Shown here: one piece after another, positions 1-64,000 of the stretch
How the letters are laid out: each line of letters starts with the position of its first letter
Position numbering within the stretch: position 1 is the first letter of the stretch
Assembly (NCBI GenBank): GCA_964621395.1
Contig: CAZULS010000001.1
Location: 64,615 to 128,614 of the forward strand
DNA length: 64,000 nucleotides
Source: an uncultured Candidatus Saccharibacteria bacterium
GTDB lineage: Bacteria; Patescibacteriota; Minisyncoccia; Phycocordibacterales; JACNGX01
Direction: 5' to 3'
The notes under the pieces: generated by a model
Databases searched by the model: none
What the model was told of the DNA's origin: nothing
What the model saw: only the letters and a program-made list of their open reading frames with translations
Position numbers and translations under genes: made by a program

Positions 1-518
1 TTGTCGCACGGGTCGTAGCAGCCATCACAGCCACACGGGTCGTAATAACAGGAATCGTAATAGTAGTAATCCTCGTAGACGTACGTGGTATCTTCGTAGT
101 AATAGTCATCATACCCCCAATCGTCATAGCCATGACTGTAATACCCATCGTAAAAATCATCGTAGTAGTTGTACCCCCAGTCGTTGTTGTATGAGAGATT
201 GTAGTAATTGGAGTCGTCCCAGATAATCTGAGGTTCAATCACGATTTCGTGTTCGTACACGACACCATAATCACCTCCATACTCACCATACTGACCATCG
301 TTATCCCAGTCATACGTGCCGCCGAAGCCATAGTATCCGTCATTGTTGTAGTCAAAATCCCAATTACCATGATCGTGATATCCGTAATCAACATCTGATG
401 CACCGGTGCCCCAATTATCGGAGCCGGTGCTTGCCCAATATTCCGTATTATCGGAATCAGCAATATATGCCATTGCCACAGAGGCCGGCATAAGAAGCGA
501 CGCGAGAAGCGCAATCAT
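1..518 (-). CDS. Partial CDS (C-terminus beyond window): secreted, extremely Tyr/Asp/Gly/Trp-rich low-complexity protein. N-terminus MIALLASLLMPASVAMAYIADSDNTEYW..., then DYGYHDHGNWDFDYNNDGYYGFGG... and a C-proximal Cys cluster CYYDPCGCDGCYDPCD.
   Basis: I translated the minus strand manually from the ATG at 518-516. The frame stays open to position 1. It is absent from the ORF track, which appears to list only ORFs with an in-window stop. Hydrophobic signal-like N-terminus. Confidence 0.5.
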   Translation of the reverse strand, partial: MIALLASLLMPASVAMAYIADSDNTEYWASTGSDNWGTGASDVDYGYHDHGNWDFDYNNDGYYGFGGTYDWDNDGQYGEYGGDYGVVYEHEIVIEPQIIWDDSNYYNLSYNNDWGYNYYDDFYDGYYSHGYDDWGYDDYYYEDTTYVYEDYYYYDSCYYDPCGCDGCYDPCD

Positions 519-837
519 GGCACCAAGCGCCGTGACGGTGCGGTACGCGCGCGCATGCATGGTATATGCAAACATATTGTTCATACGAATTGAATTTGCT
601 GCGAGGAATGTGCATCTGCGCACTCCCCACCATCAAATGATTATTTCACCGTGCGGGACAACGCACAGTGTTGATAATGCCTCTATTATACACAAAAGGA
701 GCATTTTGTCAATACCCCTTAAAGAACCTCTTTTCTTACCCCTTTCCTACCATATATAAATTGATTTGTAAATACCTTTGGACATATTGAAAGGGCAGCC
801 TGAGCTGCCCTTTGTTTGTTGTGCCGATTTACCCTGT

Positions 838-1695
838 CTATCGGCGATAATACCTAGGGTGGCGCGGACCACGCCCCTGATGGGAACGTGAGCCCCATTT
901 TTGGACCCTACCTGCCCTCTTCTGGTAGAGCAGGCGTTTCTCGCCCGTCCGGGGATTTACCTGCCAGTGGCGTTCAACTTTATGAACGCTTTTTTTGGCC
1001 CTTACCCTCTTGGGAGCAGGAGCAGGGGAAAGCTTCTGCCGGTGGTAATAGGTGTTTCCCGTCCTTATAATCACTTTGGGACGAAAAACTATCCTTTTTT
1101 TAACCTTTACCGGCTGCTGTCGCCCCACGATAACTGCCTTAGGGGCAACTCGGTCCTTCCTCCAGATCTCCGTGAGAACCACGTTTCCGCAATTCTCTTT
1201 AGTGACGACGCCTGGCTCGTTCTGAAGAACGACCCTCAAGCGCCAACCACCGGGGATGTCCACCTGGACACCAGGACCGACCATGTTTTGTCCCGTCCTG
1301 TTTCTGTACACATGCCCAGACGGTGCCATGTGCACTCCTCTGGCATATGACATACCGAGAAAGTACGCCCCTTCGGGCACATAGACCTTTCTCGGCTCCC
1401 AGAGCTGTCGCAGAACCTGGCGCTGAACGGAATCGAAATCACCCGACTCCATTCTGCCAGGAACTCGCTGCGAGAACATCTGGAATATGCGCTCGGTCAC
1501 CCGAGTTGCATACGCCGGATACTCGTCGCGAGAGAGGCCAGCAAGGCCACCCTTCCAGTCCGAACCACTCCCTATTGGATACTTGTACTCAAGCACCCGA
1601 TAAGTGTGTTGCCGAATATTTACCGTCTCGGCACAGACGTTCGTCGTGAACGCAAAAAGCGCAACGACGAGGAAAAGTAAAGTTTTTTTCATCAC
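838..1695 (-). CDS. Secreted hypothetical protein, 285 aa, with a signal peptide (MMKKTLLFLVVALFAFTTNVCA) and a strongly basic Lys/Arg-rich C-terminal tail.
   Basis: ORF track translation. Signal peptide followed by a folded-looking region, then a K/R-rich tail. No family recognised. Confidence 0.45.
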   Translation of the reverse strand: MMKKTLLFLVVALFAFTTNVCAETVNIRQHTYRVLEYKYPIGSGSDWKGGLAGLSRDEYPAYATRVTERIFQMFSQRVPGRMESGDFDSVQRQVLRQLWEPRKVYVPEGAYFLGMSYARGVHMAPSGHVYRNRTGQNMVGPGVQVDIPGGWRLRVVLQNEPGVVTKENCGNVVLTEIWRKDRVAPKAVIVGRQQPVKVKKRIVFRPKVIIRTGNTYYHRQKLSPAPAPKRVRAKKSVHKVERHWQVNPRTGEKRLLYQKRAGRVQKWGSRSHQGRGPRHPRYYRR

Positions 1696-1793
1696 AAGCC
1701 CCCTCCTTGGGGCATAGGCTTTTCAAGTTACATAAATTATCCTGCCACCATTCTATACCAAAAGAATGGTTTTGTCAAGACCTTGGTAGCTTA

Positions 1794-2032
1794 TGGCTTA
1801 TAGCTTTGAGCTTATAGGAAAAAGAGCGGCGACCGAAGGTCGCCGCTCTTTCTTTTTTGTTCAAACACAATTACAGCGAAGATCCCCGTTCAAGCCGGGA
1901 ATGACAGTATAGATTTGTTTTCTAGGGCGCACGCAGTGCGCCCTTCTAAAAACTACCAACTAATCACTAAAAACTTCCCCATTCTCTCACCACACTCAAA
2001 TAACCACTCCCTCTAAGCTCAAAGCTATAAGC
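1794..2032. repeat. Inverted-repeat-bounded intergenic element. The 22-bp IR GCTTATAGCTTTGAGCTTATAG (1 mismatch) encloses a terminator hairpin, a degenerate GTCAT-hairpin unit and a GTTGGTAG-like motif. A solo copy of the IR lies at ~51075-51096.
   Basis: Left arm 1794-1815 is the reverse complement of 2011-2032. A second copy of the arm, gcttatagcttctagcttatag, is near 51075. Confidence 0.5.
1823..1858. terminator. GC-rich hairpin agagcggcgaccgaaggtcgccgctct flanked by A/T tracts on both sides; a bidirectional rho-independent terminator shape.
   Basis: Perfect 11-bp stem with a GAAG loop and T-tract, seen in the sequence. Confidence 0.5.
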
Positions 2033-2060
2033 TAAAAGCTCGCTATGCTATACTATACCC

Positions 2061-3764
2061 ATGATTACCTTCCGCGATCCGAAACAAAAAGAACGCTACG
2101 AAGAGCTCCATAAACAAGAAGAGGAGGAATTGGTTCGTGTGCTCTCGGCACGCTATGGCGTCCCGTCGACCACCCTTTCGTCCGCTACTGTAAACACCGA
2201 TGCACTCAAGCTCGTTGCCGAAGCGGAGGCACGCAAAGCAGGCATTGCTCCTTTCGCGCTTCTCGGCAAAAAAGTAAAAGTCGCCGCTCTTTCGCCAAAA
2301 ACCAATGAGGTAAAAAGTATACTGGAAGATCTTTCCCGTCGCGGCTATGAGCCGGACATTGTCATGGTCTCCCACGACAGCATCGAGCAGGCATGGTCGC
2401 TGTATCCGGAAATTTCCCGTGCTGAGGAAACAGAGGCCGGTGTGTTTGACATTTCCGGAAGCCAGCTTGAGTCCATGTCGTCGGATATCGCAAAAATCAG
2501 CGACATCACCGCTACCATCGGCTCAATCACCGAGGGCGGTGCGCGTAATAAAGTGACTCGCATCCTTGAAGCACTTCTCGGGGGAGCTATTGCTATCGAT
2601 GCATCCGACGTGCACTTCGAGCCGGAAGAGGGTGGGGCTCGTGTGCGTATTCGCGTTGATGGTGTGCTTGTCGACACAGCCTCGCTCAACACGGATGTCT
2701 ATTCTTTCATCCTCTCTCGTGTCAAGCTTCTCTCCGGACTCAAGCTCAATGTGACGAAAACATCGCAAGACGGCCGTTTCAGTATTCGTCTTCATGATCG
2801 CAATATTGAAATTCGTGCATCGGTGATTCCGGAGGAACACGGCGAATCCATCGTACTCCGACTTCTCGACCCCACATCGCTTGGGCTCGCTTTTGAAGAT
2901 CTCGGTATTGACCCGGCACTCTTTGAAGTGATAAAGCGAGAAATTTCCCGCCCGAATGGCCTTATTCTCACCACCGGTCCGACAGGATCAGGAAAAACAA
3001 CCAGTCTCTACGCATTCTTAAAGCATGTGCATCGTTCGGAGGTAAAAATCATTACGATTGAAAATCCGATTGAATACCATCTCGACGGCATCACACAAAC
3101 ACAAACCAATCTCAAAGAAGGCTACACCTTCGCCCAAGGACTCAAAACCGCCCTCCGCCAAGACCCGGATGTGATCATGGTCGGTGAGATTCGCGATAGC
3201 GACACAGCCCAAACAGCACTCAATGCCGCCTTCACCGGACACCTTGTCTTCTCCACGCTCCACACCAACAATGCCGCCGGTGTTATCCCGCGCCTGGTAA
3301 ATCTCGGTGTGAATCCAAAGCTTATCTCTTCAGGATTAAATCTTTCTCTCGCACAGCGACTCGTGCGTCGCGTGTGTCCTTCCTGTCGTCGTCCGTATGA
3401 ACCAACGGAAGAAGAAAAAACCCTCATGAAGGGTATTATCGAGCGTTTTAACGCAAAGCGCGGTACCGAAGAAACGCTCGAGGGACACACGCTCTATGAA
3501 GCAAACACTGACCCGGATAATACATGTCCGGAATGTGGTGGGCTTGGGTATAAAGGGCGCATCGGTGTCTATGAAGGTATCCTCACCGACGGTGCCATTG
3601 AGCGCGTCGTTCTCTCCGACATGCTCACCGAACGAGAGATACGCAAGGCGGCCGAAGCGCAGGGAATCCCAACGATGGCCGAGGATGGTATTGTGAATAA
3701 AGTCCTCGCAGGTTTGACCTCATTTTGGGAACTTCGTCGAGTTGTGGATTTGGATGAATCGTGA
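2061..3764 (+). CDS. pilB: Type IV pilus assembly / type II secretion ATPase (PilB/GspE family)
   Basis: Walker A GPTGSGKTT; GspE-type Asp/His boxes; C-terminal tetracysteine CPSC...CPEC zinc-binding motif; 567 aa. Confidence 0.85.
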   Translation: MITFRDPKQKERYEELHKQEEEELVRVLSARYGVPSTTLSSATVNTDALKLVAEAEARKAGIAPFALLGKKVKVAALSPKTNEVKSILEDLSRRGYEPDIVMVSHDSIEQAWSLYPEISRAEETEAGVFDISGSQLESMSSDIAKISDITATIGSITEGGARNKVTRILEALLGGAIAIDASDVHFEPEEGGARVRIRVDGVLVDTASLNTDVYSFILSRVKLLSGLKLNVTKTSQDGRFSIRLHDRNIEIRASVIPEEHGESIVLRLLDPTSLGLAFEDLGIDPALFEVIKREISRPNGLILTTGPTGSGKTTSLYAFLKHVHRSEVKIITIENPIEYHLDGITQTQTNLKEGYTFAQGLKTALRQDPDVIMVGEIRDSDTAQTALNAAFTGHLVFSTLHTNNAAGVIPRLVNLGVNPKLISSGLNLSLAQRLVRRVCPSCRRPYEPTEEEKTLMKGIIERFNAKRGTEETLEGHTLYEANTDPDNTCPECGGLGYKGRIGVYEGILTDGAIERVVLSDMLTEREIRKAAEAQGIPTMAEDGIVNKVLAGLTSFWELRRVVDLDES

Positions 3765-3778
3765 GAATATACAAAAAG

Positions 3779-3953
3779 GTACGAAGTACGAACGCCTACG
3801 AACATACGAATCTTGTTTCTTGAAAGAAAACGGCTGTCATTCTGAACTTGATTCAGAATCCAGGAATAAATCTTATGGACTTCTAATCAAGTTGGGAATG
3901 ACAGCAAAAATGGGTGATGGAGCAAAAGCCATGTTCGTATGTTCGTATTGATT
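3779..3953. repeat. TACGAA-array inverted-repeat cassette. (TACGAA)n at 3779-3812 and (TTCGTA)n at 3936-3953 bracket a GTCAT-hairpin unit (3835-3863).
   Basis: gtacgaagtacgaacgcctacgaacatacgaatc ... gttcgtatgttcgtattg; internal tgtcattctgaacttgattcagaatcc. Confidence 0.6.
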
Positions 3954-4278
3954 TGTAGTTCGCAACCCAAAAGAAAAGAACGCATAATCCTCTAAACAAA
4001 ACTTTAAGTAAGACACTAAAAGGAGAATATACACTGGGGATAGTGTCAGCACTTTCCACGGAAAGTGAAACACCAACACGTCCTTGCATATATTCCGATC
4101 ATTTGTTTAGAGGATTATACGTTCTTTTGCATCAAAAATATTCGTCTTTTTTGAGATGCAAAACAACACGCCGCATCAATCTTTCGATTATGCGGACGAT
4201 TTCGAATATTTTGTTTTCAAGTGCGTGGTGTCACTGCCGACTACCAACGTGCGGATATCCTATCATACTTGAAAAAAT

Positions 4279-5313
4279 ATGTCAACCCCCTCTCCTCACA
4301 ACAATACTCCACCTGAAAACACGCCCAAAGACGAGCAAGTCCTGGATACAACGCTTCGTCCGACAAAATGGAACGACTATATCGGACAAGAACAAATTAA
4401 AAGCAATCTCCAAATCCTCCTTTCGGCGGCACATGAGCGCAACCAAGCGCCCGAACACCTCCTTTTTTATGGCCCTCCCGGTTTGGGGAAGACAACACTC
4501 GCGCATTTGATTGCGAAAGAAATGAATGCACAAATGAAGAGCACGTCGGGGCCGGCAATTGAGAAGGTGGGTGACCTTGCATCTATTCTCACCAATCTTT
4601 CCCCGGGTGATATTCTCTTCATCGACGAAATCCATCGCTTGAATAAGCTCATTGAGGAAATTCTCTATCCGGCAATGGAAACAGGTTCACTCGATATCAT
4701 TATCGGCAAAGGACCTTCCGCGCGTACTATTCAGCTCGACCTTCCTCCCTTTACCTTAATTGCCGCAACCACACGTGTCTCTCTGCTCTCCTCCCCTCTT
4801 CGCTCACGATTTTCAGGCGGCACATTCCGACTTGAGTTTTATACCGACGAAGAGATTGCACACATTGTAAAACGTTCTGCCGATATCTTGGGTATCAATG
4901 CTTCAGACGACGCAGCGGGAAAAATCGCCGAGCGAAGCCGAAAAACGCCCCGCACCGCCAATTATCTCTTAAAGCGATGTCGCGACTTCGCCCAGGTCCA
5001 CGGCAATTCCCTTGATGAGGGCGCGGTAAGTGGCGCACTCGAGCTTCTTGCCATCGATGAGCTTGGCTTAAATGCGGGCGACCGTGCCATTCTCGATACC
5101 CTTATCACCAAATTCGGTGGCGGACCGGTAGGCCTGAAGACAATTGCTGCGGCAATCTCCGAAGAAGAGAGCACGATTGAAGAAGTTCACGAACCATACT
5201 TGCTTCAACTCGGTCTCATCGACAGAACCCCACGCGGACGCATTGCCACAGAGAAAGCATATCGACATCTGGGACATGACATACCCGATGACGCGCAAGG
5301 AAAGTTACTGTGA
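4279..5313 (+). CDS. ruvB: Holliday junction branch migration helicase RuvB
   Basis: [25 protein letters not shown], and the RuvB-type C-terminal winged helix; 344 aa. Confidence 0.9.
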
Positions 5314-5317
5314 CATA

Positions 5318-5510
5318 ACAATACATTACGAATTACGAATATAATACGAATCTACGAATGGGTTATATGACTGCTTCGGACTTGCGACTTCCCCATATCA
5401 CGATATATTTTAAAGTGACATTTCTCTGGGACATCTTCTGAGAAAAACAAAACGTAAACCTAAAACTCCAAATAGAGTATTCGTATATTCGCGATATTCG
5501 TAATTCGTAA
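5318..5510. repeat. TACGAA-array inverted-repeat cassette, with (TACGAA)n at 5318-5360 and (TTCGTA)n at 5478-5510.
   Basis: acattacgaattacgaatataatacgaatctacgaatgg ... attcgtatattcgcgatattcgtaattcgtaatt. Confidence 0.6.
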
Positions 5511-5555
5511 TTTACCTTATTCTCCTACCATATTAACCTCCTAACCTCCTACCAT

Positions 5556-6086
5556 ATGTCTGGACATAATAAATGGTCAAAGATCAAACATAAAAAAGCT
5601 GCGACTGACGCGGCAAAGAGCAAGGTATTCGGCAAGATTGTGAAACTCATTGCAGCTGAGTCAAAGAAGTGCGGGGGCGATGTAAATGCACCGGGTTTGC
5701 GTGCAGCGATTGAAAAAGCAAAAGCGGTAAACATGCCATCGGACAATATCGATCGTGCGGTGAAGAAAGGCCAGAGTGCTGATCACACGGCAATGGAAGT
5801 GGTGCAATATGAAGCATACGGCCCCGGGGGCTGCGGTATCATCATTACCGGACTCACCGATAATAAAAACCGCACCGCCCAGGAGATAAAACATGCATTG
5901 TCGAAACAGGGCATTGACCTTGCGGCTCCCGGGAGTGCTTCGTGGATGTTTGAAAACACGCAGGGAGACTTCACCCCCGCAACCACCATTGCCCTTGGAG
6001 ATGACGATATGGAAAAACTCGAGAAACTTGTTGAGGTACTGGAAGAAAACGATGACGTGCAAGAGGTGTTCACAAACGTAGGATAG
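5556..6086 (+). CDS. yebC: YebC/PmpR-family protein, shortened to 176 aa (lacks about 70 aa of the C-terminal domain relative to canonical ~245-aa members)
   Basis: N-terminus MSGHNKWSKIKHKKAA...YEAYGPGG and C-terminal DDVQEVFTNV match the family. The middle region is missing. Confidence 0.75.
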   Translation: MSGHNKWSKIKHKKAATDAAKSKVFGKIVKLIAAESKKCGGDVNAPGLRAAIEKAKAVNMPSDNIDRAVKKGQSADHTAMEVVQYEAYGPGGCGIIITGLTDNKNRTAQEIKHALSKQGIDLAAPGSASWMFENTQGDFTPATTIALGDDDMEKLEKLVEVLEENDDVQEVFTNVG

Positions 6087-6292
6087 TTACGAACATACGA
6101 ATACATACCATTAATTGCTCCGTTTCTTCAATCCTCAAATCAGACCTCAATATCTAAAGTAAGACCTCTGCCACTTTATTTTATAATGAGTGAAAGAAAT
6201 TTACACGCTTTAATCAGGAGTACAACACAAAAACATGCTTAACCCTCAAACACTAGCTTCGTATGTTCGTATGTGTTCGTACTTCGTACCCC
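6084..6292. repeat. TACGAA-array inverted-repeat cassette between yebC and ruvC
   Basis: ttacgaacatacgaatacatacc ... cttcgtatgttcgtatgtgttcgtacttcgtacc. Confidence 0.6.
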
Positions 6293-6293
6293 T

Positions 6294-6770
6294 ATGCGTA
6301 TTATAGGTATCGACCCAGGTTTTGATCGTATTGGTATTGCGATTGTTGAGAAAGAGGACGGCTCTGATGTACTTGTGCATTCCACCTGTGTCGTTACCGA
6401 CCGCACCGATTCCTTTGCAGACCGACTCGTGACAATTGCCACGGAGCTTCGCACCCTCATTGAAAAGTACCAGCCCGACATGTGCGCTATCGAAACACTT
6501 CTCTTTGCGGCAAACAAAAAGACAGCCATGCAAGTAGGTGAGGCTCGTGGCGCTATGCTTCTCGTCTGTCGAGAAGCGCATCTCGATATTGTGGAATATT
6601 CACCGCTTCAGATAAAGACGGCCCTCACCGGCTATGGAAAGGCGGAGAAGTCTCAGGTTGAACAAATGGTGCGACAATTGGTGGATGTCCCCGGAGGAAA
6701 ACGACTAGACGATGAGATGGACGCTATCGCCGTTGGACTTACCGCTCTCGCACACGTGCATCATCACTGA
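6294..6770 (+). CDS. ruvC: Crossover junction endodeoxyribonuclease RuvC
   Basis: MRIIGIDPGFDRIGIAIVE... with RuvC catalytic Asp/Glu positions. Start moved to the MRIIG Met inside track ORF 6273..6770. Confidence 0.85.
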   Translation: MRIIGIDPGFDRIGIAIVEKEDGSDVLVHSTCVVTDRTDSFADRLVTIATELRTLIEKYQPDMCAIETLLFAANKKTAMQVGEARGAMLLVCREAHLDIVEYSPLQIKTALTGYGKAEKSQVEQMVRQLVDVPGGKRLDDEMDAIAVGLTALAHVHHH

Positions 6771-6830
6771 ATTGTATGAATTGACCTTCTTGTACCATCT
6801 CAGTATTAAGTAAAATATTTTGTTATGTTG

Positions 6831-7012
6831 GGTACGAAGTACGAACACATACGAACATACGAAGATAACCTCTTAAAAGGGGAGTTCTCGTCATTCCTGG
6901 CTCGACCAGGAATCCAGTAACAAACTCCTAGATCCCGCATCAAGTGCGGGATGACAGTAAAAATGAGGACTACGTCAAAAGCTGTATTCGTATGTTCGTA
7001 GTCATTCGTAGT
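6831..7012. repeat. TACGAA-array inverted-repeat cassette carrying two GTCAT-hairpin units (6890-6916 and 6931-6956)
   Basis: ggtacgaagtacgaacacatacgaacatacgaag ... gtattcgtatgttcgtagtcattcgtagtcc; internal gtcattcctggctcgaccaggaatc and gatcccgcatcaagtgcgggatgaca. Confidence 0.6.
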
Positions 7013-7202
7013 CCACTTGCAAAGAATATCAAAATGGATTACAAATAGTGTAATTATACGTTCATCATTTTTTACTTGTTTCTATGTCTATCGAAACCAC
7101 TCTTTACGAAGAGGATACACTCCTTGAAGGACTTGGTGAAAATGAAATAGTTGAAGATGGATGCGACGAAGTGACTCACGAAAATTTTGATATATAACAT
7201 AC

Positions 7203-7230
7203 AAAAAACACGGTTCTCGCCGTGTTTTTT
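7203..7230 (-). terminator. Rho-independent terminator downstream of tyrS (aaaaaacacggttctcgccgtgtttttt, bidirectional shape)
   Basis: Stem-loop plus U-tract 55 nt past the tyrS stop. It is preceded by a TTAAGGTTAAACCTTAA hairpin motif (7255-7273). Confidence 0.6.
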
Positions 7231-7284
7231 GTATGAATCACAAGACCTCAATATATTAAGGTTAAACCTTAATTTAATATTGGC

Positions 7285-8673
7285 TTATTCAACAGCAATT
7301 TTCACAAAACGATGTTTCCCAATGCGATACGTGTGTGTCACCTCAACAACCGTATCAATACCGGTGACCGTTTCTTTTGTCTCGAGAATATGCACCCCCC
7401 CTTGAGTCACGAGCCGACGCGCATCACTCTTTGAATTTGCAAAACCCCGCTGCGCCAAAATATCTACCAACTTCTCTCCTTTCTGCGCACTAATCTCTTC
7501 GGCGTCTTCAGGGATTTCCTTTTTAGAGAACGTGTTGATGAATGTCTCTCGCGCTGTGTCTGCCGATTCCGTACCGTGGTAAATCGCAACGATCTGGTGT
7601 GCCAATGCCATCTTCGCATCACGTGGATTGAGTGTTCCCTTCTTCATGCCTCGCACAATATCTTCCACGTCTTTTTCCGGCGTGAATGTCGCAAGTGTAT
7701 GATACTGCTTGATTGCGCTGTCAGGAATCGACATCACTTTTCCAAACATACCGGTTGGACCCTCGGTGATTCCGATATAATTATCCAAGCTCTTACTCAT
7801 CTTTTCTTTTCCTTCCGTTCCCACGAGAATATCCATCGCCATGACCGCCTGCTGCTCCATCCCATTTGCCTTCATCACATCACGACCCATGTGCATATTA
7901 AAGAGTTGGTCAGACCCGCCAATTTCCAAATCGCACGATCCGTACACACGAGAAAGTACCACCGAATCAATCCCCTGAAGAACCGGATACATCATCTCGT
8001 GTATATGGAGTTCTTTGCCTCCTCTCAGGCGCTCTTGGAACATGTCGCGTTCGATTAATTGTCCGTGGGTGAGCTTTCGAAGCGTGGCGAGGAGTCCGCG
8101 CAATGTGATATTCACAATCTCTTTTCTGCCAAGCGTCTTTTTCTGCATGCGTGTATTCTCAAAGAGAAGCGCTTTTCCGAGGAATGAGCGTGGGTTGATA
8201 GGGGTCACGCCCAAGCGCATCATGAGTCCGCGCTTTGGTTCCATATCCGACACTGAGAGGAACCAGTCGGAATTACGAATCCAAGAGAATACTTCCGCTT
8301 CAGTACGGAGCACGTTCCCTACCTGGTCCAGATACGTTTGCATATTCGCCTCCACTTCACGTTGATCAATTTCCGGACGCACCTTACTCTTCCCTGAAGG
8401 ATCACCAATTTTTGCGGTAAAATCTCCCACCAAAAATATCACTCTGCAGCCAATATCCTGCAGGGCACGGAGCTTTCGAAGCACAACAGCATGCCCGAGA
8501 TGAATATCCGGACGCGTAGGATCGACACCGAATTTCACAATAATGTCGTCGGTATTCTCTCCTCGCATCTTCGCTTCGAGTTTTTTTCTGAATATATTCT
8601 CCGGATCGATGAAGTCAGTAACCCCCCGAGAAAATAATGCATCAAGTGTTGATTGAATCTCTTTTTCGTCCAT
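7285..8673 (-). CDS. tyrS: Tyrosine--tRNA ligase
   Basis: HIGH motif (HLGH), KMSKS, GGSDQ, C-terminal S4-like domain. Start moved to MDEKEIQ (Met54 of the track ORF) because the upstream extension runs into repeat units. Confidence 0.85.
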   Translation of the reverse strand: MDEKEIQSTLDALFSRGVTDFIDPENIFRKKLEAKMRGENTDDIIVKFGVDPTRPDIHLGHAVVLRKLRALQDIGCRVIFLVGDFTAKIGDPSGKSKVRPEIDQREVEANMQTYLDQVGNVLRTEAEVFSWIRNSDWFLSVSDMEPKRGLMMRLGVTPINPRSFLGKALLFENTRMQKKTLGRKEIVNITLRGLLATLRKLTHGQLIERDMFQERLRGGKELHIHEMMYPVLQGIDSVVLSRVYGSCDLEIGGSDQLFNMHMGRDVMKANGMEQQAVMAMDILVGTEGKEKMSKSLDNYIGITEGPTGMFGKVMSIPDSAIKQYHTLATFTPEKDVEDIVRGMKKGTLNPRDAKMALAHQIVAIYHGTESADTARETFINTFSKKEIPEDAEEISAQKGEKLVDILAQRGFANSKSDARRLVTQGGVHILETKETVTGIDTVVEVTHTYRIGKHRFVKIAVE

Positions 8674-8820
8674 ATATACGCTGTAATATATCACATTATG
8701 AGTAAATGTCCCATAGGAAAAAGTTATCCTGATATGGAGAAATAATAGAGTGGTTGTTAGTTGGTAGTTTTTAGTTGTGTGTTTGGCGCGGCTCACGCCG
8801 CGCCAAACACACAAGCCACT

Positions 8821-8934
8821 GTCATCCCGCACTTGATGCGGGATCTTGCAAAACCAAAGATAGTCTTTGGTTTTGTCCGTAACCCACTTTTCGAAACAAC
8901 TCGCTCGAGATCCCGCATCAAGTGCGGGATGACA
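8821..8934. repeat. Palindromic composite. Two identical GTCATCCCGCACTTGATGCGGGATC hairpin units in inverted orientation flank a 63-bp core with a central palindrome aaaccaaagatagtctttggtttt.
   Basis: 8821-8845 and the reverse complement of 8909-8934 are identical; seen in sequence. Confidence 0.6.
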
Positions 8935-9014
8935 CCTATGGAGACATTACCGTGTCGCGCTATACATATTTCGTATTTCATTTTTCATATTTCAATTATG
9001 CTATACTCTATAGT

Positions 9015-11540
9015 ATGAAAAAACGAAAGAAGACACGTCGGCTGCTGCATACTCTCAAAACACTGTTCATCGTTCTTTTTAGTGTTGGGCTTGTGTCACT
9101 GGGAGCACTTTTTCTATGGATGGCACTCATACCTCTCCCCGATTTTGAATCATTCGAAGAACGTATCGTCGCTCAGTCGACAAAAATCTACGACCGTACG
9201 GGCGAAATCCTCCTTTACGATGTTCATGAAGACATCACGCGCACCGTCGTTTTAGGGGGCGACATCGCACAGGTCATGAAGGATGCGACAATCGCTATTG
9301 AAGACGCAACGTTTTACGAGCACGCCGGCGTGCGCCCACTCGCTACACTGCGTGCCTTGTTCCTCCAGCCAATTCGCGGCAAAGGGGTGCAAGGAGGATC
9401 CACTATCACTCAACAGGTGGTAAAAAACACACTCCTCACAAACGACCGCACAGTCCAACGAAAAATCAAGGAGTGGGTGTTGTCATTCCGTCTTGAGCAG
9501 ATGTATTCCAAGGATGATATTCTCACCCTCTATCTCAATGAAGCTCCGTATGGCGGAACAATATACGGCATACAGGAGGCATCGCTCGCTTTTTTCGGTA
9601 TTCCGGCAAGTGAGCTCTCACTCCCGCAAGCAGCCGTGCTTGCCGCGCTTCCTCAGGCACCGACCTATTACTCCCCGTACGGAAACAACACCGATGCACT
9701 CAATGAACGAAAAAACCTCGTTCTCTACCGCATGTTTGAAGAGAATATGATTTCGGAAAAAGAATATTCTGATGCGAAAAAAGAAGATATTGTATTTCTT
9801 CCGCAACGTGATACCGGTATCAAAGCTCCACACTTTGTGATGTATGTGATTTCATATCTTGAAGAGGTGTATGGAAAAGATATCATCGAGCAGGGAGGAC
9901 TTGAAGTGATCACCACACTCGATTATGAGCTCCAAGCCCGGGCGGAAGAAATCGTGAACCGCTACGCGCTCGAAAATACGGAAAAGTTTAATGCGGAAAA
10001 CGCCGGCCTTATTGCCACCGACCCAAAGACCGGGCAGATTTTGGTCATGGTGGGTTCACGCGATTATTTTGACGAAGACATAGACGGCAACTTTAATGTC
10101 GCCATCGACCCCAACCGCCAACCAGGGTCGGCATTCAAGCCGTTTGTGTATGCAACAGCGTTTGAAAAAGGATACACACCCGACACAGTCGTCTTTGATC
10201 TCCCCACTGTCTTCGACACCCGCTGCAACCCTGACGGCACACCGGCATATTCGGAAGTTGACCCTGACGATTGCTATGCGCCGGTCAACTACGACGGGAA
10301 TTACAACGGACCAATGAGCTTGCGCAATGCACTGGCTCAATCAGTCAATGTGCCGGCGGTAAAAACACTCTACCTGGCAGGTCTCCGCGATTCACTACAA
10401 ACCGCCAAACATATGGGTATTTCCGGGCTCGGCGACGTGAATCAATATGGGCTCACGCTCGTCTTAGGAGGTGGTGAAGTGTCGCTTCTTGATATGACGA
10501 ATGCGTACGGCACCTTCGCTTCCGAGGGGCTCTATAAAGACAGTGCGGCAATTCTTTCCATCACAGATTCATCGGGAAATGAACTGGAAACATGGAAAGA
10601 AAACGTGAAGCGGGTCATGGATCCGGAGATCACCCGTCTCATTTCCGATGTACTTTCGGATAATGTCGCTCGCACTCCGGCATTTGGTGCCAATTCATAT
10701 CTCCATTTCGGCAACCGCGATGTGGCCGCAAAAACAGGTACCACCAACGATTACCGCGATGCCTGGATTATCGGATACACTCCGTCGATATCGGTGGGTG
10801 CATGGGCGGGAAACAACGACAACTCTCCCATGGAGAAAAAAGTTGCCGGTTTTATCATCGCCCCGCTCTGGAATGAATTCATGCAAGTAGCACTTGAACA
10901 TCTTCCGTATGAATCTTTTACCGACCCGGCACCCACCTCTAAAGAGATCCCCCCAATGCTCCGCGGTATCTGGCAAGGAGGAGAGATATATGAAATCGAC
11001 ACTATCAGTGGCAATCTTGCAACGCAGTATACTCCGGAAGAAACCAGGGAGGAAATTGCGCTAGAGAACGTGCATTCTATTCTCCACTGGATCGATAAAA
11101 CCAATCCAACACATGACATACATCCTGAGGACCCAACACTCGACCCGCAATTTACACTATGGGAACATCCGGTAGGTATATGGGCACAAGAACATGGCTA
11201 CAACACGGCAGGGACGGGAGAAAAACCGACTGCCTATGACACCATCCACACACCGGAGAACACACCACGTGTCACAATATCAGCCCCGGGAGCTGAAGGC
11301 TCATACACCTCAGATGAATTCATTTCCGTTCTTTTCGACACACAGAGCGTCTATCCGATTACAAAGGTAGATTTCTTTGTGAACGGCGTCTTTATAGGCT
11401 CCTCCACACGCGCACCGTTTTCATTCTCCTTCTCCCCCACCCACATCTCTTCCATTTCCACACACAACACCCTAAAAGTCGTCGCAACCGACGCGGTGTT
11501 TAACAAGGGAGAAGCCACGTCTGAGTTTAATGTGTGGTAG
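9015..11540 (+). CDS. Class A penicillin-binding protein (glycosyltransferase GT51 + transpeptidase), with an N-terminal TM anchor and a C-terminal extension
   Basis: GT51 motifs (EDATFYEHAGV, GGSTITQQVVKN); transpeptidase SxxK/SxN/KTG region. Start at MKKRKK. Confidence 0.85.
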   Translation: MKKRKKTRRLLHTLKTLFIVLFSVGLVSLGALFLWMALIPLPDFESFEERIVAQSTKIYDRTGEILLYDVHEDITRTVVLGGDIAQVMKDATIAIEDATFYEHAGVRPLATLRALFLQPIRGKGVQGGSTITQQVVKNTLLTNDRTVQRKIKEWVLSFRLEQMYSKDDILTLYLNEAPYGGTIYGIQEASLAFFGIPASELSLPQAAVLAALPQAPTYYSPYGNNTDALNERKNLVLYRMFEENMISEKEYSDAKKEDIVFLPQRDTGIKAPHFVMYVISYLEEVYGKDIIEQGGLEVITTLDYELQARAEEIVNRYALENTEKFNAENAGLIATDPKTGQILVMVGSRDYFDEDIDGNFNVAIDPNRQPGSAFKPFVYATAFEKGYTPDTVVFDLPTVFDTRCNPDGTPAYSEVDPDDCYAPVNYDGNYNGPMSLRNALAQSVNVPAVKTLYLAGLRDSLQTAKHMGISGLGDVNQYGLTLVLGGGEVSLLDMTNAYGTFASEGLYKDSAAILSITDSSGNELETWKENVKRVMDPEITRLISDVLSDNVARTPAFGANSYLHFGNRDVAAKTGTTNDYRDAWIIGYTPSISVGAWAGNNDNSPMEKKVAGFIIAPLWNEFMQVALEHLPYESFTDPAPTSKEIPPMLRGIWQGGEIYEIDTISGNLATQYTPEETREEIALENVHSILHWIDKTNPTHDIHPEDPTLDPQFTLWEHPVGIWAQEHGYNTAGTGEKPTAYDTIHTPENTPRVTISAPGAEGSYTSDEFISVLFDTQSVYPITKVDFFVNGVFIGSSTRAPFSFSFSPTHISSISTHNTLKVVATDAVFNKGEATSEFNVW

Positions 11541-11580
11541 ACATGAAATTAGAAGTTAGGAATTCGGAATTAGAAAAAAC

Positions 11581-11615
11581 AAAAGCGCGGCAACCTCCGG
11601 TCGCCGCGCTTTTGT
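11581..11615 (+). terminator. Rho-independent terminator after the PBP gene (aaaagcgcggcaacctccggtcgccgcgcttttgt)
   Basis: GC stem with U-tract. Preceded by the AGAAGTTAGGAATTCGGAATTAG motif, which is also seen after jag. Confidence 0.6.
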
Positions 11616-11633
11616 ATGATACACTTATTCGCC

Positions 11634-11748
11634 GTCATTCCTGGCTCCTACCGAGCTCGACCTAGCTCTTTCTCGGAAAAGGGCTGGGTGGGAATCTGGT
11701 GACCAGGAATCCAGGATTTCTGGATCCCGCATCAAGTGCGGGATGACA
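11634..11748. repeat. Composite of two GTCAT-hairpin units. The first, gtcattcctgg...ccaggaatc, carries a 58-nt insertion inside its loop. The second is gatcccgcatcaagtgcgggatgaca.
   Basis: Same unit pair and order as at 6890-6956, but with an inserted loop segment. Confidence 0.55.
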
Positions 11749-11803
11749 AGGTTAGTTGAGATAATAGATTTAGATTAAGGTGAAACCTTAATCTAGAAAA
11801 AAA

Positions 11804-12139
11804 TTATACATATTTCCCCTCACTGTCGGTATGTTCCAACACGTCTTTCATCATTTCTTTTGTAGAAGTATAAGAACGAGTTTTCCTTTTCTTTTTCTCC
11901 TGTGTATATTCTTCCACATTTCGGAGAATCTCCTTTTCTCTTTTCAAAGAATATCCATCTTCCGTACGCACTTCAAAAGGAATACTCTGAGTAGCAACAA
12001 CAGTGTGGAGAAAGAGATTTATTCCTGAAGAAAGATCTATGCCCATATCCTCAAAGGTTTTTTGTGCGCGCTTTTTTGTGCGCGCATCAACACGCACATT
12101 CACAACACTATTTTGTTTTTTTGTGGTTGATGTATTCAT
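11804..12139 (-). CDS. RelB/DinJ-family antitoxin-like protein with an extended basic C-terminus, 111 aa. No adjacent toxin gene found.
   Basis: VNVRVDARTKKRAQKTFEDMGIDLSSGINLFLHTVV matches the DinJ/RelB ribbon-helix-helix pattern. Confidence 0.4.
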   Translation of the reverse strand: MNTSTTKKQNSVVNVRVDARTKKRAQKTFEDMGIDLSSGINLFLHTVVATQSIPFEVRTEDGYSLKREKEILRNVEEYTQEKKKRKTRSYTSTKEMMKDVLEHTDSEGKYV

Positions 12140-12216
12140 ACATCATTAGTATATACAATGTATATACTTTGTCAATATAATGTATACACAATATTAAGGT
12201 TTAACCTTAATCTATA

Positions 12217-12449
12217 TTAGAACCGGTCTCACTGAAAATGGCTGTTCTCGCGCCCACACTGCGAGCGAACCGTCGTCGCGGAGACCACAACGTACTACTC
12301 GTACGTTATGGTTGAGCGACAAGGTGCAGCCGCAGTGTGGGCGCGAGAACGGCGCATGCGTAGCTCTTGAATATGTTTCTATTATTTTTCAACGTTTTCA
12401 GTGAGACTGGTTCTATTATTTTTCAACGTTTTCAGTGAGACTGGTTCTA
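12217..12449. mobile_element. MITE-like element, M family, about 200 bp, TIR TAGAACCGGTCTCACTGAAAA / TTTTCAGTGAGACTGGTTCTA. The 3-prime terminal 33 bp is tandemly duplicated (12381-12415 and 12416-12449).
   Basis: Terminal inverted repeats and a conserved core (gagaccacaacgtac...ggttgagcgacaaggtgcagcc) shared with the copies at 20100, 35707 and 40392. Confidence 0.7.
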
Positions 12450-12707
12450 CTACCGAATATCTCGCGGGGCGCTGTCGCGGAGTGTTTTTTTAAGAGTAGA
12501 GAGGATAGTTTTTTTTCTCATCGAAATCTCTGCTTTTATAAGCGGACTGGTTTCTATATACACAACTTCCTTTTGCACCCTCACATCGCCGATATCGAGC
12601 AAAATATTGTAATCCGACTCAAGTATCCTCACCACCTCTTTGCGTACCGACTCATCGGGAGGGGTGATGGATGTAAATTTCTTAAGGAGTGAGGAGATAG
12701 AATCCAT
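12450..12707 (-). CDS. Small hypothetical protein (85 aa) immediately downstream of dnaN, possibly DUF721/DciA-like
   Basis: Position after dnaA-dnaN and the segment DVRVQKEVVYIETSPLIKAEISMRKKTIL loosely resemble DUF721. Weak. Confidence 0.3.
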   Translation of the reverse strand: MDSISSLLKKFTSITPPDESVRKEVVRILESDYNILLDIGDVRVQKEVVYIETSPLIKAEISMRKKTILSTLKKTLRDSAPRDIR

Positions 12708-13029
12708 ACATGAAATAAAATATCAAATACCAAAACACAAATTCCAAATAATACCGAATATCAAAATCTCAAAACCCATTTGCTGTCATTCCTGGCTTGA
12801 CCAGGAATCTACAAGGCTATACGACCCACTCACGTCTGCCTGGACCGAGCACCACACTTATGTGTTTGAGAATAAAATTTTTTGTCAGTAAGATAGGTTA
12901 CTAGGAAGATTATATCCTCCATGAAATCAAAAGTGTGGTGCTTGGTGACGACAAAAGAGAGTTTGGAGATTAGAATTTTGGTCATTGAGATTTATTTGTC
13001 ATTTGGTGCTTGTGATTTGTAATTTTATT

Positions 13030-14130
13030 TTACTTATTCATCGGCATCACGAGTGAGAGAAACGACTGATCGCCCACTGATTCAATAATGAGTGGTTTAT
13101 TCTCTCCTGAAAACGACACTGACACACTGTCTCCTGAGAGTGACGCGAAGCTATCGGTAATATATTTATAATTCACACTGATTGTTATCTGCTCGCCGGA
13201 GAGTGATGCTTGGAGCGGCATCTTACTCTCACCCACATCGGCATTTTTTGTTTCAATGATATAGGTTTTTTCTTTTGGATTGAGTGACATGGTTGCTTGT
13301 TTGAATGTATTTGAAAACACCATACTCACCTTCAAAGCATCAATAAAATCTTTTTTAAGAACAATAGCGGTTGTGGTATATTCCTTCGGTATAATTTGGC
13401 GATAATCGGGAAACGAGCCGTCGATAATGCGAGAAGTAACATACACCCCTTCTTTCTCAAAGACAATCTGATGATCATTGAAACGAATATCCACATCACC
13501 TTGCTGTTGCTCAAAGATGCGAATAATTTCCAGTGCATTTTTATGTGGGACAAGAATACCACCCCAATCATTCACATTAGTATGTGCTATTTTCTTCTCA
13601 GCCAAACGAAACGAGTCAGTGGCAACAAACACTATGGTATTGTGTTCAGGATACATATACACACTTCCAAGCTCAGGCTTCACATCAGAAAGCGATGAGC
13701 TGTACACCACACTCTTCAATCCCTCAACAAGTTTCTTTACCGGAAGAGAAAAGCTGGTTCCTTGATCAATAACAGGAAGGGAAGGGAATTCCTCTGTGGG
13801 GAGACATTTGATAAGGGTGTTATTCCCTTGCATCGAAAGAGTAAGATTCCCTTCTTTTTCTTCAATATCAATCGCTCCCTCACCTGAAATACCTGAAAGG
13901 AAACCACTGAACACCGATGCTGGTACCGCAACGATACCATCACGCTCGGCCTTGACCGGAAGTTCAACTTCAATACCAATATCAAGATTGGTTGCACGAA
14001 TGACCATACGCTTTCCCGACACCTCTAAAAGAACTGAAGAGAGGATGGGAAGAGAAAGATTTTTTCCTGTTACTTTCTCCGCAAGAGAGATTGTTTCGGA
14101 AAGAAGTTTTTTTGAACATGAGCATTTCAT
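13030..14130 (-). CDS. dnaN: DNA polymerase III beta subunit (sliding clamp)
   Basis: 366 aa, three-domain beta-clamp pattern, dnaA-dnaN synteny. Confidence 0.85.
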   Translation of the reverse strand: MKCSCSKKLLSETISLAEKVTGKNLSLPILSSVLLEVSGKRMVIRATNLDIGIEVELPVKAERDGIVAVPASVFSGFLSGISGEGAIDIEEKEGNLTLSMQGNNTLIKCLPTEEFPSLPVIDQGTSFSLPVKKLVEGLKSVVYSSSLSDVKPELGSVYMYPEHNTIVFVATDSFRLAEKKIAHTNVNDWGGILVPHKNALEIIRIFEQQQGDVDIRFNDHQIVFEKEGVYVTSRIIDGSFPDYRQIIPKEYTTTAIVLKKDFIDALKVSMVFSNTFKQATMSLNPKEKTYIIETKNADVGESKMPLQASLSGEQITISVNYKYITDSFASLSGDSVSVSFSGENKPLIIESVGDQSFLSLVMPMNK

Positions 14131-14415
14131 ACTAATTCAAATGATTACATTATCCCCAAGGGTGTTTTGTATATTATTAAATAAAATTATTATTATTATA
14201 GACTCGGTGGAAAAGTGGAAAGGTATTCTTTTTCGTTATATATCAATGACGGAGCGATATATTCTCATGTGAATAACGTCGGCATAGAAGTGAGTGATTC
14301 TGTTTGCCTGTGTATAGTATATTCACTCCCTCTCTTTTTCCACATATTGTTATATTTTTATACACATACACATACAGGTACTTTTCCCGAGGCTCTACAC
14401 ATATTTTACCCCGCT

Positions 14416-15750
14416 CTACACCAGTGATCGAATTTTTTCCACCTCACTACGAAGACTATTGTCGTCGCTTAAATCTTTTTTCATCTTCTCACAGGAATGC
14501 ATCACTGTGGTGTGGTCTCTTCCCCCAAGATTTTTTCCAATCATCGGATAGGATGCATCATAATCTTCTCGCAAGATATACATCACAATTTGTCGCGGTT
14601 TTACAATCTCTTTTCGTCTCGTTTTCTCATAAATATCCTTTTCAGGAATATCATAGAAGCCGGCAACAGTCTTCACCACATCTTTCACAGAGATGTTCTT
14701 CTTCGGTTTTTCAGCGTGTTTGATGATACGTTTTACTTCATCGAGTGTGAGACCTTTCTCTCCCACTGAGGAATGGCACATGAGGGTGTTAATAGCGCCC
14801 TCAAGCTCGCGAATATTCCCTTCAATGGAAAGAGCAAGATAATCAACAACATCCCCGGGTACTTCAATACCCCGTGAACGAAGCTTCATGGTAATAATAG
14901 AGCTTCGAGCCTCATATTCCGGCTGATTAATGTCCACAATCATGCCGGCGCTAAAGCGTGATTTGAGACGTGACTCAAGACCGGGAATGAAATTGGGGTG
15001 TACGTCGGAGGAGAAAATAATTTGCTTATTACTGTCGTAGAGAGCATTAAAGACGTGGAAGAGTTCCTCTTGCGTTTTTTCTTTATTGGAAAGAAACTGA
15101 ATGTCATCCATGATGAGAGTATCGAAATTGCGATATTTTTCTTTGAAGACATTCGTCGTGTCATTTTGAAGAGAGGAAATGTAGTCAACGAGAAATTTTT
15201 CCGATGTGATGTAGAGTACACGCTTCTTCAAATCTTTTCTCAAATGATTTCCCACCGATTGGATGAGATGGGTCTTCCCCACTCCTGTTCCTCCATAGAC
15301 AAAAAGCGGATTATAGGTGACACCAGGATTTTTAATAATCGCCTGGGCCGCGGCGTACGCTAAATTATTGAATGATCCAACAATAAACGATTCGAATGTG
15401 TAGCGTGGATTGAGATTGCTCTCTTTGTCGACATACACGTCAGCAAGGGGTAGCTCTCCCACCTCACAGCTTTGTACTTTTTTCTCCTCTCCTTCTTTTG
15501 GCACCTTCGCAATAACATATTCGAGCCCACGTACACCGTCGGAGAGCTCACGCAATGACTTTAAAATCATTGTGTGAAATTTTTGTGACAACCATTCTTT
15601 CACGAATTCGTTGGGCACGGCGACGAAGACAGTCCCCTCGTCTTGCTTGACGATGTAGGTGTTGCGAAACCAGGTGCTGAAGTTTGCTCGAGAGATTTGC
15701 GACTCCACTTCGCTGAGTACACTATTCCAAAGTTGAGAGTTGTCGACCAT
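14416..15750 (-). CDS. dnaA: Chromosomal replication initiator DnaA
   Basis: AAA+ Walker A GTGVGKTHL, box VII, C-terminal DnaA-box-binding HTH (MYILREDYDASYPMIGKNLGGRDHTTVMH). Start moved to MVDNSQLW (Met75 of track ORF 14416..15972). Confidence 0.9.
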   Translation of the reverse strand: MVDNSQLWNSVLSEVESQISRANFSTWFRNTYIVKQDEGTVFVAVPNEFVKEWLSQKFHTMILKSLRELSDGVRGLEYVIAKVPKEGEEKKVQSCEVGELPLADVYVDKESNLNPRYTFESFIVGSFNNLAYAAAQAIIKNPGVTYNPLFVYGGTGVGKTHLIQSVGNHLRKDLKKRVLYITSEKFLVDYISSLQNDTTNVFKEKYRNFDTLIMDDIQFLSNKEKTQEELFHVFNALYDSNKQIIFSSDVHPNFIPGLESRLKSRFSAGMIVDINQPEYEARSSIITMKLRSRGIEVPGDVVDYLALSIEGNIRELEGAINTLMCHSSVGEKGLTLDEVKRIIKHAEKPKKNISVKDVVKTVAGFYDIPEKDIYEKTRRKEIVKPRQIVMYILREDYDASYPMIGKNLGGRDHTTVMHSCEKMKKDLSDDNSLRSEVEKIRSLV

Positions 15751-16060
15751 AGAACATGAGATATGTGACACGAATAACGTCACACCATTATAGTATGAGT
15801 GGACACTGTGTGGAAACTTGCAAACCTTGGAAAAGTCTGTTGATAACATGTGGAAAACCTCTTCGAGGCAATATAACAAAAACCAAAAAACAAATTCCAA
15901 ATAATACCCAATATAAAAATACCAATACCAAAACACTCTTGTAACTTTTTTGAATTTTGAATATTTGGTCATTGGTTTTTATTTGTGATTTGGTGCTTGT
16001 GATTTGGTTTTTCACTTGTCCCCTTGCATTTTTACGCCAATACGGTATAGTGGTCCCACT
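15751..16060. promoter_or_regulatory. Candidate oriC / dnaA control region, AT-rich with DnaA-box-like 9-mers (TGTGGAAAC, TTGATAACATGTGGAAAA). A ~50-bp repeat tttggtcattg...tatttgtgatttggtgcttgtgatttgg and a caaattccaaataataccNaatat motif recur downstream of dnaN at 12722-13026.
   Basis: Sequence inspection and dnaA-rpmH divergent arrangement. Direct repeats flank the dnaA-dnaN unit. A second DnaA-box-like/AT-rich tract lies between dnaA and dnaN (14131-14415). Confidence 0.45.
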
Positions 16061-16195
16061 ATGTCAAAGACGTATAACCCCAGCAACAGAAAACGCAAGA
16101 CAACCCACGGGTTTTTGGTCCGTAAGGCAACACCAGGCGGTCGTGCAGTACTCAAAAATCGCCGCCGCAAAGGACGCACGAAGCTTTCTGTGTAA
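16061..16195 (+). CDS. rpmH: 50S ribosomal protein L34
   Basis: [44 protein letters not shown]. Confidence 0.9.
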
Positions 16196-16342
16196 TATTT
16201 CATTCTACAAAAATCATCCGACACCACTCCCAGATTTGAGAAGTGTAATAAGATTTCATAAAAAACATTACATTTCCAGGTAATGTTTTTTATTTGGACG
16301 CACAAGAGTGGTGTCGGATTGGTTTTTGTATACAATATACTT

Positions 16343-16690
16343 ATGCTTCCGAAAAAAAGACGTATTCCCACAGTGTGGTTTAAGGGGCGATATCGCCGTG
16401 TTGGAGCACAAAAAGGATCTCATGTATCAGTGAGCGTTTTTGAGGCGTCTGAAAAAAGCTCCCCTACTCGTTTTGCGTGTGTTGTCTCAAAGAAAGGCGG
16501 AGTAAATGCCGCTATGCGCAACAGTATCCGTCGCAGAGTATATGCAATCATTGAGGAGTTACTTCCTCGTGTGCAAAACGGCCTCTATTGCACTCTTTCA
16601 CTTTCAAAAGATGTGCAGGACATTTCACATGAGGAATTGAAGAGCGAGATTCAAGATCTTTTGGAGAAAAGCAATGTGATTAATACGTAG
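16343..16690 (+). CDS. rnpA: Ribonuclease P protein component
   Basis: RFACVVSKKGGVNAAMRNSIRRRVYAII matches the RnpA RNR motif region; rpmH-rnpA synteny. Confidence 0.8.
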   Translation: MLPKKRRIPTVWFKGRYRRVGAQKGSHVSVSVFEASEKSSPTRFACVVSKKGGVNAAMRNSIRRRVYAIIEELLPRVQNGLYCTLSLSKDVQDISHEELKSEIQDLLEKSNVINT

Positions 16691-16714
16691 GTATACCAAT
16701 GAACATACCGTGGT

Positions 16715-16972
16715 ATGTTCATTGGTATGGTTGTGTCATCTTTCTTTATATTCTGTATTCGTGTTTATCAAACGCTCTTTTCCCGAGAACAAAGTGTCTG
16801 GGTGAAGTGGGGTATTGTGCGTGAGAAAAAGACCTGTATCTTTTATCCCACGTGCTCCGAATACATGATTCTCGCAATCAAAAAATATGGCCCATGGAAA
16901 GGAGTGAAAAAAGGCCTGAACCGCATAAGACGCTGCAACCCCAACACTCCCCCGTCGGTAGATATTCCCTAG
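16715..16972 (+). CDS. yidD: Membrane protein insertion efficiency factor YidD
   Basis: [34 protein letters not shown] motif. Confidence 0.8.
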
Positions 16973-17718
16973 AGACTTTTCCACACGAATGTTAGGAATG
17001 TGCGCTGCATGTCAGCGATTGCTTTATCTGTGATGACGACAGCGACGCGGTTTTCAAAGGAGATAAGTGCGAGTTTGTCTCCGGTTACGAGAAGGTCCGA
17101 CTGGAATTTCATTGACGTGGAAAGGGTTTTGTTTTTTACGAAACTTACGTATTCTTTCATATTCAATTGTTCTGTTGCCGCTTCGGATTTTTCAATCAGG
17201 TTGTGTATAGTGATTTCGTGCTCTTTTACTTTCATAAGAAGGGCATGATTTTCTTCTTTTGAGAACAGTGAGAAGAATGCTTCAGGTGAGTAAATGGTAT
17301 AAATATCCTGCCAGGTATTAAAAATTTCTTCATATGCGGCTATAAGCCCTCTCCTCCCCTCGTAGGTGACGATATTTGGCTTGGAGGCCGATTGAGCATA
17401 GAGTGATTCAAGCTCTGGAATAATCGCATTTATCCGATTTTTTGTGTAATCAAGAGACCGTTTTTCTTTTTCGAGATATGACACAATAGAACGAGGGTGT
17501 GTCGCTGCATATTCTAGACGTTTCCCCCGTTTGGTTTGTTGAATTAAACCTTTTTCTAAAAGCTCCTCAAGATACTGATATGTGGTTGTGCGTTTAATGC
17601 CCGTCTTTTTTGCAATGTCTGTTATATTCCCACTCCCCATACGGAGAATGGTGATATACACGGAAATGCTTGTCTCTTTGAGTCCGAGACGCATGAGATT
17701 TTTTTGTATATGTTCCAT
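16969..17718 (-). CDS. TrmB-family HTH transcriptional regulator, inserted antisense between yidD and yidC
   Basis: N-terminal winged HTH ([42 protein letters not shown]) with a TrmB-like C-terminal domain. Confidence 0.6.
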
Positions 17719-17909
17719 ACTATAAATATACACAAACTATAAAGAGTGTCAATATATTTTGGCACATTTTATCCATATATTATAATCAGACTCTTTATTT
17801 ACAACGTATGATGAGTTTTGTCTCTGTATAACTTGACAGAAATAGAGAACGATATACGTTATGTGCAGATTCAATTTTTCTTCCTCAAACAATATAAAAG
17901 GAGAAAATA

Positions 17910-18227
17910 ATGTATTCATTAGCACAAAAGGCACTCGATTATAAAATCGACAGACCAAGCACTCCTGCTTGGAAAGAGCAGCTGCTCAGTAGTATGTTCG
18001 ATGATTTTTTCTCCACCACAGAATCTTCGGACACTCTAATGGCTGGCTTTTTCTTGGTACCTATAACCTTGCTCGGTCTATTGGCAGGCATGTATGTGTT
18101 GCAGGGTACGTATGATCGCGCAATTGTGACTATAGTATTTGCTATGGTTCTTGTACTACTCTTTCTCTCTATGTGCCTCAATGCCAATGCGGTCGATGAA
18201 AGGAGGTTGTGGAAATACTCATTATAG
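17910..18227 (+). CDS. Small 2-TM membrane protein (105 aa)
   Basis: ORF track. Hydrophobic helices. Its 5-prime leader and N-terminus resemble the next gene (taatgtattcattagcacaaaag vs taatgcattattcattagtacac). Confidence 0.45.
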   Translation: MYSLAQKALDYKIDRPSTPAWKEQLLSSMFDDFFSTTESSDTLMAGFFLVPITLLGLLAGMYVLQGTYDRAIVTIVFAMVLVLLFLSMCLNANAVDERRLWKYSL

Positions 18228-18288
18228 GAGCCATTAAAAAACTAAAAGTCACTAAAATTGTTCGATACAAGAAAAATAAAGGAGGATA

Positions 18289-18609
18289 ATGCATTATTCA
18301 TTAGTACACCACTCTGTCTCTCATAAGGTTGAGAGAGAAAAAGAAAGAAAAAAGAGGAGAAATATCTTATTTCTCCTCAAGAAAAACATCTCCTGGGTAA
18401 TAGGAGTTGTAATATGCAGCTTACTTGGCTTCGTATGCTTCAAAGCGGGTTTCGGAGGTATGCCAGAGGCAGCTGCTTCCGAGGAGAGAGACGCGTGGGC
18501 ATTTGTCGTGGTTCTAGGATGTTTTTTCCTTTTTCTTGGTTTCGGCGCTTATCTCAATTTAAGAGATGAGGTTATTGAAGAAAAGAGAAAGTTGCATCCA
18601 AAACTTTAG
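18289..18609 (+). CDS. Small 2-TM membrane protein (106 aa), paralog of 17910..18227
   Basis: Similar start context and topology. Confidence 0.45.
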   Translation: MHYSLVHHSVSHKVEREKERKKRRNILFLLKKNISWVIGVVICSLLGFVCFKAGFGGMPEAAASEERDAWAFVVVLGCFFLFLGFGAYLNLRDEVIEEKRKLHPKL

Positions 18610-18681
18610 GACTTGAGGCGATCATGCGTGGTCGCCTTTTTCTTGCTTTTAAGGATTAAACAGCGTACAATAGCTTGTACT

Positions 18682-19482
18682 ATGATTGGTTTTTTCGAGA
18701 CAATTATTTACCAACCTCTGTACAACGGTCTCGTGTTTTTGGCGTATTTTATGCCGTGGGCGGATATTGGCTTGGCGGTGATTGCGCTCACGCTCATTGT
18801 GAAGTTTGCACTCTTCCCGCTCATGCATACCACCACAAAAAGTCAGGTGAAGATGCGTGAAATTGAGCCGGAGCTTAATAAGCTCAAAGAAGATCTCAAA
18901 GACGACAAAGAAAAGCAGGCACGCGAACTCATTGCGCTGTATAACAAGCACGGCATTAATCCGGCAACAGGGTGTGTGGCGCTTATTATTCAGCTACCGA
19001 TTATTCTCGGGCTCTATTGGGTCTTTAAGGATATTCAATTTGATCCGGCAACAACCGGTGCGATGATTGAAAACGGTGTACGAGCTGCCGGCGCTTTTCT
19101 CAATGAAGCGATTCTCTATCCCTTCACTCCCCGACCGGAGTATCTTCACACGGAATTTCTCGGATTTATTGATATGACCGGCCGAAGTATTCTTCTGGCA
19201 GTATTTGCGGGTATGACGCAATATTACCAAATGAAACTCTCTATGCCCGGAGAGAGGCCAACGTTGCAGAACACAGGATCGTTCAAAGATGACCTTATGC
19301 AGAACATGAAATTCCAAATGCGCTACGTCTTTCCTTTCTTTGTGGTTATCTTTGCCTACACTATTTCATCGGCTATTGCATTGTATTGGGTTATCAGTAA
19401 TATGTTTGCTATCGGGCATGAATGGCATGTGCGGAGAGAATATGAACGCTCGAAGGAAAGTGCCCAGGAGGGTGCCGCATAA
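18682..19482 (+). CDS. yidC: Membrane protein insertase YidC (short form)
   Basis: YidC/Oxa1 core helices, and yidD...yidC-jag synteny. Start at MIGFFETI. Confidence 0.8.
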   Translation: MIGFFETIIYQPLYNGLVFLAYFMPWADIGLAVIALTLIVKFALFPLMHTTTKSQVKMREIEPELNKLKEDLKDDKEKQARELIALYNKHGINPATGCVALIIQLPIILGLYWVFKDIQFDPATTGAMIENGVRAAGAFLNEAILYPFTPRPEYLHTEFLGFIDMTGRSILLAVFAGMTQYYQMKLSMPGERPTLQNTGSFKDDLMQNMKFQMRYVFPFFVVIFAYTISSAIALYWVISNMFAIGHEWHVRREYERSKESAQEGAA

Positions 19483-19498
19483 ATTATCCCCTTATCTT

Positions 19499-19954
19499 AT
19501 GGAATACGCTGAAATCAAAACAATTATCACGGGAATCTTGGATGCCATGGAGGCGCCGTATTCGGAGGTGGATATTGTGGAGGATGGTGTGGGTACGGTC
19601 TTTATGATTCGCACAGACGATGCCAAGCACTTAATCGGCTATCGAGGGGCAACGCTTTCGGCGCTGAATCATATTGTGAAGCGTATTATAGAGAAGGACG
19701 GATATGAAAGGGACGGAGTGCGTTTCTCTATCGATGTGAATGACTATCAAAAAGAGGCTAATGATCAGTTGCGTGTACGAGCAAACATGCTTGCCGAGCG
19801 TGTGCGGGCACTCTCCTCACGTACCGAGCTTGAGCCCATGTCTTCATATGAGCGTATGATTATTCACACAACGCTTGAGCCACTTTCTGATATTCATACT
19901 GAATCAATTGGAAAAGGAAAAGAGCGCCGCGTGGTGATTTCGCATAAGGGATAG
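19499..19954 (+). CDS. jag: RNA-binding protein Jag/KhpB (KH + R3H domains)
   Basis: LIGYRGATLSALNHIV (KH) and ERMIIHTTLE (R3H). Start moved to MEYAEIK. Confidence 0.75.
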   Translation: MEYAEIKTIITGILDAMEAPYSEVDIVEDGVGTVFMIRTDDAKHLIGYRGATLSALNHIVKRIIEKDGYERDGVRFSIDVNDYQKEANDQLRVRANMLAERVRALSSRTELEPMSSYERMIIHTTLEPLSDIHTESIGKGKERRVVISHKG

Positions 19955-20099
19955 AAGTTAGGAATTAGGAATTAGATTGCGCTTCGTGCAAAGGAAAAGA
20001 CAAAGAAAAAAATAAAAAAGCCAAAATACAAAACACACGGCGGCACCGAAGGTGCCGCCGTGTGTTGTATACATATTTCGTATTTCATTTTTCTTATTT

Positions 20100-20298
20100 C
20101 TAGAACCCATCTCATATTAAATGACTTATTCTCGTGCCACATATTCGCAGCGTAGATGTCTCGGAGACCGTGCCGCACTTTTGTGCGGTGCAGTTGAGAG
20201 ACAAGGTGCAGCCGAATATGTGGTGCGAGAATTGCCAAGCTCTTACACGAAGTGTAAAAAGTATTATCTTAGCGGTTTAATATGAGATGGGTTCTAGT
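20100..20298. mobile_element. MITE-like element, M family variant (TIR CTAGAACCCATCTCATATTAAA / TTTAATATGAGATGGGTTCTAG), 199 bp
   Basis: Perfect 22-bp TIRs, and an internal core homologous to the other M copies (gagaccgtgccgcacttttgtgcggtgcagttgagagacaaggtgcagcc). Confidence 0.7.
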
Positions 20299-20299
20299 T

Positions 20300-21595
20300 T
20301 CAGTAATTCACATTCTCCATTGCCTCATCGATGCGGAGAATCCATGGCGTCATGTCGCGCTTATTGGTAAAGAGAAGGAGTGAGCCGTCGTCGCTCAGAA
20401 TTGGGTTGATCAAGTCGATGGTGGCATCATACATATTTGGATCAACAAGAAAGAAGCCGGTAGACTCTTCGACATCGTAGTACCATATATCATCTTCAAA
20501 GAACATTTCCCCTTTGTACCACGTGTCGGGATATTGGATAAAAGGAAGGGAAAATGGCACTCCGCAATAGACACCCTCCCCCGCCGTGTCCCAGACACAT
20601 TTTTCAGGAAGTGTATCAAAAAGGAGCGCTGTTTCTTCCCCATCTGAGAAGACTTTTAGTATGAGCGTGTTCCCCAAGCTTTCAGAGAAAAGCACTTTCG
20701 TGCCGTCGGGGTTGACGAGTGTGGTGAGACCATTTATGCCGCTCAATAGAGGATTAAGTGTGCTTGAGGAGAGCGATGTGTAGTAGCTGTACCCGGGAAC
20801 AGATGCCGAGGGCTTTGTGGTGAGGTAGATATAGTCGTCTTCCGCCCAGTCGATAAGCCATTCGGAGAGCGGCGAAGAGAATGTCTCTTTCGGGCCTTCT
20901 CCGGAGAATGGCACAATAATGCCGCGAGAGCCACTTTGCGTTCGCTCAAGGAGAAAGAGTGAGTCTTGCGAGGGGTTGGTATCGAATGTAAGAGTACCGG
21001 TGCGGAGGAATTCTGCCTGAGCAACACCAATGACTTCCCCCTCTTCTTCTGCCGTGGAGATTGAAATGCCGGTCCCCTCAACAACATCAGTATCATTCAG
21101 TGAACGAGTAAAAAGCTGTGATCCGTCGGCACTGAAGAGTGCATCGTGAATATGCGGGATGGTTGTGTTGGTAATACGCGTTGCCTCAAGTGTGTCAACG
21201 GGGATATCAAATATATGTCCGGTCGCTTTTGTGATCACGCGAATAGCAAGAACATCCTCAGCCCCTTCTGTTTCTTCCTGTATTTCGGAGAGAGTGACAA
21301 ATGTCGCTCCTGACACGGGCTCGGGGAATACTTGGGAGATAAGGTCGATAGCGGGTTGAGTGCCGTCACTTGGCGTTGTGCCTCCCTGGGTACCATTCTC
21401 CTCTCCCCCACCGAAGAGAGAACCGAGAACACCCCCTCCTTCACCGCCAAAGAGAAAGCTAAAAAAACCACCACTTTGTATTTCCTCGGAAGTGTTATTG
21501 CGGTTGAGAAACATCATTCCCGCACCAGCAAGGATGGCGACGATAATGAGGATGAATCCCCAGAGAATAATTTGTTTTTGTCGTGCGCTGTTCAT
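20300..21595 (-). CDS. N-terminally membrane-anchored extracytoplasmic protein with a Gly-rich linker; last gene of the T4SS-like operon
   Basis: TM helix at residues 12-30, GGEGGG linker, and beta-rich C-terminal region. Confidence 0.5.
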   Translation of the reverse strand: MNSARQKQIILWGFILIIVAILAGAGMMFLNRNNTSEEIQSGGFFSFLFGGEGGGVLGSLFGGGEENGTQGGTTPSDGTQPAIDLISQVFPEPVSGATFVTLSEIQEETEGAEDVLAIRVITKATGHIFDIPVDTLEATRITNTTIPHIHDALFSADGSQLFTRSLNDTDVVEGTGISISTAEEEGEVIGVAQAEFLRTGTLTFDTNPSQDSLFLLERTQSGSRGIIVPFSGEGPKETFSSPLSEWLIDWAEDDYIYLTTKPSASVPGYSYYTSLSSSTLNPLLSGINGLTTLVNPDGTKVLFSESLGNTLILKVFSDGEETALLFDTLPEKCVWDTAGEGVYCGVPFSLPFIQYPDTWYKGEMFFEDDIWYYDVEESTGFFLVDPNMYDATIDLINPILSDDGSLLLFTNKRDMTPWILRIDEAMENVNY

Positions 21596-21600
21596 AGATG

Positions 21601-22623
21601 TTATTGAAAGAATGTCTTTTGAGTCTCTCCGAAGATGATGGATAGTGTCTCCGAAAAAGCTTGAAGTATGTATTCGGGGGAGGTAATGGAGAGGGAGACA
21701 GCCGTGTTCCCCGTTGTACCTTCCGGAACATCAATAGCCAAATCCCCCGGATTACTCCAATGCGACGGAACGGACACGCCTCCCACAGACCAGTCGTAAG
21801 AAAGCGACGAACGATTCAAATCATACGTGGAAAAGAAATACGGTTCGGCACGAAGGACGGTTTCTCTGTCTTCAAATACAGCACCGTCTGCAAGGGCTTC
21901 ATGGAAACGCACGCCGAGCGCTGGATGCTCTTCATAGAGTATGATTTCCGGATCGACTTCGGGAATGGAAATTGCCGCGCTTGCGCCAAGCGTGCCGCTC
22001 TGGGAGAGTGCTTCAACGGCAATTGTCTCAGCGGGGAGAAGTATATTTTTTTTCATTGTGAGGGTTGATTTCCCATATCCCGATTGGCTTTGTACATCGC
22101 GTTTGAAATTGTTACGGCTCCACGTATAGACAAGATTATTTTCAGAAATGCGCGCGCCACCTTGAGTGGTGATGTGTGGAACGGCAATGACCTTCACAAA
22201 TGCACCGGAAGCCGGAAGCGCCTTTCCTTTATAAAAAGGGGGTGTGTATGTTTGGGAGGCCTCCCAGAGGAGATCAATACTTTGTGGTGTGACAGAAAGA
22301 AACTTTTCATACACCGCATTCCCAATGCTGATTGTGGTGCGTATGGATGTCGTTTCCCCGGCGGAAGAAACAGGAAGAGAGAGGATCGTCATGCCGGGAG
22401 CGCTGTCCGAGAGAACACCGTCGACATACCAGGTAATGGTTGCTCTATCAAGATCGACGGCGTATGACGAGAGGGAGACGGTGACTGTTTCTCCCGGGCG
22501 CGGATACGCCGGCGAGATGCTCACGTCGATGTGCGGTTCGAATGCGTGTACCGCTCTCGTAGAAAGGAGAGTGGCACAGAGTACCAGAGGAAACAGGATT
22601 GTTGTGAGGAGAGTTTTTACCAT
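21601..22623 (-). CDS. Secreted hypothetical protein (signal peptide MVKTLLTTILFPLVLCATLLSTRAVHA)
   Basis: ORF track. Start moved to Met31, 7 nt after the VirB4 stop. Confidence 0.5.
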   Translation of the reverse strand: MVKTLLTTILFPLVLCATLLSTRAVHAFEPHIDVSISPAYPRPGETVTVSLSSYAVDLDRATITWYVDGVLSDSAPGMTILSLPVSSAGETTSIRTTISIGNAVYEKFLSVTPQSIDLLWEASQTYTPPFYKGKALPASGAFVKVIAVPHITTQGGARISENNLVYTWSRNNFKRDVQSQSGYGKSTLTMKKNILLPAETIAVEALSQSGTLGASAAISIPEVDPEIILYEEHPALGVRFHEALADGAVFEDRETVLRAEPYFFSTYDLNRSSLSYDWSVGGVSVPSHWSNPGDLAIDVPEGTTGNTAVSLSITSPEYILQAFSETLSIIFGETQKTFFQ

Positions 22624-22630
22624 AGATGTA

Positions 22631-24496
22631 TTATACCACGCCAGCAATGCTTGAAAGCGGATTGTCCGGAGCCTCATTCCCGCCGCTTTCTTTGAGGGCT
22701 TTCTTTGCTTCACGAATCTGGAGTACCTGTGAAGGATCGGAGGTGATGATTTGCTCCTCGGTGTAGGAAGCGAGGATTTTTATGGCAACGTGCTTGAGCC
22801 CTGCGAAGAATATACCTTCGCCGACATCGGATTCAAGAAGCAAAAATTTCTCTTCGTCGGTGAGATTGAATGTCTTTTGAACGGTGTCGATGGCTGTCGG
22901 TGATTGCTTGAGGAGAAGCTGGATTGAGGAGTTGGTGATAATCGGCAAGCCATACGGTGAACGAAGGAAGTCGGACACATCTTGGGTGATGGTTGCCACG
23001 CCAAGATAGTATTTTCGACCACGTTTCGTCATGCCAAAGAGGAACGATGCCGTGTCTTCGGATTTCATCATCCACCATGCCTCATCGATCACGAGAAGTC
23101 GCTTTTTAAGCTCGCGGCGAACGGCATTCCAGATAAAGTGGGTGATGATGTGCATGGCAACCGTCTTAAGCTCATCTTCCATATCACGCACAGAGAAGAC
23201 CACAAACTTTTTATTGATATTGATATTGGTTGGGCGGTTGATAAATTCAGACCACGTACCTTTTGTGTATTTTGAAAGACGATTGAGAAGTGACTCCCCT
23301 CCTTCCATGCCGGAGAGTACCATTTCAAAATCGGAAAGAAGCGGCGGTACAACATGCGAGAGGTCTGAATCGGGTGTAATGTCTTTGAGTGCGTAGGTTT
23401 CCGTGATGGCACGGTCGATGATGGAATCTTCCTCGGGAGACAGTCCTCCAAGCATGATACGGAAAAGACCGACGAGCGAAATGGTATTGGCACGAAGAAC
23501 ATCAGCCGCCGTCTCATCCTCACTGGGCATGGGAAGGTCGAAAGGATTGATGTGATGAGGAGATGTGAGCGAGATATTAAAATAGCGACCGCCTGCGGCT
23601 TCTGCCATAAATTCATATTCGCGCTCCGGGTCAATCACAATCACCTCCGTATCAAACATGAGGGTGCGAAGAATTTCAAGCTTGGTAGCAAACGATTTTC
23701 CGGCACCTGAGGTGGCGAAGATCACGGAATTGTAATTTTCCATTGAGAAACGGTCGAAAAGAACGAGGCTGTAATTGTGTCGGTTGATACCGTAGAGAAT
23801 ACCGCGATCGGATGTGAGATTAAATGAGATAAACGGAAAGATGCTAGAGAGCGGCGAAGAATTAAGCTTTGAGTGAATACCGAGCGAGTCGGACCCTGAG
23901 GGAATAACGCTCTTAAACGCGTCTTCTTGCTGGAAGAGGCTGGGCTTGAGATAGACGAGCTTTGATTCGAGAATCGACTTGATTTCCGATTCGATACGAT
24001 CGAGCTCTTCTTCTGTTTTTCCATAGACGGTGATGTAGAGGCCGACATCAAAGAGACGCTCTTGGGCCTGTTGGAGCTGGTCGCGAAGGTTTTCAAGATT
24101 GGCATAGGCGGCGGCAAGCTTCGGATCGCGCACCATACCGCGTTCCTCGCGCATCATAATTTGACTTTCCACCTCGGCAACTTTTTTCTGGAATTTGCGC
24201 AAAATAGCGGCGGTGTCCACCGGATGAATATGGATGGACACATCAAAGACAGCATCGAGGTTTACAATCGGGGAGAACCAGCTGTCGGCGAGATAACGCG
24301 GATAGGAGATGACAAAGAACGTGCGGGCAATACGGTCGCCCAAATTGAGCTCGCGAGGGGTGATTTTAAGTGCCGAGGGAGCAATAACGTCCTTCAATTC
24401 CAATACTGCCGATTCATATATTTCATGCGGCAATACAGGCACCACTTCCGGTGTGTCTTTCCCCTTCCCTATTCCCAATGTATCAAGAAGTGACAT
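22631..24496 (-). CDS. VirB4/TrbE/CagE-family type IV secretion ATPase
   Basis: Walker A IFATSGAGKSFATK, Walker B VIDEAW, 621 aa, domain order typical of VirB4. Confidence 0.8.
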   Translation of the reverse strand: MSLLDTLGIGKGKDTPEVVPVLPHEIYESAVLELKDVIAPSALKITPRELNLGDRIARTFFVISYPRYLADSWFSPIVNLDAVFDVSIHIHPVDTAAILRKFQKKVAEVESQIMMREERGMVRDPKLAAAYANLENLRDQLQQAQERLFDVGLYITVYGKTEEELDRIESEIKSILESKLVYLKPSLFQQEDAFKSVIPSGSDSLGIHSKLNSSPLSSIFPFISFNLTSDRGILYGINRHNYSLVLFDRFSMENYNSVIFATSGAGKSFATKLEILRTLMFDTEVIVIDPEREYEFMAEAAGGRYFNISLTSPHHINPFDLPMPSEDETAADVLRANTISLVGLFRIMLGGLSPEEDSIIDRAITETYALKDITPDSDLSHVVPPLLSDFEMVLSGMEGGESLLNRLSKYTKGTWSEFINRPTNININKKFVVFSVRDMEDELKTVAMHIITHFIWNAVRRELKKRLLVIDEAWWMMKSEDTASFLFGMTKRGRKYYLGVATITQDVSDFLRSPYGLPIITNSSIQLLLKQSPTAIDTVQKTFNLTDEEKFLLLESDVGEGIFFAGLKHVAIKILASYTEEQIITSDPSQVLQIREAKKALKESGGNEAPDNPLSSIAGVV

Positions 24497-24686
24497 ATAG
24501 ATTACAACTGTATTGGCTTACCCAGCCCCACTTTCACCGACAGAGTTGTAATTTTTACGTGCGTTAGAGGCTTCATATACCTTCAAATGATTAATGAAAT
24601 GAATGAGTGAAAGTGGGGCTGGATTGCAGAGGAGTTATCTTACCTTGAACGTTGGATACCTTGTTACTCATTGTATCACGCTTTTA

Positions 24687-25337
24687 CTACAACTGAATCG
24701 GTTTATCGAGCTCGCCGGGGTTAAAGATGCGGTAAAAGAGTTCGATCAATTCTTCCGTACCCAGCGGCGATGTGCGGATGCCGGTGCGTACGAGACCTTG
24801 CTGGACGATGTACGCACGTTGTTCGAGCTGAGAGCGATTGACCTCGAATTCGTCTTCCCCTTTCTTTCCCTCGGGGAACTGTTTTTTCTTCGTTCCCAAA
24901 ACGTCACCGAGGACGCCCGTGTTTGTCGCGATAATTGATGGCGTATACGGGACGACAATGAAGAAATTCTTCGACATGATATTGGTTTGTTCGGTGAATG
25001 TTTTGATGAAGCGAATGTATTCGCGGATCTGCACTTTCGAAAGATCATTCACCTGCTCTTTTTCGCGTCGTTCAAGGAGGGCAACATATGGACGGACATC
25101 ATAGCGGCGGGATTGAATGTAGATTTGCACCGAAAAATCAAGTGAATTGAGGAAATTTTGAAATTGGATGAGGATAGACTGCTGCTCATCCGGAGACTTC
25201 AGCGACATATTTACCGAGGATGTCATCAGTACCATTTTCAGTGACCCATCTTCCATCACAGCCACACCATCCCGCACTTCTTTGATAGGGACGAATTTCT
25301 GAGACGCTTCTGATTTTTTTGCTGTTGATGTTGGCAT
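24687..25337 (-). CDS. T4SS-operon hypothetical protein (216 aa)
   Basis: Operon context only. FVPIKEVRDGVAVMEDGSLKMVL... has no confident family. Confidence 0.45.
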   Translation of the reverse strand: MPTSTAKKSEASQKFVPIKEVRDGVAVMEDGSLKMVLMTSSVNMSLKSPDEQQSILIQFQNFLNSLDFSVQIYIQSRRYDVRPYVALLERREKEQVNDLSKVQIREYIRFIKTFTEQTNIMSKNFFIVVPYTPSIIATNTGVLGDVLGTKKKQFPEGKKGEDEFEVNRSQLEQRAYIVQQGLVRTGIRTSPLGTEELIELFYRIFNPGELDKPIQL

Positions 25338-25352
25338 GGTGATAATAATAGC

Positions 25353-25772
25353 TTACTGTATATTTTTTTGCACATCCAAACTCCAGGCAATATCTTTGAG
25401 CTTGCTTTGCGAGAGTGACGGCACGTGCATCGTCTCTTGAGATGGCATACTCTCTTGGTTAGCCGCTTTTTTCTGTGCCTCTTTCTTTTTCCAATCTTGG
25501 CTCCAGAGGTAAAGCTTGGCTCGCGTTGCATACATGAAGGCAGCTTCCAAGACATCAATGAAAGGGCGGTTGTGTATTTTGAGGAATGCAAGTGCAATGC
25601 CCAAACTCGCAATCGGGAGGATGAGAAGTGCGGCGAAGAAGAGAGGCAACGATACGTAGAGGACATAGGAAATACCTGCTGCTCCCACCAAGTAGAGAAA
25701 CTGGCGAAACGAAAGTGTTCCGGCAAAGATTTTGTCCTCTACCTCGATGAATTGTGGTGTTTGGAATTGCAT
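25353..25772 (-). CDS. PrgI/VirB3-like small 2-TM T4SS protein
   Basis: EDKIFAGTLSFRQFLYLVGAAG followed by two TM helices, a pattern typical of PrgI-family proteins. Immediately upstream of the VirB4-like gene. Confidence 0.55.
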   Translation of the reverse strand: MQFQTPQFIEVEDKIFAGTLSFRQFLYLVGAAGISYVLYVSLPLFFAALLILPIASLGIALAFLKIHNRPFIDVLEAAFMYATRAKLYLWSQDWKKKEAQKKAANQESMPSQETMHVPSLSQSKLKDIAWSLDVQKNIQ

Positions 25773-25855
25773 AAGTGAGTTGCGAGTATCGAGTATCGAG
25801 TTTCAAGCATGGGCACCTACGGTGCCCATAGGCATACTAATCGCGTGTCTTTTTC

Positions 25856-26539
25856 CTACTCCACCGGCTCACGATACGGATCAAGAGGTGTCTTAGGAGA
25901 TGGAGAAGGAGCGGTATCGGACGGTGTTTCTTCACTTCGTGCTTCCTTGAGGACGGTTGTGTCAATCATTTTCTTCTCAACGATATTTTCATGGCGTGGC
26001 TCTCTCTCTTGCGCCGGTAATGCTCCCCCCTCTTGTTCTTTCATGAAGGTGTCCCCCGGCGCTTTTTGTGTCATGCGAGGCTCCTTTCGCTCGGCTGCCG
26101 GAGCAGGATTCTCAATTTCTTTGAGAAGTTCAGCGCGGGTTGGTAAGTGCATTGCCATTTCTTCGTCCTCTTCCTCGGCCGATTCCGCTTTAGCGGGGTT
26201 TAGGCTTTCCTCCACAGCACTCTCTTTCGGACCGCCGAGAGACGCACGCATCGGCTCAAGAATTTCGGTGTTCACATCGATGAGAATTGCTTCAGCAACC
26301 TCCGTAGGTATACCAAGTTCTTCGGTAAGTGTTGGAAGATAGTCCGAGCGCTCTACAAAGCCGAGAATGACCAATCCGGTAACATCATTGAGTATGCCGA
26401 GCTGATCGATATGCAGGTTGTGACGCGTACCAATACGGCGAAGCTGCTCGCCCGTTTCTGCCGAAGCGAGTGCTTCTTGCACCGGTGCGGGCATAGAGGC
26501 AAACCGCTCATCCAATTGTTCTTGTGTGAAGTCAATCAT
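25856..26539 (-). CDS. Acidic hypothetical protein of the T4SS-like operon
   Basis: ORF track; no motif recognised. Confidence 0.4.
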   Translation of the reverse strand: MIDFTQEQLDERFASMPAPVQEALASAETGEQLRRIGTRHNLHIDQLGILNDVTGLVILGFVERSDYLPTLTEELGIPTEVAEAILIDVNTEILEPMRASLGGPKESAVEESLNPAKAESAEEEDEEMAMHLPTRAELLKEIENPAPAAERKEPRMTQKAPGDTFMKEQEGGALPAQEREPRHENIVEKKMIDTTVLKEARSEETPSDTAPSPSPKTPLDPYREPVE

Positions 26540-26555
26540 ATGTGTCTATATGTGA

Positions 26556-29066
26556 TTATTTCTTCTCCGCATCTTTTTTATCTCCACTGCCCTCGCTTGA
26601 TTTATTCAGAGCATCGCGGAGATTGCGACCTGTTTTTTCAGCCAGCTTTGATAGTTGCTCAAGGTCCTTCTTTTTACCCTCGAGATCTATCTTATTTTTT
26701 TCATGTCTGTATTTCGCATCACGAGCAGTTTCCAGTTCACGGGTCTTTGCTTTTCCTTCCGGTCCGGTGCGCTCTGATTGAGTCATACTGTTTAATGTTG
26801 CCAAGAGAGATTCTTCACGTTTTGCTTCTTTCTTCAGACTGAGGTTAATGTTGCGAAGGTTTACGTTGAGTACTCCAAGTGTATTTTCAGAGGCCGTTTT
26901 CCATTCACCAGGGGAGGCATCAGCTGCCGCAAGACTACTGAAACGATCGTCTTTCTTCAGGGCTTCAAATTTCGCTTCATCCCGTTCTTTCTCAAGACGT
27001 TTATCTTTACCCGCATCTACTTTCTTAAGAATCTTTCCACTCGCTTCCATCTTTCCTCCCTTCGGTGCGCTTTGGTAGAGGCCCTTCATATCTTCCGCCT
27101 GCTGAGCTCTTCGTGCTTTGATTTCTTCTTTCTGCTGTGTCAGCTTAGCGTCAATTGCCCCACGCTCTTCCTCCGACTTGCCTATCTTCTTAAGTTTGCC
27201 GAAAATAGAGTTTACGGCAAGTCCTGCGGACTCCGGAATATTACCAATCTTCATGAATGTTGGCAGAGATTCCTTCTGAAGGTTCTCAGCGAATTCTTTT
27301 CGTGCAGCATCAGCGTACTTGTCGCCCACTTTGCCAAATGAATCAGCAAGTTTGATATTTTCTTTCTCTCGTTGTTCCATCTTTCCTTTGAACCCTCCCT
27401 TGCCGCGATCTTTGCCCCATGCTCCAATATTTTTGTCAGCTCCCACTTGACCGCCAATTTTCGTTCTCCTGATATCAAAGCTGCTCGTTGCTGCTGTATC
27501 CAAGCCGCGAAGCGCCAATCGCCCTGCCCAGTTTTGTCCCCATGATTGTCGTCTTGCTTCATCTTTACCAAGACTGGTTGCAAGACCGCCAAGTCTCTTT
27601 CGAAGCACTGCTCCGCCAACGCCGCCTGCCGCAAGACCAAGCGCTCCGCCGGCGAGTCCGGCGACTCTTTTACTGATGTCGAGAGAGACTCCGGCAAACG
27701 AGCCACATCTTTTGTCCGTCTGATCTTTGCCATATTTCAGAAGGAGAATGATGACACCAAACTTAAGCGCAAGCACAATGATGAATTCAAGGAAGTTGAG
27801 ACCCGATGTATTGTCGCTTGCCAGGAAGAGATTTGTTGCGTTAGAGGGGTCAGCAAAAATGACAGCAAGCCACACGAAGAAGAGAAAGATGACAATACAA
27901 AACGATTTACCTACAAGCTCTTTCCAGAAATATTTTTGTGTGGGGCTACTCGACTGTGGCAGTATCATGCTCACAAACGCCAAAGGCGAAGCGGCCATGA
28001 GTATCCACAAAACGACAATACGGGAAAGGAACAGAAATCCCGTGATAAAAAATATCCATGCCATGTAAAACATCATGGTAAAGGAGGCGACATAGAGAAA
28101 TACGAGTTTCCATACATCCCCTGTTTGTGCCATGTCTTCTCGTTCCTGGAGCATTTGCTGCGGGTCAATTTTTGTCATGAGCGTTGTGGAAACACCTTTT
28201 ACTTCTCTTCCGTCTCTATTTATAGCATCGGATTTGAGAGCAGCACCTTGCTCAGCCCTTCCATTGAGATTGCCGATTTCTGTTGTTTTAAAGCTATCGT
28301 AGAAAAACAGCGCAGCCATATTGCCAGCATCAATAATGACGCGGGTTACAAAGAGGCTGAAATTAATGAGAAGGGCAACGATGATGACCTTATGCAGAAG
28401 GTCTTTCGCCGTATTTTTGGGGATTCGAAGGATGGTGGCAATGGAAATCCACAGGAGGATGAAAATAAATGCAGCATTTGCCAAATCGCGGATATTTTCC
28501 CATGCACCTTCTACGAAGGTCTGGTTAATAATGTTGGGACTGATACCAAAATGGAGGAGGTAGTCGAAAAGAATGCCGGCACCCGCCATGGTGTGTCCGG
28601 AGACGATGAAGATGCCGTACATGACATGTCCGATACAGTTTCCTATCCCCACATTGTCAAGCCCACAACTGCCGAAAGGGCTGCTCCCCGTTGCTCCACT
28701 AAGAGGATTTGCCTCGTTTTGCATGTCCTCCAATGCTTGCTGACCCTCCTCTTCGCTTTGGCAGGTTGCCGGGAGACATGTGATATTATAGCCTCCTTGG
28801 TTTGCAAGGCTTACCTCCATGTTTTTTACGGACTGATCATTACAGCTTGTTGACCCATGTACTGTCTGGTGTGCACTGTACGAGGTTCCATACATGTCCC
28901 TAACGTATTGTATTCGACAATCAGCAGAAGCAATTGAGGGAATACAGACGAATAAAAAAAGCACAGGAAAAAACCATATGTTTTTGGGGAAGCTGTTGCC
29001 TTGTGTTTTGAAAAAAGACGTGAAGAAAGAAAACATACTACACATATATTGTACCAAAACATACAC
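26556..29066 (-). CDS. VirB6/TrbL-like polytopic membrane protein with an N-terminal Cys-rich extracellular domain and a long charged coiled-coil C-terminal tail (836 aa)
   Basis: Signal/TM, at least 6 TM helices mid-protein, K/E-rich repetitive tail, operon context. Exact start uncertain (Met1/8/11). Confidence 0.5.
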   Translation of the reverse strand: MYVLVQYMCSMFSFFTSFFKTQGNSFPKNIWFFPVLFLFVCIPSIASADCRIQYVRDMYGTSYSAHQTVHGSTSCNDQSVKNMEVSLANQGGYNITCLPATCQSEEEGQQALEDMQNEANPLSGATGSSPFGSCGLDNVGIGNCIGHVMYGIFIVSGHTMAGAGILFDYLLHFGISPNIINQTFVEGAWENIRDLANAAFIFILLWISIATILRIPKNTAKDLLHKVIIVALLINFSLFVTRVIIDAGNMAALFFYDSFKTTEIGNLNGRAEQGAALKSDAINRDGREVKGVSTTLMTKIDPQQMLQEREDMAQTGDVWKLVFLYVASFTMMFYMAWIFFITGFLFLSRIVVLWILMAASPLAFVSMILPQSSSPTQKYFWKELVGKSFCIVIFLFFVWLAVIFADPSNATNLFLASDNTSGLNFLEFIIVLALKFGVIILLLKYGKDQTDKRCGSFAGVSLDISKRVAGLAGGALGLAAGGVGGAVLRKRLGGLATSLGKDEARRQSWGQNWAGRLALRGLDTAATSSFDIRRTKIGGQVGADKNIGAWGKDRGKGGFKGKMEQREKENIKLADSFGKVGDKYADAARKEFAENLQKESLPTFMKIGNIPESAGLAVNSIFGKLKKIGKSEEERGAIDAKLTQQKEEIKARRAQQAEDMKGLYQSAPKGGKMEASGKILKKVDAGKDKRLEKERDEAKFEALKKDDRFSSLAAADASPGEWKTASENTLGVLNVNLRNINLSLKKEAKREESLLATLNSMTQSERTGPEGKAKTRELETARDAKYRHEKNKIDLEGKKKDLEQLSKLAEKTGRNLRDALNKSSEGSGDKKDAEKK

Positions 29067-29106
29067 AGAAGAACACTATTGATTTGTGTATATAAAAACT
29101 CCCGCA

Positions 29107-29631
29107 TCAATATGCACGGGAGTTTTGGGCAAGTTTTTCCACGCCCTGAAAATAACCCTTTTCTCTCAGAGTATCGTAGTCGTCCGGACGCATACCAAAC
29201 CCTTCAGTGTAGAAACGAAACAGCAAGACATCCACGTCCAGTTTCTTCTTACGCATTATTGTTTCATATACCTCATAATAGAGCGAGTCAAATGCGGGGT
29301 CATAGAGCCCGCCTGTCGTCTCTACCGCTATAACGAATATAATATCTGACTTTATTCGTTCTGCTGAGAATCCGTTTTCGTTGCCCCCTTTCTCTATCTT
29401 AGCAAACATGCCCTGTTGCTTGTTGCGCACGACAACAGTAACAACGCGCATGAAGAATTTTTTCGATTCTTTAAGTATTTTCTGGTCGTCGATAGGGACT
29501 TCATTGAGGACCCATTTCTCGACCTGGTTAAGGTTAAGGGAGTCCTCATATACCTGCTTCTCTGTGGTTTTGCATCCACCGAAGAAGAGGATGGGTGCGA
29601 TAACGAGCAGTATCGGTATTATTTTTTTCAT
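29107..29631 (-). CDS. Lipoprotein (MKKIIPILLVIAPILFFGGC lipobox)
   Basis: Signal peptide with Cys at the lipobox position. Confidence 0.55.
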   Translation of the reverse strand: MKKIIPILLVIAPILFFGGCKTTEKQVYEDSLNLNQVEKWVLNEVPIDDQKILKESKKFFMRVVTVVVRNKQQGMFAKIEKGGNENGFSAERIKSDIIFVIAVETTGGLYDPAFDSLYYEVYETIMRKKKLDVDVLLFRFYTEGFGMRPDDYDTLREKGYFQGVEKLAQNSRAY

Positions 29632-29849
29632 TTCGTTCTCCGTTTGGGGCGGCGGCGTGAGCCGCCGCTAGGGTTTATTTGTACAAGTACAAAATAGATT
29701 ATTCTGCCCACATACTAAACAATTTAGACTGTTTTGTCAATAGGACGTGTTGGGGGACATGTGGATAACTCAAGTTCTCGACATTTGGAAGATTTGGAGA
29801 GCCCTTACTGTGGACGAGAGTCTTTTAGTCGTTGTCTCCTTCTCCGTCG

Positions 29850-31376
29850 CTATTCATTTGAGCTGAGGCTGAGAAAGCTGTTGTAATTTATGGCGACGAT
29901 ATCATATATTTCATGCGCACGAGCAATCATTGCCGTGTGCGCGGGAGACTGTTCAAGCGCAATACTTGTTCCGAACATTCTCGTCATAGCAGCATTTCTT
30001 TGCTTGAAATTATTGTATGCTTCCCATGCATTAATTTTGTCGACTGACTCTCTCGCCACTTCTGCCTGAGCAAGAAGTGATTCCAACTCTGAGATATAGA
30101 CCTCAAGAGACCCTGTTGAGTCGGCTTGAGTGAGTATGAGCGTTGTTTCGTCTTGAATGGTGATGGCTTCACCGCGGAGTCCGGAGAGCTCGTTCACGGA
30201 GAGGAGTCCGGGGTATCCCAACAGTGCGTCTTCATAGTCGTCTTGGTCAGAAAGAGTGGCATCGATAGTGATAATGGCTTCCCTCACAGCTTCTCGTGCG
30301 TCAATCACATTGGCAAGGAAGTCATTTGTCGAGTGTACGAGCGCGAGGTCTTCCTCGATAGCTTTAATAAGATTTTGGTCGGGTTCGGGTGCGTACGATC
30401 CGCTCCCGTAGAATCCATACGACGAAGATCCGCCGCCGGTGAGTGTGTCGCGGACACCGCTTCGAATACTGCTTCGTGCCGCGTCAAAACCATTATTAAT
30501 AATACCTGCAACAAGCTCTTGGAGCGTTGCGGTGAGGATTTCTCCAATATCGTCGGCATTTTCAAGGGAATCTACTCGTGAACCGAGAGCATTGCTCATT
30601 TCCGCAGCAACGAATTGTCCCGGATTGACTCGTTCCCAGTTAATACAACCGTCTGAAGCATCGATGGAGCCGTCGCCATTGGTGTCGATACCAACCGACT
30701 CAATACAATTTCCCGGAAGTGAAAGGACGCCTCCCCCCTCGTTGAGCTCACGATAGATTTCGTTTTTCTTCTCCTCTACGCGCCGCCGATTTTCTTCCAT
30801 CGCCATATAATACTGGCCATAGGGGTTATTTTGCGGTTCAAGCGTTGAAAGGAAACCGGTCCAGCCTCCCTGAGAGAAATCGTCAAAAAATGCTTCCGGC
30901 TCCACGAGAACATCTTCAATTGTGGACTGCGCGCGGATTGCGTATGGCGTGTAGGTAACAGAGAGAAGTTTCATCATGCCTCGTTTGAGCGGTTCGTAGG
31001 TGTCGAGACCGGCGATTTCTCCGATAAGGTTGTTGGTGACATCTCGGGAAAGCTTGGCAATAAACGCTTGAGGATCCACCAAGAACATAAGATCACCGAA
31101 AAATCCTTGCTCCACAAGTGTTTTTACTTCCATCACGATGTCATTGATGATTGTTTTGGCGAGCATCCATGCGACGGTGTCGAGACCTATGGTGCCGGCG
31201 ATGCCCTCGCGAGGATCACGCGTAAGGTCGGATGTGACGATAACGGCGCTTCCTGATGCTGTGGCATGTGTGTGCGTGGGCACGAGAGTTATCCCAAGGG
31301 GAAGAACAAAAAGCGCAATCGCAATGCCAGCGCCCCAACGGGAGAAAGAAAATGTTGTGTGTCCGAACATGTACAT
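29850..31376 (-). CDS. Large secreted hypothetical protein (508 aa)
   Basis: N-terminal signal/TM; no family recognised; operon context. Confidence 0.45.
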   Translation of the reverse strand: MYMFGHTTFSFSRWGAGIAIALFVLPLGITLVPTHTHATASGSAVIVTSDLTRDPREGIAGTIGLDTVAWMLAKTIINDIVMEVKTLVEQGFFGDLMFLVDPQAFIAKLSRDVTNNLIGEIAGLDTYEPLKRGMMKLLSVTYTPYAIRAQSTIEDVLVEPEAFFDDFSQGGWTGFLSTLEPQNNPYGQYYMAMEENRRRVEEKKNEIYRELNEGGGVLSLPGNCIESVGIDTNGDGSIDASDGCINWERVNPGQFVAAEMSNALGSRVDSLENADDIGEILTATLQELVAGIINNGFDAARSSIRSGVRDTLTGGGSSSYGFYGSGSYAPEPDQNLIKAIEEDLALVHSTNDFLANVIDAREAVREAIITIDATLSDQDDYEDALLGYPGLLSVNELSGLRGEAITIQDETTLILTQADSTGSLEVYISELESLLAQAEVARESVDKINAWEAYNNFKQRNAAMTRMFGTSIALEQSPAHTAMIARAHEIYDIVAINYNSFLSLSSNE

Positions 31377-31400
31377 GGAATAAAAGAAAACGGATAAATA

Positions 31401-32396
31401 TTACTCACTTGAGAGGGTAAAGATAGTTCCCGACTCAGAGGAAGAAAAGGTTATGCCGCGACGTGCAATTTCCGCAACGACCTCATCCACGGATTCCCAG
31501 AAAACGGTAAGGGTTGTTTGGTACTGTGCGAGACCGGCAAAACCAAGAACGATATCATCTTCACTTGCGGCAATACGCGAAAGTGTTTCGGCGATGATTG
31601 CCACGGCATTCACAAGGGAGAGATGGATATCGGAGAGTGATGCGGGTGCGGTGTGTGAAAGAAGAGAATCGGCGGTATGGGAGAAAAATGTGGCGAATCG
31701 CCCAAGTGCGCGCAAATCGCCCAAACGATCGTTCGTAACGGCCTCAGAGATGATCGCGAGCTCATAGGGGCTTCCCAGTGTGTTGTATTCAGCGATATGC
31801 TCCCCTAAAGCGTTGGCGTATGTGCGCAGTGTTTCGTCGGAATCGTCGCCGATGGAGATGTTCTCTTCTGTGTAGGGATTGGTAATGGCGTTTTGGAGCA
31901 CTTCAGTGGCAAGGAGCGTGTTGAGTACGTCCATATCTCCGAGTGTTGTGCCACCGCTCTTTTGGGAACTTTCATGGAGAGAACTCAGGAAAGCACGCGC
32001 CATTGAATTGGTGCGTGTGGATGAGGCATCATTAACATCTTCAGCGCTTCCGGGAACAAGCGGATATGACTCCAGTGAATCATCGCTCTGATTGATGAGG
32101 GGATTTCTCCGAGACGCGATTTCAATGCCGTCTTCTGTGCCGTCACCGTCGGAATCGGCGACGTTCGGATTTGTCCCCCAGAGCGCTTCTTCCCACATGG
32201 CAAGACCGTCACCGTCGGCGTCGGATGAGAAATGAGCCAATTCTTCTTCGGTGTGAGTCGGGGTGGACGCATCTTCTTGGGATATATATTTCTCCGTGTT
32301 GGAAAAGAGGTACGACGAGACGACAAAAAGAGCAATAAGGACGAGCACGACAAGCGTGAATCTCTTACTGGGGAGATAGTGGGTGATGTGTTCCAT
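31401..32396 (-). CDS. Membrane-anchored protein with DGDG/DSDGDG calcium-binding-like repeats
   Basis: N-terminal TM; SSDADGDGLAMWEEALWGTNPNVADSDGDGTEDGIE; first gene of the minus-strand operon. Confidence 0.45.
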   Translation of the reverse strand: MEHITHYLPSKRFTLVVLVLIALFVVSSYLFSNTEKYISQEDASTPTHTEEELAHFSSDADGDGLAMWEEALWGTNPNVADSDGDGTEDGIEIASRRNPLINQSDDSLESYPLVPGSAEDVNDASSTRTNSMARAFLSSLHESSQKSGGTTLGDMDVLNTLLATEVLQNAITNPYTEENISIGDDSDETLRTYANALGEHIAEYNTLGSPYELAIISEAVTNDRLGDLRALGRFATFFSHTADSLLSHTAPASLSDIHLSLVNAVAIIAETLSRIAASEDDIVLGFAGLAQYQTTLTVFWESVDEVVAEIARRGITFSSSESGTIFTLSSE

Positions 32397-32455
32397 TGAT
32401 TTCTATTATACAAAAAGAATGGATGTCAACCAATAGGGGTGTGTATGAACAGGCT

Positions 32456-32644
32456 CTTAGAACCAATTAAATAACCTACGCAAAAAAGTAAAAGAGGGAT
32501 GCTCCGGGCAGTCGACGAGCAACATCCGGCATAAAAACCGCGAAAATTCTTCACCATATCTCGATATGGCTCAAAATTTGATCAATTTTTCTGCTCGAAT
32601 GTTGCTCGTCTTTATGCTCCGGAGGTTATGTAATCGGTTCTAAG
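32456..32644. mobile_element. MITE-like element, L family, copy 1 (TIR CTTAGAACCAAT...ATCGGTTCTAAG), 189 bp
   Basis: About 90 percent identical to the reverse complement of 34736-34924. Its right TIR supplies the TAG stop of the lnt-like gene. Confidence 0.7.
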
Positions 32645-34178
32645 GTATGGAAACAATGAGAAGCTCCGCTTTTCCACGGGCGGTACTGTGAGTGATTGTG
32701 CCGGAAGGGTTAATGAGAAAAGACGGTACACCATTTCCCGCGTGGATAAAGTGTCGACCGTGTGTCACGGCGTGGATACGTGCTTGGCGAGTGACGAATG
32801 TCCGGAGTGTGTCGCTGCCGTGAAACGATGAATGAGATGCTGTATTTACAAAAAGATCACTTCCCTCACGCGCTCCGGCAGCGTAAAGTTGTGGGGGTGT
32901 GATTTCCGCACAGAAAAGTGCGGTGATTGTGTAATTATGTACGGAGCCGAGGGTGACGGGTGCGTCGAAAGGATCGGGTGTGTACACGCGACGGTTGCGA
33001 AATGTGTCACGCCACTGGGGAGCGATTGTTTCGGCGATGGTGGCAGCGAAAGCGGGCAGGTATTCGCCAAATGGTGTGAGGAAGCGTTTGTGATATGTGC
33101 CCGCAATTGTGCCCTCCGAAGTGTAGAGGTGGTGTGCCAAACGCAAATCACCGCTTTCCTCTCGGTATGTGGTTGAATCTATGGTCGCGCCCCGAGGTGA
33201 AAGATGGGAAGAGAGAAACGTGCCGCGCTCTTCTTCGGAAAGCGACGAAAGGAAGCGAGAATCTTCGGGAAAGACAAGGAGGTCAAGGGTCGGAGTGTTT
33301 TCGGAGAAGAGCGCGGCTATGTCGCTGTGAGTGTGCTTAAGGGTGGTTTGGGTTGAGCCGAATTCGGATATGCTTTCCGTGTGGATGATACCAATAGTGA
33401 GTGAATCGGAAGAGGAGAGTACAGAGCTGCCCTCCTTTCGAGACAATACTGATGGAACAATGATAATGCCGACAAGAGAGAGGATGATTAGTGCTCGAGA
33501 CATGAGAGACGATGCGCGGTCAATACACACAGCAATTCCCATATTGATATAGACAGCGATAAGAGAAAGGGCCGTGAGACCGCCTATGCTTGCGTACAAC
33601 AGAAGTGATGTGTCACTGAGGGGGGCGCCGGCAAAACCGAATGTCCAATACGGACCGATAGCGGCTTCAGGAGCATACCAAAGAACAGAAAAGAGAAAGG
33701 CGCGGAGGTATTCTGTGAGCACAAAAAGGAGTGTTCCCAAGGAAAGAGTACGGAATACTCCACCTTTAAGCCGTGCAATGAGCCAGGCAAAGAGCGCAGG
33801 GCCGATTGAAAGGACAAGCGTCCCTAAGAGCCATACGGAAGCAATAACCGCATATGACACAACAGGGCTTTCAATGCCGACCCATGTGAGCGGGTATGTG
33901 TCGAAAAACCAAAAAATACTGGCACCGAGCCCGAGGATGCCATAGATGAATCCGCCGATAGCGGCGCGCTTCGGTGATTGTGCGCGAAACACAAAGAAGA
34001 AAAACGGCACGAGCGCGATGAGTGAGAAGAGGCCGGTACCGGGAAAGAGAAACAGACTTGCACTCATCATACCGCTCAAAAGCGGGAGAAGATATGAATC
34101 AGGGCGAGTGAATGGTGAGAGGTGCTCGGGCATGGGTATAGTATAAATGAAAAAGAACAAACAAAAAACGGAAAACAA
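32640..34178 (-). CDS. lnt: Apolipoprotein N-acyltransferase-like protein (polytopic N-terminal domain + C-terminal CN-hydrolase)
   Basis: 7-8 N-terminal TM helices; LLVFPEDSRF (Glu), ALFCAEITPPQL (Cys of the catalytic triad). Confidence 0.55.
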   Translation of the reverse strand: MFSVFCLFFFIYTIPMPEHLSPFTRPDSYLLPLLSGMMSASLFLFPGTGLFSLIALVPFFFFVFRAQSPKRAAIGGFIYGILGLGASIFWFFDTYPLTWVGIESPVVSYAVIASVWLLGTLVLSIGPALFAWLIARLKGGVFRTLSLGTLLFVLTEYLRAFLFSVLWYAPEAAIGPYWTFGFAGAPLSDTSLLLYASIGGLTALSLIAVYINMGIAVCIDRASSLMSRALIILSLVGIIIVPSVLSRKEGSSVLSSSDSLTIGIIHTESISEFGSTQTTLKHTHSDIAALFSENTPTLDLLVFPEDSRFLSSLSEEERGTFLSSHLSPRGATIDSTTYREESGDLRLAHHLYTSEGTIAGTYHKRFLTPFGEYLPAFAATIAETIAPQWRDTFRNRRVYTPDPFDAPVTLGSVHNYTITALFCAEITPPQLYAAGAREGSDLFVNTASHSSFHGSDTLRTFVTRQARIHAVTHGRHFIHAGNGVPSFLINPSGTITHSTARGKAELLIVSIP

Positions 34179-34239
34179 AAAGGGGCGCGGCTTCGCCGCG
34201 CCCCTTTTTGTTTATAACAACACGCATCCGCAAGCGATG

Positions 34240-34722
34240 TTATCGCCCAACGATATCCCCTATCCTCACATTGTGCAGACGTGTGAAACCTGAGGGTACC
34301 TCAAGAACATATGAGGCCGGAATCGGCGAGCCAAACAATGTCGGATATGTATCGGGGGAAACACGTCTTTCAATATGAATAATGGTATGTGTCTCATCGA
34401 GCCAGAGAATATCGATAGAGAAGTGCATATCTTTCATCCACATATTGTGAGACCCGGGTGTATCGAAGACAAAAAGCATGCCGGTATCGGGAAGAAGTGC
34501 TTTGCGGCCAGAAAGACCGAGAGCACGCTTTTCTTCCGTGTCGGCAATGTCGGCGGTGATGAGCGTGCCGCCGATTGCGATAAGTTCTCGCTGGTATCCT
34601 TCGGCGAATGATATGTTTCCAAAAGAGAAAGAGAAGGGATCGCCTTGTGCGGAAGAGACGACGATATTGCCGGCAATAAAGGCGACGGCAAGTGTAATGA
34701 GAATGCCAATGAGTGATTTCAT
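34240..34722 (-). CDS. DUF192 (COG1430) family secreted protein
   Basis: GLSGRKALLPDTGMLFVFD, NMWMKDMHFSIDILWLD; signal peptide. Start moved to MKSLIG. Confidence 0.7.
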   Translation of the reverse strand: MKSLIGILITLAVAFIAGNIVVSSAQGDPFSFSFGNISFAEGYQRELIAIGGTLITADIADTEEKRALGLSGRKALLPDTGMLFVFDTPGSHNMWMKDMHFSIDILWLDETHTIIHIERRVSPDTYPTLFGSPIPASYVLEVPSGFTRLHNVRIGDIVGR

Positions 34723-34735
34723 GAATGTATTATAA

Positions 34736-34924
34736 CTTAGAACCAATGAAATAACCTCCGGAGCACAAAGACGAGCAACATTCGAGCAGAAAAATTGATA
34801 CACATTCTGAGCCATATCGAGATATGGTGAGGAATGTTAGCGGTTTTTATACCGAATGTTGCTCGTCGACTGCCCGGAGCAGTGACTTCTTATTTTTTGC
34901 GTAGGTTATTTAATTGGTTCTTGG
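34736..34924. mobile_element. MITE-like element, L family, copy 2 (inverted relative to copy 1), 189 bp
   Basis: TIR CTTAGAACCAATG...ATTGGTTCTTGG. Overlaps the last 6 codons and TAA stop of rsmA. Confidence 0.7.
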
Positions 34925-35691
34925 AGCGCTCGTGCGAGGCAATGCCATGCTTCGGGCGATGCATCTTCCGGACGAATATTTGGGTCAATGTTGCATGCAA
35001 TGAGTGTCTCCGGCGAGCATCCGAGATTTTTTACAAGCTTTTTTCTTTTATGAGCAAATCCTGTGCGGAGGATATCGAAAAAACGTTCTTCATCTTTCTG
35101 TGATTGGAAAGGGTCACGCATGTGTTCAACAACAAGCACGGCAGAATCTACCTTGGGTTGCGGACGAAACGCTCCGCGAGCGACAGTGCGGAGTATGCGC
35201 GGCGTGCCAAATGTTTTCACGGCTACGGAGAGAATGCTCTCTTTTCCGTCCCTTGCGACAATACGCTCGGCAACTTCTTTTTGCACGAGAAGTACCGCTT
35301 TTTTCGGTAGATGTGCACGGGTGAAAAACGTGCGAATGAGAAGGCCGGTAATGTAATACGGAATATTTGCCGCGAGCGTGTAAGAGAGGGGTGTGAGATT
35401 GAGTGTTTCGAAATCAAGCTCGAGTGCATCGCCATACATGAGGGAAAACCGCCCACTCTTCTCCTCTTGCGCGAAGCGCTCTTTCAAATGCTCAATAAGA
35501 CGGTCATCTTTTTCAATGGCCGTGAGGCGCGCCCCACCCCGAAGGAGCGCTTCGGTGAGCACGCCTTCACCCGGACCAATTTCCAGGACCCTTTCCTCTC
35601 CTTCAGAAAGTGCGGCGTGCGCAATATCCGCCACCGCTTTTTCAGAGGTAAGAAAATGCTGCCCAAGAGATTTTTTCGCAAATATACTCAT
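34906..35691 (-). CDS. rsmA: 16S rRNA (adenine1518/1519-N6)-dimethyltransferase
   Basis: LGQHFLTSEKAVADIA, LEIGPGEGVLT SAM motif, 261 aa. Confidence 0.85.
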   Translation of the reverse strand: MSIFAKKSLGQHFLTSEKAVADIAHAALSEGEERVLEIGPGEGVLTEALLRGGARLTAIEKDDRLIEHLKERFAQEEKSGRFSLMYGDALELDFETLNLTPLSYTLAANIPYYITGLLIRTFFTRAHLPKKAVLLVQKEVAERIVARDGKESILSVAVKTFGTPRILRTVARGAFRPQPKVDSAVLVVEHMRDPFQSQKDEERFFDILRTGFAHKRKKLVKNLGCSPETLIACNIDPNIRPEDASPEAWHCLARALQEPIK

Positions 35692-35706
35692 GAATTCATA
35701 TTATAG

Positions 35707-35906
35707 CTAGAACCAGTCTCACTGAAAATGGCTTGTTCTCGCGCCCAAACAGCGAGCGAGCCGATGTCGCGGAGACCGCGCCGCACTCTCGTGCGGTGCG
35801 GTTGAGCGACAAGGCGCAGCCGCTGTTTGGGCGTGGGAACTGCCAAGCGCAGCTCTTGAGTACGATTCCCTTATTTTTTCAATGTTTTCAGTGAGACTGG
35901 TTCTAG
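35707..35906. mobile_element. MITE-like element, M family, 200 bp, immediately upstream of rsmA
   Basis: TIR CTAGAACCAGTCTCACTGAAAA / TTTTCAGTGAGACTGGTTCTAG; conserved core. Confidence 0.75.
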
Positions 35907-36050
35907 GTCCTTCCTAGCTACACTCTTTACGTTGTCATCCCGCACTTGATCCTACACCACAAGCGGTCGGATATAATGCGGGATCTCCCCAATGTTCACC
36001 ACATTACACCACACTTTTCCGCATTTTTTAAAGCCGGACTTTGCAGAGTG

Positions 36051-37031
36051 TTATGTTGCAACGTTTTTTCGTTGCGTGTGTCGCATAAGTGCACGAAACG
36101 GAATAAAGAGAAGTGCCCAAGGAATCACCGAGAGAATGGTGGGCACTACAATCGAGGGCATGTCGCCGAAGAATGTGTCGGAAAGATCAATGGCGAGTGT
36201 GAAGTTCATATAGGTGAGGCATGTGGCAATGGCAATGCGTTCTTTTTTCTTCTTCCACCAAATAGCCGTGTAGCCGAGCACATGCAGCACGATGAAGAGA
36301 ACGATGAGCGCAAAAAGATACAGGAGCGACTCTCCCCCGCTTCCGAGAGCAAGGATTTCTTCCGGGCGTTTGGCAACGACAAAAGCAATGAGGATGGCAA
36401 GGAGGCCGGTGGAAATCGGCGTGAAGGACTGCTCAATACGATTGATCGTGCGGGGAATAATGCGCTTAATGATTTGCGCCAGAATAAATGGCAGGAAGAT
36501 AATAATGGCGAGGCGGCTAAACATGGCGAATGCATCAATGGAAATGTCCGCACCAACCATAAGCGCCACGACAAGCGGCACAGAAAGCGGCGCAAGGAGC
36601 GAGGTAAGGACGGCTTCGACAAGCGCGTACTCTTCCCTTCCACCGGCAAGCGAGGTGAGAAACGGTGCTGTCATGCCCGACGGCATTGCCGAAAGAAGCA
36701 GGAAGGCAATGGCTACTTCCGGATACAGCGCCTCGGTGACAAAAAAGACAACGACCGGCAAAAGCACAAGCATAAAAAGCGCCGAGATGAGGAGCGTTTT
36801 CACATCGCTGAGCGCACCGCGCACTTCATGGAAATCAATTTTAAGAGCGCTCAAAAAGAAAATACCCGCAAGCGCCACAAGCGATACATACGGATACTTC
36901 CCCACCACCTCAGGTGTATGGGTGCCGATACCAATACCAATCACAAACGCCACGCCGATAATAAAGAGAAGTGACGAGCTGATTTTTGCCACAATACGTC
37001 CAAGTGAATGCATGATGTTACTAGTATACAT
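36051..37031 (-). CDS. Bile acid:sodium symporter (BASS/SBF) family transporter
   Basis: About 10 TM helices in a 5+5 repeat organisation typical of the SBF family; 326 aa. Confidence 0.55.
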   Translation of the reverse strand: MYTSNIMHSLGRIVAKISSSLLFIIGVAFVIGIGIGTHTPEVVGKYPYVSLVALAGIFFLSALKIDFHEVRGALSDVKTLLISALFMLVLLPVVVFFVTEALYPEVAIAFLLLSAMPSGMTAPFLTSLAGGREEYALVEAVLTSLLAPLSVPLVVALMVGADISIDAFAMFSRLAIIIFLPFILAQIIKRIIPRTINRIEQSFTPISTGLLAILIAFVVAKRPEEILALGSGGESLLYLFALIVLFIVLHVLGYTAIWWKKKKERIAIATCLTYMNFTLAIDLSDTFFGDMPSIVVPTILSVIPWALLFIPFRALMRHTQRKNVAT

Positions 37032-37135
37032 GACTTTGCCAACAAGAATGACATTTGTATAGATTCTGAATCACCAAGCACCATTTTCACTAAAGTGAAA
37101 AAAGTACTCGACACGAGCTCAGAGTGACAAGTATG

Positions 37136-37501
37136 TTATTTTTTCATGCTCCAAAATCCACGAACAACAATTGTGAGTAAACCGGCGATGAAGCTAATAG
37201 CCGCGAAAAAGATGGGGCCGAAAGCTATGTCTTTGAAAAACTTGATAATCATCTCCGTGTTTCTTTCAAAGAAATAAAACACGGCGGCATAGAGAACAAA
37301 AACACCGATGCCGAATATAACGGAACCGATGGCAAGCCGCGGGATAAATCGTATGCTCGTGTTCTCTTTTTGGATTGCAATGAGAGCCACACCAACGAGA
37401 GCGGCAGTGATAAGATCTAAGTACGCATTACTGAACAAGAAAACATATCCGGCAATGATTCCCGAAAGAATAACGATGACGTCTGAGTATACGTGTTTCA
37501 T
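37136..37501 (-). CDS. Small membrane protein (about 122 aa)
   Basis: Four hydrophobic helices. Start moved to MKHVYS because the upstream in-frame extension (37502-37678) is a read-through of three hairpin repeat units. Confidence 0.4.
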   Translation of the reverse strand: MKHVYSDVIVILSGIIAGYVFLFSNAYLDLITAALVGVALIAIQKENTSIRFIPRLAIGSVIFGIGVFVLYAAVFYFFERNTEMIIKFFKDIAFGPIFFAAISFIAGLLTIVVRGFWSMKK

Positions 37502-37571
37502 AAAATAAAATAAGATGATGAATAAAAAAAGAGGACGGTCCTTTCGAAATAGTTTCCATACTCTCTTTGCC

Positions 37572-37698
37572 GTCATTCCCGCCCCCGAGCGGGAATCTAT
37601 AAGTCTATATAACCAACCTGCGTCTGCCCTGGATCCTGAATCAAGTTCAGGATGACACCAATATGTATTGGGTGTCATTCCGGGCTTGACCCGGAATC
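37572..37698. repeat. Cluster of three GTCAT-hairpin units with different stems: gtcattcccgcccccgagcgggaatc (+), ggatcctgaatcaagttcaggatgaca (-), gtcattccgggcttgacccggaatc (+)
   Basis: Seen in sequence. The third unit encodes the last residues (DSGSSPE) and TGA stop of gene 37675..38310. Confidence 0.65.
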
Positions 37699-38310
37699 TA
37701 TAGCATTCTCTATCATTCTAAATAGATATCCCCAAACGGCATTTCGAAAAGAGATTTCCCTTATTGTATCCATTTTTGAGCCTTCCTTGGGTGTGGTCCC
37801 TTGTTTTTTTGCAACATCAAAAAAATTCCATAATCTTTTTTCCACAATATCGTTAAATTCACCAATTATTCCTTCATGGATTATATATTCCTTCGCCACA
37901 CCATCAAGAGAAATCTGACTACTTTGAGAATCTATGTAGTCCGCAATCTCTCTTATTGTTTCTAGCTTCGTCTGTTTTTTGCTAGGGCTGTGTTCAATGT
38001 TAATGGTTTTATCCCCATCCAAGAACCTCTCTTCGGCAAGTCGAATTGTATATCCTGTTATCAACATAACATTCAGGAGACGTGTTTTTGAGGGGAGAAA
38101 CCCAAAAGGATATTCCTCCAAGAATTCTTTAAACTCAGATGAAAATATATCTTCATGTTGATCAGATAAATAATTGAAGACAATAGAAAAGTTCTCACTA
38201 GAAAATGAATCAATTTTTCTTTTCCCGCAATTACCACAATAGTTATCAGGCAGGTCGCTCATGCAAAACCTACATTTCTTACTTGTATTTGGTTTCAGAG
38301 TATATTTCAT
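37675..38310 (-). CDS. Hypothetical protein with an N-terminal zinc ribbon (CRFC...CGNCG)
   Basis: ORF track; Cys4 motif near the N-terminus; C-terminus derived from a repeat unit. Confidence 0.45.
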   Translation of the reverse strand: MKYTLKPNTSKKCRFCMSDLPDNYCGNCGKRKIDSFSSENFSIVFNYLSDQHEDIFSSEFKEFLEEYPFGFLPSKTRLLNVMLITGYTIRLAEERFLDGDKTINIEHSPSKKQTKLETIREIADYIDSQSSQISLDGVAKEYIIHEGIIGEFNDIVEKRLWNFFDVAKKQGTTPKEGSKMDTIREISFRNAVWGYLFRMIENAIDSGSSPE

Positions 38311-38389
38311 AGTTCTTTACTTTTTGATAATAACAAAATATCAAACAAAAACAATACTTTTTCTCTTTCACTCTCCTCTCTTCACTCTT

Positions 38390-40348
38390 TTACTCCACCT
38401 CAATCGTCGGTAATTCATCAGGGTCTTCGGTTTCTGTGTATGTGTCGCTTAAGTCCATTAGAAATTCTGAGGGAGTTTGGGCGCTGATTGAGCCGAAGAT
38501 GGTGCGTGTGTGGGCGTAGGAGAGCCACACTTTTTTCTCCGCACGAGTGATGGCGACATAAAAGAGACGGCGTTCTTCTTCAGCACGCTCGGGACTTACG
38601 ACTGGTCCATCGAAACCGCGGTGTGGGAAAAGTCCGTCTTCAAGGCCGGTGATAAAGACATACGGAAATTCCAATCCCTTGGAAGCGTGCACGGTCATAA
38701 GGCGGACGGCATTTTCATCTTTCTTTTTCTTGGCATCGCCGAGCGAGTCTTGATCGGAAGCAAGGGCCGCGTCGGAGAGGAGCGTTTCAATTCCCTCTTC
38801 GGGTGTGAGGTGGTCGTATTTGGTCGCCAAGCCGACGAGCTCATAGACATTCTCCAGGCGCTCTTCCCCTTCTTCTTTGTCTTTGCGAAAAGCATCCTCA
38901 AGACCGGAACGCTTAATTACATGCTTGAGCGTTTGCGATACAGGGAGATTGGCGCAGTCGTGGGCGATATCGGAAAGAATGTCACGGAAAGCGTGTACCT
39001 TTGCTTGCGTTGCCGGCGGCAGTGTTGCTTCTTCTCCGGAAAGGACTTTTGCCAATGTCACCTTGCCAATACCGCGTGCGGGGACATTCACAATGCGGGA
39101 GAAATCAGCCGTGGCTGCAGGATTAAGAGCGGCGCGGATGTATGCGAGGACATCTTTCACCTCTTTGCGGGCGAAGAATTTCACACCGAGGACTTGATAC
39201 GGAATATTTTTCCCCAGCATGGCTTCTTCAAGAACGCGTGATTGAAAATTTGCTCTGTAGAGAATGGCGATGTCTTTTGGTTCTGCGCCCTGCCGGATAA
39301 GTTCTTGTATTTTTTGAGCGGCAAAGTCCGCCTCAGCTTTCTCGTCCCCGCAAGCAACAACGCTCAATCTCTCGCCCCCCTCTTTGCGGGTGAAAAGATT
39401 TTTTTCTTTGCGCAGTGTGTTTTTGCTAATGATATCGTTGGCCGCCTCAAGAATAGGCGCGGTGGAGCGATAATTTTCTTCCAAGAGCACCACGGTTGCT
39501 TCAGGGTAATCTTCTTCAAAGAGCATCATGTTGCGGAAGTCGGCACCGCGCCAGCCATAAATACTTTGATCGGTGTCGCCCACCACGCAAATATTTTTTC
39601 GCTCACCGGCGAGAAGTTTGGAAAGGGTGTATTGCGCAAAGTTGGTGTCTTGGTATTCGTCGATGTGAATGTGTGACCAGCGTGAATGATAGGTGTTGCG
39701 GATGGTTGGGTCGTTCTTAAGGAGGAGTGTGGTATGGAGAATGAGATCATCAAAATCAAGAGAACCTTCTTCTTCGAGGAGCTTTTCGTATTCGCTCCAC
39801 ACACGTGCCACGATGCGCGGGAAATATTCGTTTTCCACCGACGCTTTGTAGTTTTCGGCAGTGCGAAGCTCCCCTTTCTCGCGAGAGATGGCATTCTTCA
39901 TACGGCGCGGTTCAAATTGCTTTGGGTCGAGCTCGCATTGCTGCAACGCTTTTTTCATGAGACGCGATGTGTCGTCGTCGTCAAGAATAGTGAAATGCTT
40001 CGGACGATTGATAGCTGCAAATTCACGGCGGAGAATGTAGACGCCAAGCGCATGAAAGGTGGAGACAAACGGCGCGGAACCATCGTATGCTCGGACAGGA
40101 TCTGCCGAGAGAAGTTTTACCACACGCTCCTTCATTTCCGCCGCCGCTTTATTGGTGAAGGTAATGGCAAGGATTTGTTCCGGCGCCACGCCTGAGTGAA
40201 TGAGGTTGAGCATGCGGTGCGTGAGGGTTTTGGTCTTCCCCGCGCCGGCACCGGCCACGATAGAGAGCGGGCCGGTTGTGTGCTCGGCTGCTTTTCTCTG
40301 CTCCGGATTGAGTCCTTCGAGGTGATCCATAGGGGGTAAGTATAGCAT
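38390..40348 (-). CDS. pcrA: ATP-dependent DNA helicase PcrA/UvrD
   Basis: Motif I AGAGAGKTKTLTHR, motifs II-VI, 650 aa. Start moved to the Met at MLYLPPMDHLEGLNPEQ because the upstream extension lies inside the MITE. Confidence 0.85.
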   Translation of the reverse strand: MLYLPPMDHLEGLNPEQRKAAEHTTGPLSIVAGAGAGKTKTLTHRMLNLIHSGVAPEQILAITFTNKAAAEMKERVVKLLSADPVRAYDGSAPFVSTFHALGVYILRREFAAINRPKHFTILDDDDTSRLMKKALQQCELDPKQFEPRRMKNAISREKGELRTAENYKASVENEYFPRIVARVWSEYEKLLEEEGSLDFDDLILHTTLLLKNDPTIRNTYHSRWSHIHIDEYQDTNFAQYTLSKLLAGERKNICVVGDTDQSIYGWRGADFRNMMLFEEDYPEATVVLLEENYRSTAPILEAANDIISKNTLRKEKNLFTRKEGGERLSVVACGDEKAEADFAAQKIQELIRQGAEPKDIAILYRANFQSRVLEEAMLGKNIPYQVLGVKFFARKEVKDVLAYIRAALNPAATADFSRIVNVPARGIGKVTLAKVLSGEEATLPPATQAKVHAFRDILSDIAHDCANLPVSQTLKHVIKRSGLEDAFRKDKEEGEERLENVYELVGLATKYDHLTPEEGIETLLSDAALASDQDSLGDAKKKKDENAVRLMTVHASKGLEFPYVFITGLEDGLFPHRGFDGPVVSPERAEEERRLFYVAITRAEKKVWLSYAHTRTIFGSISAQTPSEFLMDLSDTYTETEDPDELPTIEVE

Positions 40349-40391
40349 ACGAGTTTCGAGTATCGAGTTGCGAGCAGTGTCGCTTCGCGAC

Positions 40392-40600
40392 ATGAAAGTT
40401 GTTAGAACCAGTCTCACTGAAAATGGCTTGTTCACACGCCCAAACTGCGAGCGAGCCGACGTCGCGGAGACCGTGCCGCACTGCCGTGCGGTGCGGTTGA
40501 GCGACAAGGCGCAGCCGCTGTTTGGGCGTGGGAACTGCCAAGCGTAGCTCTTGAATATGTTTCCCTTATTTTTCAACGTTTTCAGTGAGACTGGTTCTAG
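40392..40600. mobile_element. MITE-like element, M family, 208 bp, immediately upstream of pcrA/uvrD. Flanked by TCGAG-hexamer repeats on the left and a GTTGGTAGTTTTTAG + GC-hairpin motif on the right.
   Basis: TIRs TAGAACCAGTCTCACTGAAAA / TTTTCAGTGAGACTGGTTCTAG; core about 90 percent identical to 35707-35906. Confidence 0.75.
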
Positions 40601-41409
40601 TTGGTAGTTTTTAGTTTTTAGTGGGCGCGGCTACGCCGCGCCTCATAAATTACACTTCCTGTCATCCCGCACTTGATGCGGGATCTCCGCTATATTGTTT
40701 CCAGACATGGTTGGGGAAGATCCTGAATCGAGTTCAGGATGACACAGGGAACATGGGTGCCAGCACATCTGCATTTCATATCATACAAAAAAACAAAGGG
40801 CCCGTTAGAAACGGACCCCTCAGGAGGTGAAGCATGGCATCCGGGATAATCGATATCAAATGACTGATAAATGTCTTAAGTAATGAACATGAGAAAAAGT
40901 AAAAAAGAGGAGAGTGCGTGGCGCCACGCAGCATGTTCAAAAAGAAAGACAAAAATCAACCAACTGATATACGACTATGTCGAATCAAGCTTCACTTAAA
41001 AAAGAACAGGTACAAAAGAGCGCAAGTAACGATAGCTGATACTATTCTCGCATATCTCACGCATTCGTCAAGTGCGATTGTGGATAAAACTAGCCCCGCC
41101 TTTTTACGGGCGGGGCCTGCGACGAACATCTTTGCGCGGGGTTTGCACTACCGTGTGATGCTGCTCATATCGCGGCAACCTGTTTCAGAGACACTGACAC
41201 AGGTTGTGGTAATCGGGGATGCACGTTTCATAACGTTCTCCTTTTACCGAATTTGGGAATTCAGTAAAGGTAATGCAAGGGCATTACCCCTTGTTCTTCC
41301 ATTCCCATAGAGAAGAACAAACGAATTTCAATATAACATATCTAAGACACAAAGTTAAATATATTTCTGCTCAAAAGATTTTCTGTAACAGATGTGACAT
41401 TATCAAAAA

Positions 41410-43803
41410 TTATGCAATATCCTCCGGCGAAAGAGTGAGTGATTGTCCGCGGGCGATTGTTTTTGCGATGAGACCGTCGGCAATGTATTGTTCGATATGC
41501 TGCTGGATGTAGCGTTTCATTGGGCGGGCACCGAACGCTCTGTCGTAGCCTTCACGCGCGACATGAGCCGCCATCTCGGGGGCAAATGACACACGTACAC
41601 CTCCCTCTTCCTCAATACGCAGAGCAACTTTCCGGAGCATGATGTGAGCAATGGCTTCCACGTCTTTTGGTGAGAGCGGATGGAAGAGAATGGTGCCGGA
41701 GAAGCGGTTGAGGAGTTCGGGCTTAAAGAGGCCATGTTCGATTATCATTGCGATGAAGGTGTCATGCTCTTCGGAAACGTCGCGACCTTCTTCAGTCGCT
41801 TTCCAGATGATGTCGGAGCCGGCATTGGATGTGGCAATAAAGAGAATGTTGCGTGCGTTGACGCGCCTCCCCTCTCCATCGGTAAAGATTCCTTCATCGA
41901 GAATCTGCAAGAACAGATCGTGAACATCCGGATTTGTTTTTTCGAATTCGTCGAGAAGTAACACGCCGTGGGGATGTTCTCGGATCATTGTGGCAAGCAT
42001 GCCCGCCTCCCCGGACGGTGTGCCGATCAAGCGAGCAAGTGCGTCGTGTCCGCGGTATTCCGACATATCAAGACGCAGGAGCGAAGACTCGCCGCCAAAG
42101 ACGACACGCGAGAGCGCTTTGGCGGTTTCTGTTTTCCCGACTCCGGTCGGGCCGAAGAAGATAAATGAGCCGATTGGTTTGCGCGTGTCGGAAACTCCCG
42201 CGCGAGCTCTTCTGAGTGTTTGTGCGATGGCGGAGATTGCCGTCTCTTGACCCACGATGTGTTTGTGGAGGTGTGTTTCAAGATCGGAGAGGACGAGACG
42301 TTCGGAATCTGAGAGCGCGTCAACTGGCACGCTACTTTTCTCGGCGATGAGTGAGCGAATGGTTTCGGGAGTGATGAGCCGCTCTTTTTCCGCAACAGCA
42401 ACTCGGGCGGCGGCTTCGGAGAGGAGATCGCGCGCTTTGTCTACCGGGTCTGCCGACATGAAGTATCGCTCAGCTCCGGAAAGCGCCTTCTCGATTGCCG
42501 GATAGGTGAAGAAGACGTGATAGTTCTTTTCAAGATCGGCAACATCGGACTCCAAAAAGATGAGGAGATCGCTTGAGTCTACGCGCGGAGGACGGACGAT
42601 TTCGAAGCGGCGCATGAGCGACATGTCGCGTTCAAGTTCGCGTGTGTAGGTGCGTGTATCGGAAAACGCGATGAACGCTAGTGACGAATCGGTGAGGAAA
42701 GGATCGAGTATCGAGCGGATATCCGCACCAATTGTGTGTGCTGAGGCCATGAATGCGTGAAGGCGCGGTATGCCGATAATGATATCTCCGGCGTGCCGCG
42801 CTTCTTCCAGGAGTGCTCGGAGGATGCGTTCAAAGGTGATTTTGTCACCCGTCTCGGCGATGAGAAGATCGGTGTCAAGGAGTGCGATGCGTGTATGTTT
42901 CTTTTCTCCAGTGGGGCGGCTGCGAAGCTCGCTTAGGAGGCTTCCGAGGAATACAGGAGCATCAAAAGGACCGACGACAAGCACATTGGATTCATGTGAT
43001 TTTGAAAGACCGCCCAATACACGCGAAAGGGTACGCTCTCCAAGAACACTTCCTTGTGACGCATACGGTACCGTACGGAGGAATGCATCAAGTGTATCGG
43101 TGCGTTTTTTGTGAAATGTTGCGCCAAGTGTTTTTTTGCTTAAGAGCCGCTCGGTATGCCACCAGAAGATTCTATCCAGTTCTCTCTCGCGCATGCGTCC
43201 ACACCACCCGGCTGTGCTTGCGGCGACGTGGCGTGTGATGCCTTTGGAAAAAAGAAAGTCGCTCAAAGGTTCGTCATGTGCGATGAGTTCGGCGACAAAA
43301 TCTTCAAGAGAATACCACGGCGAGTGATCGGTGTCGGTAAAGGAGAGTTTCGTTTTTTGCACACCTCTTTTTTTGAGAAAAGCGCGTACTTCTTTTGGTG
43401 AGAGTCCGAGGCGGTGCGTGTATGCAGTGCCGATTGGCGAGCGAAAGAGCGCACGAACCAAATCACCGCGATGCATACTTTCGGTGATGGAAAGGACAGC
43501 AAGAGAGATAAGCCTCTCGACGCCCTCGGTGGTTTTTGTGCCGCGTGCGCGGAAATACAGTGAGCGGAAAAAAAGCTCCGCCATGAAAAGAACAAGTGTG
43601 CAGCCAAAGAGTATGAGGCCGATACCGGCGATGATGTTTCCGTATGTGTGCGTGTGAAAGGTTGCCGCGCCGAAGAAAAGAATGATTGCCAGCATGAGTG
43701 CCCCTGCGGCAATTCTCATACGAGCTCGGCGCGGAAGCAATCGCTCAAGGACGGAAAGCGGATACAGTGCCGAGCGTGAAGTTGTGTTCCTGAGTGTGCT
43801 CAT
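41410..43803 (-). CDS. Membrane-anchored ClpA/ClpB-family AAA+ protein with a degenerate (Walker A/B-less) first nucleotide-binding domain and an intact second one
   Basis: Two N-terminal TM helices. D1 GPFDAPVF (no GKT) and IIIGIPRLH (no DE). D2 FFGPTGVGKTE, LLLDEFEK, sensor/arginine finger region. No middle domain or ClpP loop recognised. Start set at MSTLRNT, overlapping the upstream gene stop by 4 nt. Confidence 0.65.
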   Translation of the reverse strand: MSTLRNTTSRSALYPLSVLERLLPRRARMRIAAGALMLAIILFFGAATFHTHTYGNIIAGIGLILFGCTLVLFMAELFFRSLYFRARGTKTTEGVERLISLAVLSITESMHRGDLVRALFRSPIGTAYTHRLGLSPKEVRAFLKKRGVQKTKLSFTDTDHSPWYSLEDFVAELIAHDEPLSDFLFSKGITRHVAASTAGWCGRMRERELDRIFWWHTERLLSKKTLGATFHKKRTDTLDAFLRTVPYASQGSVLGERTLSRVLGGLSKSHESNVLVVGPFDAPVFLGSLLSELRSRPTGEKKHTRIALLDTDLLIAETGDKITFERILRALLEEARHAGDIIIGIPRLHAFMASAHTIGADIRSILDPFLTDSSLAFIAFSDTRTYTRELERDMSLMRRFEIVRPPRVDSSDLLIFLESDVADLEKNYHVFFTYPAIEKALSGAERYFMSADPVDKARDLLSEAAARVAVAEKERLITPETIRSLIAEKSSVPVDALSDSERLVLSDLETHLHKHIVGQETAISAIAQTLRRARAGVSDTRKPIGSFIFFGPTGVGKTETAKALSRVVFGGESSLLRLDMSEYRGHDALARLIGTPSGEAGMLATMIREHPHGVLLLDEFEKTNPDVHDLFLQILDEGIFTDGEGRRVNARNILFIATSNAGSDIIWKATEEGRDVSEEHDTFIAMIIEHGLFKPELLNRFSGTILFHPLSPKDVEAIAHIMLRKVALRIEEEGGVRVSFAPEMAAHVAREGYDRAFGARPMKRYIQQHIEQYIADGLIAKTIARGQSLTLSPEDIA

Positions 43804-44189
43804 AGAAAAAGAATGAAGAATCCGAGGAGTATGACGGCGATTGCGGCAAACGGAAGAAGAAGCCAGAGTATGAAGGAAAAGAGAAGAATCGGCAGCGAAC
43901 AGAGTGTGACAATCAGCCATCCGAGGAGGAGAACGCTTCGGGCGATTATGCCGACAATGCGCATGAGTGTGTTGACGATAAACGCTTCAAAGAATTTGGT
44001 CGGTGAGAGATCTTTCGGATACGCTTCCCCTTCCGCTTTCCAGGGACGGAAGAAGGTGGCAAGAAGAGTGGGCACGGAAAACGTGTGCGCGAGAAAGCGA
44101 AGTGCCGTGAGCGCAAGAGAAGCTCCATCGGAGATGCCGATAGAGTAATGCCACAAAAGATAACGACTCGAAAGCGCGAGAGGATTCAT
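43800..44189 (-). CDS. Small polytopic membrane protein (129 aa) translationally coupled to the Clp-like ATPase gene
   Basis: ORF track; 3 hydrophobic helices; its stop overlaps the start of the downstream gene. Confidence 0.45.
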   Translation of the reverse strand: MNPLALSSRYLLWHYSIGISDGASLALTALRFLAHTFSVPTLLATFFRPWKAEGEAYPKDLSPTKFFEAFIVNTLMRIVGIIARSVLLLGWLIVTLCSLPILLFSFILWLLLPFAAIAVILLGFFILFL

Positions 44190-44318
44190 GATGTAAGTAT
44201 ATCAATGCCGCACCTCTGCCGCTACTTTTTGTGTGCATGAATTTTCTGTATTTGTAGTACTGTATAAAAAGACGAGCCCAGAATGCCCGTCTTTTTATAA
44301 TTATACACAGCGAAATTT

Positions 44319-44639
44319 CTACGCTGTTTTTGTTTTAAATTCCTCAATGGTCTCGGTCATAACCTGAGACATGACTGAATCCCAATCGGGAATATGTGTC
44401 GCAATAAATGCTGACACCTCAGCTGAGGTCACCCCTCCATCTTCTTCGGAGAGACGGTTGAATTCTTCTTGATGCTCTAAAGGAATGCGGTCAATTGCTG
44501 CAAGGAGAAGGCGTTTTACGATAATTTCTCCCAATTGTTCAATAACCTGCTCTTGCTCTTCTTCGGAGAAACCTTCAAGGCCGAGCTTTTCGACGATAAT
44601 CGCATGGAGTGCATCGTATGTTGCAATTGATGAAGACAT
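44319..44639 (-). CDS. Small acidic hypothetical protein (106 aa)
   Basis: ORF track only. Confidence 0.35.
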   Translation of the reverse strand: MSSSIATYDALHAIIVEKLGLEGFSEEEQEQVIEQLGEIIVKRLLLAAIDRIPLEHQEEFNRLSEEDGGVTSAEVSAFIATHIPDWDSVMSQVMTETIEEFKTKTA

Positions 44640-44674
44640 AAGGAACGAAATGATTACGAAAGATTGATAAATTA

Positions 44675-46042
44675 CTATTTGTTTTGAAGATTCTGTGCAA
44701 TGCTATCGATTTCCGCCTGAGAAAGATTGAGTGCATCTTGATACGCGGTATTTACATTTCCATCGTTGAGCACAGAGGACAAATCAAGCGTATCTCCCGG
44801 GAAAATCATATCGGGATCGCCGCTTTCAATACCGACAGCTTGGAGCTGGCCAGGGTTCATAGCCTCAACACGATCCTTTAGCGCATCCACAACATGCGTT
44901 TGCTGCTCGGCGCCCATGGCATCGAATGTGGATTGACCGGACAGTTTCTCTTTGATGATATCCCACACGGTATCACCTTCTTCGACAGGGATGTTGCTTG
45001 TGTTACCTAGGAGACCTTCAACTGCGCTGCTCGCACCATCTCCGACACCGGAAAGCAGCTCACCAAAGAGGCGGCCAAGTAAGACAGTGGCAACGACACC
45101 GCCGCCCGCGGAGACAAGAGTGTGAACATTTTTCTTAACGGTAGAGCGCTGATCGACACCCTCCCCTTTCTTCTTTGCGTATTTTTCAAATGCTCCTTCA
45201 AAAGTTGCATAGAGTGCCGAGCCGGTCAAAACGCGACCCACTATTGCCGGAGCGAAAAATGCGGGAAAACCCGTAAAAGTTCCCACAACAGCGCTTCCAA
45301 CCGCTGCTGCGGCAAGACCACGTTTAACCCACTTTGGACATCCTTTTTTCCACCATTCCCCGAAACGACGTCCGACATTCCACCCCTCTTTTTCTTTTTG
45401 AGCAAGTTTTTCTTCGTCGCGGCGTTGCATTTCTTCTAGCGCCTTTTTGACATCTTCCTGACGCTCCGCCTTCTCTCGCAAATCTTCCATATCGGTGAGC
45501 GGTTCAAGACGGTCCTTCTCTACGGTACCGTCACCCACTTCTCCTTGAGTGTTTTCCACCTCTCCTTCTTTGTCGTCAGTATTGCGATTTTCAAAACCGG
45601 CACGAAGGCCAGCGCCCTTTTCCGTGTCATCCAACGGACTCCCTGCTCCTTGCTCTTTGCCCGGAACCTCAGTTGTTACAGATCCTTGAGGAGGAGTATT
45701 CGGATCGTATGCTTGTTCCGAAGAGATTTGCTCTCCCATGACGAAATTAGACTCTTCTTTCTCGTTCTCGTTGTCGTCGGTATTGCGATTTTCAAAGCAT
45801 TCTTTCAGAGCTGCGCCTTTTGTTGTGTCATCCAACGGACTCCCTGCTCCCTGCTCTTTGGGCACAGACTTCTTTTTTGAGCGGAGTTTTTCCATTGGGT
45901 TAAAGGAGAAGGCGGTCCCTCCTTCTTTTTCTTTCGGTTTTTGTAATTCCTCTTTTGGATTAAAAGAGAACGAATCACGCGGACGTTCCCCATTGACGAT
46001 ATCTTCCAGGCTAGGAAAATCTTTTTCAGGTGAAGACGACAT
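44675..46042 (-). CDS. LysM-domain membrane protein with a tandemly repeated acidic N-terminal region (KEQGAGSPLDDTxKGA...FENRNTDD x2)
   Basis: C-terminal LysM (EEGDTVWDIIKEKL...IFPGDTLDL), a central TM/Gly-Ala helix, and an internal ~45-aa repeat. Confidence 0.55.
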   Translation of the reverse strand: MSSSPEKDFPSLEDIVNGERPRDSFSFNPKEELQKPKEKEGGTAFSFNPMEKLRSKKKSVPKEQGAGSPLDDTTKGAALKECFENRNTDDNENEKEESNFVMGEQISSEQAYDPNTPPQGSVTTEVPGKEQGAGSPLDDTEKGAGLRAGFENRNTDDKEGEVENTQGEVGDGTVEKDRLEPLTDMEDLREKAERQEDVKKALEEMQRRDEEKLAQKEKEGWNVGRRFGEWWKKGCPKWVKRGLAAAAVGSAVVGTFTGFPAFFAPAIVGRVLTGSALYATFEGAFEKYAKKKGEGVDQRSTVKKNVHTLVSAGGGVVATVLLGRLFGELLSGVGDGASSAVEGLLGNTSNIPVEEGDTVWDIIKEKLSGQSTFDAMGAEQQTHVVDALKDRVEAMNPGQLQAVGIESGDPDMIFPGDTLDLSSVLNDGNVNTAYQDALNLSQAEIDSIAQNLQNK

Positions 46043-46148
46043 AGGTAATAGTAGACAAATATGAATAACGATTGCATTGTATACTTTTCTTTCTATGTTG
46101 TCAAGTGTGTGTGGAAAATTTTCGTTTTGAGGTTATCCCCAGACCCTC

Positions 46149-46176
46149 TTGACTGTGATTTTGGATGCGCTATACT
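46149..46176 (+). promoter_or_regulatory. Sigma70-like promoter (TTGACT-16-TATACT) about 260 nt upstream of the M23 peptidase gene
   Basis: Seen in sequence. Implies a long 5-prime UTR. Confidence 0.4.
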
Positions 46177-46438
46177 CGCTCTATACGAAAGAAACGGCTG
46201 GTTTGACGCGCCCGAAGCATATACTCACCGAACCGATCCAAAACGGCTTCGTTGAGCCATATCATTCGGATTCTGCACGATAGACACACCCTCGGAATAG
46301 CTTGAAAACCCTTGAAATACGGCATATTACGCCTGTATGTGCGGGGCAGAAGAGCTCTTTCCCCTACGGCTTATAATACCCTCAATACAAGATCCTGGCA
46401 GTTTCCTTGTTATTGCAAGTCAGGTGAACATACTGTAT

Positions 46439-47458
46439 ATGAGACGCTCCGCAGCGTTCCGTGCGGTGGCTATTGTCGTGTCTCTCTCCATCCCGCTCTT
46501 TACGCATGCGGGTGTATTCTCTTTTGTCGGCGGTCTTCTCGGAAGTGAAGAAAAGACAGAGACGATTGCGCTTTCCGAAGAGAATTCTCAGACCATGGCG
46601 TTGCTCTCCCCTGCGCTTCACCCGGATCCGAATCCGGCAAAGGGTGGTGGTGATATTTCCGTGGTAGACGGCGCAGCGCTTTTGCCGGAGGCGGGTCCCT
46701 CAGGCACCCTTGCCGATATTGAAGAAATTTCTCTTACATCCGATCATATTTCTTTGTATGTGGTGCGTCCGGGCGACTCCCTTTCTCAGATTGCGGAAAT
46801 GTTTAATGTCTCACCGAGCACGATTAAATGGGCGAATGATATTTCTTCAAGCGATGTGATTGTTCCCGGCGACACATTGGTGATTTTACCGATTTCCGGT
46901 ATTCGCCACACGGTGAAGAGCGGCGATACTGTGGGAAGCATTGCAAAGAAGTATGGTGGTGATATTGATGAGATTCTCGAATACAATGCCCTTGAAAGCG
47001 CGACACTTTCTGTGGGTGATATCCTCATCATTCCCGATGGAGAAATGGGCACACCTGCCGGCACATCTTCATACTCTCGCGGAGCAACACCGACATATTC
47101 TTCCACCGCTTCATCAGGATATTACATGCGTCCGATTTCCGGAGGATATCGTTCCCAGGGATTGCATGGATACAATGCCGTTGACCTTGCTGCGCCGATT
47201 GGCACACCGATTTATGCATCAGCATCCGGTGACGTGATTCTTTCCCGCGGCAGCGGATGGAATGGTGGCTATGGAAGTTATATTGTGATCAGACATCCAA
47301 ATGGCACGCAAACACTCTACGCGCACAACTCTCAGAATATCGTTTCCGCCGGTCAGCATGTGGTGCAAGGTCAGATTATTGGATACGTCGGCTCAACCGG
47401 ACGCTCAACCGGACCGCACATCCACTTTGAAATCCGCGGCGCGGCGAATCCATTTTAA
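46439..47458 (+). CDS. Secreted M23-family peptidoglycan metallopeptidase with two LysM domains
   Basis: Signal peptide; LysM x2 (YVVRPGDSLSQIA, HTVKSGDTVGSIA); M23 motifs HxxxD-like GLHGYNAVDLAAPIGTPIYA and HIHFEIR. Confidence 0.8.
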   Translation: MRRSAAFRAVAIVVSLSIPLFTHAGVFSFVGGLLGSEEKTETIALSEENSQTMALLSPALHPDPNPAKGGGDISVVDGAALLPEAGPSGTLADIEEISLTSDHISLYVVRPGDSLSQIAEMFNVSPSTIKWANDISSSDVIVPGDTLVILPISGIRHTVKSGDTVGSIAKKYGGDIDEILEYNALESATLSVGDILIIPDGEMGTPAGTSSYSRGATPTYSSTASSGYYMRPISGGYRSQGLHGYNAVDLAAPIGTPIYASASGDVILSRGSGWNGGYGSYIVIRHPNGTQTLYAHNSQNIVSAGQHVVQGQIIGYVGSTGRSTGPHIHFEIRGAANPF

Positions 47459-47702
47459 TACGAACGATAAATAAAAAACGATAAACGATAAATCAAAAAA
47501 CACGAGCTCGCGCTCGTATTTTTTGTGTAAAAGATAAACCTGTAACGATATTACTTTCCACTGTCATCCCGCACTTGATGCGGAATCCAGGCAGAAGTGG
47601 GTGGTTATATATACTTTTAGATTCCCGCTCGGAGGCGGGAATGACAATCTTTCTTACTCATAAGCAGAAAATGGCACATAAAAACCCCGCACAGAGCGAG
47701 GT

Positions 47703-48227
47703 TCAATGAAGACGATACACCGAATCATGTTCCCAAGAGTCTTGGAGATATTTTTTCGTCTTCAGGGAAAAAGCAGACACCCTCATTTTTTCTCCAGCAT
47801 ACGAATGAGAGAGGGTTGGTTTGCACTCTCCTCTATTTAAGCTGAAGTGAGGGATATACCAGTTCCCGCCAATGTCGCGCGCCATTTTATCAAAGAGATC
47901 AGGACTTCTATCAAGATCTCTGAGACTACTCAAGAGATCTCCGTGGAGATGCCAGAGTGGAACGGGTCGAGTGGTTTGTAGCGCCCACACCTTCTTCCCA
48001 TCTCTTCCCAGAGAAATAAGGTCTCCTATTTCTAGGGTAAATTTTTTACGCCTTTGCGCGATTTTCTGCAGGGCTTCTCGGACATTCTCTATGTTTTCAT
48101 CATGTGGAGTAAAACGCCACAGAATTATGTGGTACCCGCTTGGAGGAGGGTATACATATTCGGATGGTTCGTTTTCGAGAAGATCAAGAATATGTCTGGA
48201 TAGCTCAAGGCAAACAAGACAGTGCAT
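47703..48227 (-). CDS. 2H phosphoesterase superfamily protein (LigT / 2-prime-5-prime RNA ligase-like)
   Basis: Two H-x-T/S-x-like motifs (HIIL, HFSL) at the spacing expected for LigT. Start moved to MHCLV because the upstream extension covers a hairpin repeat. Confidence 0.45.
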   Translation of the reverse strand: MHCLVCLELSRHILDLLENEPSEYVYPPPSGYHIILWRFTPHDENIENVREALQKIAQRRKKFTLEIGDLISLGRDGKKVWALQTTRPVPLWHLHGDLLSSLRDLDRSPDLFDKMARDIGGNWYIPHFSLNRGECKPTLSHSYAGEKMRVSAFSLKTKKYLQDSWEHDSVYRLH

Positions 48228-48407
48228 AGCTACGTGTTTTGTTGTTGTGCAAGATTTCTTCCGATATCCTACCCAAAACATGCCGAAGGTGCAAGGGAAA
48301 TTCTTTTTGTCATCCCGCACTTGATCCTAAATCGCAAGCGTCGGATACAATGCGGGATCTCGAGAGTATTGTTTCAAGAAGTGACGGCAAGTGAAGAGAA
48401 GCAAGAA

Positions 48408-48442
48408 AAGCACGGCAACCGAAGGTTGCCGTGCTTTTGTAT
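48408..48442 (-). terminator. Rho-independent terminator downstream of yifB/comM (aaaagcacggcaaccgaaggttgccgtgctttt)
   Basis: GC stem with a GAAG loop and flanking T tracts. Confidence 0.55.
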
Positions 48443-48510
48443 GCTTAATTCGTAACTCGTAATTCCCTAGGCCGACCGTGCCGGTTGCACGGGCTAGGCT
48501 TTATTCTGCT

Positions 48511-50079
48511 TTACATTTCCCACACCTGCGGTCGATACCGCAGTGCTTCAAGAACATGTCGTTCTTCAATGGTGTCGGAATTGTCCAAGTCGGCGATGGT
48601 GCGGGCGACTTTGGTTGTCTTGTGATAGCCGCGTGCTGAGAGTCCGAGTGATTTCGCCGATTGTGTGAGGGTGTTGCGCGCCGCTTCCCCGAGATGCGCA
48701 TGAGCATCAATCATGCGCGCAGACATATCGGCATTGGTACGCGCCGGTGTGTCTCTCAGTCGAGATGCACTTTTCTCCCGTGCGCCTTCCACCCGACTCC
48801 TGAGAGTTTCGCTCCCTTCCCCCCGAGGTGCTTCAGCAGCAAGCTTTTCATGATTGATAGCATCAACCGACAGCCACATATCAATGCGATCCATAATCGG
48901 CCCTGACAATTTTTTACGATAGGACAGAAGCTGGCTCTGGGTGCAGGTGCAATGTTTACTTGAGCCAAAGTTTCCACACGGACACGGATTCATTGCCGCG
49001 ACCAAAATAATATTTGCGGGAAACGTTTCGGTGCCGCGCACACGGGAGACGGTCACAATACTGTCTTCAAGTGGCTGGCGTAGTGTTTCAATCACCCGCT
49101 TATCGAATTCAGGGAATTCATCCAAGAAAAGTACGCCGCGATGCGCGAGGGTGATCTCACCCGGCTTCGGTACTGAGCCGCCACCGATGATTGCCGTGTG
49201 TGATGCGGTATGATGTGGTGCACGAAATGGCGCAGTAGTCTGGAGTACTTCCTCTAAAGCACCCGCAATAGAATGGATGGCGGTTACTTCAAGCGCATCC
49301 TCAGGTGAGAGCGCGGGCAAGATGCCGGTGAATGCTCGGGCAAGCATGGTCTTTCCGGTACCCGGAGGACCATACATGCACACATTGTGTCCGCCCGCTG
49401 CCGCGATTTCGAGCCCGCGCTTGGCAGATTCTTGCCCGCGCACATCACTGAAATCGACATGGCTTTTTGTGTGAGAGATAACGATGGGTGTTGGCGGTTG
49501 AGGTTGCAACAGTACCTTCTCCCTTCTTTTCTTATCCTTTTTCTCTAGAGGTGTTTCGTCGATGTGATTAATGATATCAAGAAGCGTGTGTGCCGGATAA
49601 ATGGCGATGCCATCAATGAGTGCTGCTTCCTCGGCGTTTTCGAGAGGGACGAAGACCGATTCAAATCCTCTCTTCCGCGCCTCGCGCACAAGCGCCAATA
49701 TTCCTTTTTGCGGGCGCAGTGTCCCGTCGAGGGCAAGTTCTCCCAAGAAAAGTGTCTTTTCCGGATGAAAGATAATTTGTTCATCGGCGAGAAGATATCC
49801 GAGAGCAATGGCGACATCAAAAAGCGGACCTTCTTTGCGAATGTCCGCCGGGGCAAGAGAGACAACTGTTTTTTGCTGACTTGATTTCGGTGAGGAGAAG
49901 TCGATATTTTTAATCGCGGCACCGACGCGATCGCGCGCCTCTTCCACCGCCTTGTCGGGGAGTCCAACAACAGAAAATGCATATAGAGTGTTTTTTACAA
50001 TGTCGGTTTCCACATTGACGATTGTTGCAGAAAGTCCGACAGTCTGGGCTGCATATACACGAGAGAAGTGAGTACTCAT
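48511..50079 (-). CDS. comM: YifB/ComM-family Mg-chelatase-like AAA+ ATPase
   Basis: N-terminal Lon-protease-like domain, Walker A MYGPPGTGKT, arginine finger region, 522 aa. Confidence 0.8.
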   Translation of the reverse strand: MSTHFSRVYAAQTVGLSATIVNVETDIVKNTLYAFSVVGLPDKAVEEARDRVGAAIKNIDFSSPKSSQQKTVVSLAPADIRKEGPLFDVAIALGYLLADEQIIFHPEKTLFLGELALDGTLRPQKGILALVREARKRGFESVFVPLENAEEAALIDGIAIYPAHTLLDIINHIDETPLEKKDKKRREKVLLQPQPPTPIVISHTKSHVDFSDVRGQESAKRGLEIAAAGGHNVCMYGPPGTGKTMLARAFTGILPALSPEDALEVTAIHSIAGALEEVLQTTAPFRAPHHTASHTAIIGGGSVPKPGEITLAHRGVLFLDEFPEFDKRVIETLRQPLEDSIVTVSRVRGTETFPANIILVAAMNPCPCGNFGSSKHCTCTQSQLLSYRKKLSGPIMDRIDMWLSVDAINHEKLAAEAPRGEGSETLRSRVEGAREKSASRLRDTPARTNADMSARMIDAHAHLGEAARNTLTQSAKSLGLSARGYHKTTKVARTIADLDNSDTIEERHVLEALRYRPQVWEM

Positions 50080-50146
50080 GAGTATAGTATATCAGGGAGT
50101 TGGTGCGTTAGTAAGTTGATATTAAAAATTTCAGCACCAAAAGTAA

Positions 50147-50614
50147 TTATGCGGCACGTTCCTTGTGAGTGACGTCCGATATTCGCGCGATATGGAGAGC
50201 AAGGGTATTACTGTTGAGATGACTGAGTTCTTCGTCGGAAATGTATGTAAGGAAAAATAGAGGACTGCCTTCTTCAGGTTCTTGACCACTTTCTTTTAAG
50301 GAGTTCATTAATGCTTTTGTCGCCTCCTTGACTGCTTTTTCAAATACAGCGTGCACATTCTTTTCTTTGTCTGTATTTGAGAGACCTTTAGAGAAGCCTT
50401 TTTCCTTAAGCTCCGTAAATGCTTCCTGAAAATGCAGTGCAGCATTGGTCACCTTGCGGTACAATTCGGTCCATTCTTCTCCCCGAGTGTTTGCGAGAGT
50501 TTCGAGCTCTGAAAGGAAGAGTTCCGTTTCTTCGGGGGTGAAACGATGAAATTCCCTCACTTTTTCTTCAGAAGTAGTAGGTTCGTCTTGAGGCGCTTCT
50601 TCGTGTGTGGCCAT
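50147..50614 (-). CDS. Hypothetical acidic protein (155 aa)
   Basis: ORF track only. Confidence 0.35.
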   Translation of the reverse strand: MATHEEAPQDEPTTSEEKVREFHRFTPEETELFLSELETLANTRGEEWTELYRKVTNAALHFQEAFTELKEKGFSKGLSNTDKEKNVHAVFEKAVKEATKALMNSLKESGQEPEEGSPLFFLTYISDEELSHLNSNTLALHIARISDVTHKERAA

Positions 50615-50667
50615 ATGTGGAGAGGAAAGGGCGCGGACATTTTATGTCCGCGCCCGTTTCAAGATAG

Positions 50668-51027
50668 TTAATCATTCATGTGTGCCTTGCAGGTACGTGC
50701 CGCCGGATTGGCTTCCAGGCGATCTTCTTCAATCTTTGCGCCGGAGACTTCGCAGACGCCGTAGGTGCCTTCCTCGATGCGGAGGAGGGCGGCACTCACT
50801 TCGGCGAGACGTGCCTCAAGCGGCGCGCTCACTCCGATACGATTGGCATATTCTTCAATAGCATCGGCGCGAATGTTTTTATCCGGATCGGCATTATCCA
50901 TATCTTCCGGCGGGGTTGCTTCCCAGTCGCCGGAATTATTCGGATTCTTCTGACCAATATCACTCAATTCTTCTTCCAATTTCGCGCGCTCGGCAAGGAG
51001 CTTTTGTTTGTAGGTGTCGGTATTCAT
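50668..51027 (-). CDS. DksA/TraR-family protein (zinc finger partly degenerate)
   Basis: Coiled-coil N-terminus plus C-terminal YGVCEVSGAKIEEDRLEANPAARTCKAH; 119 aa. Confidence 0.5.
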   Translation of the reverse strand: MNTDTYKQKLLAERAKLEEELSDIGQKNPNNSGDWEATPPEDMDNADPDKNIRADAIEEYANRIGVSAPLEARLAEVSAALLRIEEGTYGVCEVSGAKIEEDRLEANPAARTCKAHMND

Positions 51028-51179
51028 ATATCACAATATAGCACGGGTGGCGGCGGGTGTCCATGTAGCTGAGAGCTTATAGCTTCTAGCTTATAGAAGA
51101 CATACAATAAAAGCGCGCGGTAGCGCGCTTTTGAGTGTCGCGAAGCGACACTACCAGCTGCCACATACCGGCAACCATT

Positions 51180-52571
51180 TTACAATTCTCGGCGTTCTTG
51201 AATCACACGAGCAATAACCTCATCAATGGTATCAATGCTGGTACTTATAATCAGCGTGTCTCTCCCAAAGAATGTGTATGCGAGGACAATTGCCCCACTT
51301 CCATCACGCAATACGCGCATGTCTCTGTTTTTGACGAGATAATCTTCCCACGGTGCGGTGTAGACACTTCTTTCAACCTCCGTGCCGATAAGGGGGAGAA
51401 AATCATCAGGAAGATCTTTTTCCCACTTGAGCATGTTGGAGAATGCGCTGTCGAAGTCATTGGTAAAGAAGAGAAGGAATGCCTGATTACCGTTCCAGGA
51501 GTGGATACCAAACATATGCTCTCCTTCAAGAGCGCGAAGCATGTCGGGAGGAATGAGCCCTCCAACGAGTATGGAGAAACGCTCCGTGTCGGCGATTTGC
51601 CGATAAGGATTTTCTTTCGGATCAATGGGTTCGATGAGCTCGGTAAGATACAGATATTCAATAGCGTCCGGCGGCAAAGCAACATTTACAACTTCTTCGG
51701 TAATGACGGTGCGAAGTTTTCCGGTGGAGAGTTCATCAGCTTTAAATTCGACTGATTTTTCAATAAATATGGAAGCGGTTACTCTCGGCTCAAGGAGGGA
51801 AAGAACTGTGTCACCGGTAAAGATATACCATGCGCCTGTCGCAATCACTCCGACGCTGAGGATGATAAGAACAATACTCCCCCACATAAACGAGTTGTGT
51901 GCTTTTTTCTCACCAACGGCAATCTCTTCCTTTTCTTGTTTGACGTTGTGTTCGGCGAGGACCATTTGCACCATTGAGGTTTTGTTCCCTTTCATTGCTT
52001 CAGCGATATCCGATTCAAACGTGCGCAAACTTTTGAGCTTGTGTGCTTTACCGACTTCCTCGGCTTTTTTGTGACCGCGCCTGGTTGCCTCCTTTTCTCG
52101 CTTCTGTGCCATCTCTTTACTCTCTTCAGCCGCCTGCTTTTTTTCGCTCATGACATTGGAAGCAAAGAGAGGGTCACCTTCTATGGTGTCTCTTCTCACA
52201 ACTTTGGGATCAACGACTTCCTTTTCTCGTTTGATTTCCCCGGCGATGGCTGTGAGGTGTGGAGCGGCACCGCGGGAGATCGGTGATTTCACACTCTTCT
52301 TTCTGAGCTCTTTTGCCACCGATGTGTCCGGGACAGTTGTCGTGCTTTCAGATGTTTGTGGGTTTTGTGAAACAGCACGCTCCTCTTTCTGTACTTCATT
52401 CTTGGGAATGGAAGAAAAAGCGGCAGGTTCTTCTCCCCGCATCATGGCGTCGAGATCGACAGGTTCGCGATATGAGGTGTCTGCCGAAGGAGACGTCGAC
52501 TCAGAAGACGCGGCGGCGTTTGTACTGGGAGAAGGAGTATTTGGTTCGTCCGGGAGTTGAGTCGGTTCCAT
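51180..52571 (-). CDS. Hypothetical protein with a disordered N-terminus, a central TM helix and a C-terminal globular domain (463 aa)
   Basis: ORF track; TM SFMWGSIVLIILSVGVIATGAWYIF. Confidence 0.4.
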   Translation of the reverse strand: MEPTQLPDEPNTPSPSTNAAASSESTSPSADTSYREPVDLDAMMRGEEPAAFSSIPKNEVQKEERAVSQNPQTSESTTTVPDTSVAKELRKKSVKSPISRGAAPHLTAIAGEIKREKEVVDPKVVRRDTIEGDPLFASNVMSEKKQAAEESKEMAQKREKEATRRGHKKAEEVGKAHKLKSLRTFESDIAEAMKGNKTSMVQMVLAEHNVKQEKEEIAVGEKKAHNSFMWGSIVLIILSVGVIATGAWYIFTGDTVLSLLEPRVTASIFIEKSVEFKADELSTGKLRTVITEEVVNVALPPDAIEYLYLTELIEPIDPKENPYRQIADTERFSILVGGLIPPDMLRALEGEHMFGIHSWNGNQAFLLFFTNDFDSAFSNMLKWEKDLPDDFLPLIGTEVERSVYTAPWEDYLVKNRDMRVLRDGSGAIVLAYTFFGRDTLIISTSIDTIDEVIARVIQERREL

Positions 52572-52639
52572 TACGTGTAGTATACCAAAAAGAGGTGTGT
52601 GAAACGAGAGAGCAAGTAAAAAGACCGGAGTGTGTCCGG

Positions 52640-52975
52640 TCAGTTTTCTGTGTAATAGGGGAAAGAAAAAAGTGAAAAAGGCACCAGTCTTTCAAGACAT
52701 GCTCGAAACCGTTCTTGATTCTCTGGACGAGCAAGAAAGTTCCCTAGCCGTGTTCCGCTGATAACTTCAGAAGGGTTGATATGAAGAGCGCAACATATGT
52801 GAGTAACGCCCTTTATAAAAGAACCGCATCCCCTGCCCTCCTCGATATCTAAAATATCTTCTTTCGATATACCAGTCAGAAGAGAGAGCTCGAGTCGTGT
52901 TTTGTCCTTCTTTTTCCTTTCTTTTTGTATTCTTTCCCCAATGAGTATCCTTTCGGACCGTAGGTATATGCTCAT
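52640..52975 (-). CDS. XRE-family HTH transcriptional regulator
   Basis: LELSLLTGISKEDILDIEEG helix-turn-helix. Confidence 0.5.
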   Translation of the reverse strand: MSIYLRSERILIGERIQKERKKKDKTRLELSLLTGISKEDILDIEEGRGCGSFIKGVTHICCALHINPSEVISGTRLGNFLARPENQERFRACLERLVPFSLFSFPYYTEN

Positions 52976-53122
52976 GGTACAGGTTGTATTTGTGTAGTGA
53001 AAGAACCTCTTTATTCAAGGATATAAAAAAGAAGGATTACATGCAAGGACAGTGTACAAGAAAAACATGCGCGCGGCCGAAGGCCGCGCGCATGTTTTGT
53101 CTTTACACAGTGAAACCTTTTT

Positions 53123-55318
53123 TTATCTCCTCTCTCCTCGTCCGCCTCCGTGAGGTCCGCGATCATCTCTCCTCTGAGGGCGCGAAGGCGCTTCGGAAGG
53201 TTTGACACCCTTCTTTTCGGCATAGGTCGGATCAGCTGTTTTGAGTGACAGGCGCAATTTCTCCGGATCATCAGAAGGGATGACCACCACCGGAATCACC
53301 TCCCCTTCTTTCACCACGTCGGAGACATTGCCCACGCGAAACGGCGCGAGCTCGGAGACATGCACGAGTCCTTCGGTATACGGATTGATTTTCACTAATG
53401 CGCCGAAATCGAAGATTTTGATGACCGTTGCATCGAAGCGCTCACCGGGGTGGTATTCGCGGGTCATGTCGCTGATTGCTTCATAGGCTTTTTCTGCACT
53501 GCCGTTTTTACCGGTAATGTAGACGGTGCCATCGTCTTCAATTTCAATTTCGCTGGTACCACTGTCTTCACGAAGCTTCTTGATGGTTTTCCCCGACGGG
53601 CCAATCACCTTCCCAATCTGATCTTCAAGAATGGTGAGTGTGAGAATCTTCGGCGCCGAAGCGTGAATGTCTGCACGCGGTTCGGAAATCGCCTTTTCAA
53701 TGACATCAAGAATGTGCAAGCGAGCCGCCTTCGCCTTTTCAAGCGCATCGCGCAAGATGGCCACGGGAATACCGCCGATTTTAATATCCATCTGAATAGC
53801 GGTGACACCCTCTCGTGTGCCGGCAACCTTGAAGTCCATGTCGCCGTGATGATCTTCCGGTCCTTGGATGTCGGTGAGGATTTGTGTGCGTGATGCGTCT
53901 TCAAAGTCGGTCATGAGTCCCATGGCAATTCCCGCAACCGGTGCTTTAATCGGCACACCCGCATCCATAAGCGCAAGGGTTGAGCCACACACCGATGCCA
54001 TGGAGGTGGAGCCATTGGAAGCAAGTGATTCGGAAACAATACGAATGGTATACGGGAATGCGTCTTTTTCGGGAATCACATACGAGAGTGCTTTTTCCGC
54101 GAGCGCTCCGTGTCCGATAGCGCGACGATTCATACCGCCCATGCGCCCTGTCTCTCCGGTGGAGAATGGCGGGAAGTTGTAGTGGTGCATGAAACGCTTC
54201 GCGGCGTCTTGCTCTTCCATGCTGTCGATGAGCTGTGCATCGCGCGGACCGCCCAAGGTGAGCGCTGAGAGCACATGCGTACCACCGCGGTAGAAGATAC
54301 CGGTGCCGTGAATGGAAGGTGCAATACCGCCCGCTTGTGCAAAGAGCGGACGCACCTCATCCATACCGCGTCCGTCGACACGCTTCCCTTCTTTGGTGGC
54401 ACCGCGGTGAATCTCCGCGTCTACCTGCTCCTCATAATATTCTTCACACAAGCCTTTCGGCTCTTCCGGAAGCGCCTCAACAACCGCATCCATCCACATA
54501 TCTTTGAGTGCATGAAGACTCTCCTTGCCCGGCTTTCCCGAGAACACATACTCGGTGAGTTTCGGCGCGATTGTTTCCGTGAAGAGCGCTTTTGCTTCTT
54601 CAGAAATGTGTGCAATCTCAACCACGCGCTTTTCTTTCCCCACAGAGGCAATGATGTCGCTCTGGAATTTTTCTATAGCGGCGATTTTCTCCACCGCTTT
54701 TTCCAAGCCTTCGGCAATGGCAGTTTCGGCAGCTTGTGATGCGCCGGCCTCAATCATGTTGATATCACCTCCTTTGCCACAGACGGTGAGTTCCAGATCA
54801 CTTGCATTTCTTTCTTCAAAGGAAGGGTTTACGATGAAAGCGCCGTTTTCTTTGGAGCGAGCAATACGCACAGCACTCACCGGTCCATTCCACGGAATGT
54901 TTGATGTGGCGAGTGCGAGAGATGCAGCATTGACCGCGAGAATATCGGAATCAGTATCGCCGAGTGAAAGCACGGTGGTAACCACCTGCACTTCATTGCG
55001 GATACCGTGATCAAACAGCGGACGAATGGTGCGATCAATAATACGGCCGGAAAGGATTGCTTCTTCCGACGGACGCCCTTCCCTTCTTTGAAAACGGCTC
55101 CCTAAGATTTCTCCCGCAGCATAAAATTTCTCTTCATAATCAACGACCAACGGGAAGAAATCGATGTCGCGTGTGGAATCCGACATCACCGCGGTTGCCA
55201 GAACAACAGTGTCGCCGTAGCGGAGGATAACGGAGCCATGCGCCTGGTCCGCCAAATCGGTACATTCAGCGACCATCTTTTTGCCGCCGATTTCCGTCTC
55301 AAATGTTTGTTTTTCCAT
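53123..55318 (-). CDS. pnp: Polyribonucleotide nucleotidyltransferase (PNPase) with an RGG-rich C-terminal tail
   Basis: Two RNase PH domains, KH (LTILEDQIGKVIGPSGKTIKKL), S1 (GERFDATVIKIFDFGALVKI). Start moved to MEKQTFETEI. Confidence 0.9.
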   Translation of the reverse strand: MEKQTFETEIGGKKMVAECTDLADQAHGSVILRYGDTVVLATAVMSDSTRDIDFFPLVVDYEEKFYAAGEILGSRFQRREGRPSEEAILSGRIIDRTIRPLFDHGIRNEVQVVTTVLSLGDTDSDILAVNAASLALATSNIPWNGPVSAVRIARSKENGAFIVNPSFEERNASDLELTVCGKGGDINMIEAGASQAAETAIAEGLEKAVEKIAAIEKFQSDIIASVGKEKRVVEIAHISEEAKALFTETIAPKLTEYVFSGKPGKESLHALKDMWMDAVVEALPEEPKGLCEEYYEEQVDAEIHRGATKEGKRVDGRGMDEVRPLFAQAGGIAPSIHGTGIFYRGGTHVLSALTLGGPRDAQLIDSMEEQDAAKRFMHHYNFPPFSTGETGRMGGMNRRAIGHGALAEKALSYVIPEKDAFPYTIRIVSESLASNGSTSMASVCGSTLALMDAGVPIKAPVAGIAMGLMTDFEDASRTQILTDIQGPEDHHGDMDFKVAGTREGVTAIQMDIKIGGIPVAILRDALEKAKAARLHILDVIEKAISEPRADIHASAPKILTLTILEDQIGKVIGPSGKTIKKLREDSGTSEIEIEDDGTVYITGKNGSAEKAYEAISDMTREYHPGERFDATVIKIFDFGALVKINPYTEGLVHVSELAPFRVGNVSDVVKEGEVIPVVVIPSDDPEKLRLSLKTADPTYAEKKGVKPSEAPSRPQRRDDRGPHGGGRGERR

Positions 55319-55577
55319 GAGTATATGCTCATCGACACATGGCAGCGCTGAAAAAATCGTGAAATCGATTTCAACACCGGGCATGTGGCGATGAGAAAGT
55401 AAAATGATGAATAAAATATGAAAGACACCTGACACCACTTTTACATTTCTGTTCTCTGTATGAACGCAATTAGTTATTGGTTGTTTTGCAAATAAACACG
55501 TTTGGGAGAAGCGAAAGTGGTGTCAGGCGCGCGTAACATGATGGAGTATACCCCAAAAACACCTCACCCAGAACCCC

Positions 55578-55606
55578 TTGACTTTTAAAATCAAGTATGC
55601 TATCAT
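55578..55606 (+). promoter_or_regulatory. Sigma70-like promoter TTGACT-17-TATCAT upstream of gene 55669..56337
   Basis: Seen in sequence, 60 nt upstream of the start codon. Confidence 0.45.
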
Positions 55607-55668
55607 GGGGAAAGAAAAACGGGGTAGTAAAACCAATAATAATGTAGTTTGAAACAAAGGAGATAGTC

Positions 55669-56337
55669 ATGTTATTAGCGTTTACTCTCTGGTTTGTTGT
55701 GTTTGTGGTATTGGCGATTGTTGCCGCGGTAATGAGCAACAGAGCCGACGAAGAGAAGGAAAAGTGGCGCGAAAGGACCTTGAACGGTGTCGCGTTTATT
55801 ATTTTCCTTGCGGGACTGTTTTCCGCTCTGTACATTGAATACCCTGCGTATAACGGCAAAATTGTTGCCGTCAAAGATGGTAACGTCGTCGCTGAATATC
55901 CTGCGGGGGTATTCGAACCCCTTGCGAAGGGAAAGCTTGTGCGAGTTTTAGGGGGAGAGCATAGAGTAAATTACTCCTCTTTGCGTTTTTACGACAAGTA
56001 TCCTTTTGTCGCGGAGCTCGCAGGAGTAGAACTCACTTTGCGTGTGCAAGACGAGGAAAGGTATGCTATCACGCGTGCCGCAGAAGACGGTTTCAGATAC
56101 ACCGTGTTGCTTTCTTTGGAACAGGAAGTGGTTGCACTCCAAGTACGGTACGGGAGAGCAAATCGTGATAATCCTTCTCTTGGAGGATACGAAAGATTCA
56201 TGAAAAGAGGTATCGCCTCTTATCTCAAACCAAGAGGTTTGATCATGACAGATTTCGTGGTCGCTCATTCAAACTTTGAGGATATGGAGGAGCGCGAGAA
56301 GGAAATGGACAAGCTCGAAAAAAGCAGACGCAGGTAA
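55669..56337 (+). CDS. Membrane-anchored hypothetical protein (222 aa)
   Basis: N-terminal TM helices; rest unassigned. Confidence 0.4.
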   Translation: MLLAFTLWFVVFVVLAIVAAVMSNRADEEKEKWRERTLNGVAFIIFLAGLFSALYIEYPAYNGKIVAVKDGNVVAEYPAGVFEPLAKGKLVRVLGGEHRVNYSSLRFYDKYPFVAELAGVELTLRVQDEERYAITRAAEDGFRYTVLLSLEQEVVALQVRYGRANRDNPSLGGYERFMKRGIASYLKPRGLIMTDFVVAHSNFEDMEEREKEMDKLEKSRRR

Positions 56338-56544
56338 TATCCAACAGCAACAGAAATGCCCCCGCAGGTTTCGGCCTTCGGGGGATGTTTATTTGTATAC
56401 AAAAGCAGGGGTGTGCTGTGCACGCCCCTGCTCTTTTACTCTTAGATCCCGCATCACCCACGTCGCCAAGGCTTTGCGGGGCAAGCGTGCGGGATGACAC
56501 ACAACAAAAGGGCGCGCAAAGCGCGCCCTTTTGTTGCCGTCCGC

Positions 56545-57270
56545 TTACGCAAATCGTTTGATTTCCCGTTCCAGCGCGGTTTTGAAATCGCGAATGATTC
56601 TGTGGTGGTCCTTGGGAAGAAACGTTTTGAGTTCCGCGGAAAAATCAATATCACTCGCGCGCAGCGCGCCAATCACGTCGGCAAACAGCTTCGTTTTGTC
56701 CGTCTTTTTAGGAAGCATATTGCGGCGGAGTAAAAAATAAAAATCGTAAAAATCACGCGGCTTTTTGCGCGAAAGAAGTGCGTCTATTTTTCCCGCCACC
56801 AAATCTTCTTCGGCAAGTTGCACGAGCGTGTAGTCAGGAATCATGGCACTTGTGACAAGCGTTGCTGTTCCGCGCGTGTTTCTTTTTCGAAGCGATATTT
56901 CGGTGCGTATCGGTATTGTTTCATCGCCGAACAAAAAGCGCATAATGGAAAGATGTCCGCCACTCGTTTTCTTGACTTCGTCCAGTGCTACATTCGCGCC
57001 GCCGCGCTGCATGTCTTCAAGTGCCGCCGCAATCGCGTCTTCAATGCCACGTACGTTGTTCTCCGAAGCATCAAAATCCAAATCTTCGGAAAAGCGCGGA
57101 CTTCGGTATAAAAGCCGCAGAGCGGTACCACCTTTGAAATACAGCGCGTCAGCGTGCGGGGATCGATACAGCGACGAAAGAAAAAGATGCTGGACATATT
57201 CGCGCCGTACGTTAAGTTCGGACGTGCGCAGCGCGTGGGAAAGACGAGTGATTGCGTCGGGTGAAAGCAT
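56545..57270 (-). CDS. abiEii: AbiEii/AbiGii-family nucleotidyltransferase toxin (type IV TA / abortive infection)
   Basis: FKGGTALRLLYRSPRFSEDLDFD hallmark motif. Start set at MLSPDAI so that it follows the antitoxin stop by a few nt. Confidence 0.75.
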   Translation of the reverse strand: MLSPDAITRLSHALRTSELNVRREYVQHLFLSSLYRSPHADALYFKGGTALRLLYRSPRFSEDLDFDASENNVRGIEDAIAAALEDMQRGGANVALDEVKKTSGGHLSIMRFLFGDETIPIRTEISLRKRNTRGTATLVTSAMIPDYTLVQLAEEDLVAGKIDALLSRKKPRDFYDFYFLLRRNMLPKKTDKTKLFADVIGALRASDIDFSAELKTFLPKDHHRIIRDFKTALEREIKRFA

Positions 57271-57274
57271 ATTA

Positions 57275-57886
57275 CTACGTGAGAGAACGGATAACGGTAT
57301 CGAGTTTTTTTCTGTCAAACAATGTCGCATACGACCGTATTTTATGGTGGTTCAGCCGCGATATGTTCACGCGGTCGTTCATGGTTTTTTTTCCGAGGGC
57401 GACAAAATACGCGTAGTCAACAAGAGCTTTTTCCGGCTCCGCGATGTACACAATGTGTCCGTCAATCGTTTCGGGGACATAGCCTGCGTACGCGCGCGGC
57501 TTGATGGTGGCGTATGTGAATGTTTTTTCATTCACGGAAAACGACGCGGTTGTTTTCGGCGTGACGGACGTGATTGCGTACGGCATCTCGGGAATAATGC
57601 CGAACCGCGCGAGCGCGTATTCGAGAGAAATGTACGAGGGAACGTACAGAGCGTTTGCGATGACTTCTTCCGACGGCATGGCGTGTGCAAGCGCGTAGAG
57701 TCCTTTTTTCAGACGTGTAAATAGTCCGCGCTTTGTGTATGTTTCGAGAAAATATTTTGTCTGCGTCGGCGAAAGGGAAAACAGCCGCCGGATGTCGCGC
57801 GGAGAAAAGACGGCAATATCGTTCTCTTGCAGCGCACGCTGTATTGCCAGCGGTTGATCAAATTTTGATTTGCGAAAAGTGTACAT
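57275..57886 (-). CDS. abiEi: AbiEi-family antitoxin / transcriptional regulator
   Basis: N-terminal wHTH (DIRRLFSLSPTQTKYFLETYTKRGLFTRLKKGLY) and C-terminal AbiEi_3/4-like domain; upstream of and overlapping AbiEii. Confidence 0.7.
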   Translation of the reverse strand: MYTFRKSKFDQPLAIQRALQENDIAVFSPRDIRRLFSLSPTQTKYFLETYTKRGLFTRLKKGLYALAHAMPSEEVIANALYVPSYISLEYALARFGIIPEMPYAITSVTPKTTASFSVNEKTFTYATIKPRAYAGYVPETIDGHIVYIAEPEKALVDYAYFVALGKKTMNDRVNISRLNHHKIRSYATLFDRKKLDTVIRSLT

Positions 57887-57960
57887 ATGTAAACTTTACA
57901 CAAATAATTTTATACCGGTGCGTATGTGCCGTCAAGCGCGCAAACAAAATGGTTGACGTA

Positions 57961-58031
57961 CTAGAACCAATCTCACTGAAAACGTTGAAAAATAAGGAGA
58001 TCATATTCAAGAGCTGCGCTTGGCGGTTCTA
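57961..58031. mobile_element. Miniature (71-bp) derivative of the M-family MITE. It keeps a left TIR CTAGAACCAATCTCACTGAAAA plus about 45 bp matching the right-end subterminal region, and ends ...GGTTCTAA.
   Basis: It is the reverse complement of the right 65 bp of 40392-40600, with a short terminal inverted repeat. Confidence 0.55.
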
Positions 58032-58110
58032 ACAAATACGCTCAGATTAAGGTCTCACCTTAATCTATGTCGCGCAGCGGCACTACCAGATACCAGTGAC
58101 CGGCAACCAC

Positions 58111-58626
58111 CTACCGTCTTTTTCTCCCTCCAATAATGAATTTCTTTGGGTCGAGGTCCATGTCGAGGAAGTCGTCGGCAACCTCCTTGAGTGCCGCTGA
58201 TGATGAACGCCCGAAAGAAACCACTTCTACTTGGGTGTTGTTTTTCAGATATTCCACGAGTGGGACAAAGTCGCCATCTCCGGAGACGAGAATAATGGCA
58301 TCGAGCTTCGGTGCCATACGAATGGCGTCCACCGCTATCCCGACGTCCCAGTCGGCTTTCTTGGCGCCACCGTAAAAAATTTGCAAATCTTTGGTGCGGG
58401 TTTCGATACCGTGCTTGGCAAGGGCGTCGAGGAATGTCTGCTCCTCCCCCGATTCGGTGGTAATGGCATAACAAAATGCGCGGATGAGCTGGCGTCCGCC
58501 GACGGCTTCGCGCATGAGTGCATCAAAGTTTACATTGCCTTTGTAAAGATGTTTTGCGCTGTGATAGAGATTTTGCGCGTCTATAAAAACGCCGACACGC
58601 TGTTGGCGATGTTTAATGATTGGCAT
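58111..58626 (-). CDS. NYN-domain (LabA/PIN-like) protein
   Basis: VFIDAQNLY...DVGIAVDAI...LVSGDGDFVPLVEYLK...VEVVSF. Confidence 0.65.
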   Translation of the reverse strand: MPIIKHRQQRVGVFIDAQNLYHSAKHLYKGNVNFDALMREAVGGRQLIRAFCYAITTESGEEQTFLDALAKHGIETRTKDLQIFYGGAKKADWDVGIAVDAIRMAPKLDAIILVSGDGDFVPLVEYLKNNTQVEVVSFGRSSSAALKEVADDFLDMDLDPKKFIIGGRKRR

Positions 58627-58842
58627 GGATAGTATGTTAGTAGATTAGTAAGTGAGGAGGTTAGTAAAAAGCAATATAGTATCGCGAGCTATCGCCCGCT
58701 CAAAATATAAAAATCATAAAATGAGCTTGTATGTAAATTACGATACTGAGTAATAATGATTGACACAATCTTTGTGTCGGTATACACTATTGATACATGT
58801 GGCAGGAGTGTCACGTGACATCAAATGCGGGGTCCCGAGTCT

Positions 58843-59499
58843 TTACGGCTCGGGGCTCTTTGCGTTCTTTTCCCGTACACGAAGAAATGTGTGCCGGAAA
58901 TTTGCGATATCAAAATAACGGGACAGTGCGGGAGGCAACTCTCTGGCAATGTGTCCGGAACGGGAAAAGCCGATAACTGTTTTTCCTTTTCCCCGCAAAA
59001 ATTTTATCAGATATTCAAAATCGCAATCGCCGGAGAAAAGGATACACGTGTCAAACGTATTGAGAAAGAACGTCGCGTCTGTTGCGATTTCCACATCGAA
59101 ATTCGCTTTTCGGTGGGGCAGTCGTGCTGAGTGATCGTCGTATTCTTTGAGCGGTTTTGTCACCAGTTTGAAGTTGAGATTTTTAGCGAGAAAATATCTG
59201 AATTTCTCATGACCCGTATTTTCAAATGCCGGTGTGTAAAATCGTATTCCTGTGAACGACGGAATGCTTTTGAAAAAATCGTTCAATTTTTTATAATCCG
59301 CTGACCATCGCAGTTGTTCGCTCGGCATATGCTTGTATTCCTCAGGGACATCGTCGGGTCTGACAAACATGTCTTTTACCGATTGCTCAAGATTTGCCGC
59401 GTCGATGTAGACGGCAACGTTTCCTCGCAGTGTTTGTGTAAACTTCTCTTCATATTCACTCATGAGAACAGTATACCACAAGGACATTTTTTGGCGCAT
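58843..59499 (-). CDS. NYN-domain (LabA/PIN-like) protein, divergent paralog of 58111..58626
   Basis: VYIDAANL...DVEIATDA...ILFSGDCDFEYLIKFLRGKGKTVIGF. Confidence 0.6.
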   Translation of the reverse strand: MRQKMSLWYTVLMSEYEEKFTQTLRGNVAVYIDAANLEQSVKDMFVRPDDVPEEYKHMPSEQLRWSADYKKLNDFFKSIPSFTGIRFYTPAFENTGHEKFRYFLAKNLNFKLVTKPLKEYDDHSARLPHRKANFDVEIATDATFFLNTFDTCILFSGDCDFEYLIKFLRGKGKTVIGFSRSGHIARELPPALSRYFDIANFRHTFLRVREKNAKSPEP

Positions 59500-59531
59500 A
59501 GAAAAGGCGCGCTCACGCGCGCCTTTTCATA

Positions 59532-59804
59532 TTACTCCGAAGCCTTAAGCCCGAGTTCGGCAACGACCTTGTCATACGCTTCCTTATCGTGCTTCTTCAA
59601 GTATTTCAAATGTGCGCGGCGATCCGCAACCATCTGAAGAAGACCACGACGGGAGTGATTATCCTTGTGATTCTTCTTCAAGTGGCTCGCAAGCTCATCA
59701 ATGCGCTTGGAAAGAAGACCGATTTGCGTGGACGCCGAACCGGTGTCTTTCTCGTGCTTGGCGGTTTTCTTGATAGCATTGGCTTTTTTCTGTTTCGTAA
59801 GCAT
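59532..59804 (-). CDS. rpsO: 30S ribosomal protein S15
   Basis: HKDNHSRRGLLQMVADRRAHLKYLKKHD...LGLK. Start at MLTKQKK. Confidence 0.85.
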   Translation of the reverse strand: MLTKQKKANAIKKTAKHEKDTGSASTQIGLLSKRIDELASHLKKNHKDNHSRRGLLQMVADRRAHLKYLKKHDKEAYDKVVAELGLKASE

Positions 59805-59914
59805 AGGCACAATGATAGCACACCCTCCAAAATAATGCAAATCAGTAATTTTTGTGCTAGGATTGGGGGAGGTTTGTTGGGATTTCCTGTAACCTCTAGA
59901 ATAAGGAGGCTGTT

Positions 59915-60244
59915 ATGTCGCAAAGAGCGCACAGGGTCTTTGATATTGATCCTGATATGGCCCACGTATCTTGCATGAACTGTGGCGCGGTTACACTGGC
60001 TACTGTAGATTCTAAAAAGATATCCCCTTCCGTTGCTCATATTATTCCCCTGGACGAATTAGAGAGCGTGAAGGTAAAAATCAAGGTGCCTTTTAAAAAA
60101 GAATTTATGAAGACAAAAGCATATAATGGGTATGTAACAAAATGTCCCTTTTGTAGGCTTCAGGAGGAAGCAGAATCAAATCAACTTCTTTTTTATAACG
60201 GGATTATGCTGTTCCCGAAATATTTTGCAAGCGCTCCGGTCTAG
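59915..60244 (+). CDS. Small zinc-ribbon hypothetical protein (CMNCG...CPFC)
   Basis: ORF track; two CxxC pairs. Confidence 0.4.
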   Translation: MSQRAHRVFDIDPDMAHVSCMNCGAVTLATVDSKKISPSVAHIIPLDELESVKVKIKVPFKKEFMKTKAYNGYVTKCPFCRLQEEAESNQLLFYNGIMLFPKYFASAPV

Positions 60245-60565
60245 GGGCGCTTTTTTTGTGTGGGACCATATTACATCAGTTGTCATCCTGAACTCTTGCC
60301 GAGCCCCACCTCGGAGGTCGGAATGGACAAATGAAGGAGTAATATGTCATTCTGAACTTGATTCAGAATCTCATCGAAAAGAAGCAAATAGCGAAGATTC
60401 CGTGTCAAGCACGGAATGACAATGATGGAGTTTTGCACACAAAAGCACGATGGTCGAAGGTCGCCGCGCATTTTTTACCGTTTACATGCCCGAGCACGAC
60501 TTGTCGTGCTTTAGGGTCGTTTAACGTTTATAGTTTATCGTTAGTTTTTTGAGTATAATACCTAT

Positions 60566-61477
60566 ATGTCGCACAATATTGATGAATACATTACGCGCTT
60601 TTTAGAATATGTGGAGATTGAGCGTGGGCGCAGCTTGAAAACGGTACGCAATTACGATCGCTATTTGCGGCGCTTTGTTGCCTACTCCGGTGTGAAGCAC
60701 GTGGAAGATATTACCGATGAAGGGGTGCGGCGTTTTAGACTGTGGCTCAATAAACAGCCCTCTCCCGATGGCGGTACCCTCAAGAAAAAAACACAGAATT
60801 ATTATCTCATTGCCTTGCGGAGTTTTCTCAAATACATGGCGCGCGAGGGTATTAAAACGCTCTCTCCTGAGCGCATTGAGCTTGCGAGTGTGTCTGCGCG
60901 TGATTTGGATCTCATTTCCGTGGAAGAACTCGAGCGCTTGCTTGAAGCTCCCGGGGGGAACGACTTGAAAGCGCTTCGCGACAAGGCAATGCTGGAGCTT
61001 CTTTTCTCCACCGGTTTGCGCGTGTCGGAGCTTGCCTCGCTTTCGCGTGATATTGAAATCGACAAGGACGAATTCTCTGTGCGTGGAAAAGGAGAAAAGA
61101 TTCGCGTGGTTTTCATTTCCCCTTCCGCGCGCGAGGCGGTGAAAACATATTTGGCGGAGCGCACCGATATGGACGACGCTCTTTTTATCCAGCTTGGTCC
61201 GCGTGCAAATGCTGAAGGCGATATGAGGCTTTCGCCGCGCAGTATCGAGCGCATTGTAAAGCACTACGCAATCAAGGCCGGTATTTCTCGTAAGGTGACG
61301 CCGCATGTGATTCGTCACTCGTTTGCCACAGACCTTCTTCAAAACGGCGCCGATTTAAGAAGCGTGCAAGCCATGCTCGGCCACTCCAATATCCAAACGA
61401 CACAAGTCTACACCCACGTGACCGACCGTCAGCTCAGAGAGATTCACAAAGCATTTCATGGGAAGAGGAGGAAATAG
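60566..61477 (+). CDS. xerC: Tyrosine recombinase XerC/XerD
   Basis: R...HxxR...Y catalytic residues (LRVSELASL, HVIRHSFAT, HSNIQTTQVYTHV); N-terminal SAM-like core-binding domain. Confidence 0.85.
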   Translation: MSHNIDEYITRFLEYVEIERGRSLKTVRNYDRYLRRFVAYSGVKHVEDITDEGVRRFRLWLNKQPSPDGGTLKKKTQNYYLIALRSFLKYMAREGIKTLSPERIELASVSARDLDLISVEELERLLEAPGGNDLKALRDKAMLELLFSTGLRVSELASLSRDIEIDKDEFSVRGKGEKIRVVFISPSAREAVKTYLAERTDMDDALFIQLGPRANAEGDMRLSPRSIERIVKHYAIKAGISRKVTPHVIRHSFATDLLQNGADLRSVQAMLGHSNIQTTQVYTHVTDRQLREIHKAFHGKRRK

Positions 61478-62022
61478 GTGAGTTACGAGTTACGAGTTTC
61501 GAGAGGAGAGAGTGGTTGTTTGGGCACGATGACAGAAGAGAGGAGTTTTTAGTTGGTAGTTTTTAGAAAAGGCGCGGCTAATGCCGCGCCATAAGAAAAA
61601 AGAGGGCGGCACCGCAGGTGCCGCCCTCTTTTTTCTCCATGCTCCTCCTGTGTCATTCCCGCCTCCGAGCGGGAATCTTCGCTGTTATATGAGTGAAAGA
61701 TAAGATTCTGAATCAAGTTCAGAATGACAGCAGTATAGATGTTGCAACAGCCGCGCGGACATGAATGTCCGCGCGGCTGTTTGACAATATTTGCACAACG
61801 ATATATCCTCAAAGACAGGTAACAGCTTTTTGAATAAAACGATAAGAGACATGATTATTTTAGAGCTTGGAAAAGGCGGAAAAGTTCACAGGACCCAAAT
61901 CGCCGAAAACGTGTCACTGGAAGAATTTGCGGAAACGTCTGACAGTCGTTGTGTTGTGAGTGTAGACGAGGAAAAGCGAGTGAGAGTTTTAAAAGGGGTG
62001 TATATCTTTTTTTGTTCTCATC

Positions 62023-62379
62023 TTGACACCTTTTTCCCGGGTTGGAGAGTGGTTTCTTGAACTTAAAAATATTTTTGTCATGCAGAAACTAACAGGAAAA
62101 AGTACTGTGTTGTTCATTTCCTTATGCTCACATACTGTAGTGTCTATGGAAGTGCCTTCGGGAATGGTTGATATGCACATACGGCTTTCTAATGAGGCGG
62201 TTGTTATCGTTGTAGAGAGGAAGTATAGAGACAAGTTTTCTCGTAACGGCAAAAAATGTGAGCATGTTCCTTTTCCTGAAGTGACGGTAAAAAGAGGGGC
62301 GATAACTCCCCTGATTGAAAATTACCTCAATGAACACTTTCCTGGATGGGAAAGAGCAGATTTTCAAAAACATTTCTAA
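62023..62379 (+). CDS. Hypothetical small protein, low confidence. Shares an FPGW motif with the overlapping upstream ORF 61791..62060.
   Basis: ORF track only. No SD or obvious promoter. Confidence 0.25.
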   Translation: MTPFSRVGEWFLELKNIFVMQKLTGKSTVLFISLCSHTVVSMEVPSGMVDMHIRLSNEAVVIVVERKYRDKFSRNGKKCEHVPFPEVTVKRGAITPLIENYLNEHFPGWERADFQKHF

Positions 62380-62417
62380 TTTTCATGAGCGGCATAGACC
62401 GCTCTTTTTTGTTACAA

Positions 62418-62530
62418 TAACATACAAATCTACGAATCGTTACATATGTACGAATACTACAAATATACAAATACACGTTTTAATTTGTATTATTTGTACC
62501 ATGTGTAGATTTGTATATATTTGTAGATTC
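62418..62530. repeat. TACGAA/TACAAA-array inverted-repeat cassette immediately upstream of xthA
   Basis: ctacgaatcgttacatatgtacgaatactacaaatatacaaatacacg ... tttgtatatatttgtagattcgtaacc. Confidence 0.55.
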
Positions 62531-62537
62531 GTAACCT

Positions 62538-63314
62538 ATGAAAATTATTTCCTGGAACGTAAACGGTATTCGCGCGGTGGAACGCAAAGGTTTGCTCCGC
62601 CCATTTTTTACTGATACACAAGCAGATATTGTGTGTTTCCAGGAAACAAAAGCTACTGCCGAGCAGATTGAGAAAGAGGCGGGCGCAATCGACGGCTATC
62701 ACAGCTATTTCAATGCTCCCCTTGAGAAAAAGGGCTATAGCGGTGTTGCCATCTATGCAAAAAAAGAGCCACAGGTGGTTTGGAAGGAAGCAGGTAATGA
62801 AGAGTTTGATACGGAAGGACGCCTTATTGGCGCGGATTTTGGTGATGTTGTCGTCTTGAATGTGTATTTCCCTAATGGCGGCGGTGGTCCGGAGCGTTTG
62901 GCGTATAAATTGGCGTTTTATGATTACTTCCTTTCCTACATGGAAGAATTGCGAAAAAAGCACCCCAATATCATTATGTGTGGAGACGTAAATACCGCCC
63001 ATGAAGAAATTGATCTGGCGCGTCCGAAAGAAAATCGCGAAAATACGGGCTTTTTGCCGGAAGAGCGGGCGTGGATTGATGAGGTTATTGCTTCCGGCTA
63101 CACCGATACGTTTCGATATCTCAACCCTGAGAAATCAGGCATGTATACTTATTGGGACATGAAGACTCGCGCTCGTGATAGAAACGTGGGTTGGCGTTTG
63201 GATTATTTCTTTATTTCCTCCGCACTCCTCCCCCGCCTGAAAGATGCGCGTATCTTGAGCGACGTTTACGGCTCCGATCACTGCCCCATTGCAATCGAAC
63301 TCTCTCTGGATTAG
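62538..63314 (+). CDS. xthA: Exodeoxyribonuclease III (AP endonuclease, Xth family)
   Basis: MKIISWNVNGIR, CFQETK, VLNVYFPNGG, GDVNTAHEEIDL, SDHCPI. Confidence 0.9.
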   Translation: MKIISWNVNGIRAVERKGLLRPFFTDTQADIVCFQETKATAEQIEKEAGAIDGYHSYFNAPLEKKGYSGVAIYAKKEPQVVWKEAGNEEFDTEGRLIGADFGDVVVLNVYFPNGGGGPERLAYKLAFYDYFLSYMEELRKKHPNIIMCGDVNTAHEEIDLARPKENRENTGFLPEERAWIDEVIASGYTDTFRYLNPEKSGMYTYWDMKTRARDRNVGWRLDYFFISSALLPRLKDARILSDVYGSDHCPIAIELSLD

Positions 63315-63324
63315 GATTAAGGGT

Positions 63325-63792
63325 ATGAATATTTCACCCGAACAGCATAAAGAAAATCGAAGGATCTTGGAAGAAATACAGGAACGCAAAGGGACATCAG
63401 AGGATCTTGATGTTCTGGGTTCGGAGACATCGGTAGATGATGTAAAGAATGAAAAAGCACTTATTTTGTCATTATATAGCGAAATCAGACCGTTTTTGTA
63501 TGGCGTTGACCCCACTTTTGCTACGGAAGGAAAAGTGAATAAAAAAGATCCTGTGCGTGATATTTTGCAACATCACATCGAGACATATAAAGGAGATCCG
63601 TTTGTAGTGGTTGAGTTGCTGACAATGCTTGTGGAGGAGTTAAAGAATCTCTCTGCTGAAGAATTAACTCCCGATGTAAAAAGACAGGAGGTATACAAAG
63701 TCGTTGCACAACAGTCACTCAAGACAGTTGAAGAATTGTTTCATGACTATTTTCCTGATGAGTATGAGGCACGGTTTGTTGCTTCTGAGTAG
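63325..63792 (+). CDS. Hypothetical protein (about 155 aa)
   Basis: ORF track. Start tentatively at MNISPEQ, overlapping the xthA stop region. Confidence 0.35.
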   Translation: MNISPEQHKENRRILEEIQERKGTSEDLDVLGSETSVDDVKNEKALILSLYSEIRPFLYGVDPTFATEGKVNKKDPVRDILQHHIETYKGDPFVVVELLTMLVEELKNLSAEELTPDVKRQEVYKVVAQQSLKTVEELFHDYFPDEYEARFVASE

Positions 63793-63813
63793 AAAAGTTT
63801 ACTTTCATGCCCC

Positions 63814-64000
63814 ATGAATATTAACACCGAGCAAAATCAAAAATTACTTACTGTGTTGGTAAGATCGCTCCTCGAGTTGGTTTTAAGAGACGGCATTCTT
63901 TTTGATAAAAATATTCATGAACAAGCATTTTCGCACCGACTTGCTGTCTACGTTGAAAAGTATTTGCAGAAAGAATTGAAAGACCCTATTTTAACTCATT
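63814..64000 (+). CDS. Partial CDS (N-terminal 62 aa, continues beyond window): MNINTEQNQKLLTVLVRSLLELVLRDGILF...
   Basis: Manual translation from the ATG at 63814. No stop before the window end. Confidence 0.3.
   Translation, partial: MNINTEQNQKLLTVLVRSLLELVLRDGILFDKNIHEQAFSHRLAVYVEKYLQKELKDPILTH

Follow-up and report, generated by a model that had tools for sequence, protein, structure and literature searches.

Proposals for how CPR/Patescibacteria recognise and hold their hosts mostly invoke type IV pili and large proteins of the cell surface. In staphylococci, the SD-repeat MSCRAMMs (ClfA, SdrC-G) carry near-perfect dipeptide and DNA repeats by the wall anchor, as a stalk that spans the wall. 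Antibody CDR-H3 loops and the minimalist Tyr-based synthetic binders are dominated by Tyr, Ser, Gly and Asp, the CDRs being short, structured and somatically diversified. Fibrillar adhesins are built in the usual order of signal peptide, adhesive domain, stalk and anchor, and one of their stalk domains is CLIPPER, the renamed DUF11, which is CnaA-like and often isopeptide-bonded (PMC12617251). For Tyr-rich, prion-like low-complexity domains of the FUS/EWS/hnRNPA2 type, PMC5704491, among others, describes the distributed tyrosines as interaction “stickers”. In CPR bacteria themselves, FN3-domain surface proteins have been proposed as host-recognition candidates (PMC13059738).

The gene described here starts close to the edge of a 64-kb stretch of CPR DNA (64,000 nucleotides, “the window”). 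Its product is like the CLIPPER fibrillar adhesins in domain order, in the variable copy number of its stalk domains and in being surface-exposed. It departs from them at the distal end, which is an extreme Tyr/Asp low-complexity region (LCR) with no recognised folded adhesive domain, and in having only one CLIPPER domain instead of a long array, an anchor that is a C-terminal transmembrane (TM) helix and not of the LPXTG/sortase, OmpA-like or archaeosortase kind, and a CPR bacterium as its host. On balance we lean towards a gene whose 5′ end lies at the window edge and whose product is a fibrillar-adhesin-like surface protein, membrane-anchored as type I and carrying a functional sticky tip.

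A preliminary description of the window had noticed, on the minus strand, an edge-truncated ORF absent from the ORF track. Our reading of window positions 1–1500, with translation of 3–650, confirms the frame: it is open over 3–584 (minus strand) and runs off the window start, and only the window edge cuts it. The ORF is missing from the listing because the listing omits ORFs that run off an end. Counted from the most upstream ATG, the 5′ part of the CDS (3–584, minus strand) comprises 194 codons, and its product begins MNNMFAYTMHARAYRTVTALGAMIALLASLLMPASVAMA, followed directly by YIADSDN. Downstream of the preceding stop codon the translation reads RMNNMFAYTMHARAYRTVTALGAMIALLASLLMPASVAMAYIADSDN, and at the window edge it terminates with YYYEDTTYVYEDYYYYDSCYYDPCGCDGCYDPCD. 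The in-frame ATGs at 584, 575 and 560 are each chosen by some gene caller (for P0001-type proteins, P0121 and P0005, respectively) and all take in the Arg-containing n-region of the signal peptide, whereas the start proposed earlier, at 518, corresponds to residue 15 in the gene as called by NCBI and is thus an internal Met. The composition first reported is present in the translated frame: the signal peptide is followed by 155 window-encoded residues rich in Y (22.6%), D (19.4%), G (12.9%), N (7.1%) and W (4.5%), with no K or R, and five Cys fall within the last 16 of them. No other ORF or frame in the 64-kb window reaches 10 or more Tyr per 60 residues.

Upstream of the candidate start codons, by about 100–125 nt, lies a σ70-type promoter-like site (685–712, minus strand; TTGACA-16 nt-TATAAT, 12/12 matches), in a region that is 90% identical in L081, the locus of the homologue P0001. 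Between this site and the stop codon of the upstream gene (838) there is a GC-rich hairpin with a 10-bp stem (790–813), probably a terminator that separates two transcription units. A second near-consensus σ70 promoter (1750–1778, minus strand, 11/12) precedes that upstream gene, which encodes 285 amino acids, and the −35 regions of the two promoters share a similar block of 24 nt (693–716 and 1759–1782, 79% identical).

The full-length gene was recovered, as the preliminary description had advised, by extension beyond the window. An exhaustive phmmer search of 1.84 billion representatives returned P0001 (795 aa, 63% identical, E 2e-26) and P0002 (505 aa), and a search with P0001 found P0005, an NCBI protein of 710 aa from a 360,312-bp contig, residues 1–186 of which are identical to the window product counted from ATG 560. 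P0121 (715 aa), a cluster member of P0005 and identical to it apart from the start chosen, led in turn to the contig that encodes it, L082, a Logan contig from SRR8146441 that is 100% identical over window positions 1–3275 and reaches 1825 nt past the window, with the whole gene at L082 2701–4848. The gene thus runs 1572 nt past window position 1, its product measuring 710–718 aa depending on the start used. There is no stop just beyond the window, where the frame goes on for 524 more codons. Because P0005 and L082 carry the gene onward, the truncation is a cut of the window and not a contig end: the edge is interior to larger contigs.

A chance open frame, or an artefact of assembling repetitive DNA at a contig end, would explain why the ORF is absent from the ORF listing and why other frames hold overlapping ORFs. 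We give this practically no credence: the absence follows from the rule on edge-running ORFs, the source contig is 360 kb long, a separate assembly yields a 100% identical sequence, and the promoter upstream is perfect. Furthermore, orthologues at 50–90% identity conserve the frame, the signal peptide and the downstream domains, and all eight maintain an open frame in spite of many indels. The full-length gene refutes the artefact reading, and the minus-strand ORF is a genuine gene.

Some searches had made the fragment look isolated. The neighbours (the 285-aa ORF and PilB) had no record on exact look-up, neither genome_contigs nor metagenome_contigs contained an exact 57-nt DNA pattern, and a word-index protein search with the 194-aa fragment gave no match, though the identical P0005 is in the same database. 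The word-index miss is a failure of sensitivity on low-complexity sequence and no sign of orphan status; other low-complexity queries may falsely look like orphans in that search. The main practical outcome is that the “orphan” fragment is part of a 710-aa protein which has been deposited before, with its domains annotated. Close relatives are named “uncharacterized repeat protein (TIGR01451 family)” by JGI, and one is called “DUF11 domain-containing protein” by NCBI; P0005 itself scores under the TIGR01451 cutoff in NCBIfam (18.7 against 24).

In P0005 numbering, used from here on, the protein opens with a Sec-type signal peptide, MHARAYRTVTALGAMIALLASLLMPASVAMA (468–560, minus strand; residues 1–31, 31 aa from ATG 560), with a basic n-region, a hydrophobic core and an A-x-A c-region, cleavage being predicted after A-M-A. 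AlphaFold2, given an alignment of 48 sequences, models a helix at residues 2–23, and an equivalent N-terminal hydrophobic segment is found in 8/8 orthologues. The acidic LCR, rich in Tyr, Asp, Gly, Asn and Trp and with no Lys or Arg, follows at 51–467 (minus strand; residues 32–170), interrupted by a short hydrophobic island of ordinary complexity, VVYEHEIVIEPQIIW (219–263, minus strand; residues 100–114). At the junction of the LCR and the first FN3-like domain lies the Cys cluster, of which the window holds the part at 3–50 (minus strand), C171-x4-C-x-C-x2-C-x3-C. The complete cluster (residues 171–190) has the spacing C-x4-C-x-C-x2-C-x3-C-x4-C, and its sixth Cys (190) is past the window edge.

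Beyond the window, three FN3/Ig-like β-sandwich domains (residues 198–495), a Pro-rich linker and a CLIPPER/DUF11 domain (516–641) lead to a modelled helix with a hydrophobic TM segment (670–705), all three modelled parts having an AlphaFold2 pLDDT above 88. After the C-terminal hydrophobic segment, FFPTTFVGWLFLAILLLILVILV, the chain ends in a short, basic, Lys-rich tail. Pfam places DUF11/CLIPPER (PF01345) at residues 539–633 (45.0 bits against a cutoff of 24.6, E 1.6e-11), and Pur_ac_phosph_N (38.7 bits) and Ig_3 (32.6 bits) both exceed their 30-bit cutoffs. The top Foldseek matches in the PDB are FN3 tandems (E 1e-11 to 1e-13) and the Ig-like domains of the adhesin PrgB. By eye only, the K in RIIKTVEN and the N in SSNSVYIRV are candidates for an isopeptide bond in CLIPPER; some CLIPPER domains are without the Lys-Asn bond (PMC12617251).

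That the protein has a signal peptide, an Ig-like stalk and a C-terminal membrane anchor we hold with great confidence. Of the features by which fibrillar-adhesin-like proteins are recognised, the secretion signal, the tandem Ig-like/FN3-like stalk and the surface anchor are all present; a recognised distal adhesive domain is absent, residues 32–196 having no relative in Pfam or the PDB. The suggestion, made from the fragment, of a secreted or adhesive cell-surface protein thus sits well with the signal peptide, the three FN3/Ig-like domains, the CLIPPER/DUF11 domain and the C-terminal TM anchor, from which we infer that adhesion may be its role. The accompanying suggestion, a bacteriocin- or RiPP-like precursor composed of a leader and a modified Cys/Tyr-rich core, owed its appeal to the superficial look of the truncated fragment, with its leader-like N-terminus and Cys cluster. 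It falls, and its probability is negligible: the full gene specifies 710 aa with FN3, CLIPPER and TM segments, the supposed leader is an ordinary Sec signal peptide, and genes for maturation or export do not flank it. In none of five loci do modification, export or immunity genes lie next to the gene.

The LCR itself, about 140 aa long, is polyanionic, with a net charge of −39. AlphaFold2 gives it a pLDDT of about 33 and no secondary structure, and the whole of residues 24–191 stays below 50 (10-residue block means of about 30–47). On this model the distal region of about 160 residues, closed by the Cys cluster, is probably disordered; a shallow or unalignable alignment may be an alternative cause of the low pLDDT. 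Window 3–584 (minus strand) matches zero Pfam families at E ≤ 1, the Tyr/Asp region alone finds no relative in the PDB (best E 0.42), and an NCBIfam search with the LCR alone gives nothing significant. At the DNA level, the middle of the LCR, which contains the island, is without counterpart in the P0001 and P0002 loci and has a weak partial match in the P0004 locus.

The DNA that encodes this region is not repetitive in the way first supposed. It had been described as built of periodic TACGA units, yet TACGA occurs only eight times on the coding strand in 1–584, each time as a TAC-GAN codon pair (Tyr-Asp/Glu). Synonymous codons for Tyr and Asp are mixed (TAT 14, TAC 22; GAT 19, GAC 11), and Tandem Repeats Finder (TRF) detects only two arrays of about two copies, with units of 9–12 nt.

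As to similar YD-rich proteins, about 10 of the 121 proteins fetched have a Tyr-rich N-terminus, namely P0001–P0007, P0009, P0027 and P0121, all of them from the closest clade. By their relationships the orthologues form one small clade near Candidatus Yonathbacteria, and because the clade is this small (about 10 proteins among billions), the trait is not general to CPR. In the eight orthologues compared, the LCR is 89–163 aa long, with 21–41% Y, 13–37% D+E, 0–1 K+R and a net charge between −12 and −49, and it is followed in 8/8 by a Cys cluster (2–6 Cys) before the first FN3 domain. The more distant homologues P0012, P0013, P0016 and P0024, from a sister clade, have a folded Ig-like N-terminal segment in place of the LCR.

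Between alleles, the tip is a patchwork. Residues 1–85 of P0005 are 78% identical to P0001 and 31% to P0002; residues 86–150 are 32% and 51% identical, respectively; and residues 151–196 are 39% and 98% identical. Identity over the first FN3-like domain reaches 89% with P0001 and 93% with P0002, and the remaining stalk, CLIPPER and the anchor are 80–84% identical to P0001; comparison at the DNA level repeats the mosaic pattern of the tip. The LCR, judged by these alignments, is mosaic between alleles and the fastest-evolving part of the protein, against a stalk that is 80–93% identical. The number of FN3-like units is also variable, from three to at least six among the orthologues compared (P0001, P0003, P0004, P0006 and that of L083), and therefore stalk length varies along with the tip. 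In L083 (10466–11529), 3.5 tandem copies of a 303-nt unit, with 75% matches, make up the acidic FN3-like stalk domain. A metagenome scan for further alleles found one close locus and distant FN3 proteins; the close locus looks like another record of contig L001 (both 43,010 bp).

What these comparisons indicate, then, is an LCR that keeps its composition but not its sequence, its length or its allele relationships. The conserved composition and the mixed codon usage together point to selection on protein composition rather than simple DNA slippage. A passive low-complexity spacer or entropic brush, which arises and persists mainly because Tyr/Asp codons duplicate and slip and the free end of the protein tolerates it, while the real function resides in the stalk domains or a partner protein, would be expected to change freely in length and sequence as this region does. 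It would also suit the absence of AlphaFold2 structure and the short internal duplications (36–39-nt periods at about 2.2 copies in L083, besides the 9–12-nt units of the window), and neutral drift would likewise give fast evolution and mosaicism. Such a spacer would not be expected, however, to keep so extreme and specific a composition (Tyr-dominated, essentially without Lys or Arg, and with the Cys cluster at its end) between orthologues with stalks as far apart as about 50% identity. The mixed synonymous codons and near-absent DNA repeats again argue for selection on the protein, and related proteins have a folded distal domain in its place. We consider a passive spacer unlikely, though worth keeping in mind.

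The tip as a functional segment is supported because the sister-clade homologues have a folded Ig-like domain at the position of the LCR; that its function is adhesive is, on what the sequences suggest, an even bet. Once exported via Sec and freed of its signal peptide, the protein would be held in the cell membrane by the C-terminal TM helix, with the short basic tail in the cytoplasm; the extracellular CLIPPER/DUF11 and three FN3/Ig-like domains form a stalk, and at the far end of it is the Tyr-dominated polyanionic region encoded in the window. In our proposal the LCR would be the functional tip, a multivalent “sticky” segment whose Tyr and Trp side chains could contact the envelope of a host cell or some other surface (a host association being assumed from the phylum), possibly joined by divalent cations that Asp residues bridge. 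Selection appears to hold the composition of the tip, while its sequence and length, and the copy number of the stalk, would turn over fast through small duplications, indels and recombination between alleles, a diversification that might reflect changing targets or evasion.

The same acidity could instead serve, in line with the metal or biomineral binding also suggested in the preliminary description, a polyanionic cation-binding layer that buffers or sequesters Ca2+, Mg2+ or Fe3+, or makes contact with a mineral surface, with no biological partner; the ligands proposed are Asp/Glu carboxylates, Tyr phenolates and the Cys cluster. All eight orthologue LCRs share the strong negative charge and near-total lack of basic residues given above, the whole ectodomain of P0005 is acidic throughout (136 D+E against 41 K+R), Cys clusters are conserved at the junction, and a marine (TARA) assembly is the source of at least one relative. 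The P0005 allele even contains two D-x-[DN]-x-[DN]-G-like (DxDxDG-like) motifs, DYNNDG at residue 70 and DWDNDG at residue 84, but 0/7 of the other orthologue LCRs have them, and motifs confined in this way to one allele make a defined Ca2+ site unlikely. What the compositions conserve most is Tyr rather than Asp (in P0006, 29% Y and only 10% D), the Cys vary in count (2 to 6) and spacing, which is ill suited to a fixed metal site, and there are no metal-related genes nearby. Non-specific binding of cations by the polyanion may still occur; a cation layer as the main role strikes us as rather unlikely.

Other low-complexity and Tyr-rich systems resemble the sticky tip of a surface adhesin, the reading we prefer, to different degrees. 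With the SD-repeat MSCRAMMs, P0005 shares an Asp-containing LCR of variable length in an anchored surface protein; unlike theirs, its LCR is distal, Tyr-dominated, without a strict DNA repeat and closed by a Cys cluster. The sole likeness to the Rhs/teneurin YD-repeat (PF05593) is the frequent Tyr-Asp dipeptide, and membership was rejected: there is no Pfam match at E ≤ 1 and, by TRF, no repeat of about 20 residues, and disorder is predicted instead of a β-shell. The prion-like domains of FUS/EWS/hnRNPA2 are similar in being disordered, in having Tyr set among Gly/Ser/Asn and in conserving composition over sequence, but they are eukaryotic, intracellular and nearly uncharged, whereas the P0005 LCR is extracellular, bacterial and acidic at about a quarter of its residues; the likeness carries no homology.

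By analogy only, the LCR also recalls CDR-H3: a Tyr-dominated, hypervariable, exposed segment supported by Asp, Gly and Ser on an Ig-like scaffold, although, unlike CDRs, it is about 140 residues long, unstructured and diversified between lineages. A bolder reading along these lines would make the tip a minimalist, hypervariable, Tyr-based recognition module on an Ig-like stalk, reshuffled between alleles by recombination and small duplications, with which this ultra-small, episymbiotic lineage tracks or switches the host surfaces it attaches to; it would be a functional analogue of antibody CDRs or of phage tail-fibre tips, but made of disordered low-complexity sequence. We offer it as speculation, and think it a long shot.

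Our literature searches found no earlier description of Tyr-rich regions in CPR proteins. The P0005 gene is a compact, clearly organised candidate for CPR attachment, whose product joins an unusual, fast-evolving tip to a stalk and an anchor behind a signal peptide. Should the Tyr/Asp region mediate attachment, it would be a bacterial example of a binding module that is disordered and encoded by composition, and would give host-range studies a handle; if it has no such role, it would be one more LCR in an uncharacterised surface protein.

The neighbours of the gene are TsaE, an orphan secreted protein and PilB. PilB, a T2SSE-type ATPase (2061–3764, plus strand; T2SSE E 6e-106), opens a housekeeping stretch of PilB, RuvB, YebC and RuvC (2061–6770, plus strand) in an order that matches the TARA contig L083, whose DNA is 79–87% identical to the window over PilB, RuvB and YebC. 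The relatives of this PilB are all from Parcubacteria/Patescibacteria MAGs, the closest being NIOZ-UU136 (93%, L001) and a Candidatus Yonathbacteria (71%, L002); by these matches, the organism that carries the gene is placed in the ultra-small Parcubacteria (CPR). The order of a divergent PilB, the orphan secreted protein and the Tyr/Asp-rich protein is found in L001, L002 and L083, with TsaE coming next in L002 and L083, and in L081 and L082 the orphan gene is likewise followed by the Tyr/Asp gene. A Tyr-rich protein of the P0005 kind is encoded at just two of the 80 PilB loci fetched, L001 and L002; L051 has an FN3-repeat homologue at its PilB locus.

The conserved orphan upstream neighbour (838–1695, minus strand; 285 aa), given here as context only, has an N-terminal signal peptide, a core of about 150 aa with an E-CGN motif common to its counterparts in L001, L002 and L083, and a basic C-terminus, the last 110 aa holding 34 K+R against 4 D+E (25–33 K+R in orthologues). 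Searches of Pfam and NCBIfam gave no match for it, and the sole tblastn matches at E ≤ 1e-3 are L081 and, in L082, the identical copy; a gene at its position is also present in L001, L002, L081 and L083. The juxtaposition of an acidic Tyr-rich tip with a gene for an Arg-rich tail is suggestive. Two observations nevertheless speak against an electrostatic pairing of the basic tail with the acidic LCR: the two genes have separate promoters, and in three orthologues the tail is preceded by a hydrophobic segment, possibly a TM helix, because of which the tail may be cytoplasmic.

Finally, the intergenic TACGAA arrays, to which the Tyr/Asp coding DNA had been likened, are a separate family of inverted-repeat elements. 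Four of them, of about 165–205 nt each, lie at 3778–3968 (PilB|RuvB), 5327–5491 (RuvB|YebC), 6088–6292 (YebC|RuvC) and 6831–7021 (between RuvC and the next gene). No Rfam family or tRNA gene was found in the 64-kb window, these elements included. Each has 2–4 TACGAA units at a spacing of 8–9 nt in one arm, an inverted TTCGTA array in the other and a core of roughly 100 nt between the arms, and the copies are 74–85% identical to one another; in this layout the TACGAA/TTCGTA elements look MITE/REP-like.

Follow-up and report, generated by a model that had tools for sequence, protein, structure and literature searches.

Hairpin units in the window

The window (the whole 64-kb stretch of DNA that was analysed) comes from a tiny uncultured Parcubacterium near Ca. 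Yonathbacteria and encodes pilB and comM along with ruvB, ruvC, tyrS, PBP1, uvrD and a xerC/D-like gene. Distributed along it are 24 complete hairpin units and one half unit (0.38 units per kb), all of which are intergenic and most commonly arranged as convergent doublets. A preliminary description had claimed at least 25 hairpin copies in the 64 kb, and every coordinate listed in it does hold a unit. The units are as follows:

1881..1905, minus strand: single unit (GTCATTCCCGGCTTGAACGGGGATC), stem imperfect, an old copy; ortholog is a decayed unit in relative L124
3836..3860, plus strand: stem TTCTGAA; left half of convergent doublet, within a TACGAA-array bracket, pilB/ruvB gap
3878..3902, minus strand: degenerate unit (GTCATTCCCAACTTGATTAGAAGTC); right half of doublet with 3836..3860
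6890..6914, plus strand: stem TTCCTGG, loop CTCGA; left half of doublet, ruvC/tyrS gap
6931..6955, minus strand: stem TCCCGCA; right half of doublet with 6890..6914
8821..8845, plus strand: stem TCCCGCA; left half of doublet, divergent tyrS and PBP1 genes on either side
8909..8933, minus strand: stem TCCCGCA; right half of doublet with 8821..8845, spacer 63 nt
11634..11711, plus strand: stem TTCCTGG; 53-nt loop insertion after GGCT
11723..11747, minus strand: stem TCCCGCA; right half of doublet, spacer 11 nt
12785..12809, plus strand: single unit, stem TTCCTGG
35934..35985, plus strand: stem TCCCGCA; 27-nt loop insert (TCCTACACCACAAGCGGTCGGATA...)
37572..37597, plus strand: stem TTCCCGC, 6-nt loop CCCCGA; left half of doublet, ortholog in L206
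37632..37656, minus strand: stem TCCTGAA, intact; right half of doublet with 37572..37597
37674..37698, plus strand: stem TTCCGGG; divergent from unit 37632..37656
40661..40685, plus strand: stem TCCCGCA; left half of doublet on the upstream side of uvrD, ortholog in L206
40719..40743, minus strand: stem TCCTGAA, loop CTCGA; forms doublet with 40661..40685 as its right half, in L206 either decayed or missing
47563..47587, plus strand: stem TCCCGCA, one C-A mismatch; half of doublet homologous to 37572-37656
47620..47645, minus strand: stem TTCCCGC, loop CTCCGA; second half of doublet with 47563..47587
48309..48359, plus strand: stem TCCCGCA; 26-nt loop insert, homolog of the 35950 insert
56445..56498, minus strand: stem TCCCGCA; GC-rich loop insert of 29-34 nt
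60282..60295, plus strand: 5' half unit (GTCATCCTGAACTC), then a CCGAG...CTCGG hairpin, no matching 3' half
60346..60370, plus strand: stem TTCTGAA; left half of doublet, upstream of xerC/D-like gene
60396..60420, minus strand: stem TTCCGTG; right half of doublet with 60346..60370
61652..61677, plus strand: stem TTCCCGC, loop CTCCGA; left half of doublet, downstream of xerC/D-like gene
61704..61728, minus strand: stem TTCTGAA; right half of doublet with 61652..61677

Units are 25-26 nt in length with the layout GTC-[A-T-Y-C-NNNN]-CTYGA-[NNNN-G-R-A-T]-C, and three further units have the 6-nt loop CYCCGA (37572, 47620-47645 and 61652). The pattern GTCATYCNNNNCTYGANNNNGRATC, allowing up to two mismatches, gave 18 matches in the window against 0.15 expected from shuffles, and a covariance model gave 24 robust copies (E < 2e-5). 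Positions G6, T7, C8, A9 and T10 and the 3' TC do not vary among 20 aligned window copies. The 5' GTC is found in all 24 covariance-model matches, with unit 3878-3902 ending in AAGTC and not in GAATC. Termini of the form GTCATYC...GRATGAC had been described for the repeat. This does not hold for the single unit, which ends in GRATC (GTCATYC-N8-24-GRATGAC gave 0 matches), but it is correct for the outer ends of a doublet, where GRATGAC marks the 5' terminus of the partner in inverted orientation.

Seven stem variants occur side by side in the window and, as ssDNA, every unit folds into a hairpin with 8 bp in its stem and an energy between -6.4 and -9 kcal/mol. Pairing is present in 97.1% of stem cells, compared with 14-53% in slid registers, both sides have changed in five of the seven scored stem pairs, and the covariation score was reached by none of 500 shuffles. 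These results support the earlier proposal that the stems are selected for pairing and not for sequence. Perfect stems and invariant flanks are retained in most copies, while decay is seen at 1881-1905 and 3878-3902, together with the half unit at 60282.

Doublets, turnover and loop insertions

Nine convergent (head-to-head) doublets are present in the window, bearing out the head-to-head pairing of the preliminary description, and a tally of orientations gave seven convergent against one divergent there. Among doublets generally, 60 were convergent, 14 divergent and 17 tandem. Spacers in the window are 11-63 nt, arrays do not exceed three units, and the GTCA ends of convergent doublets face outward.

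Doublets 37572-37656 and 47563-47645 are homologous from end to end, their right stems differing by compensated changes. The 6890-6955 doublet and its flanks have a homologous copy at another locus of L124, with the composite being absent from the orthologous site of both L122 and L124. Whole doublets thus duplicate as one. Other sites differ between relatives also: that of the 3836-3902 doublet is a collapsed single palindrome in L124 and lacks the whole element in L122, the 8821-8933 doublet is missing in L122 and L124, and unit 35934-35985 lies within a 300-bp segment missing from L207. With regard to density, close relatives have far fewer units: compared with 24 in the 64 kb of the window, a TARA relative has two in 43 kb, and none in a 22-kb part whose flanking genes are 93% identical. 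The approximately 8-fold excess over the relative with 93% identical flanking genes points to recent gain and not long decay.

Loop insertions are found in four complete units (11634-11711, 35934-35985, 48309-48359 and 56445-56498), as had been described. They measure 26-53 nt, have no coding content and sit exactly within the hairpin loop. The inserts at 35950 and 48325 (35951 and 48326 in the preliminary description) are indeed homologous to each other. Unit 37632-37656 is uninterrupted in the window, with its L206 ortholog carrying a 52-nt loop insertion. A homologous insert occurs in a unit of different stem type (11634-11711), sharing 79% identity with that of L206 7023-7091. The polymorphism between orthologs, empty here and filled in L206, together with the recurrence of the insert at 11634, would fit hairpins that serve as insertion targets, the inserts being the footprints of such events. 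The xerC/D-like gene (60566-61477) is moreover bracketed by doublets, and phages are known to integrate at dRS3 (PMC1797815). However, the inserts are short and encode nothing, neither a DEDD/IS110 transposase nor a prophage was found in the window, and the tyrosine recombinase resembles a housekeeping Xer. As an account of the repeats this is improbable, and it would supplement the nuclease-site reading set out below instead of replacing it.

Likeness to Ssn nuclease sites and to other repeat families

The window repeats are probably oriented DNA hairpins of the NTS/SRM class, i.e., sites of an Ssn-type nuclease. In the paper describing them (Chenal et al., 2025, Nat Commun, PMC11893778), NTS/SRM hairpins are where Ssn GIY-YIG nucleases bind and cleave ssDNA, 'Ssn-related motifs' (SRM) being the superfamily around Neisseria dRS3/NTS, and NTS is given as CGTCATTCCCGCG-MAV-GCGGGAATCYRG. 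Mutagenesis reported there showed that binding depends most on the C right after the palindrome, and cleavage most on the upstream 3 nt; the GTC and C that do not vary in the window units correspond to these. Window units share the oriented, hairpin-forming palindrome starting AT(T/C)C and ending G(A/G)AT, with GTC directly 5' and C directly 3' in 20 of 20 aligned units. They are also alike in their many intergenic copies (the 18 pattern matches above), in the cross-phylum spread, in the position of units of this pattern beside ssn genes and in the unimportance of the loop sequence. Ssn cleavage survives removal or extension of the loop (PMC11893778), and therefore the loop insertions are compatible with its mechanism. 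The preliminary description had named membership of a known REP family as something that would refute it, and this applies: the family to which these NTS/SRM-type units are assigned was already described in 2025, and what is found here is a very high chromosomal density.

There are differences also. The loop of NTS/SRM is GMAVGC, compared with CTYGA or CYCCGA here, and the window has seven coexisting stem variants with no ssn gene seen. The host is a CPR Parcubacterium, a group unmentioned in the main text of the NTS/SRM paper, and no mention of the doublet geometry, loop-targeted mini-insertions or 5' half-unit arrays was found in the sections drawn on (PMC11893778). The published SRM search pattern, HGTCWYN(0-2)YYVSBRHN(0-5)WNVSBRGN(0-2)RNCYNB, which was hand-built from 29 genomes of four phyla, fits 6 of 25 window units (0.2 expected) and no more, because T or A at V/S stem positions (AT-richer stems) fails. 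SsnA of N. meningitidis is reported there to be inactive on an altered stem sequence with the hairpin kept. The coexistence of seven stem variants would therefore call for an enzyme of relaxed specificity, for multiple paralogs, or for many of the copies to be inactive.

In Neisseria dRS3/NIMEs, palindromes of the ATTCCC...GGGAAT type lie between 'RS' spacers that are short and variable; the mosaic arrays so formed are intergenic and dynamic between strains (Parkhill, 2000; Bentley, 2007, PMC1797815). NIMEs were thought to be Neisseria-specific. The palindrome type, variable spacers and intergenic position are shared with the window repeats, but dRS3 is ATTCCC-N8-GGGAAT and the closest window units have N10 (37572, 47620, 61652). 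NIME arrays are also long, with RS elements of 50-150 bp, whereas window arrays have 2-3 units. Identity with dRS3/NIME was rejected, as no window unit is an exact ATTCCC-N8-GGGAAT.

The unit pattern was found in at least 120 genome loci of many phyla, Patescibacteria and Saccharibacteria among them, and all four free stem positions were complementary in 123 of 134 cross-phylum matches. Eighty metagenomic loci that encode Ssn-like GIY-YIG proteins (PF01541), none from a close Parcubacteria relative, were examined. A unit lay within 250 bp of ssn in 72 of these and on both sides in 52, the upstream unit being '+' (61:18) and the downstream unit '-' (77:19), so that the commonest layout is unit-ssn-inverted unit. 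The gene-less window doublets have this same geometry. Some ssn genes of these loci are flanked by units with the very sequences seen in the window (TTCTGAA.CTTGA, TCCTGAA.CTTGA, TTCCGTG.CTTGA and TTCCGGG.CTTGA, in L138, L154, L167 and L170). Of 120 random 8-kb loci that bear a unit, 5 carried ssn.

Neither an ssn gene (single-domain GIY-YIG of the cd10448 type) nor any GIY-YIG ORF was found in the 64-kb window (best E 0.76-1.5) or in ~97 kb of relatives' syntenic DNA. This counts against the Ssn-site reading and would also fit orphan relics, SRM-type hairpins from a lost ssn cassette, inherited or imported, that are now neutral and decaying. The several decayed copies agree with this, as does the finding in PMC11893778 that 19% of the genomes in which SRMs exceed 200 have no ssnA homolog. 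However, the perfect stems and invariant flanks of most copies and the recent gain indicated by unit density make such an origin improbable.

It is still less probable that the units act at the RNA level, as hairpins in transcripts with a part in mRNA termination, stabilisation or processing, or as a small structured RNA family, the latter also raised in the preliminary description. Their position at gene ends beside bona fide terminators and the compensatory stem changes would suit this, but both orientations occur at each site, and so nothing ties the units consistently to transcription. The bases that never vary, GTC and C, are unpaired ones of importance to an ssDNA nuclease. A Rho-independent terminator was rejected, the hairpin having no T-run after it; its 3' flanks are CAG, TTC or TAT, and canonical terminators are separate from, and beside, the units. 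The whole window gave 0 Rfam matches at or above the gathering threshold, and 11600-11780 gave nothing beyond chance-level matches. REPs of E. coli stabilise upstream mRNA, and hence a secondary RNA effect of the units is possible. SsnA itself acts on ssDNA and has no action on RNA or dsDNA (PMC11893778).

The remaining alternative is that these are REP/REPIN elements of the classical kind, which owe their mobility and maintenance to a RAYT (IS200/IS605-like Y1 transposase) whose gene lies elsewhere in the genome. This would explain why the hairpins are oriented and intergenic, with a 5' flank that is conserved and tetranucleotide-like, and why they form the inverted doublets known from REPINs (PMC3116915, PMC3337134), but it is highly improbable, given a flank of GTC(A) and not GTAG/GTGG, the GIY-YIG ssn genes flanked by such units at 72 of 80 loci, a published biochemical partner, Ssn (PMC11893778), and Pfam scans of window ORFs in which the RAYT/IS200 partner suggested earlier was not found (no PF01797-type, Y1, IS110 or IS200 match). 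Inverted doublets are common to the SRM reading and so do not discriminate. The likeness to REP/REPIN-RAYT (Bertels and Rainey, 2011, PMC3116915) otherwise lies in the inverted doublet as duplicating unit, the single-copy cognate nuclease gene bracketed by repeats, and copies forming a population that evolves within the genome. The differences are a HUH/Y1 transposase as partner against a GIY-YIG hydrolytic nuclease for SRM, and a GTAG flank against GTC.

Proposed mechanism and significance

Under the Ssn-site reading, exposure of ssDNA during replication, repair or entry of transforming DNA would allow each unit to fold into its 8-bp hairpin. A small single-domain GIY-YIG Ssn nuclease, presumed to be encoded elsewhere in the genome, would bind this hairpin, recognising the C that directly follows the palindrome on its 3' side and the GTC that directly precedes it, and would then cut the same strand a few nt upstream. 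All seven stem variants are predicted substrates. The convergent doublets may be gene-less miniatures of the widespread unit-ssn-inverted unit cassette and appear to behave like REPINs, being non-autonomous, duplicating, decaying and turning over. Ssn may drive the spread of units. GIY-YIG nucleases hydrolyse DNA, and neither strand transfer by them nor transposition chemistry by Ssn is known, and so the nuclease alone leaves the spread unexplained. A more far-reaching proposal, which we put forward tentatively, is that SRM doublets are REPIN-like mobile cassette miniatures copied in trans via a GIY-YIG ssDNA nuclease, with loops as preferred landing sites for small insertions, in a lineage-specific burst within a streamlined CPR genome. 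Such a replicative repeat system would rest on a hydrolytic GIY-YIG nuclease in place of an HUH transposase.

The units bear on annotation too, accounting for ORF ends that are spurious or extended, e.g., the ...DSGSSPE* tail of ORF 37675-38310 (minus strand), whose final seven codons and stop are provided by unit 37674-37698. The finding would extend the recently discovered Ssn/SRM system to the Candidate Phyla Radiation, in its DNA half if not as a whole. At the density observed, a 1-Mb genome would hold ~300-400 copies, in line with the published tendency of SRM-rich genomes to be those of symbionts. How SRM repeats multiply and what role they have outside Neisseria are left open by the Ssn paper, and the doublet-cassette geometry, doublet recurrence, density gap and polymorphic loop insertions offer clues. 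The presence of pilB and comM in the window makes a link with DNA uptake in CPR bacteria worth testing.

Structure and setting of the hairpin units

As proposed in the preliminary description, the window was scanned with a pattern and with a covariance model. Reading of the individual coordinates and of every GTCAT in the window gave units of 25–26 nt with the layout 5'-GTC A-T-Y-C-N4 / CTYGA (or CYCCGA) / N4-G-R-A-T C-3'. The pattern GTCATYCNNNNCTYGANNNNGRATC, allowing up to two mismatches, had 18 matches in the window against 0.15 expected, beyond which there were three units with a 6-nt loop, four complete units with long loop insertions and one 5' half unit. The covariance model, trained on 20 units, identified 24 copies at E < 2e-5, or 0.38 units per kb. 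The form previously given for a single unit, GTCATYC-N(8-24)-GRATGAC, had no matches and fits instead the outer ends of an inverted doublet (two neighbouring units).

The earlier observation that stems vary between copies while remaining self-complementary was borne out, with standard pairs in 97.1% of cells over the seven scored pairs and changes on both sides in five of these pairs. Alignment of the 20 uninterrupted units showed G6, T7, C8, A9, T10, C12, the loop C/G/A and the 3' T-C to be invariant, with variation at the Y-R pair and at the four positions in the middle of the stem. The pairing score of the stems was reached by none of 500 shuffles, and slid registers paired at 14–53%. Folding as ssDNA gave 8-bp hairpins of -6.4 to -9 kcal/mol, in which the A following GTC pairs with the T preceding the final C. 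Seven stem variants occur together in the window (TCCCGCA, TTCCTGG, TTCTGAA, TCCTGAA, TTCCCGC, TTCCGGG and TTCCGTG).

The window is chromosomal, carrying dnaA, dnaN, rnpA, yidC, ruvB, yebC, ruvC, tyrS, a class A PBP gene, pnp, clpB and uvrD, as well as comM, pilB, a T4SS-like block, a xerC/D-like gene and AbiE and RelB toxin-antitoxin systems. Its proteins have their nearest relatives in Parcubacteria/Paceibacterota, near Ca. Yonathbacteria. All units are intergenic, occupying every type of intergenic region and often adjoined by canonical terminators, with their orientation balanced on either side of dnaA. A unit-free gap of ~23 kb (13000–35900) covers the dnaN-dnaA-rnpA-yidC origin region and the T4SS-like block, where intergenic spacers are very short. 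Head-to-head pairing of copies, as first described, was also found, there being nine convergent pairs in the window (GTCA outward, spacers of 11–63 nt) and only one divergent pair.

Selected genes of the window
11804–12139, RelB antitoxin
20300–32400, T4SS-like block (PrgI, TraC-like, VirB4/TraG-like)
37675–38310, minus strand, ORF of 211 aa with no Pfam hit
56545–57886, AbiEi/AbiEii pair
58111–59499, two neighbouring NYN-domain (PIN-like nuclease) paralogs
60566–61477, xerC/D-like tyrosine recombinase gene

The final seven codons (DSGSSPE) and TGA stop of the 211-aa ORF come from unit 37674–37698, the stop being the TGAC of the inverted GTCA; this is typical of repeat-made ORF tails in annotations. 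The NYN paralogs lie just upstream of a unit cluster at 60282–60420. The xerC/D-like gene has a convergent doublet on each side (60346–61728), with the 5' half unit just upstream at 60282; given the high unit density, this bracketing may be coincidence.

Class membership and the ssn cassette

The Neisseria dRS3 palindrome, ATTCCC-N8-GGGAAT, sits inside a longer oriented NTS, CGTCATTCCCGCG-MAV-GCGGGAATCYRG, and NTS-like 'Ssn-related motifs' (SRM) flank ssnA, a 94-aa single-domain GIY-YIG gene (cd10448), in many phyla (Chenal et al., 2025; PMC11893778). Passages of the same article describe SsnA as binding the hairpin as ssDNA only and in a single orientation, cutting a few nucleotides upstream. 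Binding depends most on the C directly following the palindrome and cleavage on the three upstream nucleotides, with cleavage surviving loop removal or extension; the Neisseria enzyme is specific for its stem sequence, and transformation of N. meningitidis by NTS-bearing DNA is reduced by the system (PMC11893778). The invariant bases of the window units are exactly the binding and cleavage determinants published in those passages, and the window repeats can be assigned firmly to the NTS/SRM class. They differ from published NTS/SRM in their CTYGA loop and very high density, and their stems are AT-richer and more diverse than those of published SRM, mostly escaping the published search pattern. 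The passages concerned make no mention of doublets mirroring the cassette, of whole-doublet duplication with compensated divergence or of loop-targeted mini-insertions.

A cross-species pattern scan, with one genome per species, returned at least 120 loci. The matches listed include Alpha-, Beta- and Gammaproteobacteria, Bacteroidota, Campylobacterota, Nitrospirota, Chloroflexota, Melainabacteria, Elusimicrobia, Patescibacteria and Saccharibacteria, with cultured isolates also among them, and 123 of the 134 listed have a stem that is complementary at each of its four free positions. It is therefore a cross-phylum element and no lineage curiosity. Neighbouring units at the 120 random loci listed were convergent in 60 cases, divergent in 14 and tandem in 17.

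A small GIY-YIG ORF stood beside the units at five of these 120 loci. An ssn profile was built from four of the five ORFs and used to retrieve the 80 best metagenomic ssn loci, whose proteins belong to PF01541 ('GIY-YIG nuclease family protein') with UPF0213 proteins as the nearest solved structures. A unit was present within 250 bp of ssn in 72 of the 80 loci, and on both sides in 52. The upstream unit was aimed at the gene in 61 of 79 cases, mostly 36–86 nt ahead of the start, and the downstream unit was inverted in 77 of 96, mostly 20–60 nt past the stop; from these orientations the canonical cassette is [GTCA-hairpin-TC>] ssn [<GA-hairpin-TGAC]. Its left and right hairpins often have unlike stems and loops. 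Doublets of the window have the geometry of this cassette minus the gene, and at four metagenomic loci from other organisms (L138, L154, L167 and L170) ssn is flanked by units whose sequences match window units exactly.

In other phyla, 5' half units (GTCAT, 5' stem and ~9 nt) occur in tandem two to five times before one complete unit (L171 538–598, L147 2589–2608, L016 1515–1538 and L081 7879–7899), and second hairpins are nested in the unit loop, often after a CCTGYCC motif (L036, L094, L142 and L150). These arrangements suggest a shared mode of unit rearrangement.

Turnover among relatives and other repeats

Units in the window and in syntenic DNA of relatives, counted by covariance model
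Window: 24 units, 64 kb
L124: 10 units, 21 kb
L206: 4 units, 10 kb
L208: 2–3 units, 22 kb
L122, TARA relative: 2 units, 21 kb
L207, TARA relative: 0 units, 22 kb

The unit-free L207 shares 93% nucleotide identity with the window over the uvrD and SBF genes. Doublet 6890–6955, along with its flanking TACGAA arrays, recurs as a homologous copy ahead of dnaA in L124; in both L122 and L124 the ruvC|tyrS spacer lacks the doublet. The pilB|ruvB spacer holds a doublet in the window, one collapsed palindrome in L124 and, in L122, lacks the whole bracketed element. Orthologs of units 1881–1905 and 40661, either decayed or conserved, are present in L124 and L206. Within the window, doublets 37572–37656 and 47563–47645 can be aligned end to end, their right stems (TCCTGAA and TCCCGCA) differing by compensated changes. 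Unit 37632–37656 is uninterrupted, and its L206 ortholog has a 52-nt loop insertion after GAACT that is 79% identical to the insert of window unit 11634, which has another stem type. Orthologous intergenic regions are several stacked insertions apart, and no clean junction of empty and filled site for a lone unit was found among those compared.

Three further repeat types were observed. In the pilB-ruvB-yebC-ruvC cluster, entire intergenic regions are enclosed between TACGAA arrays to the left (2–4 copies, 7–10 nt apart) and inverted TTCGTA arrays to the right; an SRM doublet lies inside two of these brackets and is lacking from two others. Orthologous spacers in L122 and L124 retain the brackets, L124 has them again ahead of dnaA, and pilB|ruvB of L122 lacks them as a block; they might represent long-range RNA stems, protein-binding arrays or MITE ends. 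A MITE of ~190 bp has terminal inverted repeats GAACCAGTCTCACTGAAAA with TA before each, which looks like a mariner/IS630-type TA duplication; its insertion sites are unlike between the window and relatives. Lastly, an inverted repeat of ~158 bp (90% identity) flanks lnt-like and DUF192 genes, and the Logan contig L001 terminates exactly within it.

Other repeats
TACGAA/TTCGTA brackets, window: 3780–3810/3934–3947; 5327–5358/5480–5509; 6088–6101/6258–6288; 6833–6863/6987–7010; weaker, 62431–62454/62528
MITE copies, window: 12220–12447, 35710–35903, 40405–40597, 57964
MITE copies, L122: 6606–6801, 11592–11784
Inverted repeat, window: 32453–32610 and 34770–34927

Partner genes and proposed function

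Neither RAYT, IS200, IS110 nor GIY-YIG genes were found in the window by Pfam (~50 ORFs) or by custom Ssn HMMs against all six-frame ORFs of at least 30 aa, so that the co-occurrence with a RAYT/IS200-like transposase raised in the preliminary description was not seen there. No Parcubacterial Ssn came up among the 80 best metagenomic ssn loci or the 120 best protein hits, every one of which belonged to another phylum. Comparison with Rfam, also suggested at that stage, gave no match for the whole window at gathering thresholds or for an insert-bearing unit by E-value, and a tRNA scan of the window found none.

Among the rival readings, use of the units as recombinase or IS110 targets, or as RNA elements, could be compatible with recognition by Ssn as secondary uses. 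A further rival is that the units are orphan relics. The remaining rival, RAYT-type REPs, is set against a window with no RAYT gene.

The most likely mechanism is that a predicted Ssn nuclease, encoded outside the window, would recognise and cut the folded single strand in a strand-specific manner, and the doublets most likely derive from the ssn cassette and act in a REPIN-like way. Repeats of this kind are already known, as dRS3 since 2000 and as the NTS/SRM–Ssn system since 2025, and those described here add a new member, from a host clade that is also new.

Follow-up and report, generated by a model that had tools for sequence, protein, structure and literature searches.

The closest described systems are the REP/BIME sequences of E. 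coli and Pseudomonas with their RAYT enzymes, in which short intergenic palindromes are dispersed, often within operons, as single copies, inverted pairs or clusters. Two inverted repeat copies enclose the gene of the presumed cognate enzyme, and repeat sequences vary in step with enzyme clades. The Correia/NEMIS MITEs of Neisseria (~100-200 bp, with ~26-31 bp terminal inverted repeats) are likewise non-coding, located between genes, co-transcribed and able to form long hairpins. The repeats described here share these traits, and their associated protein belongs to the GxxExxY family, whose function was given as unknown in a 2012 survey (PMC3424549).

In the window (the whole 64-kb stretch of DNA that was analysed), inverted pairs of arms were located in four consecutive intergenic spaces (3778-3962, 5325-5511, 6086-6290 and 6831-7012), flanked by genes assigned by Pfam to T2SSE/PilB, RuvB, YebC, RuvC and a class I W/Y tRNA synthetase. 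These coordinates confirmed the first-pass annotation, which had placed TACGAA arrays on the left and TTCGTA arrays on the right of every intergenic space of this region, and Pfam bore out its gene names pilB, ruvB, yebC, ruvC and tyrS. An arm consists of four TACGAA hexamers at spacings of 7, 10 (+/-1) and 8 nt, plus 2 flanking nt. The cassettes measure 185-205 bp, have inverted arms of 31-38 nt and lack coding capacity:

3778-3810, left arm of cassette 1 (hexamers 3780-3810), GG+TACGAA-G-TACGAA-CGCC-TACGAA-CA-TACGAA, nhmmer E=3e-7
3833-3905, loop filler of cassette 1, a nested GTCATTC...GAATGAC double hairpin belonging to a second repeat family
3931-3962, right arm of cassette 1 (units 3934-3962), TTCGTA-TG-TTCGTA followed by decayed TTGATT and TGTAGTTCG, E=4.9e-5
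5325-5358, left arm of cassette 2 (hexamers 5327-5358), TACGAA-T-TACGAA-TATAA-TACGAA-TC-TACGAA, E=1.1e-10
5359-5479, loop of cassette 2, 121 nt of unique sequence, GxxExxY gene similarity absent
5480-5511, right arm of cassette 2 (units 5480-5509), TTCGTA-TA-TTCGCG-ATA-TTCGTA-A-TTCGTA, E=1.1e-5
6086-6108, left half-arm of cassette 3 (exact hexamers 6088-6101), TACGAA-CA-TACGAA plus decayed units, E=0.0046
6109-6255, loop of cassette 3, unique sequence
6256-6290, right arm of cassette 3 (hexamers 6258-6288), TTCGTA-TG-TTCGTA-TGTG-TTCGTA-C-TTCGTA
6831-6863, left arm of cassette 4 (hexamers 6833-6863), GG+TACGAA-G-TACGAA-CACA-TACGAA-CA-TACGAA, E=3.4e-8
6889-6957, loop filler of cassette 4, a nested GTCATTC...GATGAC double hairpin
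6984-7012, right arm of cassette 4 (hexamers 6987-7010), TTCGTA-TG-TTCGTA-GTCA-TTCGTA-GTCC, E=4e-5

The left arm of cassette 2 begins 13 nt 3′ of the ruvB stop codon and the left half-arm of cassette 3 only 1 nt 3′ of that of yebC, while the right arm of cassette 3 stops 5 nt 5′ of the ruvC ATG (6294). The latter arm is the exact reverse complement of the left arm of cassette 4 (97% over 38 nt), and cassettes 1 and 4 show homology over their entire length (76-82%). The hairpin-repeat sequence noticed earlier inside these two cassettes indeed proved to be a copy of the nested GTCATTC...GAATGAC family. The loops of cassettes 2 and 3, being unique and without a match among the sequences compared, count against reading the cassettes as insertion elements.

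Exact hexamers are more numerous in the 64-kb window than expected (30 TACGAA and 23 TTCGTA, against ~17 each), and the eight cassette arms hold 14 of the former and 12 of the latter. The spaced pattern TACGAA-N-TACGAA-N3-5-TACGAA-NN-TACGAA yielded four matches in the window and none in 100 shuffles, and an nhmmer profile of 169 arms from other genomes retrieved precisely the eight cassette arms and no others. Upon folding, every cassette formed a long hairpin shut by its own arms (z = -3.8 to -9.3). At gathering thresholds, the whole window gave no Rfam matches. Promoter and terminator counts between 3700 and 7300 remained at shuffle level, indicating that the cassettes are not enriched for either.

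Other repeats lie elsewhere in the window:

62418-62536, decayed fifth palindrome, mostly TACAAA/TTTGTA with 3 exact hexamers, z=-4.7
61479-61505, plus strand, solo NNCGAG array, TACGAG-T-TACGAG-T-TTCGAG, 7-nt period
25777-25805, plus strand, solo heptad array, TGCGAG, ATCGAG, ATCGAG, TTCAAG
40348-40378, plus strand, solo heptad array, TACGAG, TTCGAG, ATCGAG, TGCGAG

The region 62418-62530, to which the first-pass annotation had extended the cassette architecture, is a palindrome (ending 2 nt 5′ of the ATG of an exonuclease III-family gene), but its repeats are mostly TACAAA/TTTGTA and the arm profile from other genomes does not pick it up. The half-arrays proposed at 25777, 40350 and 61479 are real and non-random (three in the window vs none in 1.64 Mb of other loci), but they belong to another type of repeat, built from four NNCGAG units with a strict period of 7 nt, and none has a partner in inverted orientation. 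The array at 61479-61505 sits 2 nt 3′ of the stop codon of an Xer-type recombinase gene and may be a related arm type; that at 25777-25805 lies 4 nt from a minus-strand start codon.

In a syntenic relative (L123), the ruvB/yebC and yebC/ruvC spacers are 1 and 2 nt long, against 242 and 207 nt in the window, and no arms were found in 630 kb around ruvB of 80 relatives. By this comparison, the window cassettes are insertions relative to the syntenic relative. Within the metagenome collection, the nearest RuvB shares 74% identity, and the identical protein occurs on only two short contigs. Short-read contigs with the window's ruvB stop at the arms, so that the elements account for some of the short-read assembly fragmentation of this organism. 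As to target-site duplication, neither pairing nor an evident direct repeat was present beyond the 2 palindromic flanking nt, and no clean pair of empty and filled alleles was found.

Outside the window, a 24-base exact arm pattern (chance expectation ~0.01 matches by our own estimate) retrieved at least 120 loci, mostly from Patescibacteria of many lineages and some from Bacteroidota. Closely adjoining stop and start codons, these arms form short-loop palindromes, solo arms and tandem arrays with the consensus TACGAA[A/T], and copies within one genome have spacers and loops in common. The cassettes had been described earlier as arrays around 100-150 bp, but the basic unit is one four-hexamer arm, which also occurs solo or in tandem and usually encloses 6-60 nt. 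Loop lengths are bimodal, with 78 elements at 0-100 nt, 11 at 380-450 nt and no intermediates. Solo arms make up ~40% of all arms, a point that we counted against the element reading; their intergenic regions fold weakly (-2 to -7 kcal/mol) and a lone arm is unstructured. At the rpsC/rplP junction, three diverged genomes carry perfect hexamers with differing loops and spacers, which could reflect host function rather than selfish maintenance, and the pattern scan demanded exact hexamers, so that the apparent cross-phylum conservation is partly a product of locus selection. In viral contigs the pattern had no matches, and the elements are therefore not phage-borne. Neither Rfam nor the literature searched held a description of this palindrome family.

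Complementarity between paired arms reaches 2 nt beyond the outer hexamers (21-22 of 24 paired, with 3-4 pair types) and then stops. The 1-nt and 2-nt spacers co-vary between arms (score 0.133 vs 0.056 in shuffles, of which 0/500 attained it), whereas the middle spacer does not. The paired arms can form two helices of ~14-15 bp separated by an unpaired bubble of 3-5 nt. This covariation indicates selection or repair acting on the folded form, and is equally compatible with a hairpin useful to the host.

A search for a protein associated with the arrays, as the first-pass annotation had proposed, led to the GxxExxY/PDDEXK_3 nuclease, which is specifically linked to the arms. All 11 elements with 380-450 nt loops encode a ~130-aa GxxExxY protein (TIGR04256, PF13366), the ORF of which lies precisely between the two arms and takes up almost the whole loop. 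These ORFs match PF13366/TIGR04256 alone (90-98 bits vs a cut-off of 35), and their sites include rpsG/fusA, pilT/pilC and secD/secF. Conversely, six of six independently sampled GxxExxY homologues, chosen by the single criterion of position on long contigs, had TACGAA and TTCGTA arms on their two sides (in two cases degenerate). The PD-(D/E)XK motif is intact, with residues E36, D74, E84 and K86 unchanged across 32 sequences, and the predicted fold (pLDDT 92) is that of PD-(D/E)XK nucleases, with matches to Cas4, lambda exonuclease, Hjc, EndA and I-Bth0305I. By these residues and this fold, the nuclease looks active. A profile search returned 14,060 GxxExxY-family cluster representatives (>14,000 clusters at 50% identity).

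Different members of the family are moreover flanked by different repeats. On the same contig, a paralogue of 33% identity is bordered by four CGCTGA and four TCAGCG repeats and has an ORF-less CGCTGA palindrome nearby; two more members of its clade (75-78% identical) carry the same repeats, bringing this clade to 3/3. A third paralogue lies between ACAGAA/TTCTGT arrays. Among the members compared, GxxExxY clade and repeat sequence co-vary. No GxxExxY gene or remnant was found within the 64-kb window, which counts against the element reading, and a six-frame profile search of the cassette loops for decayed GxxExxY genes gave a best value of only E = 0.08. Comparison of the nuclease with defence and phage protein libraries produced no meaningful match, and the plasmid collection contained no homologue. 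Clustering of 901 ORFs from 120 arm loci yielded housekeeping families and two small selfish-looking families, with no transposase among these neighbours. Of the selfish-looking families, one was GxxExxY, whereas the second, the four-helix-bundle TIGR02436, had no flanking arms.

Taken together, these sequence comparisons suggest that the window probably carries non-autonomous copies of a nuclease-associated palindromic insertion-element family, with nuclease binding, cleavage and movement presumed. A complete element consists of two inverted arms round a loop, which in other genomes holds the GxxExxY gene, and the window contains four ORF-less copies in the former 1-2 nt spacers between pilB, ruvB, yebC, ruvC and tyrS, next to one decayed copy. 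Because protein clade and repeat sequence co-vary, we infer that the hexamer arrays are recognised by the element-encoded nuclease, for which the hairpin or cruciform of paired arms may be the recognised form. Cutting by the nuclease, followed by host repair or recombination, would then spread both ORF-bearing and ORF-less copies, the latter presumably being acted on in trans. The original notion of mobile-element terminal arrays is thus retained as far as insertions, dispersed arms and an associated protein are concerned, but that protein is a nuclease and not a known transposase or recombinase. No transposon is known to move by a small PD-(D/E)XK nuclease alone, which counts against the element reading. 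In a broader reading, which we put forward with more doubt than confidence, GxxExxY/PDDEXK_3 proteins might be the enzymes of an unrecognised class of minimal mobile elements (~480 bp), each clade recognising its own four-repeat array in a hairpin or cruciform that has a bubble at its centre, and driving palindromes with or without the ORF into more gene junctions of streamlined genomes.

Alternatively, the short palindromes could be the older component, having spread by some other route as selfish or host hairpins, and a free-standing GxxExxY homing endonuclease could cut the intact palindrome and enter its loop by repair, with the arms as repair homology and the insertion splitting the recognition site and so protecting the occupied copy. 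The exact placement of the ORF between the arms, its near filling of the loop and the bimodal loop lengths would fit such a route, as would the existence of PD-(D/E)XK homing endonucleases (I-Bth0305I being among the fold matches) and the presence of GIY-YIG mini-ORFs at similar junctions. Moreover, in one operon of genome L204, copies with and without the ORF occupy neighbouring junctions and have identical arm spacers, and the ORF can be present or absent between close strains. Specifically, at the rpsG/fusA junction L204 has a TACGAA-GxxExxY element, whereas strains with a 94%-identical S7 have an AT-rich palindrome unrelated to it; we also took this turnover as support for the insertion-element reading. 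However, at this sole polymorphic junction examined, the ORF-less allele is a different palindrome and not an empty TACGAA one; arms of 31-35 nt are short for recombination homology, and the arrival of ORF-less palindromes at many unrelated junctions is left unaccounted for. We regard this route as rather unlikely. We consider it less probable still that the palindromes are transcribed within operons as intercistronic hairpins useful to the host, either for RNase III-type processing or for 3′ stabilisation (as with E. coli REP and phage T7 R-sites), the nuclease gene being an occasional passenger. Such a role is in line with their location between co-directional genes, 2-15 nt past stop codons and 5-13 nt ahead of start codons, in ribosomal-protein, pilus, sec and ruv operons. 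It also agrees with the very stable folds, the spacer and flank covariation, the conserved bubble between two ~14 bp helices and the occupation of one junction in three diverged genomes. Nevertheless, sense and antisense folds were equal (37 vs 32, p = 0.99), with the antisense fold being the more stable in the window, ~40% of arms are solo and unstructured, and no Rfam family matched. Pure structure would not keep six invariant bases per unit either, and the elements are missing from the same operon in 80/80 relatives.

That the arrays are operator or iteron-like sites, at which a host DNA-binding regulator or nucleoid protein would control the flanking genes, is very improbable. Although four direct hexamers per arm resemble the sites of multimeric regulators and arms lie near start codons, the 7/10/8 nt spacing puts the sites off a single helix face and the arrays are linked specifically to the nuclease gene. 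The iteron-like sites of the first-pass annotation are likewise not supported, as the arrays are not kept with the operon in the 80 relatives and lie beside unrelated genes in other genomes. A LexA/Cheo box (CGAAC-N4-GTTCG) by the ruv genes was also rejected, the hexamers being direct repeats that form no palindromic box and the consensus of the family being TACGAA[A/T]. Pairing with the 16S rRNA 3′ end was dropped as well, given only partial complementarity within a structured region. We give hardly any credence to invertible promoter switches (invertons) or integron-like attC cassette boundaries, even though cassettes of ~180-200 bp with ~31-bp inverted repeats have the size of invertons, cassette 2 contains one sigma-70-like match, and the succession of helix, bubble, helix and variable loop resembles a folded attC site. 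Most loops of the family (6-60 nt) leave nothing to invert, promoter-like matches stay at shuffle level (7 vs 6.1), and the genes on either side are housekeeping genes whose order is conserved. Moreover, the elements have no associated integrase or invertase; the window's single tyrosine recombinase gene lies 53 kb away.

The favoured reading, that of nuclease-associated insertion elements, can be set against each known system. Like free-standing homing endonuclease genes (T4 seg/mob, I-Ssp6803I, I-Bth0305I), the complete elements place a small, co-oriented nuclease ORF between conserved genes, patchily present between close relatives; unlike them, the ORF is bracketed by arrays that also occur ORF-less at many unrelated sites of the same genome. 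As in integron attC sites, two short helices, an unpaired central spacer and a highly variable terminal loop are found at gene boundaries, but there is no adjacent integron integrase, R and L boxes are missing, the hexamers are not GTTRRRY, and the neighbouring genes (ruvB, yebC, ruvC) belong to the core set and keep their synteny. The NIME of Neisseria similarly hold variable internal intergenic sequence between conserved inverted repeats (dRS3), and the nested GTCATTC...GAATGAC family inside two window cassettes is dRS3-like; the repeat sequences differ, however, and no link to filamentous prophage integration was found. The cassettes have the terminal inverted repeats and small size of MITEs and contain no ORF or GxxExxY remnant. 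In contrast to Correia/NEMIS elements, there is no recognisable TA target-site duplication or IHF site, the terminal repeats are hexamer arrays and the loops usually span 6-60 nt, while the coding partner is not a DDE transposase: full-length partners with the same ends encode a PD-(D/E)XK nuclease without known transposase activity.

The elements explain a puzzling trait that recurs in the genomes of ultra-small CPR bacteria, namely long palindromic spacers within tightly packed, conserved operons, and the flanking arrays give the GxxExxY family a concrete, testable functional hypothesis. If the pairing of clade and hexamer reflected direct recognition, the family would be a possible source of small sequence-specific nucleases. 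Under the broader reading above, the modular match of repeat to clade would also amount to a natural set of nucleases with readable, array-type sequence specificity. With regard to REP/RAYT, the enzyme is a PD-(D/E)XK nuclease (PF13366) and not an HUH/Y1 transposase (Y1_Tnp, PF01797), the arm comprises four direct hexamers and is not self-complementary, in contrast to the ~20-40 nt imperfect REP palindrome with its GTAG/GTGG head, and one repeat type (TACGAA) is common to many phylum-level lineages. If our reading is true, these elements would constitute a second, mechanistically different case of an enzyme gene flanked by its own dispersed repeats, beside REP/RAYT.

Rereading of positions 3600–7200 bore out the array positions of the first-pass annotation, and Pfam confirmed its gene identities: in all four intergenic spaces of the pilB-ruvB-yebC-ruvC-tyrS stretch, two to four TACGAA hexamers stand at the beginning and two to four TTCGTA hexamers at the end. 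Neither hexamer is abundant overall: the window totals 30 TACGAA and 23 TTCGTA hexamers (expected ~17 each), and 26 of these 53 lie inside the eight arrays. Hexamer spacing within each four-hexamer arm is constant at 7, 10–11 and 8 nt, and the pattern TACGAA-N-TACGAA-N3-5-TACGAA-NN-TACGAA matched four times in the window versus zero times in 100 shuffles. Following a profile search of the 64 kb with an arm profile from other genomes, the eight arms were recovered and nothing else. These arms, and the further repeats discussed below, are located as follows.

Repeat features of the window
3778-3962, cassette 1 (inverted arm pair), pilB–ruvB
5325-5511, cassette 2, ruvB–yebC
6086-6290, cassette 3, yebC–ruvC
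6831-7012, cassette 4, ruvC–tyrS
62418-62536, palindrome with decayed arms
25777-25805, + strand, solo NNCGAG array, four units, 7-nt period
40348-40378, + strand, same
48440-48465, + strand, same
61479-61505, + strand, same
3833-3905, GTCATTC...GA(A/T)GAC element (family ~70–115 nt)
6889-6957, same family
11634-11747, same family
37572-37660, same family
47562-47645, same family
60345-60421, same family
61651-61731, same family
3974-4000 / 4102-4128, inverted repeat

Every cassette folds into a long hairpin with the arms as closing helix (z = –3.8 to –9.3). Cassettes 1 and 4 are homologous end to end, and reverse-complementing the right arm of cassette 3 gives exactly the left arm of cassette 4. 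Unique sequence makes up the loops of cassettes 2 and 3; those of cassettes 1 and 4 are each filled by a nested copy of a GTCATTC-hairpin...hairpin-GAATGAC repeat family that is represented at least seven times in the window. Resembling Neisseria dRS3, each copy has ATTC(C)/GGAAT-like boxes around two variable hairpins. The region at 62418-62536, proposed earlier (as 62418-62530) to share the cassette architecture, is indeed palindromic but carries mostly the decayed variant TACAAA/TTTGTA. Decay of arms mostly takes this form, from TACGAA to TACAAA and from TTCGTA to TTTGTA (also in L020 29-91, L081 and L103, loci outside the window); these are transitions at CpG, and sometimes both arms have changed, which preserves their pairing. 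Two short-read Logan contigs with the window's ruvB (L121, L122) end exactly within TACGAA arms, which means that arms recur in the genome often enough to break assembly.

The supposed degenerate half-arrays at 25777, 40350 and 61479 do contain repeats, but of a different kind, with four NNCGAG units in a strict 7-nt period, and other CPR loci totalling 1.64 Mb contained no such heptad array; among the sequences compared, the repeat is confined to this genome. Like solo TACGAA arms, these arrays adjoin gene starts or stops, the one at 61479 beginning 2 nt past the stop of a gene for a Xer-type tyrosine recombinase (60566-61477). The long pilB-ruvB spacer also contains, just past cassette 1, the 27-nt inverted repeat (96% complementary, 101 nt enclosed), whose arms are not hexamer arrays and which also occurs in the same organism's Logan contigs. 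The yebC and ruvC genes lack a Shine-Dalgarno sequence (5510-5557, 6289-6296); upstream of yebC lies a CCTCC-rich direct repeat (CTCCTACCATAT twice) in the anti-Shine-Dalgarno sense, and ruvC begins 5 nt past the arm.

A RuvB scan of metagenome contigs yielded 80 related loci (54–74% identity), none of which carried arms. One syntenic relative, L123, has the same pilB-ruvB-yebC-ruvC-tyrS gene order, with a ruvB|yebC spacer of 1 nt versus 242 nt in the window and a yebC|ruvC spacer of 2 nt versus 207 nt. By this comparison, the window cassettes are insertions.

The distribution of the arms was examined by scanning a 24-base exact pattern over 596 Gb (chance expectation ~0.01 by our own estimate), which matched more than 120 loci; because exact hexamers were demanded, arm diversity is under-sampled. 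Among the matches listed, the majority were Patescibacteria (Nomura-, Moran-, Doudna-, Falkow-, Magasanik-, Uhr-, Nealson-, Saccharibacteria and others) and some were Bacteroidota, including one 212 kb long-read contig, while 2.9 million viral contigs gave no match. Most commonly, the arms formed a palindrome whose loop was short (6–60 nt), and ~40% of arms were solo, without a partner. The outer end of an arm lies 2–15 nt from a stop codon or 5–13 nt from a start codon, so that the element fills essentially the whole spacer. Typical neighbours are core, highly expressed genes (ribosomal proteins, EF-Tu, EF-G, PilB, PilC, pilins, DnaK, ATP synthase). The rpsC|rplP junction holds an element in three diverged genomes, with perfect hexamers and different loops and spacers. 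A few Bacteroidota contigs contain head-to-tail tandem arrays of the four-hexamer unit (L015 7090-7364, L076 3421-3631, L110 1237-1536) with periods of 41, 60 and ~81–91 nt.

The first-pass annotation had suggested seeking a DNA-binding protein or transposase associated with the arrays. No recurrent transposase family was present among the genes neighbouring arms, but ORF clustering revealed a small protein family inside the loop in L053, L072, L062 (ORF disrupted) and L110, corresponding to the GxxExxY family (TIGR04256; PF13366 PDDEXK_3). Among TACGAA palindromes, loop length follows a bimodal distribution (78 at 0–100 nt, 11 at 380–450 nt), and every one of the 11 long loops encodes a GxxExxY protein. 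In an independent sample of six homologues of the L072 protein (49–66% identical), picked solely for long contigs, every gene had a TACGAA arm directly before its ATG and a TTCGTA arm right past the stop codon, two of the pairs being degenerate. These ORFs were wedged co-oriented into rpsG|fusA, pilT|pilC and secD|secF, and also upstream of rpsA; ORF-less palindromes with identical arm spacers occurred at the same loci. The 64 kb window itself contains no GxxExxY gene. In L110, the tandem array forms one flank of such a gene.

The protein has invariant E...D...ExK residues and a confidently predicted PD-(D/E)XK fold, with structural likeness to Cas4, lambda exonuclease, the Holliday-junction resolvase Hjc, tRNA-splicing endonucleases and the homing endonuclease I-Bth0305I, and no specific closest relative among these matches. 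The family comprises 14,060 cluster representatives (E <= 0.001). Its function was listed as unknown in a 2012 survey (PMC3424549), and our full-text literature search on GxxExxY/PDDEXK_3 returned no paper tying it to repeats. Members of ~265 aa with two matched stretches (e.g. P0373, P0379, P0405) are tandem-duplicated or fused nuclease domains. Small GIY-YIG ORFs of 67–86 aa (L204 3630-3890, L206 6691-6894) are intergenic in the same conserved operons as GxxExxY elements, and no TACGAA arms flank them.

Across the members compared, the repeat sequence changes with the protein clade. In L062, a paralogue (33% identical) sits between four CGCTGA and four TCAGCG hexamers with an 11–12 nt period; 3 kb from it is an ORF-less CGCTGA palindrome. 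Two more members of this clade, from other genomes, have identical CGCTGA/TCAGCG repeats, and another GxxExxY paralogue has ACAGAA/TTCTGT arrays on its flanks.

The str operon of L204 reads rpsL-[TACGAA palindrome]-rpsG-[arm-GxxExxY-arm]-fusA. Strains with a 94% identical S7 keep the rpsL|rpsG palindrome and have an unrelated, ORF-less AT-rich palindrome at rpsG|fusA, and at 80% S7 identity both junctions hold palindromes of yet other short repeats. Operon junctions in these genomes have thus been colonised again and again by array-type palindromes of differing specificity, and since the same junctions in relatives hold other short-repeat arrays, these genomes may in general carry array palindromes of many specificities at gene junctions. 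Palindromes of AATTTTAA, AAGCTA and GCGAGCG type were seen at rpsG|fusA (L215, L218) and at both junctions (L221).

The anatomy of the palindrome was derived from 24 distinct complete copies. The 2 nt beyond the outer hexamers are paired in 21–22 of 24 (3–4 pair types), with no pairing further out. Between arms, the 1-nt spacer co-varies, as does the first base of the 2-nt spacer (score 0.133 versus 0.056 in shuffles, none of 500 as high), and the middle spacer of 3–5 nt shows no complementarity and is often of unequal length between arms. The folded element thus has two ~14–15 bp helices with a bubble between them and a very variable loop on top, and the co-varying spacers show that folding matters. 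What folds may be DNA, as a hairpin or cruciform that is possibly the nuclease substrate, or a transcript. Across 69 arm-containing spacers between co-directional genes, folding was as good in sense as in antisense transcripts (37 versus 32, p = 0.99), which speaks against selection on sense-strand RNA, and this lack of strand asymmetry argues for DNA. In the window, the antisense fold is more stable than the sense fold. The elements may also benefit the host as intercistronic hairpins, which may explain their retention at some junctions. No Rfam family matched in the window.

In the best-supported interpretation, the window elements are non-autonomous members of a palindromic family whose arms are the arrays recognised by an element-encoded PD-(D/E)XK nuclease; its binding and cleavage we infer. 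The nuclease would recognise the hexamer arrays, and either cut at the outer ends of elements, as a transposon would, or cut intact palindromes so that the ORF is copied into the loop, as in homing. Both modes fit the data, and no target-site duplication was seen flanking elements. A homing component is favoured by the bimodality of loop length and by the ORF lying exactly at the centre. This organisation resembles REP/RAYT systems, in which an enzyme gene lies between copies of its own dispersed repeat and the repeat co-varies with the enzyme, and it also parallels MITEs, although the enzyme class and arm architecture of the TACGAA elements are unlike both.

Follow-up and report, generated by a model that had tools for sequence, protein, structure and literature searches.

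The window, a 64-kb stretch of the genome of a Yonathbacteria-like Patescibacterium (CPR), carries seven copies of two families of short non-coding elements, A and B, that together occupy about 2% of its length. The copies lie at the ends of genes that include relB, rsmA, pcrA, a DUF192 gene, an SBF transporter gene and an LNT-like gene, and are arranged as follows:

12217 to 12449, plus strand: family A copy c1, with the element proper at 12218-12415 followed by a tandem duplication of its right end
12382 to 12415 and 12416 to 12449: the two units of this 34-bp duplication
20100 to 20297, plus strand: family A copy c2, of a divergent subfamily
32458 to 32642, minus strand: family B copy B1, 185 bp, directly past the stop codon of the LNT-like gene (32640-34178)
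34738 to 34923, plus strand: family B copy B2, about 185 bp, inverted with respect to B1, between rsmA and the DUF192 gene
35700 to 35728, minus strand: predicted hybrid rsmA promoter, its -35 hexamer in the left TIR of c3 and its -10 hexamer in the flank
35707 to 35906, plus strand: family A copy c3, in the gap from the SBF transporter stop codon to the rsmA start, its left end on the rsmA side
40402 (or 40403) to 40600, plus strand: family A copy c4, about 70 nt before pcrA, which starts at 40330
57961 to 58031, minus strand: 71-bp derivative of family A, consisting of the right TIR, a spacer with CTTATTTTT and an 8-bp left terminus

Family A comprises four copies of about 198 bp, all on the plus strand, and the 71-bp derivative; all five are intergenic and have TIRs of 22-26 bp in common. 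The derivative joins the right-hand ~63 bp of an element to the 8-bp left terminus, with the internal hairpin gone, and shows 91% complementarity to c4 at its right end. The two copies of family B (~185 bp) have the layout of family A and its termini, TA-GAACCA, around an unrelated interior, which in B1 forms a long hairpin of its own. The sequence that A and B have in common is restricted to the outer ~9 bp (TA-GAACCArT), and the motif CTTATTTTT lies directly inside the right TIR in both. An earlier note on this DNA had listed the five family A copies, all of which are real and lie where it placed them or within a few bases. Its start for c4 was 40392 rather than 40402/40403, the end duplication that it noticed in c1 is 34 bp long and not 33, and the mini-copy, present at 57961-58031 as described, is in reverse orientation relative to the full copies. 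The note had overlooked family B (32458-32642 and 34738-34923), whose termini are the same.

The ends of the elements are sharply defined. The TIR 21-mer TAGAACCAGTCTCACTGAAAA occurs eight times in the window at ≤3 mismatches, compared with no occurrence in 100 shuffles, and on the plus strand all seven occurrences of TAGAACC, as well as seven of the eight of GGTTCTA, are element ends. The terminal 7-mer is essentially confined to these ends, the TIRs define them, as the proposal of MITE-like elements had it, and a profile search of the window recovers exactly the known A and B copies and nothing further. The mobile unit is 5'-GAACC...GGTTC-3' within the 22-26-bp TIRs. Copies diverge pairwise by 7-41%, c2 sharing only 59-66% identity with the others in the window, and each has unique flanks, which excludes segmental duplication without TIR-defined bounds.

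The siting of copies at gene boundaries, also pointed out previously, is borne out in each case. Copy c1 abuts the stop of ORF 12450-12707 and separates it from the start of relB (11804-12139), c2 is 3 nt downstream of the stop of ORF 20300-21595, and c3 and c4 lie 15 nt and about 70 nt before the ATG of rsmA and pcrA, respectively. The insertions land in AT-rich gene boundaries and therefore affect the adjoining genes: they supply stop codons and C-terminal codons, one -35-like hexamer, and large hairpins in untranslated regions. One gene, rsmA, is flanked on both sides, the right TIR of B2 coding for the last 5 codons of rsmA and its stop codon, and the left TIR of c3 contributing a -35 hexamer, TTTTCA, separated by a 17-nt spacer from a -10 hexamer, TATAAT, in the flank. 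The predicted promoter matches the consensus at 10 of 12 positions and its -10 hexamer (35700-35705) lies 8 nt before the ATG, suggesting that it may function as a hybrid rsmA promoter.

Comparison with related assemblies, which the earlier note had advised, reveals copies at other sites as well as precise empty sites. In the TARA assembly ERZ28653815 (scaffold_4), family A copies are present at L054 13110-13309, L054 18096-18292 and L053 14829-15027, and a mini-B of about 70 bp at L054 18974-19044. Of these four copies in ~43 kb, only the one at relB shares its site with the window; this ortholog of c1 (L054 13110-13309) is without the 34-bp tandem duplication. L054 and L056 lack copy c2 at the corresponding position; the nearest relative of c2 is the copy at L053 14829-15027. 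Copy c3 is missing in L053, where the SBF-rsmA gap is 60 bp, and c4 in L009, L053 and L058. The rsmA/DUF192 junction holds an A-family copy in L053 where the window has B2; L009, L010 and L051 have these genes abutting or overlapping. No element copies were found in L009, L010, L051, L052, L056, L057 or L058, and the copies known to date belong to two lineages, the source genome and the TARA relative. The recurrence of copies in independent assemblies from other samples excludes an assembly artefact. Short-read contigs terminate within copies, one Logan contig breaking 29 nt into c3, in keeping with a multi-copy nature. These comparisons show that copies have been acquired after the divergence of closely related genomes and that both families have been recently active.

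Three orthologous site pairs, two of the window with L054 and one of L058 with the window, make the target-site duplication visible, for which the earlier note had tentatively proposed TA. At the tyrS site (copy t_tyrS) the window is empty, reading gaaacaagTAaaaaatgatgaacg, and the TARA relative is filled, reading gaaacaagTA[GAACC..GGTTC]TAaaaataatgaacg; reduced to the junctions, empty gaaacaagTAaaaa stands against filled gaaacaagTA[GAACC...GGTTC]TAaaaa, an insertion at TA with the TA doubled. At the c4 site, L058 has the empty ctaccaacTAacaactt and the window ctaccaacTA[GAACC..GGTTC]TAacaactt, and L009 is compatible with the same target. The mini-B site, filled cttacTTA[GAACC..GGTTC]TTAgat and empty cttacTTAgat, fits either TA or TTA. 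Across the window and TARA copies, the left end of all eight family A copies and of B1 has TA immediately outside GAACC, and the right end of the same set, except the decayed t_rsmA, has it immediately outside GGTTC. B2 and mini-B have an extra T outside the right end, the left and right flanks of B2 being TTA and TTG, respectively, and the bases around the target TA lean to Y-TA-R. The single TA of empty sites and the TA on both sides of filled ones show that insertion takes place at a TA dinucleotide and leaves TA on either side.

Taken as a whole, families A (~195 bp) and B (~185 bp) and their ~70-bp derivatives are very probably non-autonomous MITEs that move by cut-and-paste, through an enzyme that we infer to be of the IS630 type. 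Insertion at TA only, with TA duplication, is a documented hallmark of IS630/Tc1/mariner elements (PMC2170065); family A inserts at TA with a 2-bp TA duplication, and family B fits TA or TTA. The TA duplication is the one feature that points to this enzyme class. The copies are non-coding, with no conserved ORF: six-frame translations yield no ORF common to the copies, and 1-nt indels shift the frames. A putative micro-ORF starting from an ATG beside the left TIR was rejected, its frames differing among copies. No transposase domain was found in the 40 window ORFs scanned against Pfam, and no transposase gene among the called genes of the ~43 kb of the TARA relative; nor was a full-length element with matching TIRs found in the 64-kb window or in those ~43 kb. 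Both the description of the elements as non-autonomous and the absence of a transposase from the window, as put forward earlier, are in keeping with these results. We propose that a DDE transposase of the IS630/Tc1/mariner type, coded at another place in the genome or on a different replicon, would bind the TIRs and move the elements in trans. Since A and B share only the outer ~9 bp, the same enzyme, or two related ones, could serve both families.

Unlikely, in our view, is a partner enzyme from another superfamily, such as an IS5-family or PIF/Harbinger-like transposase producing 2-4-bp duplications around a TA core. The filled and empty mini-B sites would accommodate a 3-bp TTA duplication, the TTA and TTG flanks of B2 and the Y-TA-R leaning of the targets are in the same vein, and a 2-3-bp duplication would suit some IS5-family groups too. 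However, the family A site at t_tyrS, with flanks gTA and TAa, cannot be a 3-bp duplication, and the c4 site also fits TA, though CTA is possible there too. A variant terminus accounts no less simply for the extra T at the right of B2 and mini-B, and no IS5-like gene was seen.

The interior of the elements presents a separate question. Both strands fold into a long hairpin with z scores of about -11 to -15, c3 reaching -130.6 kcal/mol (z = -14.6) when folded as RNA and -76.6 kcal/mol (z = -13.2) when folded as DNA, which upholds the earlier reading of the core as an extended hairpin. Among four copies, 16 of 72 pairs are altered on both sides, where shuffles give 5.6 and slid controls 1-3, and among seven copies the figure is 22 of 73. 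Beside these covarying stems, the unpaired blocks CGGAGACC and GTTGAGnGACAAGGyGCAGCC are near-invariant, even in c2, a conservation that a plain MITE model does not require. The stems thus covary and the loop blocks are nearly constant between subfamilies only ~60% identical, and on this ground the ~110-nt central hairpin of family A might be a functional cargo or cofactor site instead of passive fold-back DNA, which we regard as doubtful. Such a hairpin could act either as structured RNA or, in its DNA form, as a binding site for a host protein or a transposase. Were this so, a TA-targeting MITE would be spreading a hairpin in a CPR lineage without an observed cognate transposase, and its mobilisation would have to come from a different replicon or from an unrecognised enzyme.

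A stronger form of this idea, in which the hairpin core is the functional unit (an sRNA, a cis-regulatory RNA or a protein-bound ssDNA hairpin) and the TIR shell its vehicle, we consider highly improbable. It would account for the strong compensatory variation in every helix, for internal-loop blocks that stay near-invariant even in the 59-66% identical c2, and for the fact that one strand folds 7-20 kcal/mol better and with more G-U pairs in four A and both B window copies. In the TARA copies, however, this bias is lost or reversed (t_tyrS, -106.1 versus -110.6; t_rsmA, -59.7 versus -82.8), and concerted change of palindrome arms is possible without any RNA function. The orientation of copies to neighbouring genes is mixed, with no consistent strand or orientation preference, and no promoter or terminator was found inside the element. 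Rfam returned no match in the window at gathering thresholds, and c3 at E <= 10 gave noise alone. Moreover, the 70-bp derivatives of both A and B, which lack the hairpin, persist with their ends intact. Two narrower candidates were also discarded: a strand-specific RNA, for which the folding and G-U bias held in six window copies and failed in two of three TARA copies, and a K-turn reading of the GGA/GA internal loop, whose register would, by inspection, disrupt helix P5. A dedicated RNA function for the hairpin is the less likely reading. The interior, a long imperfect hairpin, stays paired through changes on both arms, most likely because it is fold-back DNA that persists, either as transposition competence is selected for or as repair takes its template from within the hairpin.

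REP/REPIN-like palindromes moved on single-stranded hairpins by an HUH enzyme (RAYT or IS200/IS605-type) can be dismissed: the elements are indeed long hairpins, and the genome is rich in a separate 25-nt REP-like hairpin family, often as inverted doublets, but they have true TIRs and a TA duplication, a combination that to our knowledge HUH-mediated insertion does not yield, their unit is ~195 bp against a short REP unit of 20-40 nt, the window has no RAYT or TnpA_Y1 gene, and orientation does not track the replication direction read from GC skew, the plus strand carrying both c1, to the left of the origin, and c2-c4, to its right, and the minus strand B1 and the mini copy. A rule of orientation by replication strand (single-stranded DNA) was likewise rejected, as it conflicts with a GC-skew origin at ~12-16 kb.

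The bacterial MITE class is well known, and several of its members resemble the elements described here. RUP of pneumococcus is an IS630-linked MITE of 107 bp with 9-bp TIRs like those of IS630-Spn1 (PMC2229807). Such IS630-linked MITEs share with families A and B a small, non-coding body, TIRs, insertion at TA and many intergenic copies, with an IS630-family transposase presumed to move them in trans (PMC2229807, PMC2170065). In contrast to RUP, our elements are ~195 and ~185 bp long, have TIRs of 22-26 bp and a long covarying internal hairpin, and were found without a partner IS. The Correia/NEMIS elements of Neisseria (forms of ~155 and ~107 bp) are similar in their ~24-bp TIRs, TA duplication and long and short forms that differ by an internal segment, as well as in putative outward promoters, ORF fusions and RNA stem-loops (PMC2229807). 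They differ in host phylum and in sequence, and the long form here contains a ~110-nt structured hairpin rather than an IHF site. The enterobacterial ERIC/IRU and YPAL repeats and RPE share full-length imperfect palindromes, long stem-loops, 5'-TA-3' termini and gene-boundary siting, and RPEs (Rickettsia palindromic elements) are found in a reduced genome, where they can add codons to genes (PMC2229807). ERIC, however, has TIRs of ~7 bp and an orientation-dependent effect on mRNA, whereas no orientation or strand rule is evident here, and RPEs insert in frame within genes, whereas our elements lie at gene ends.

Families A and B matched nothing else in the collections searched. Exact core-motif scans of GTDB species representatives, IMG/VR and JGI metagenomes gave chance matches only, mostly in coding sequence and without the element; this exact pattern is too strict, because the core of the TARA copy t_rsmA has diverged. 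A TIR scan of IMG/VR gave 40 single matches, none with a paired inverted end, as expected by chance, and blastn of c3 against plasmid and phage records gave no similarity. Concatenated six-frame translations of c1, c2, c3 and B2, searched against 5.8 billion predicted proteins for copies miscalled as ORFs, returned nothing at E <= 10. Full-text searches for MITE terms together with CPR or Patescibacteria turned up no paper with MITEs as the subject of its title or abstract.

Because the mechanism class is already established, the conceptual advance is modest. The exact ends, TA-GAACCArT, provide a handle for finding the transposase, and MITE insertions can serve as strain-level markers. Copies also disrupt short-read assemblies and account for contig breaks in MAGs of the lineage. 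Patescibacteria (CPR) genomes are very small, and in the window the two MITE families reshape gene ends, as at rsmA, where the C-terminus and the stop are new and the -35 region of the predicted promoter has been replaced.

Reading the sequence confirmed family A elements at all five intervals proposed in the earlier note, with two corrections: c4 starts at 40402 rather than 40392, and the tandem duplication in c1 measures 34 bp rather than 33 bp. When searched with a profile of the four long copies, the window yielded the following intervals and no further copies:

12218-12415, with a second right end to 12449: family A copy c1
20100-20297: family A copy c2
35707-35906: family A copy c3
40402-40600: family A copy c4
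57961-58031, - strand: short family A copy

The TIR 21-mer TAGAACCAGTCTCACTGAAAA occurs eight times in the window (up to three mismatches) and in none of 100 dinucleotide-preserving shuffles. All seven plus-strand occurrences of TAGAACC are element left ends, and seven of the eight GGTTCTA are right ends, against an expectation from base composition of about 3.9 per strand. Because pairwise identity among the window copies spans 93% (c3 and c4, the highest) down to 59-66% (c2 with the others, the lowest), they are not assembly duplicates, and the artefact considered in the earlier note is excluded.

Repeat finding revealed two ~185-bp elements, designated family B, at 32458-32642 (B1) and 34738-34923 (B2). 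They fold into a long hairpin of their own (-82 kcal/mol, z = -10) and have an interior unrelated to that of family A, but their start, TA-GAACCA(A/G)T, is the same. Both families share a layout of left TIR, long hairpin, short spacer containing CTTATTTTT, and right TIR. B1 and B2 are mutually inverted, with an LNT-like gene and a DUF192 gene between them, an arrangement (32458-34923) resembling a composite transposon; since the related locus L009 has both genes without B copies, the arrangement is probably coincidental. Every A and B element is intergenic, close against gene ends, as had been claimed for family A, and none of 40 window ORFs scanned has a transposase domain.

Scans of public collections with conserved-core patterns returned chance matches only, and related genomes were obtained via contigs encoding close PcrA and DnaA homologues, from which the host is judged to be a Yonathbacteria-like lineage of Patescibacteria. 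Neither family occurs in loci L009, L010, L051 and L052 (PcrA identity 86%, 72%, 71% and 71%), L056 and L057 (DnaA identity 87% and 95%) or L058 (pcrA 92% identical in nucleotides to the window). Both are present on scaffold_4 of TARA assembly ERZ28653815 (loci L053 and L054), whose pcrA has 93% nucleotide identity to the window:

L054 13110-13309: family A copy at the relB site occupied by c1 in the window, lacking the 34-bp duplication
L054 18096-18292: family A copy (t_tyrS) adjoining a small ORF downstream of tyrS
L053 14829-15027: decayed, c2-like family A copy (t_rsmA) between rsmA and DUF192
L054 18974-19044: 70-bp family B derivative (mini-B) between ruvC and yebC

These copies lie mostly at other sites than those in the window: the TARA scaffold lacks c2, c3 and c4, the tyrS site is unoccupied in the window, and the rsmA/DUF192 junction holds t_rsmA in TARA and B2 in the window. 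In L009, L010 and L051 these two genes abut or overlap. Short-read contigs break off inside copies, as expected of dispersed repeats.

Base-by-base alignment was possible for three pairs of filled and empty sites:

tyrS site, window (empty): ...catagaaacaagTAaaaaatgatgaacgtataatt
tyrS site, TARA (filled): ...catagaaacaagTA[GAACCGG...CTGGTTC]TAaaaataatgaacgtataatt
c4 site, L058 (empty): ...actaaaaactaccaacTAacaactt
c4 site, window (filled): ...actaaaaactaccaacTA[GAACC...GGTTC]TAacaactt
mini-B site, window (empty): ...ggtcttactTTAgatatt
mini-B site, TARA (filled): ...ggtcttactTTA[GAACC...GGTTC]TTAgatatc

These pairs define GAACC...GGTTC as the mobile unit and show that the target TA is duplicated, as the earlier note had suspected. 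L009 is consistent with the pair at the c4 site. The mini-B site is compatible with duplication of TTA and also with duplication of TA next to a terminus carrying one additional T; B2 has this additional T as well. IS630/Tc1/mariner transposases insert almost exclusively at TA and duplicate it (PMC2170065), and on such grounds the pneumococcal MITE RUP was attributed to an IS630 member (PMC2229807).

All full copies fold along their entire length, which bears out the proposed extended hairpin. As RNA, c3 reaches -130.6 kcal/mol (z = -14.6; other strand, -114.3 kcal/mol, z = -11.4), and as DNA -76.6 kcal/mol (z = -13.2). Pairing is kept through two-sided changes at 16 of 72 pairs among four copies, compared with 5.6 in column shuffles and 1-3 with slid partners, and at 22 of 73 among seven copies, across the TIR stem and helices P2-P5. 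The unpaired blocks CGGAGACC and GTTGAGnGACAAGGyGCAGCC are nearly invariant, even in c2. In six window copies one strand folds better by 7-20 kcal/mol, with more G-U pairs; in t_tyrS and t_rsmA it is the other strand, and element orientation is mixed relative to neighbouring genes and replication direction. The elements have no detected internal promoter or terminator, no Rfam match and no ORF common to the copies. The ~70-bp derivatives of both families, deleted between short direct repeats (GAACC/GAACT in A, CCGGAGC in B), keep the ends and lack the hairpin. On these grounds we read the hairpin as symmetrically maintained fold-back DNA.

Several insertions appear to have altered adjoining genes. 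The right TIR of B2 seems to supply the last five codons and stop codon of rsmA, whose C-terminus in the window is unlike that of all relatives; in TARA, the terminal TAG of the element there serves as the rsmA stop codon. Copy c3 appears to have displaced the sequence that preceded the rsmA -10 box; its TIR contributes TTTTCA, a putative -35 hexamer separated from TATAAT by 17 nt. The start codon of the small conserved ORF follows t_tyrS after ~10 nt, so the 5' leader of this gene may contain an additional hairpin of ~195 nt. In many window genes the ATG is preceded, at a distance of only 7-9 nt, by a TATAAT-like box, and there is no Shine-Dalgarno sequence, which suggests leaderless mRNAs and mainly -10-dependent promoters. 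Examples are:

35692-35705: rsmA
40331-40344: pcrA
34723-34736: DUF192
12140-12155: relB

The window contains other repeats. A separate family of REP-like hairpins, each ~25 nt (GTCATYC-stem-CTTGA-stem-GRATC), has 19 copies against 0.44 expected, with covarying stems (CCCGCA/TGCGGG, TCTGAA/TTCAGA, CCTGG/CCAGG); it also occurs in L009 and L058. Its frequent inverted doublets, 40-90 bp apart, resemble REPINs, and the window holds no RAYT-like gene. The palindrome ATTAAGGTnnnACCTTAAT, which could be an operator or terminator-like site, occurs four times in the window; two copies flank relB, and two are 3-12 nt from the left ends of c1 and the 71-bp copy. Clustered short direct and inverted repeats of TTCGTAyG/TACGAA (such as gtacgaagtacgaacacatacgaacatacgaag), candidate regulator binding sites, lie between genes around ruvB, yebC and ruvC and are conserved in the TARA relative.

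1881, 3836, 6890, 6931, 8821, 8909, 11723, 12785, 37572, 37632, 37674, 40661, 40719, 47563, 47620, 60346, 60396, 61652, 61704: REP-like hairpins
7253-7276, 11772-11795, 12191-12214, 58044-58067; L054 ~13316-13335: palindrome
3766-3816, 3923-3968, 6247-6302, 6830-6867, 6976-7021; L054 18840-18880, 19090-19130: TTCGTAyG/TACGAA clusters

A 93-nt direct repeat (45567-45659 and 45768-45860; 81% identical, 201 nt apart) lies within a 455-aa ORF (44675-46042) with no Pfam match.

The window encodes housekeeping, toxin-antitoxin and type IV secretion-like functions and includes the origin region at dnaA-dnaN. The sign of the GC skew switches around 12-16 kb, and AT-rich paralogous segments (12717-13030 and 15870-16017) lie either side of dnaN-dnaA, which together look like a two-part replication origin. 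Comparison of 36005-37035 and 38390-40351 with L053 and L058 revealed mosaic identity, in which pcrA and an SBF transporter gene are 92-95% identical in nucleotides to the two related assemblies and neighbouring genes 72-80% identical to the TARA scaffold, suggesting recent recombination between lineages.

Nothing similar to the elements was found in plasmid or phage collections, and a full-text literature search on MITEs with CPR/Patescibacteria returned no paper that is on MITEs by its title or abstract. Families A and B share with the reviewed Correia/NEMIS, RUP, ERIC and RPE elements their size, TIRs, TA termini, long stem-loops, long and short forms, promoter-like sequences and ORF fusions (PMC2229807). 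The elements are small and non-coding, have TIRs, duplicate their target site and differ in position between related genomes, all of which supports the earlier note's reading of them as MITEs. No partner transposase turned up in the window or among the called genes of ~43 kb of the TARA relative. MITEs as a kind are already known; A and B are new to it, a real and recently active pair of MITE families in a CPR bacterium.
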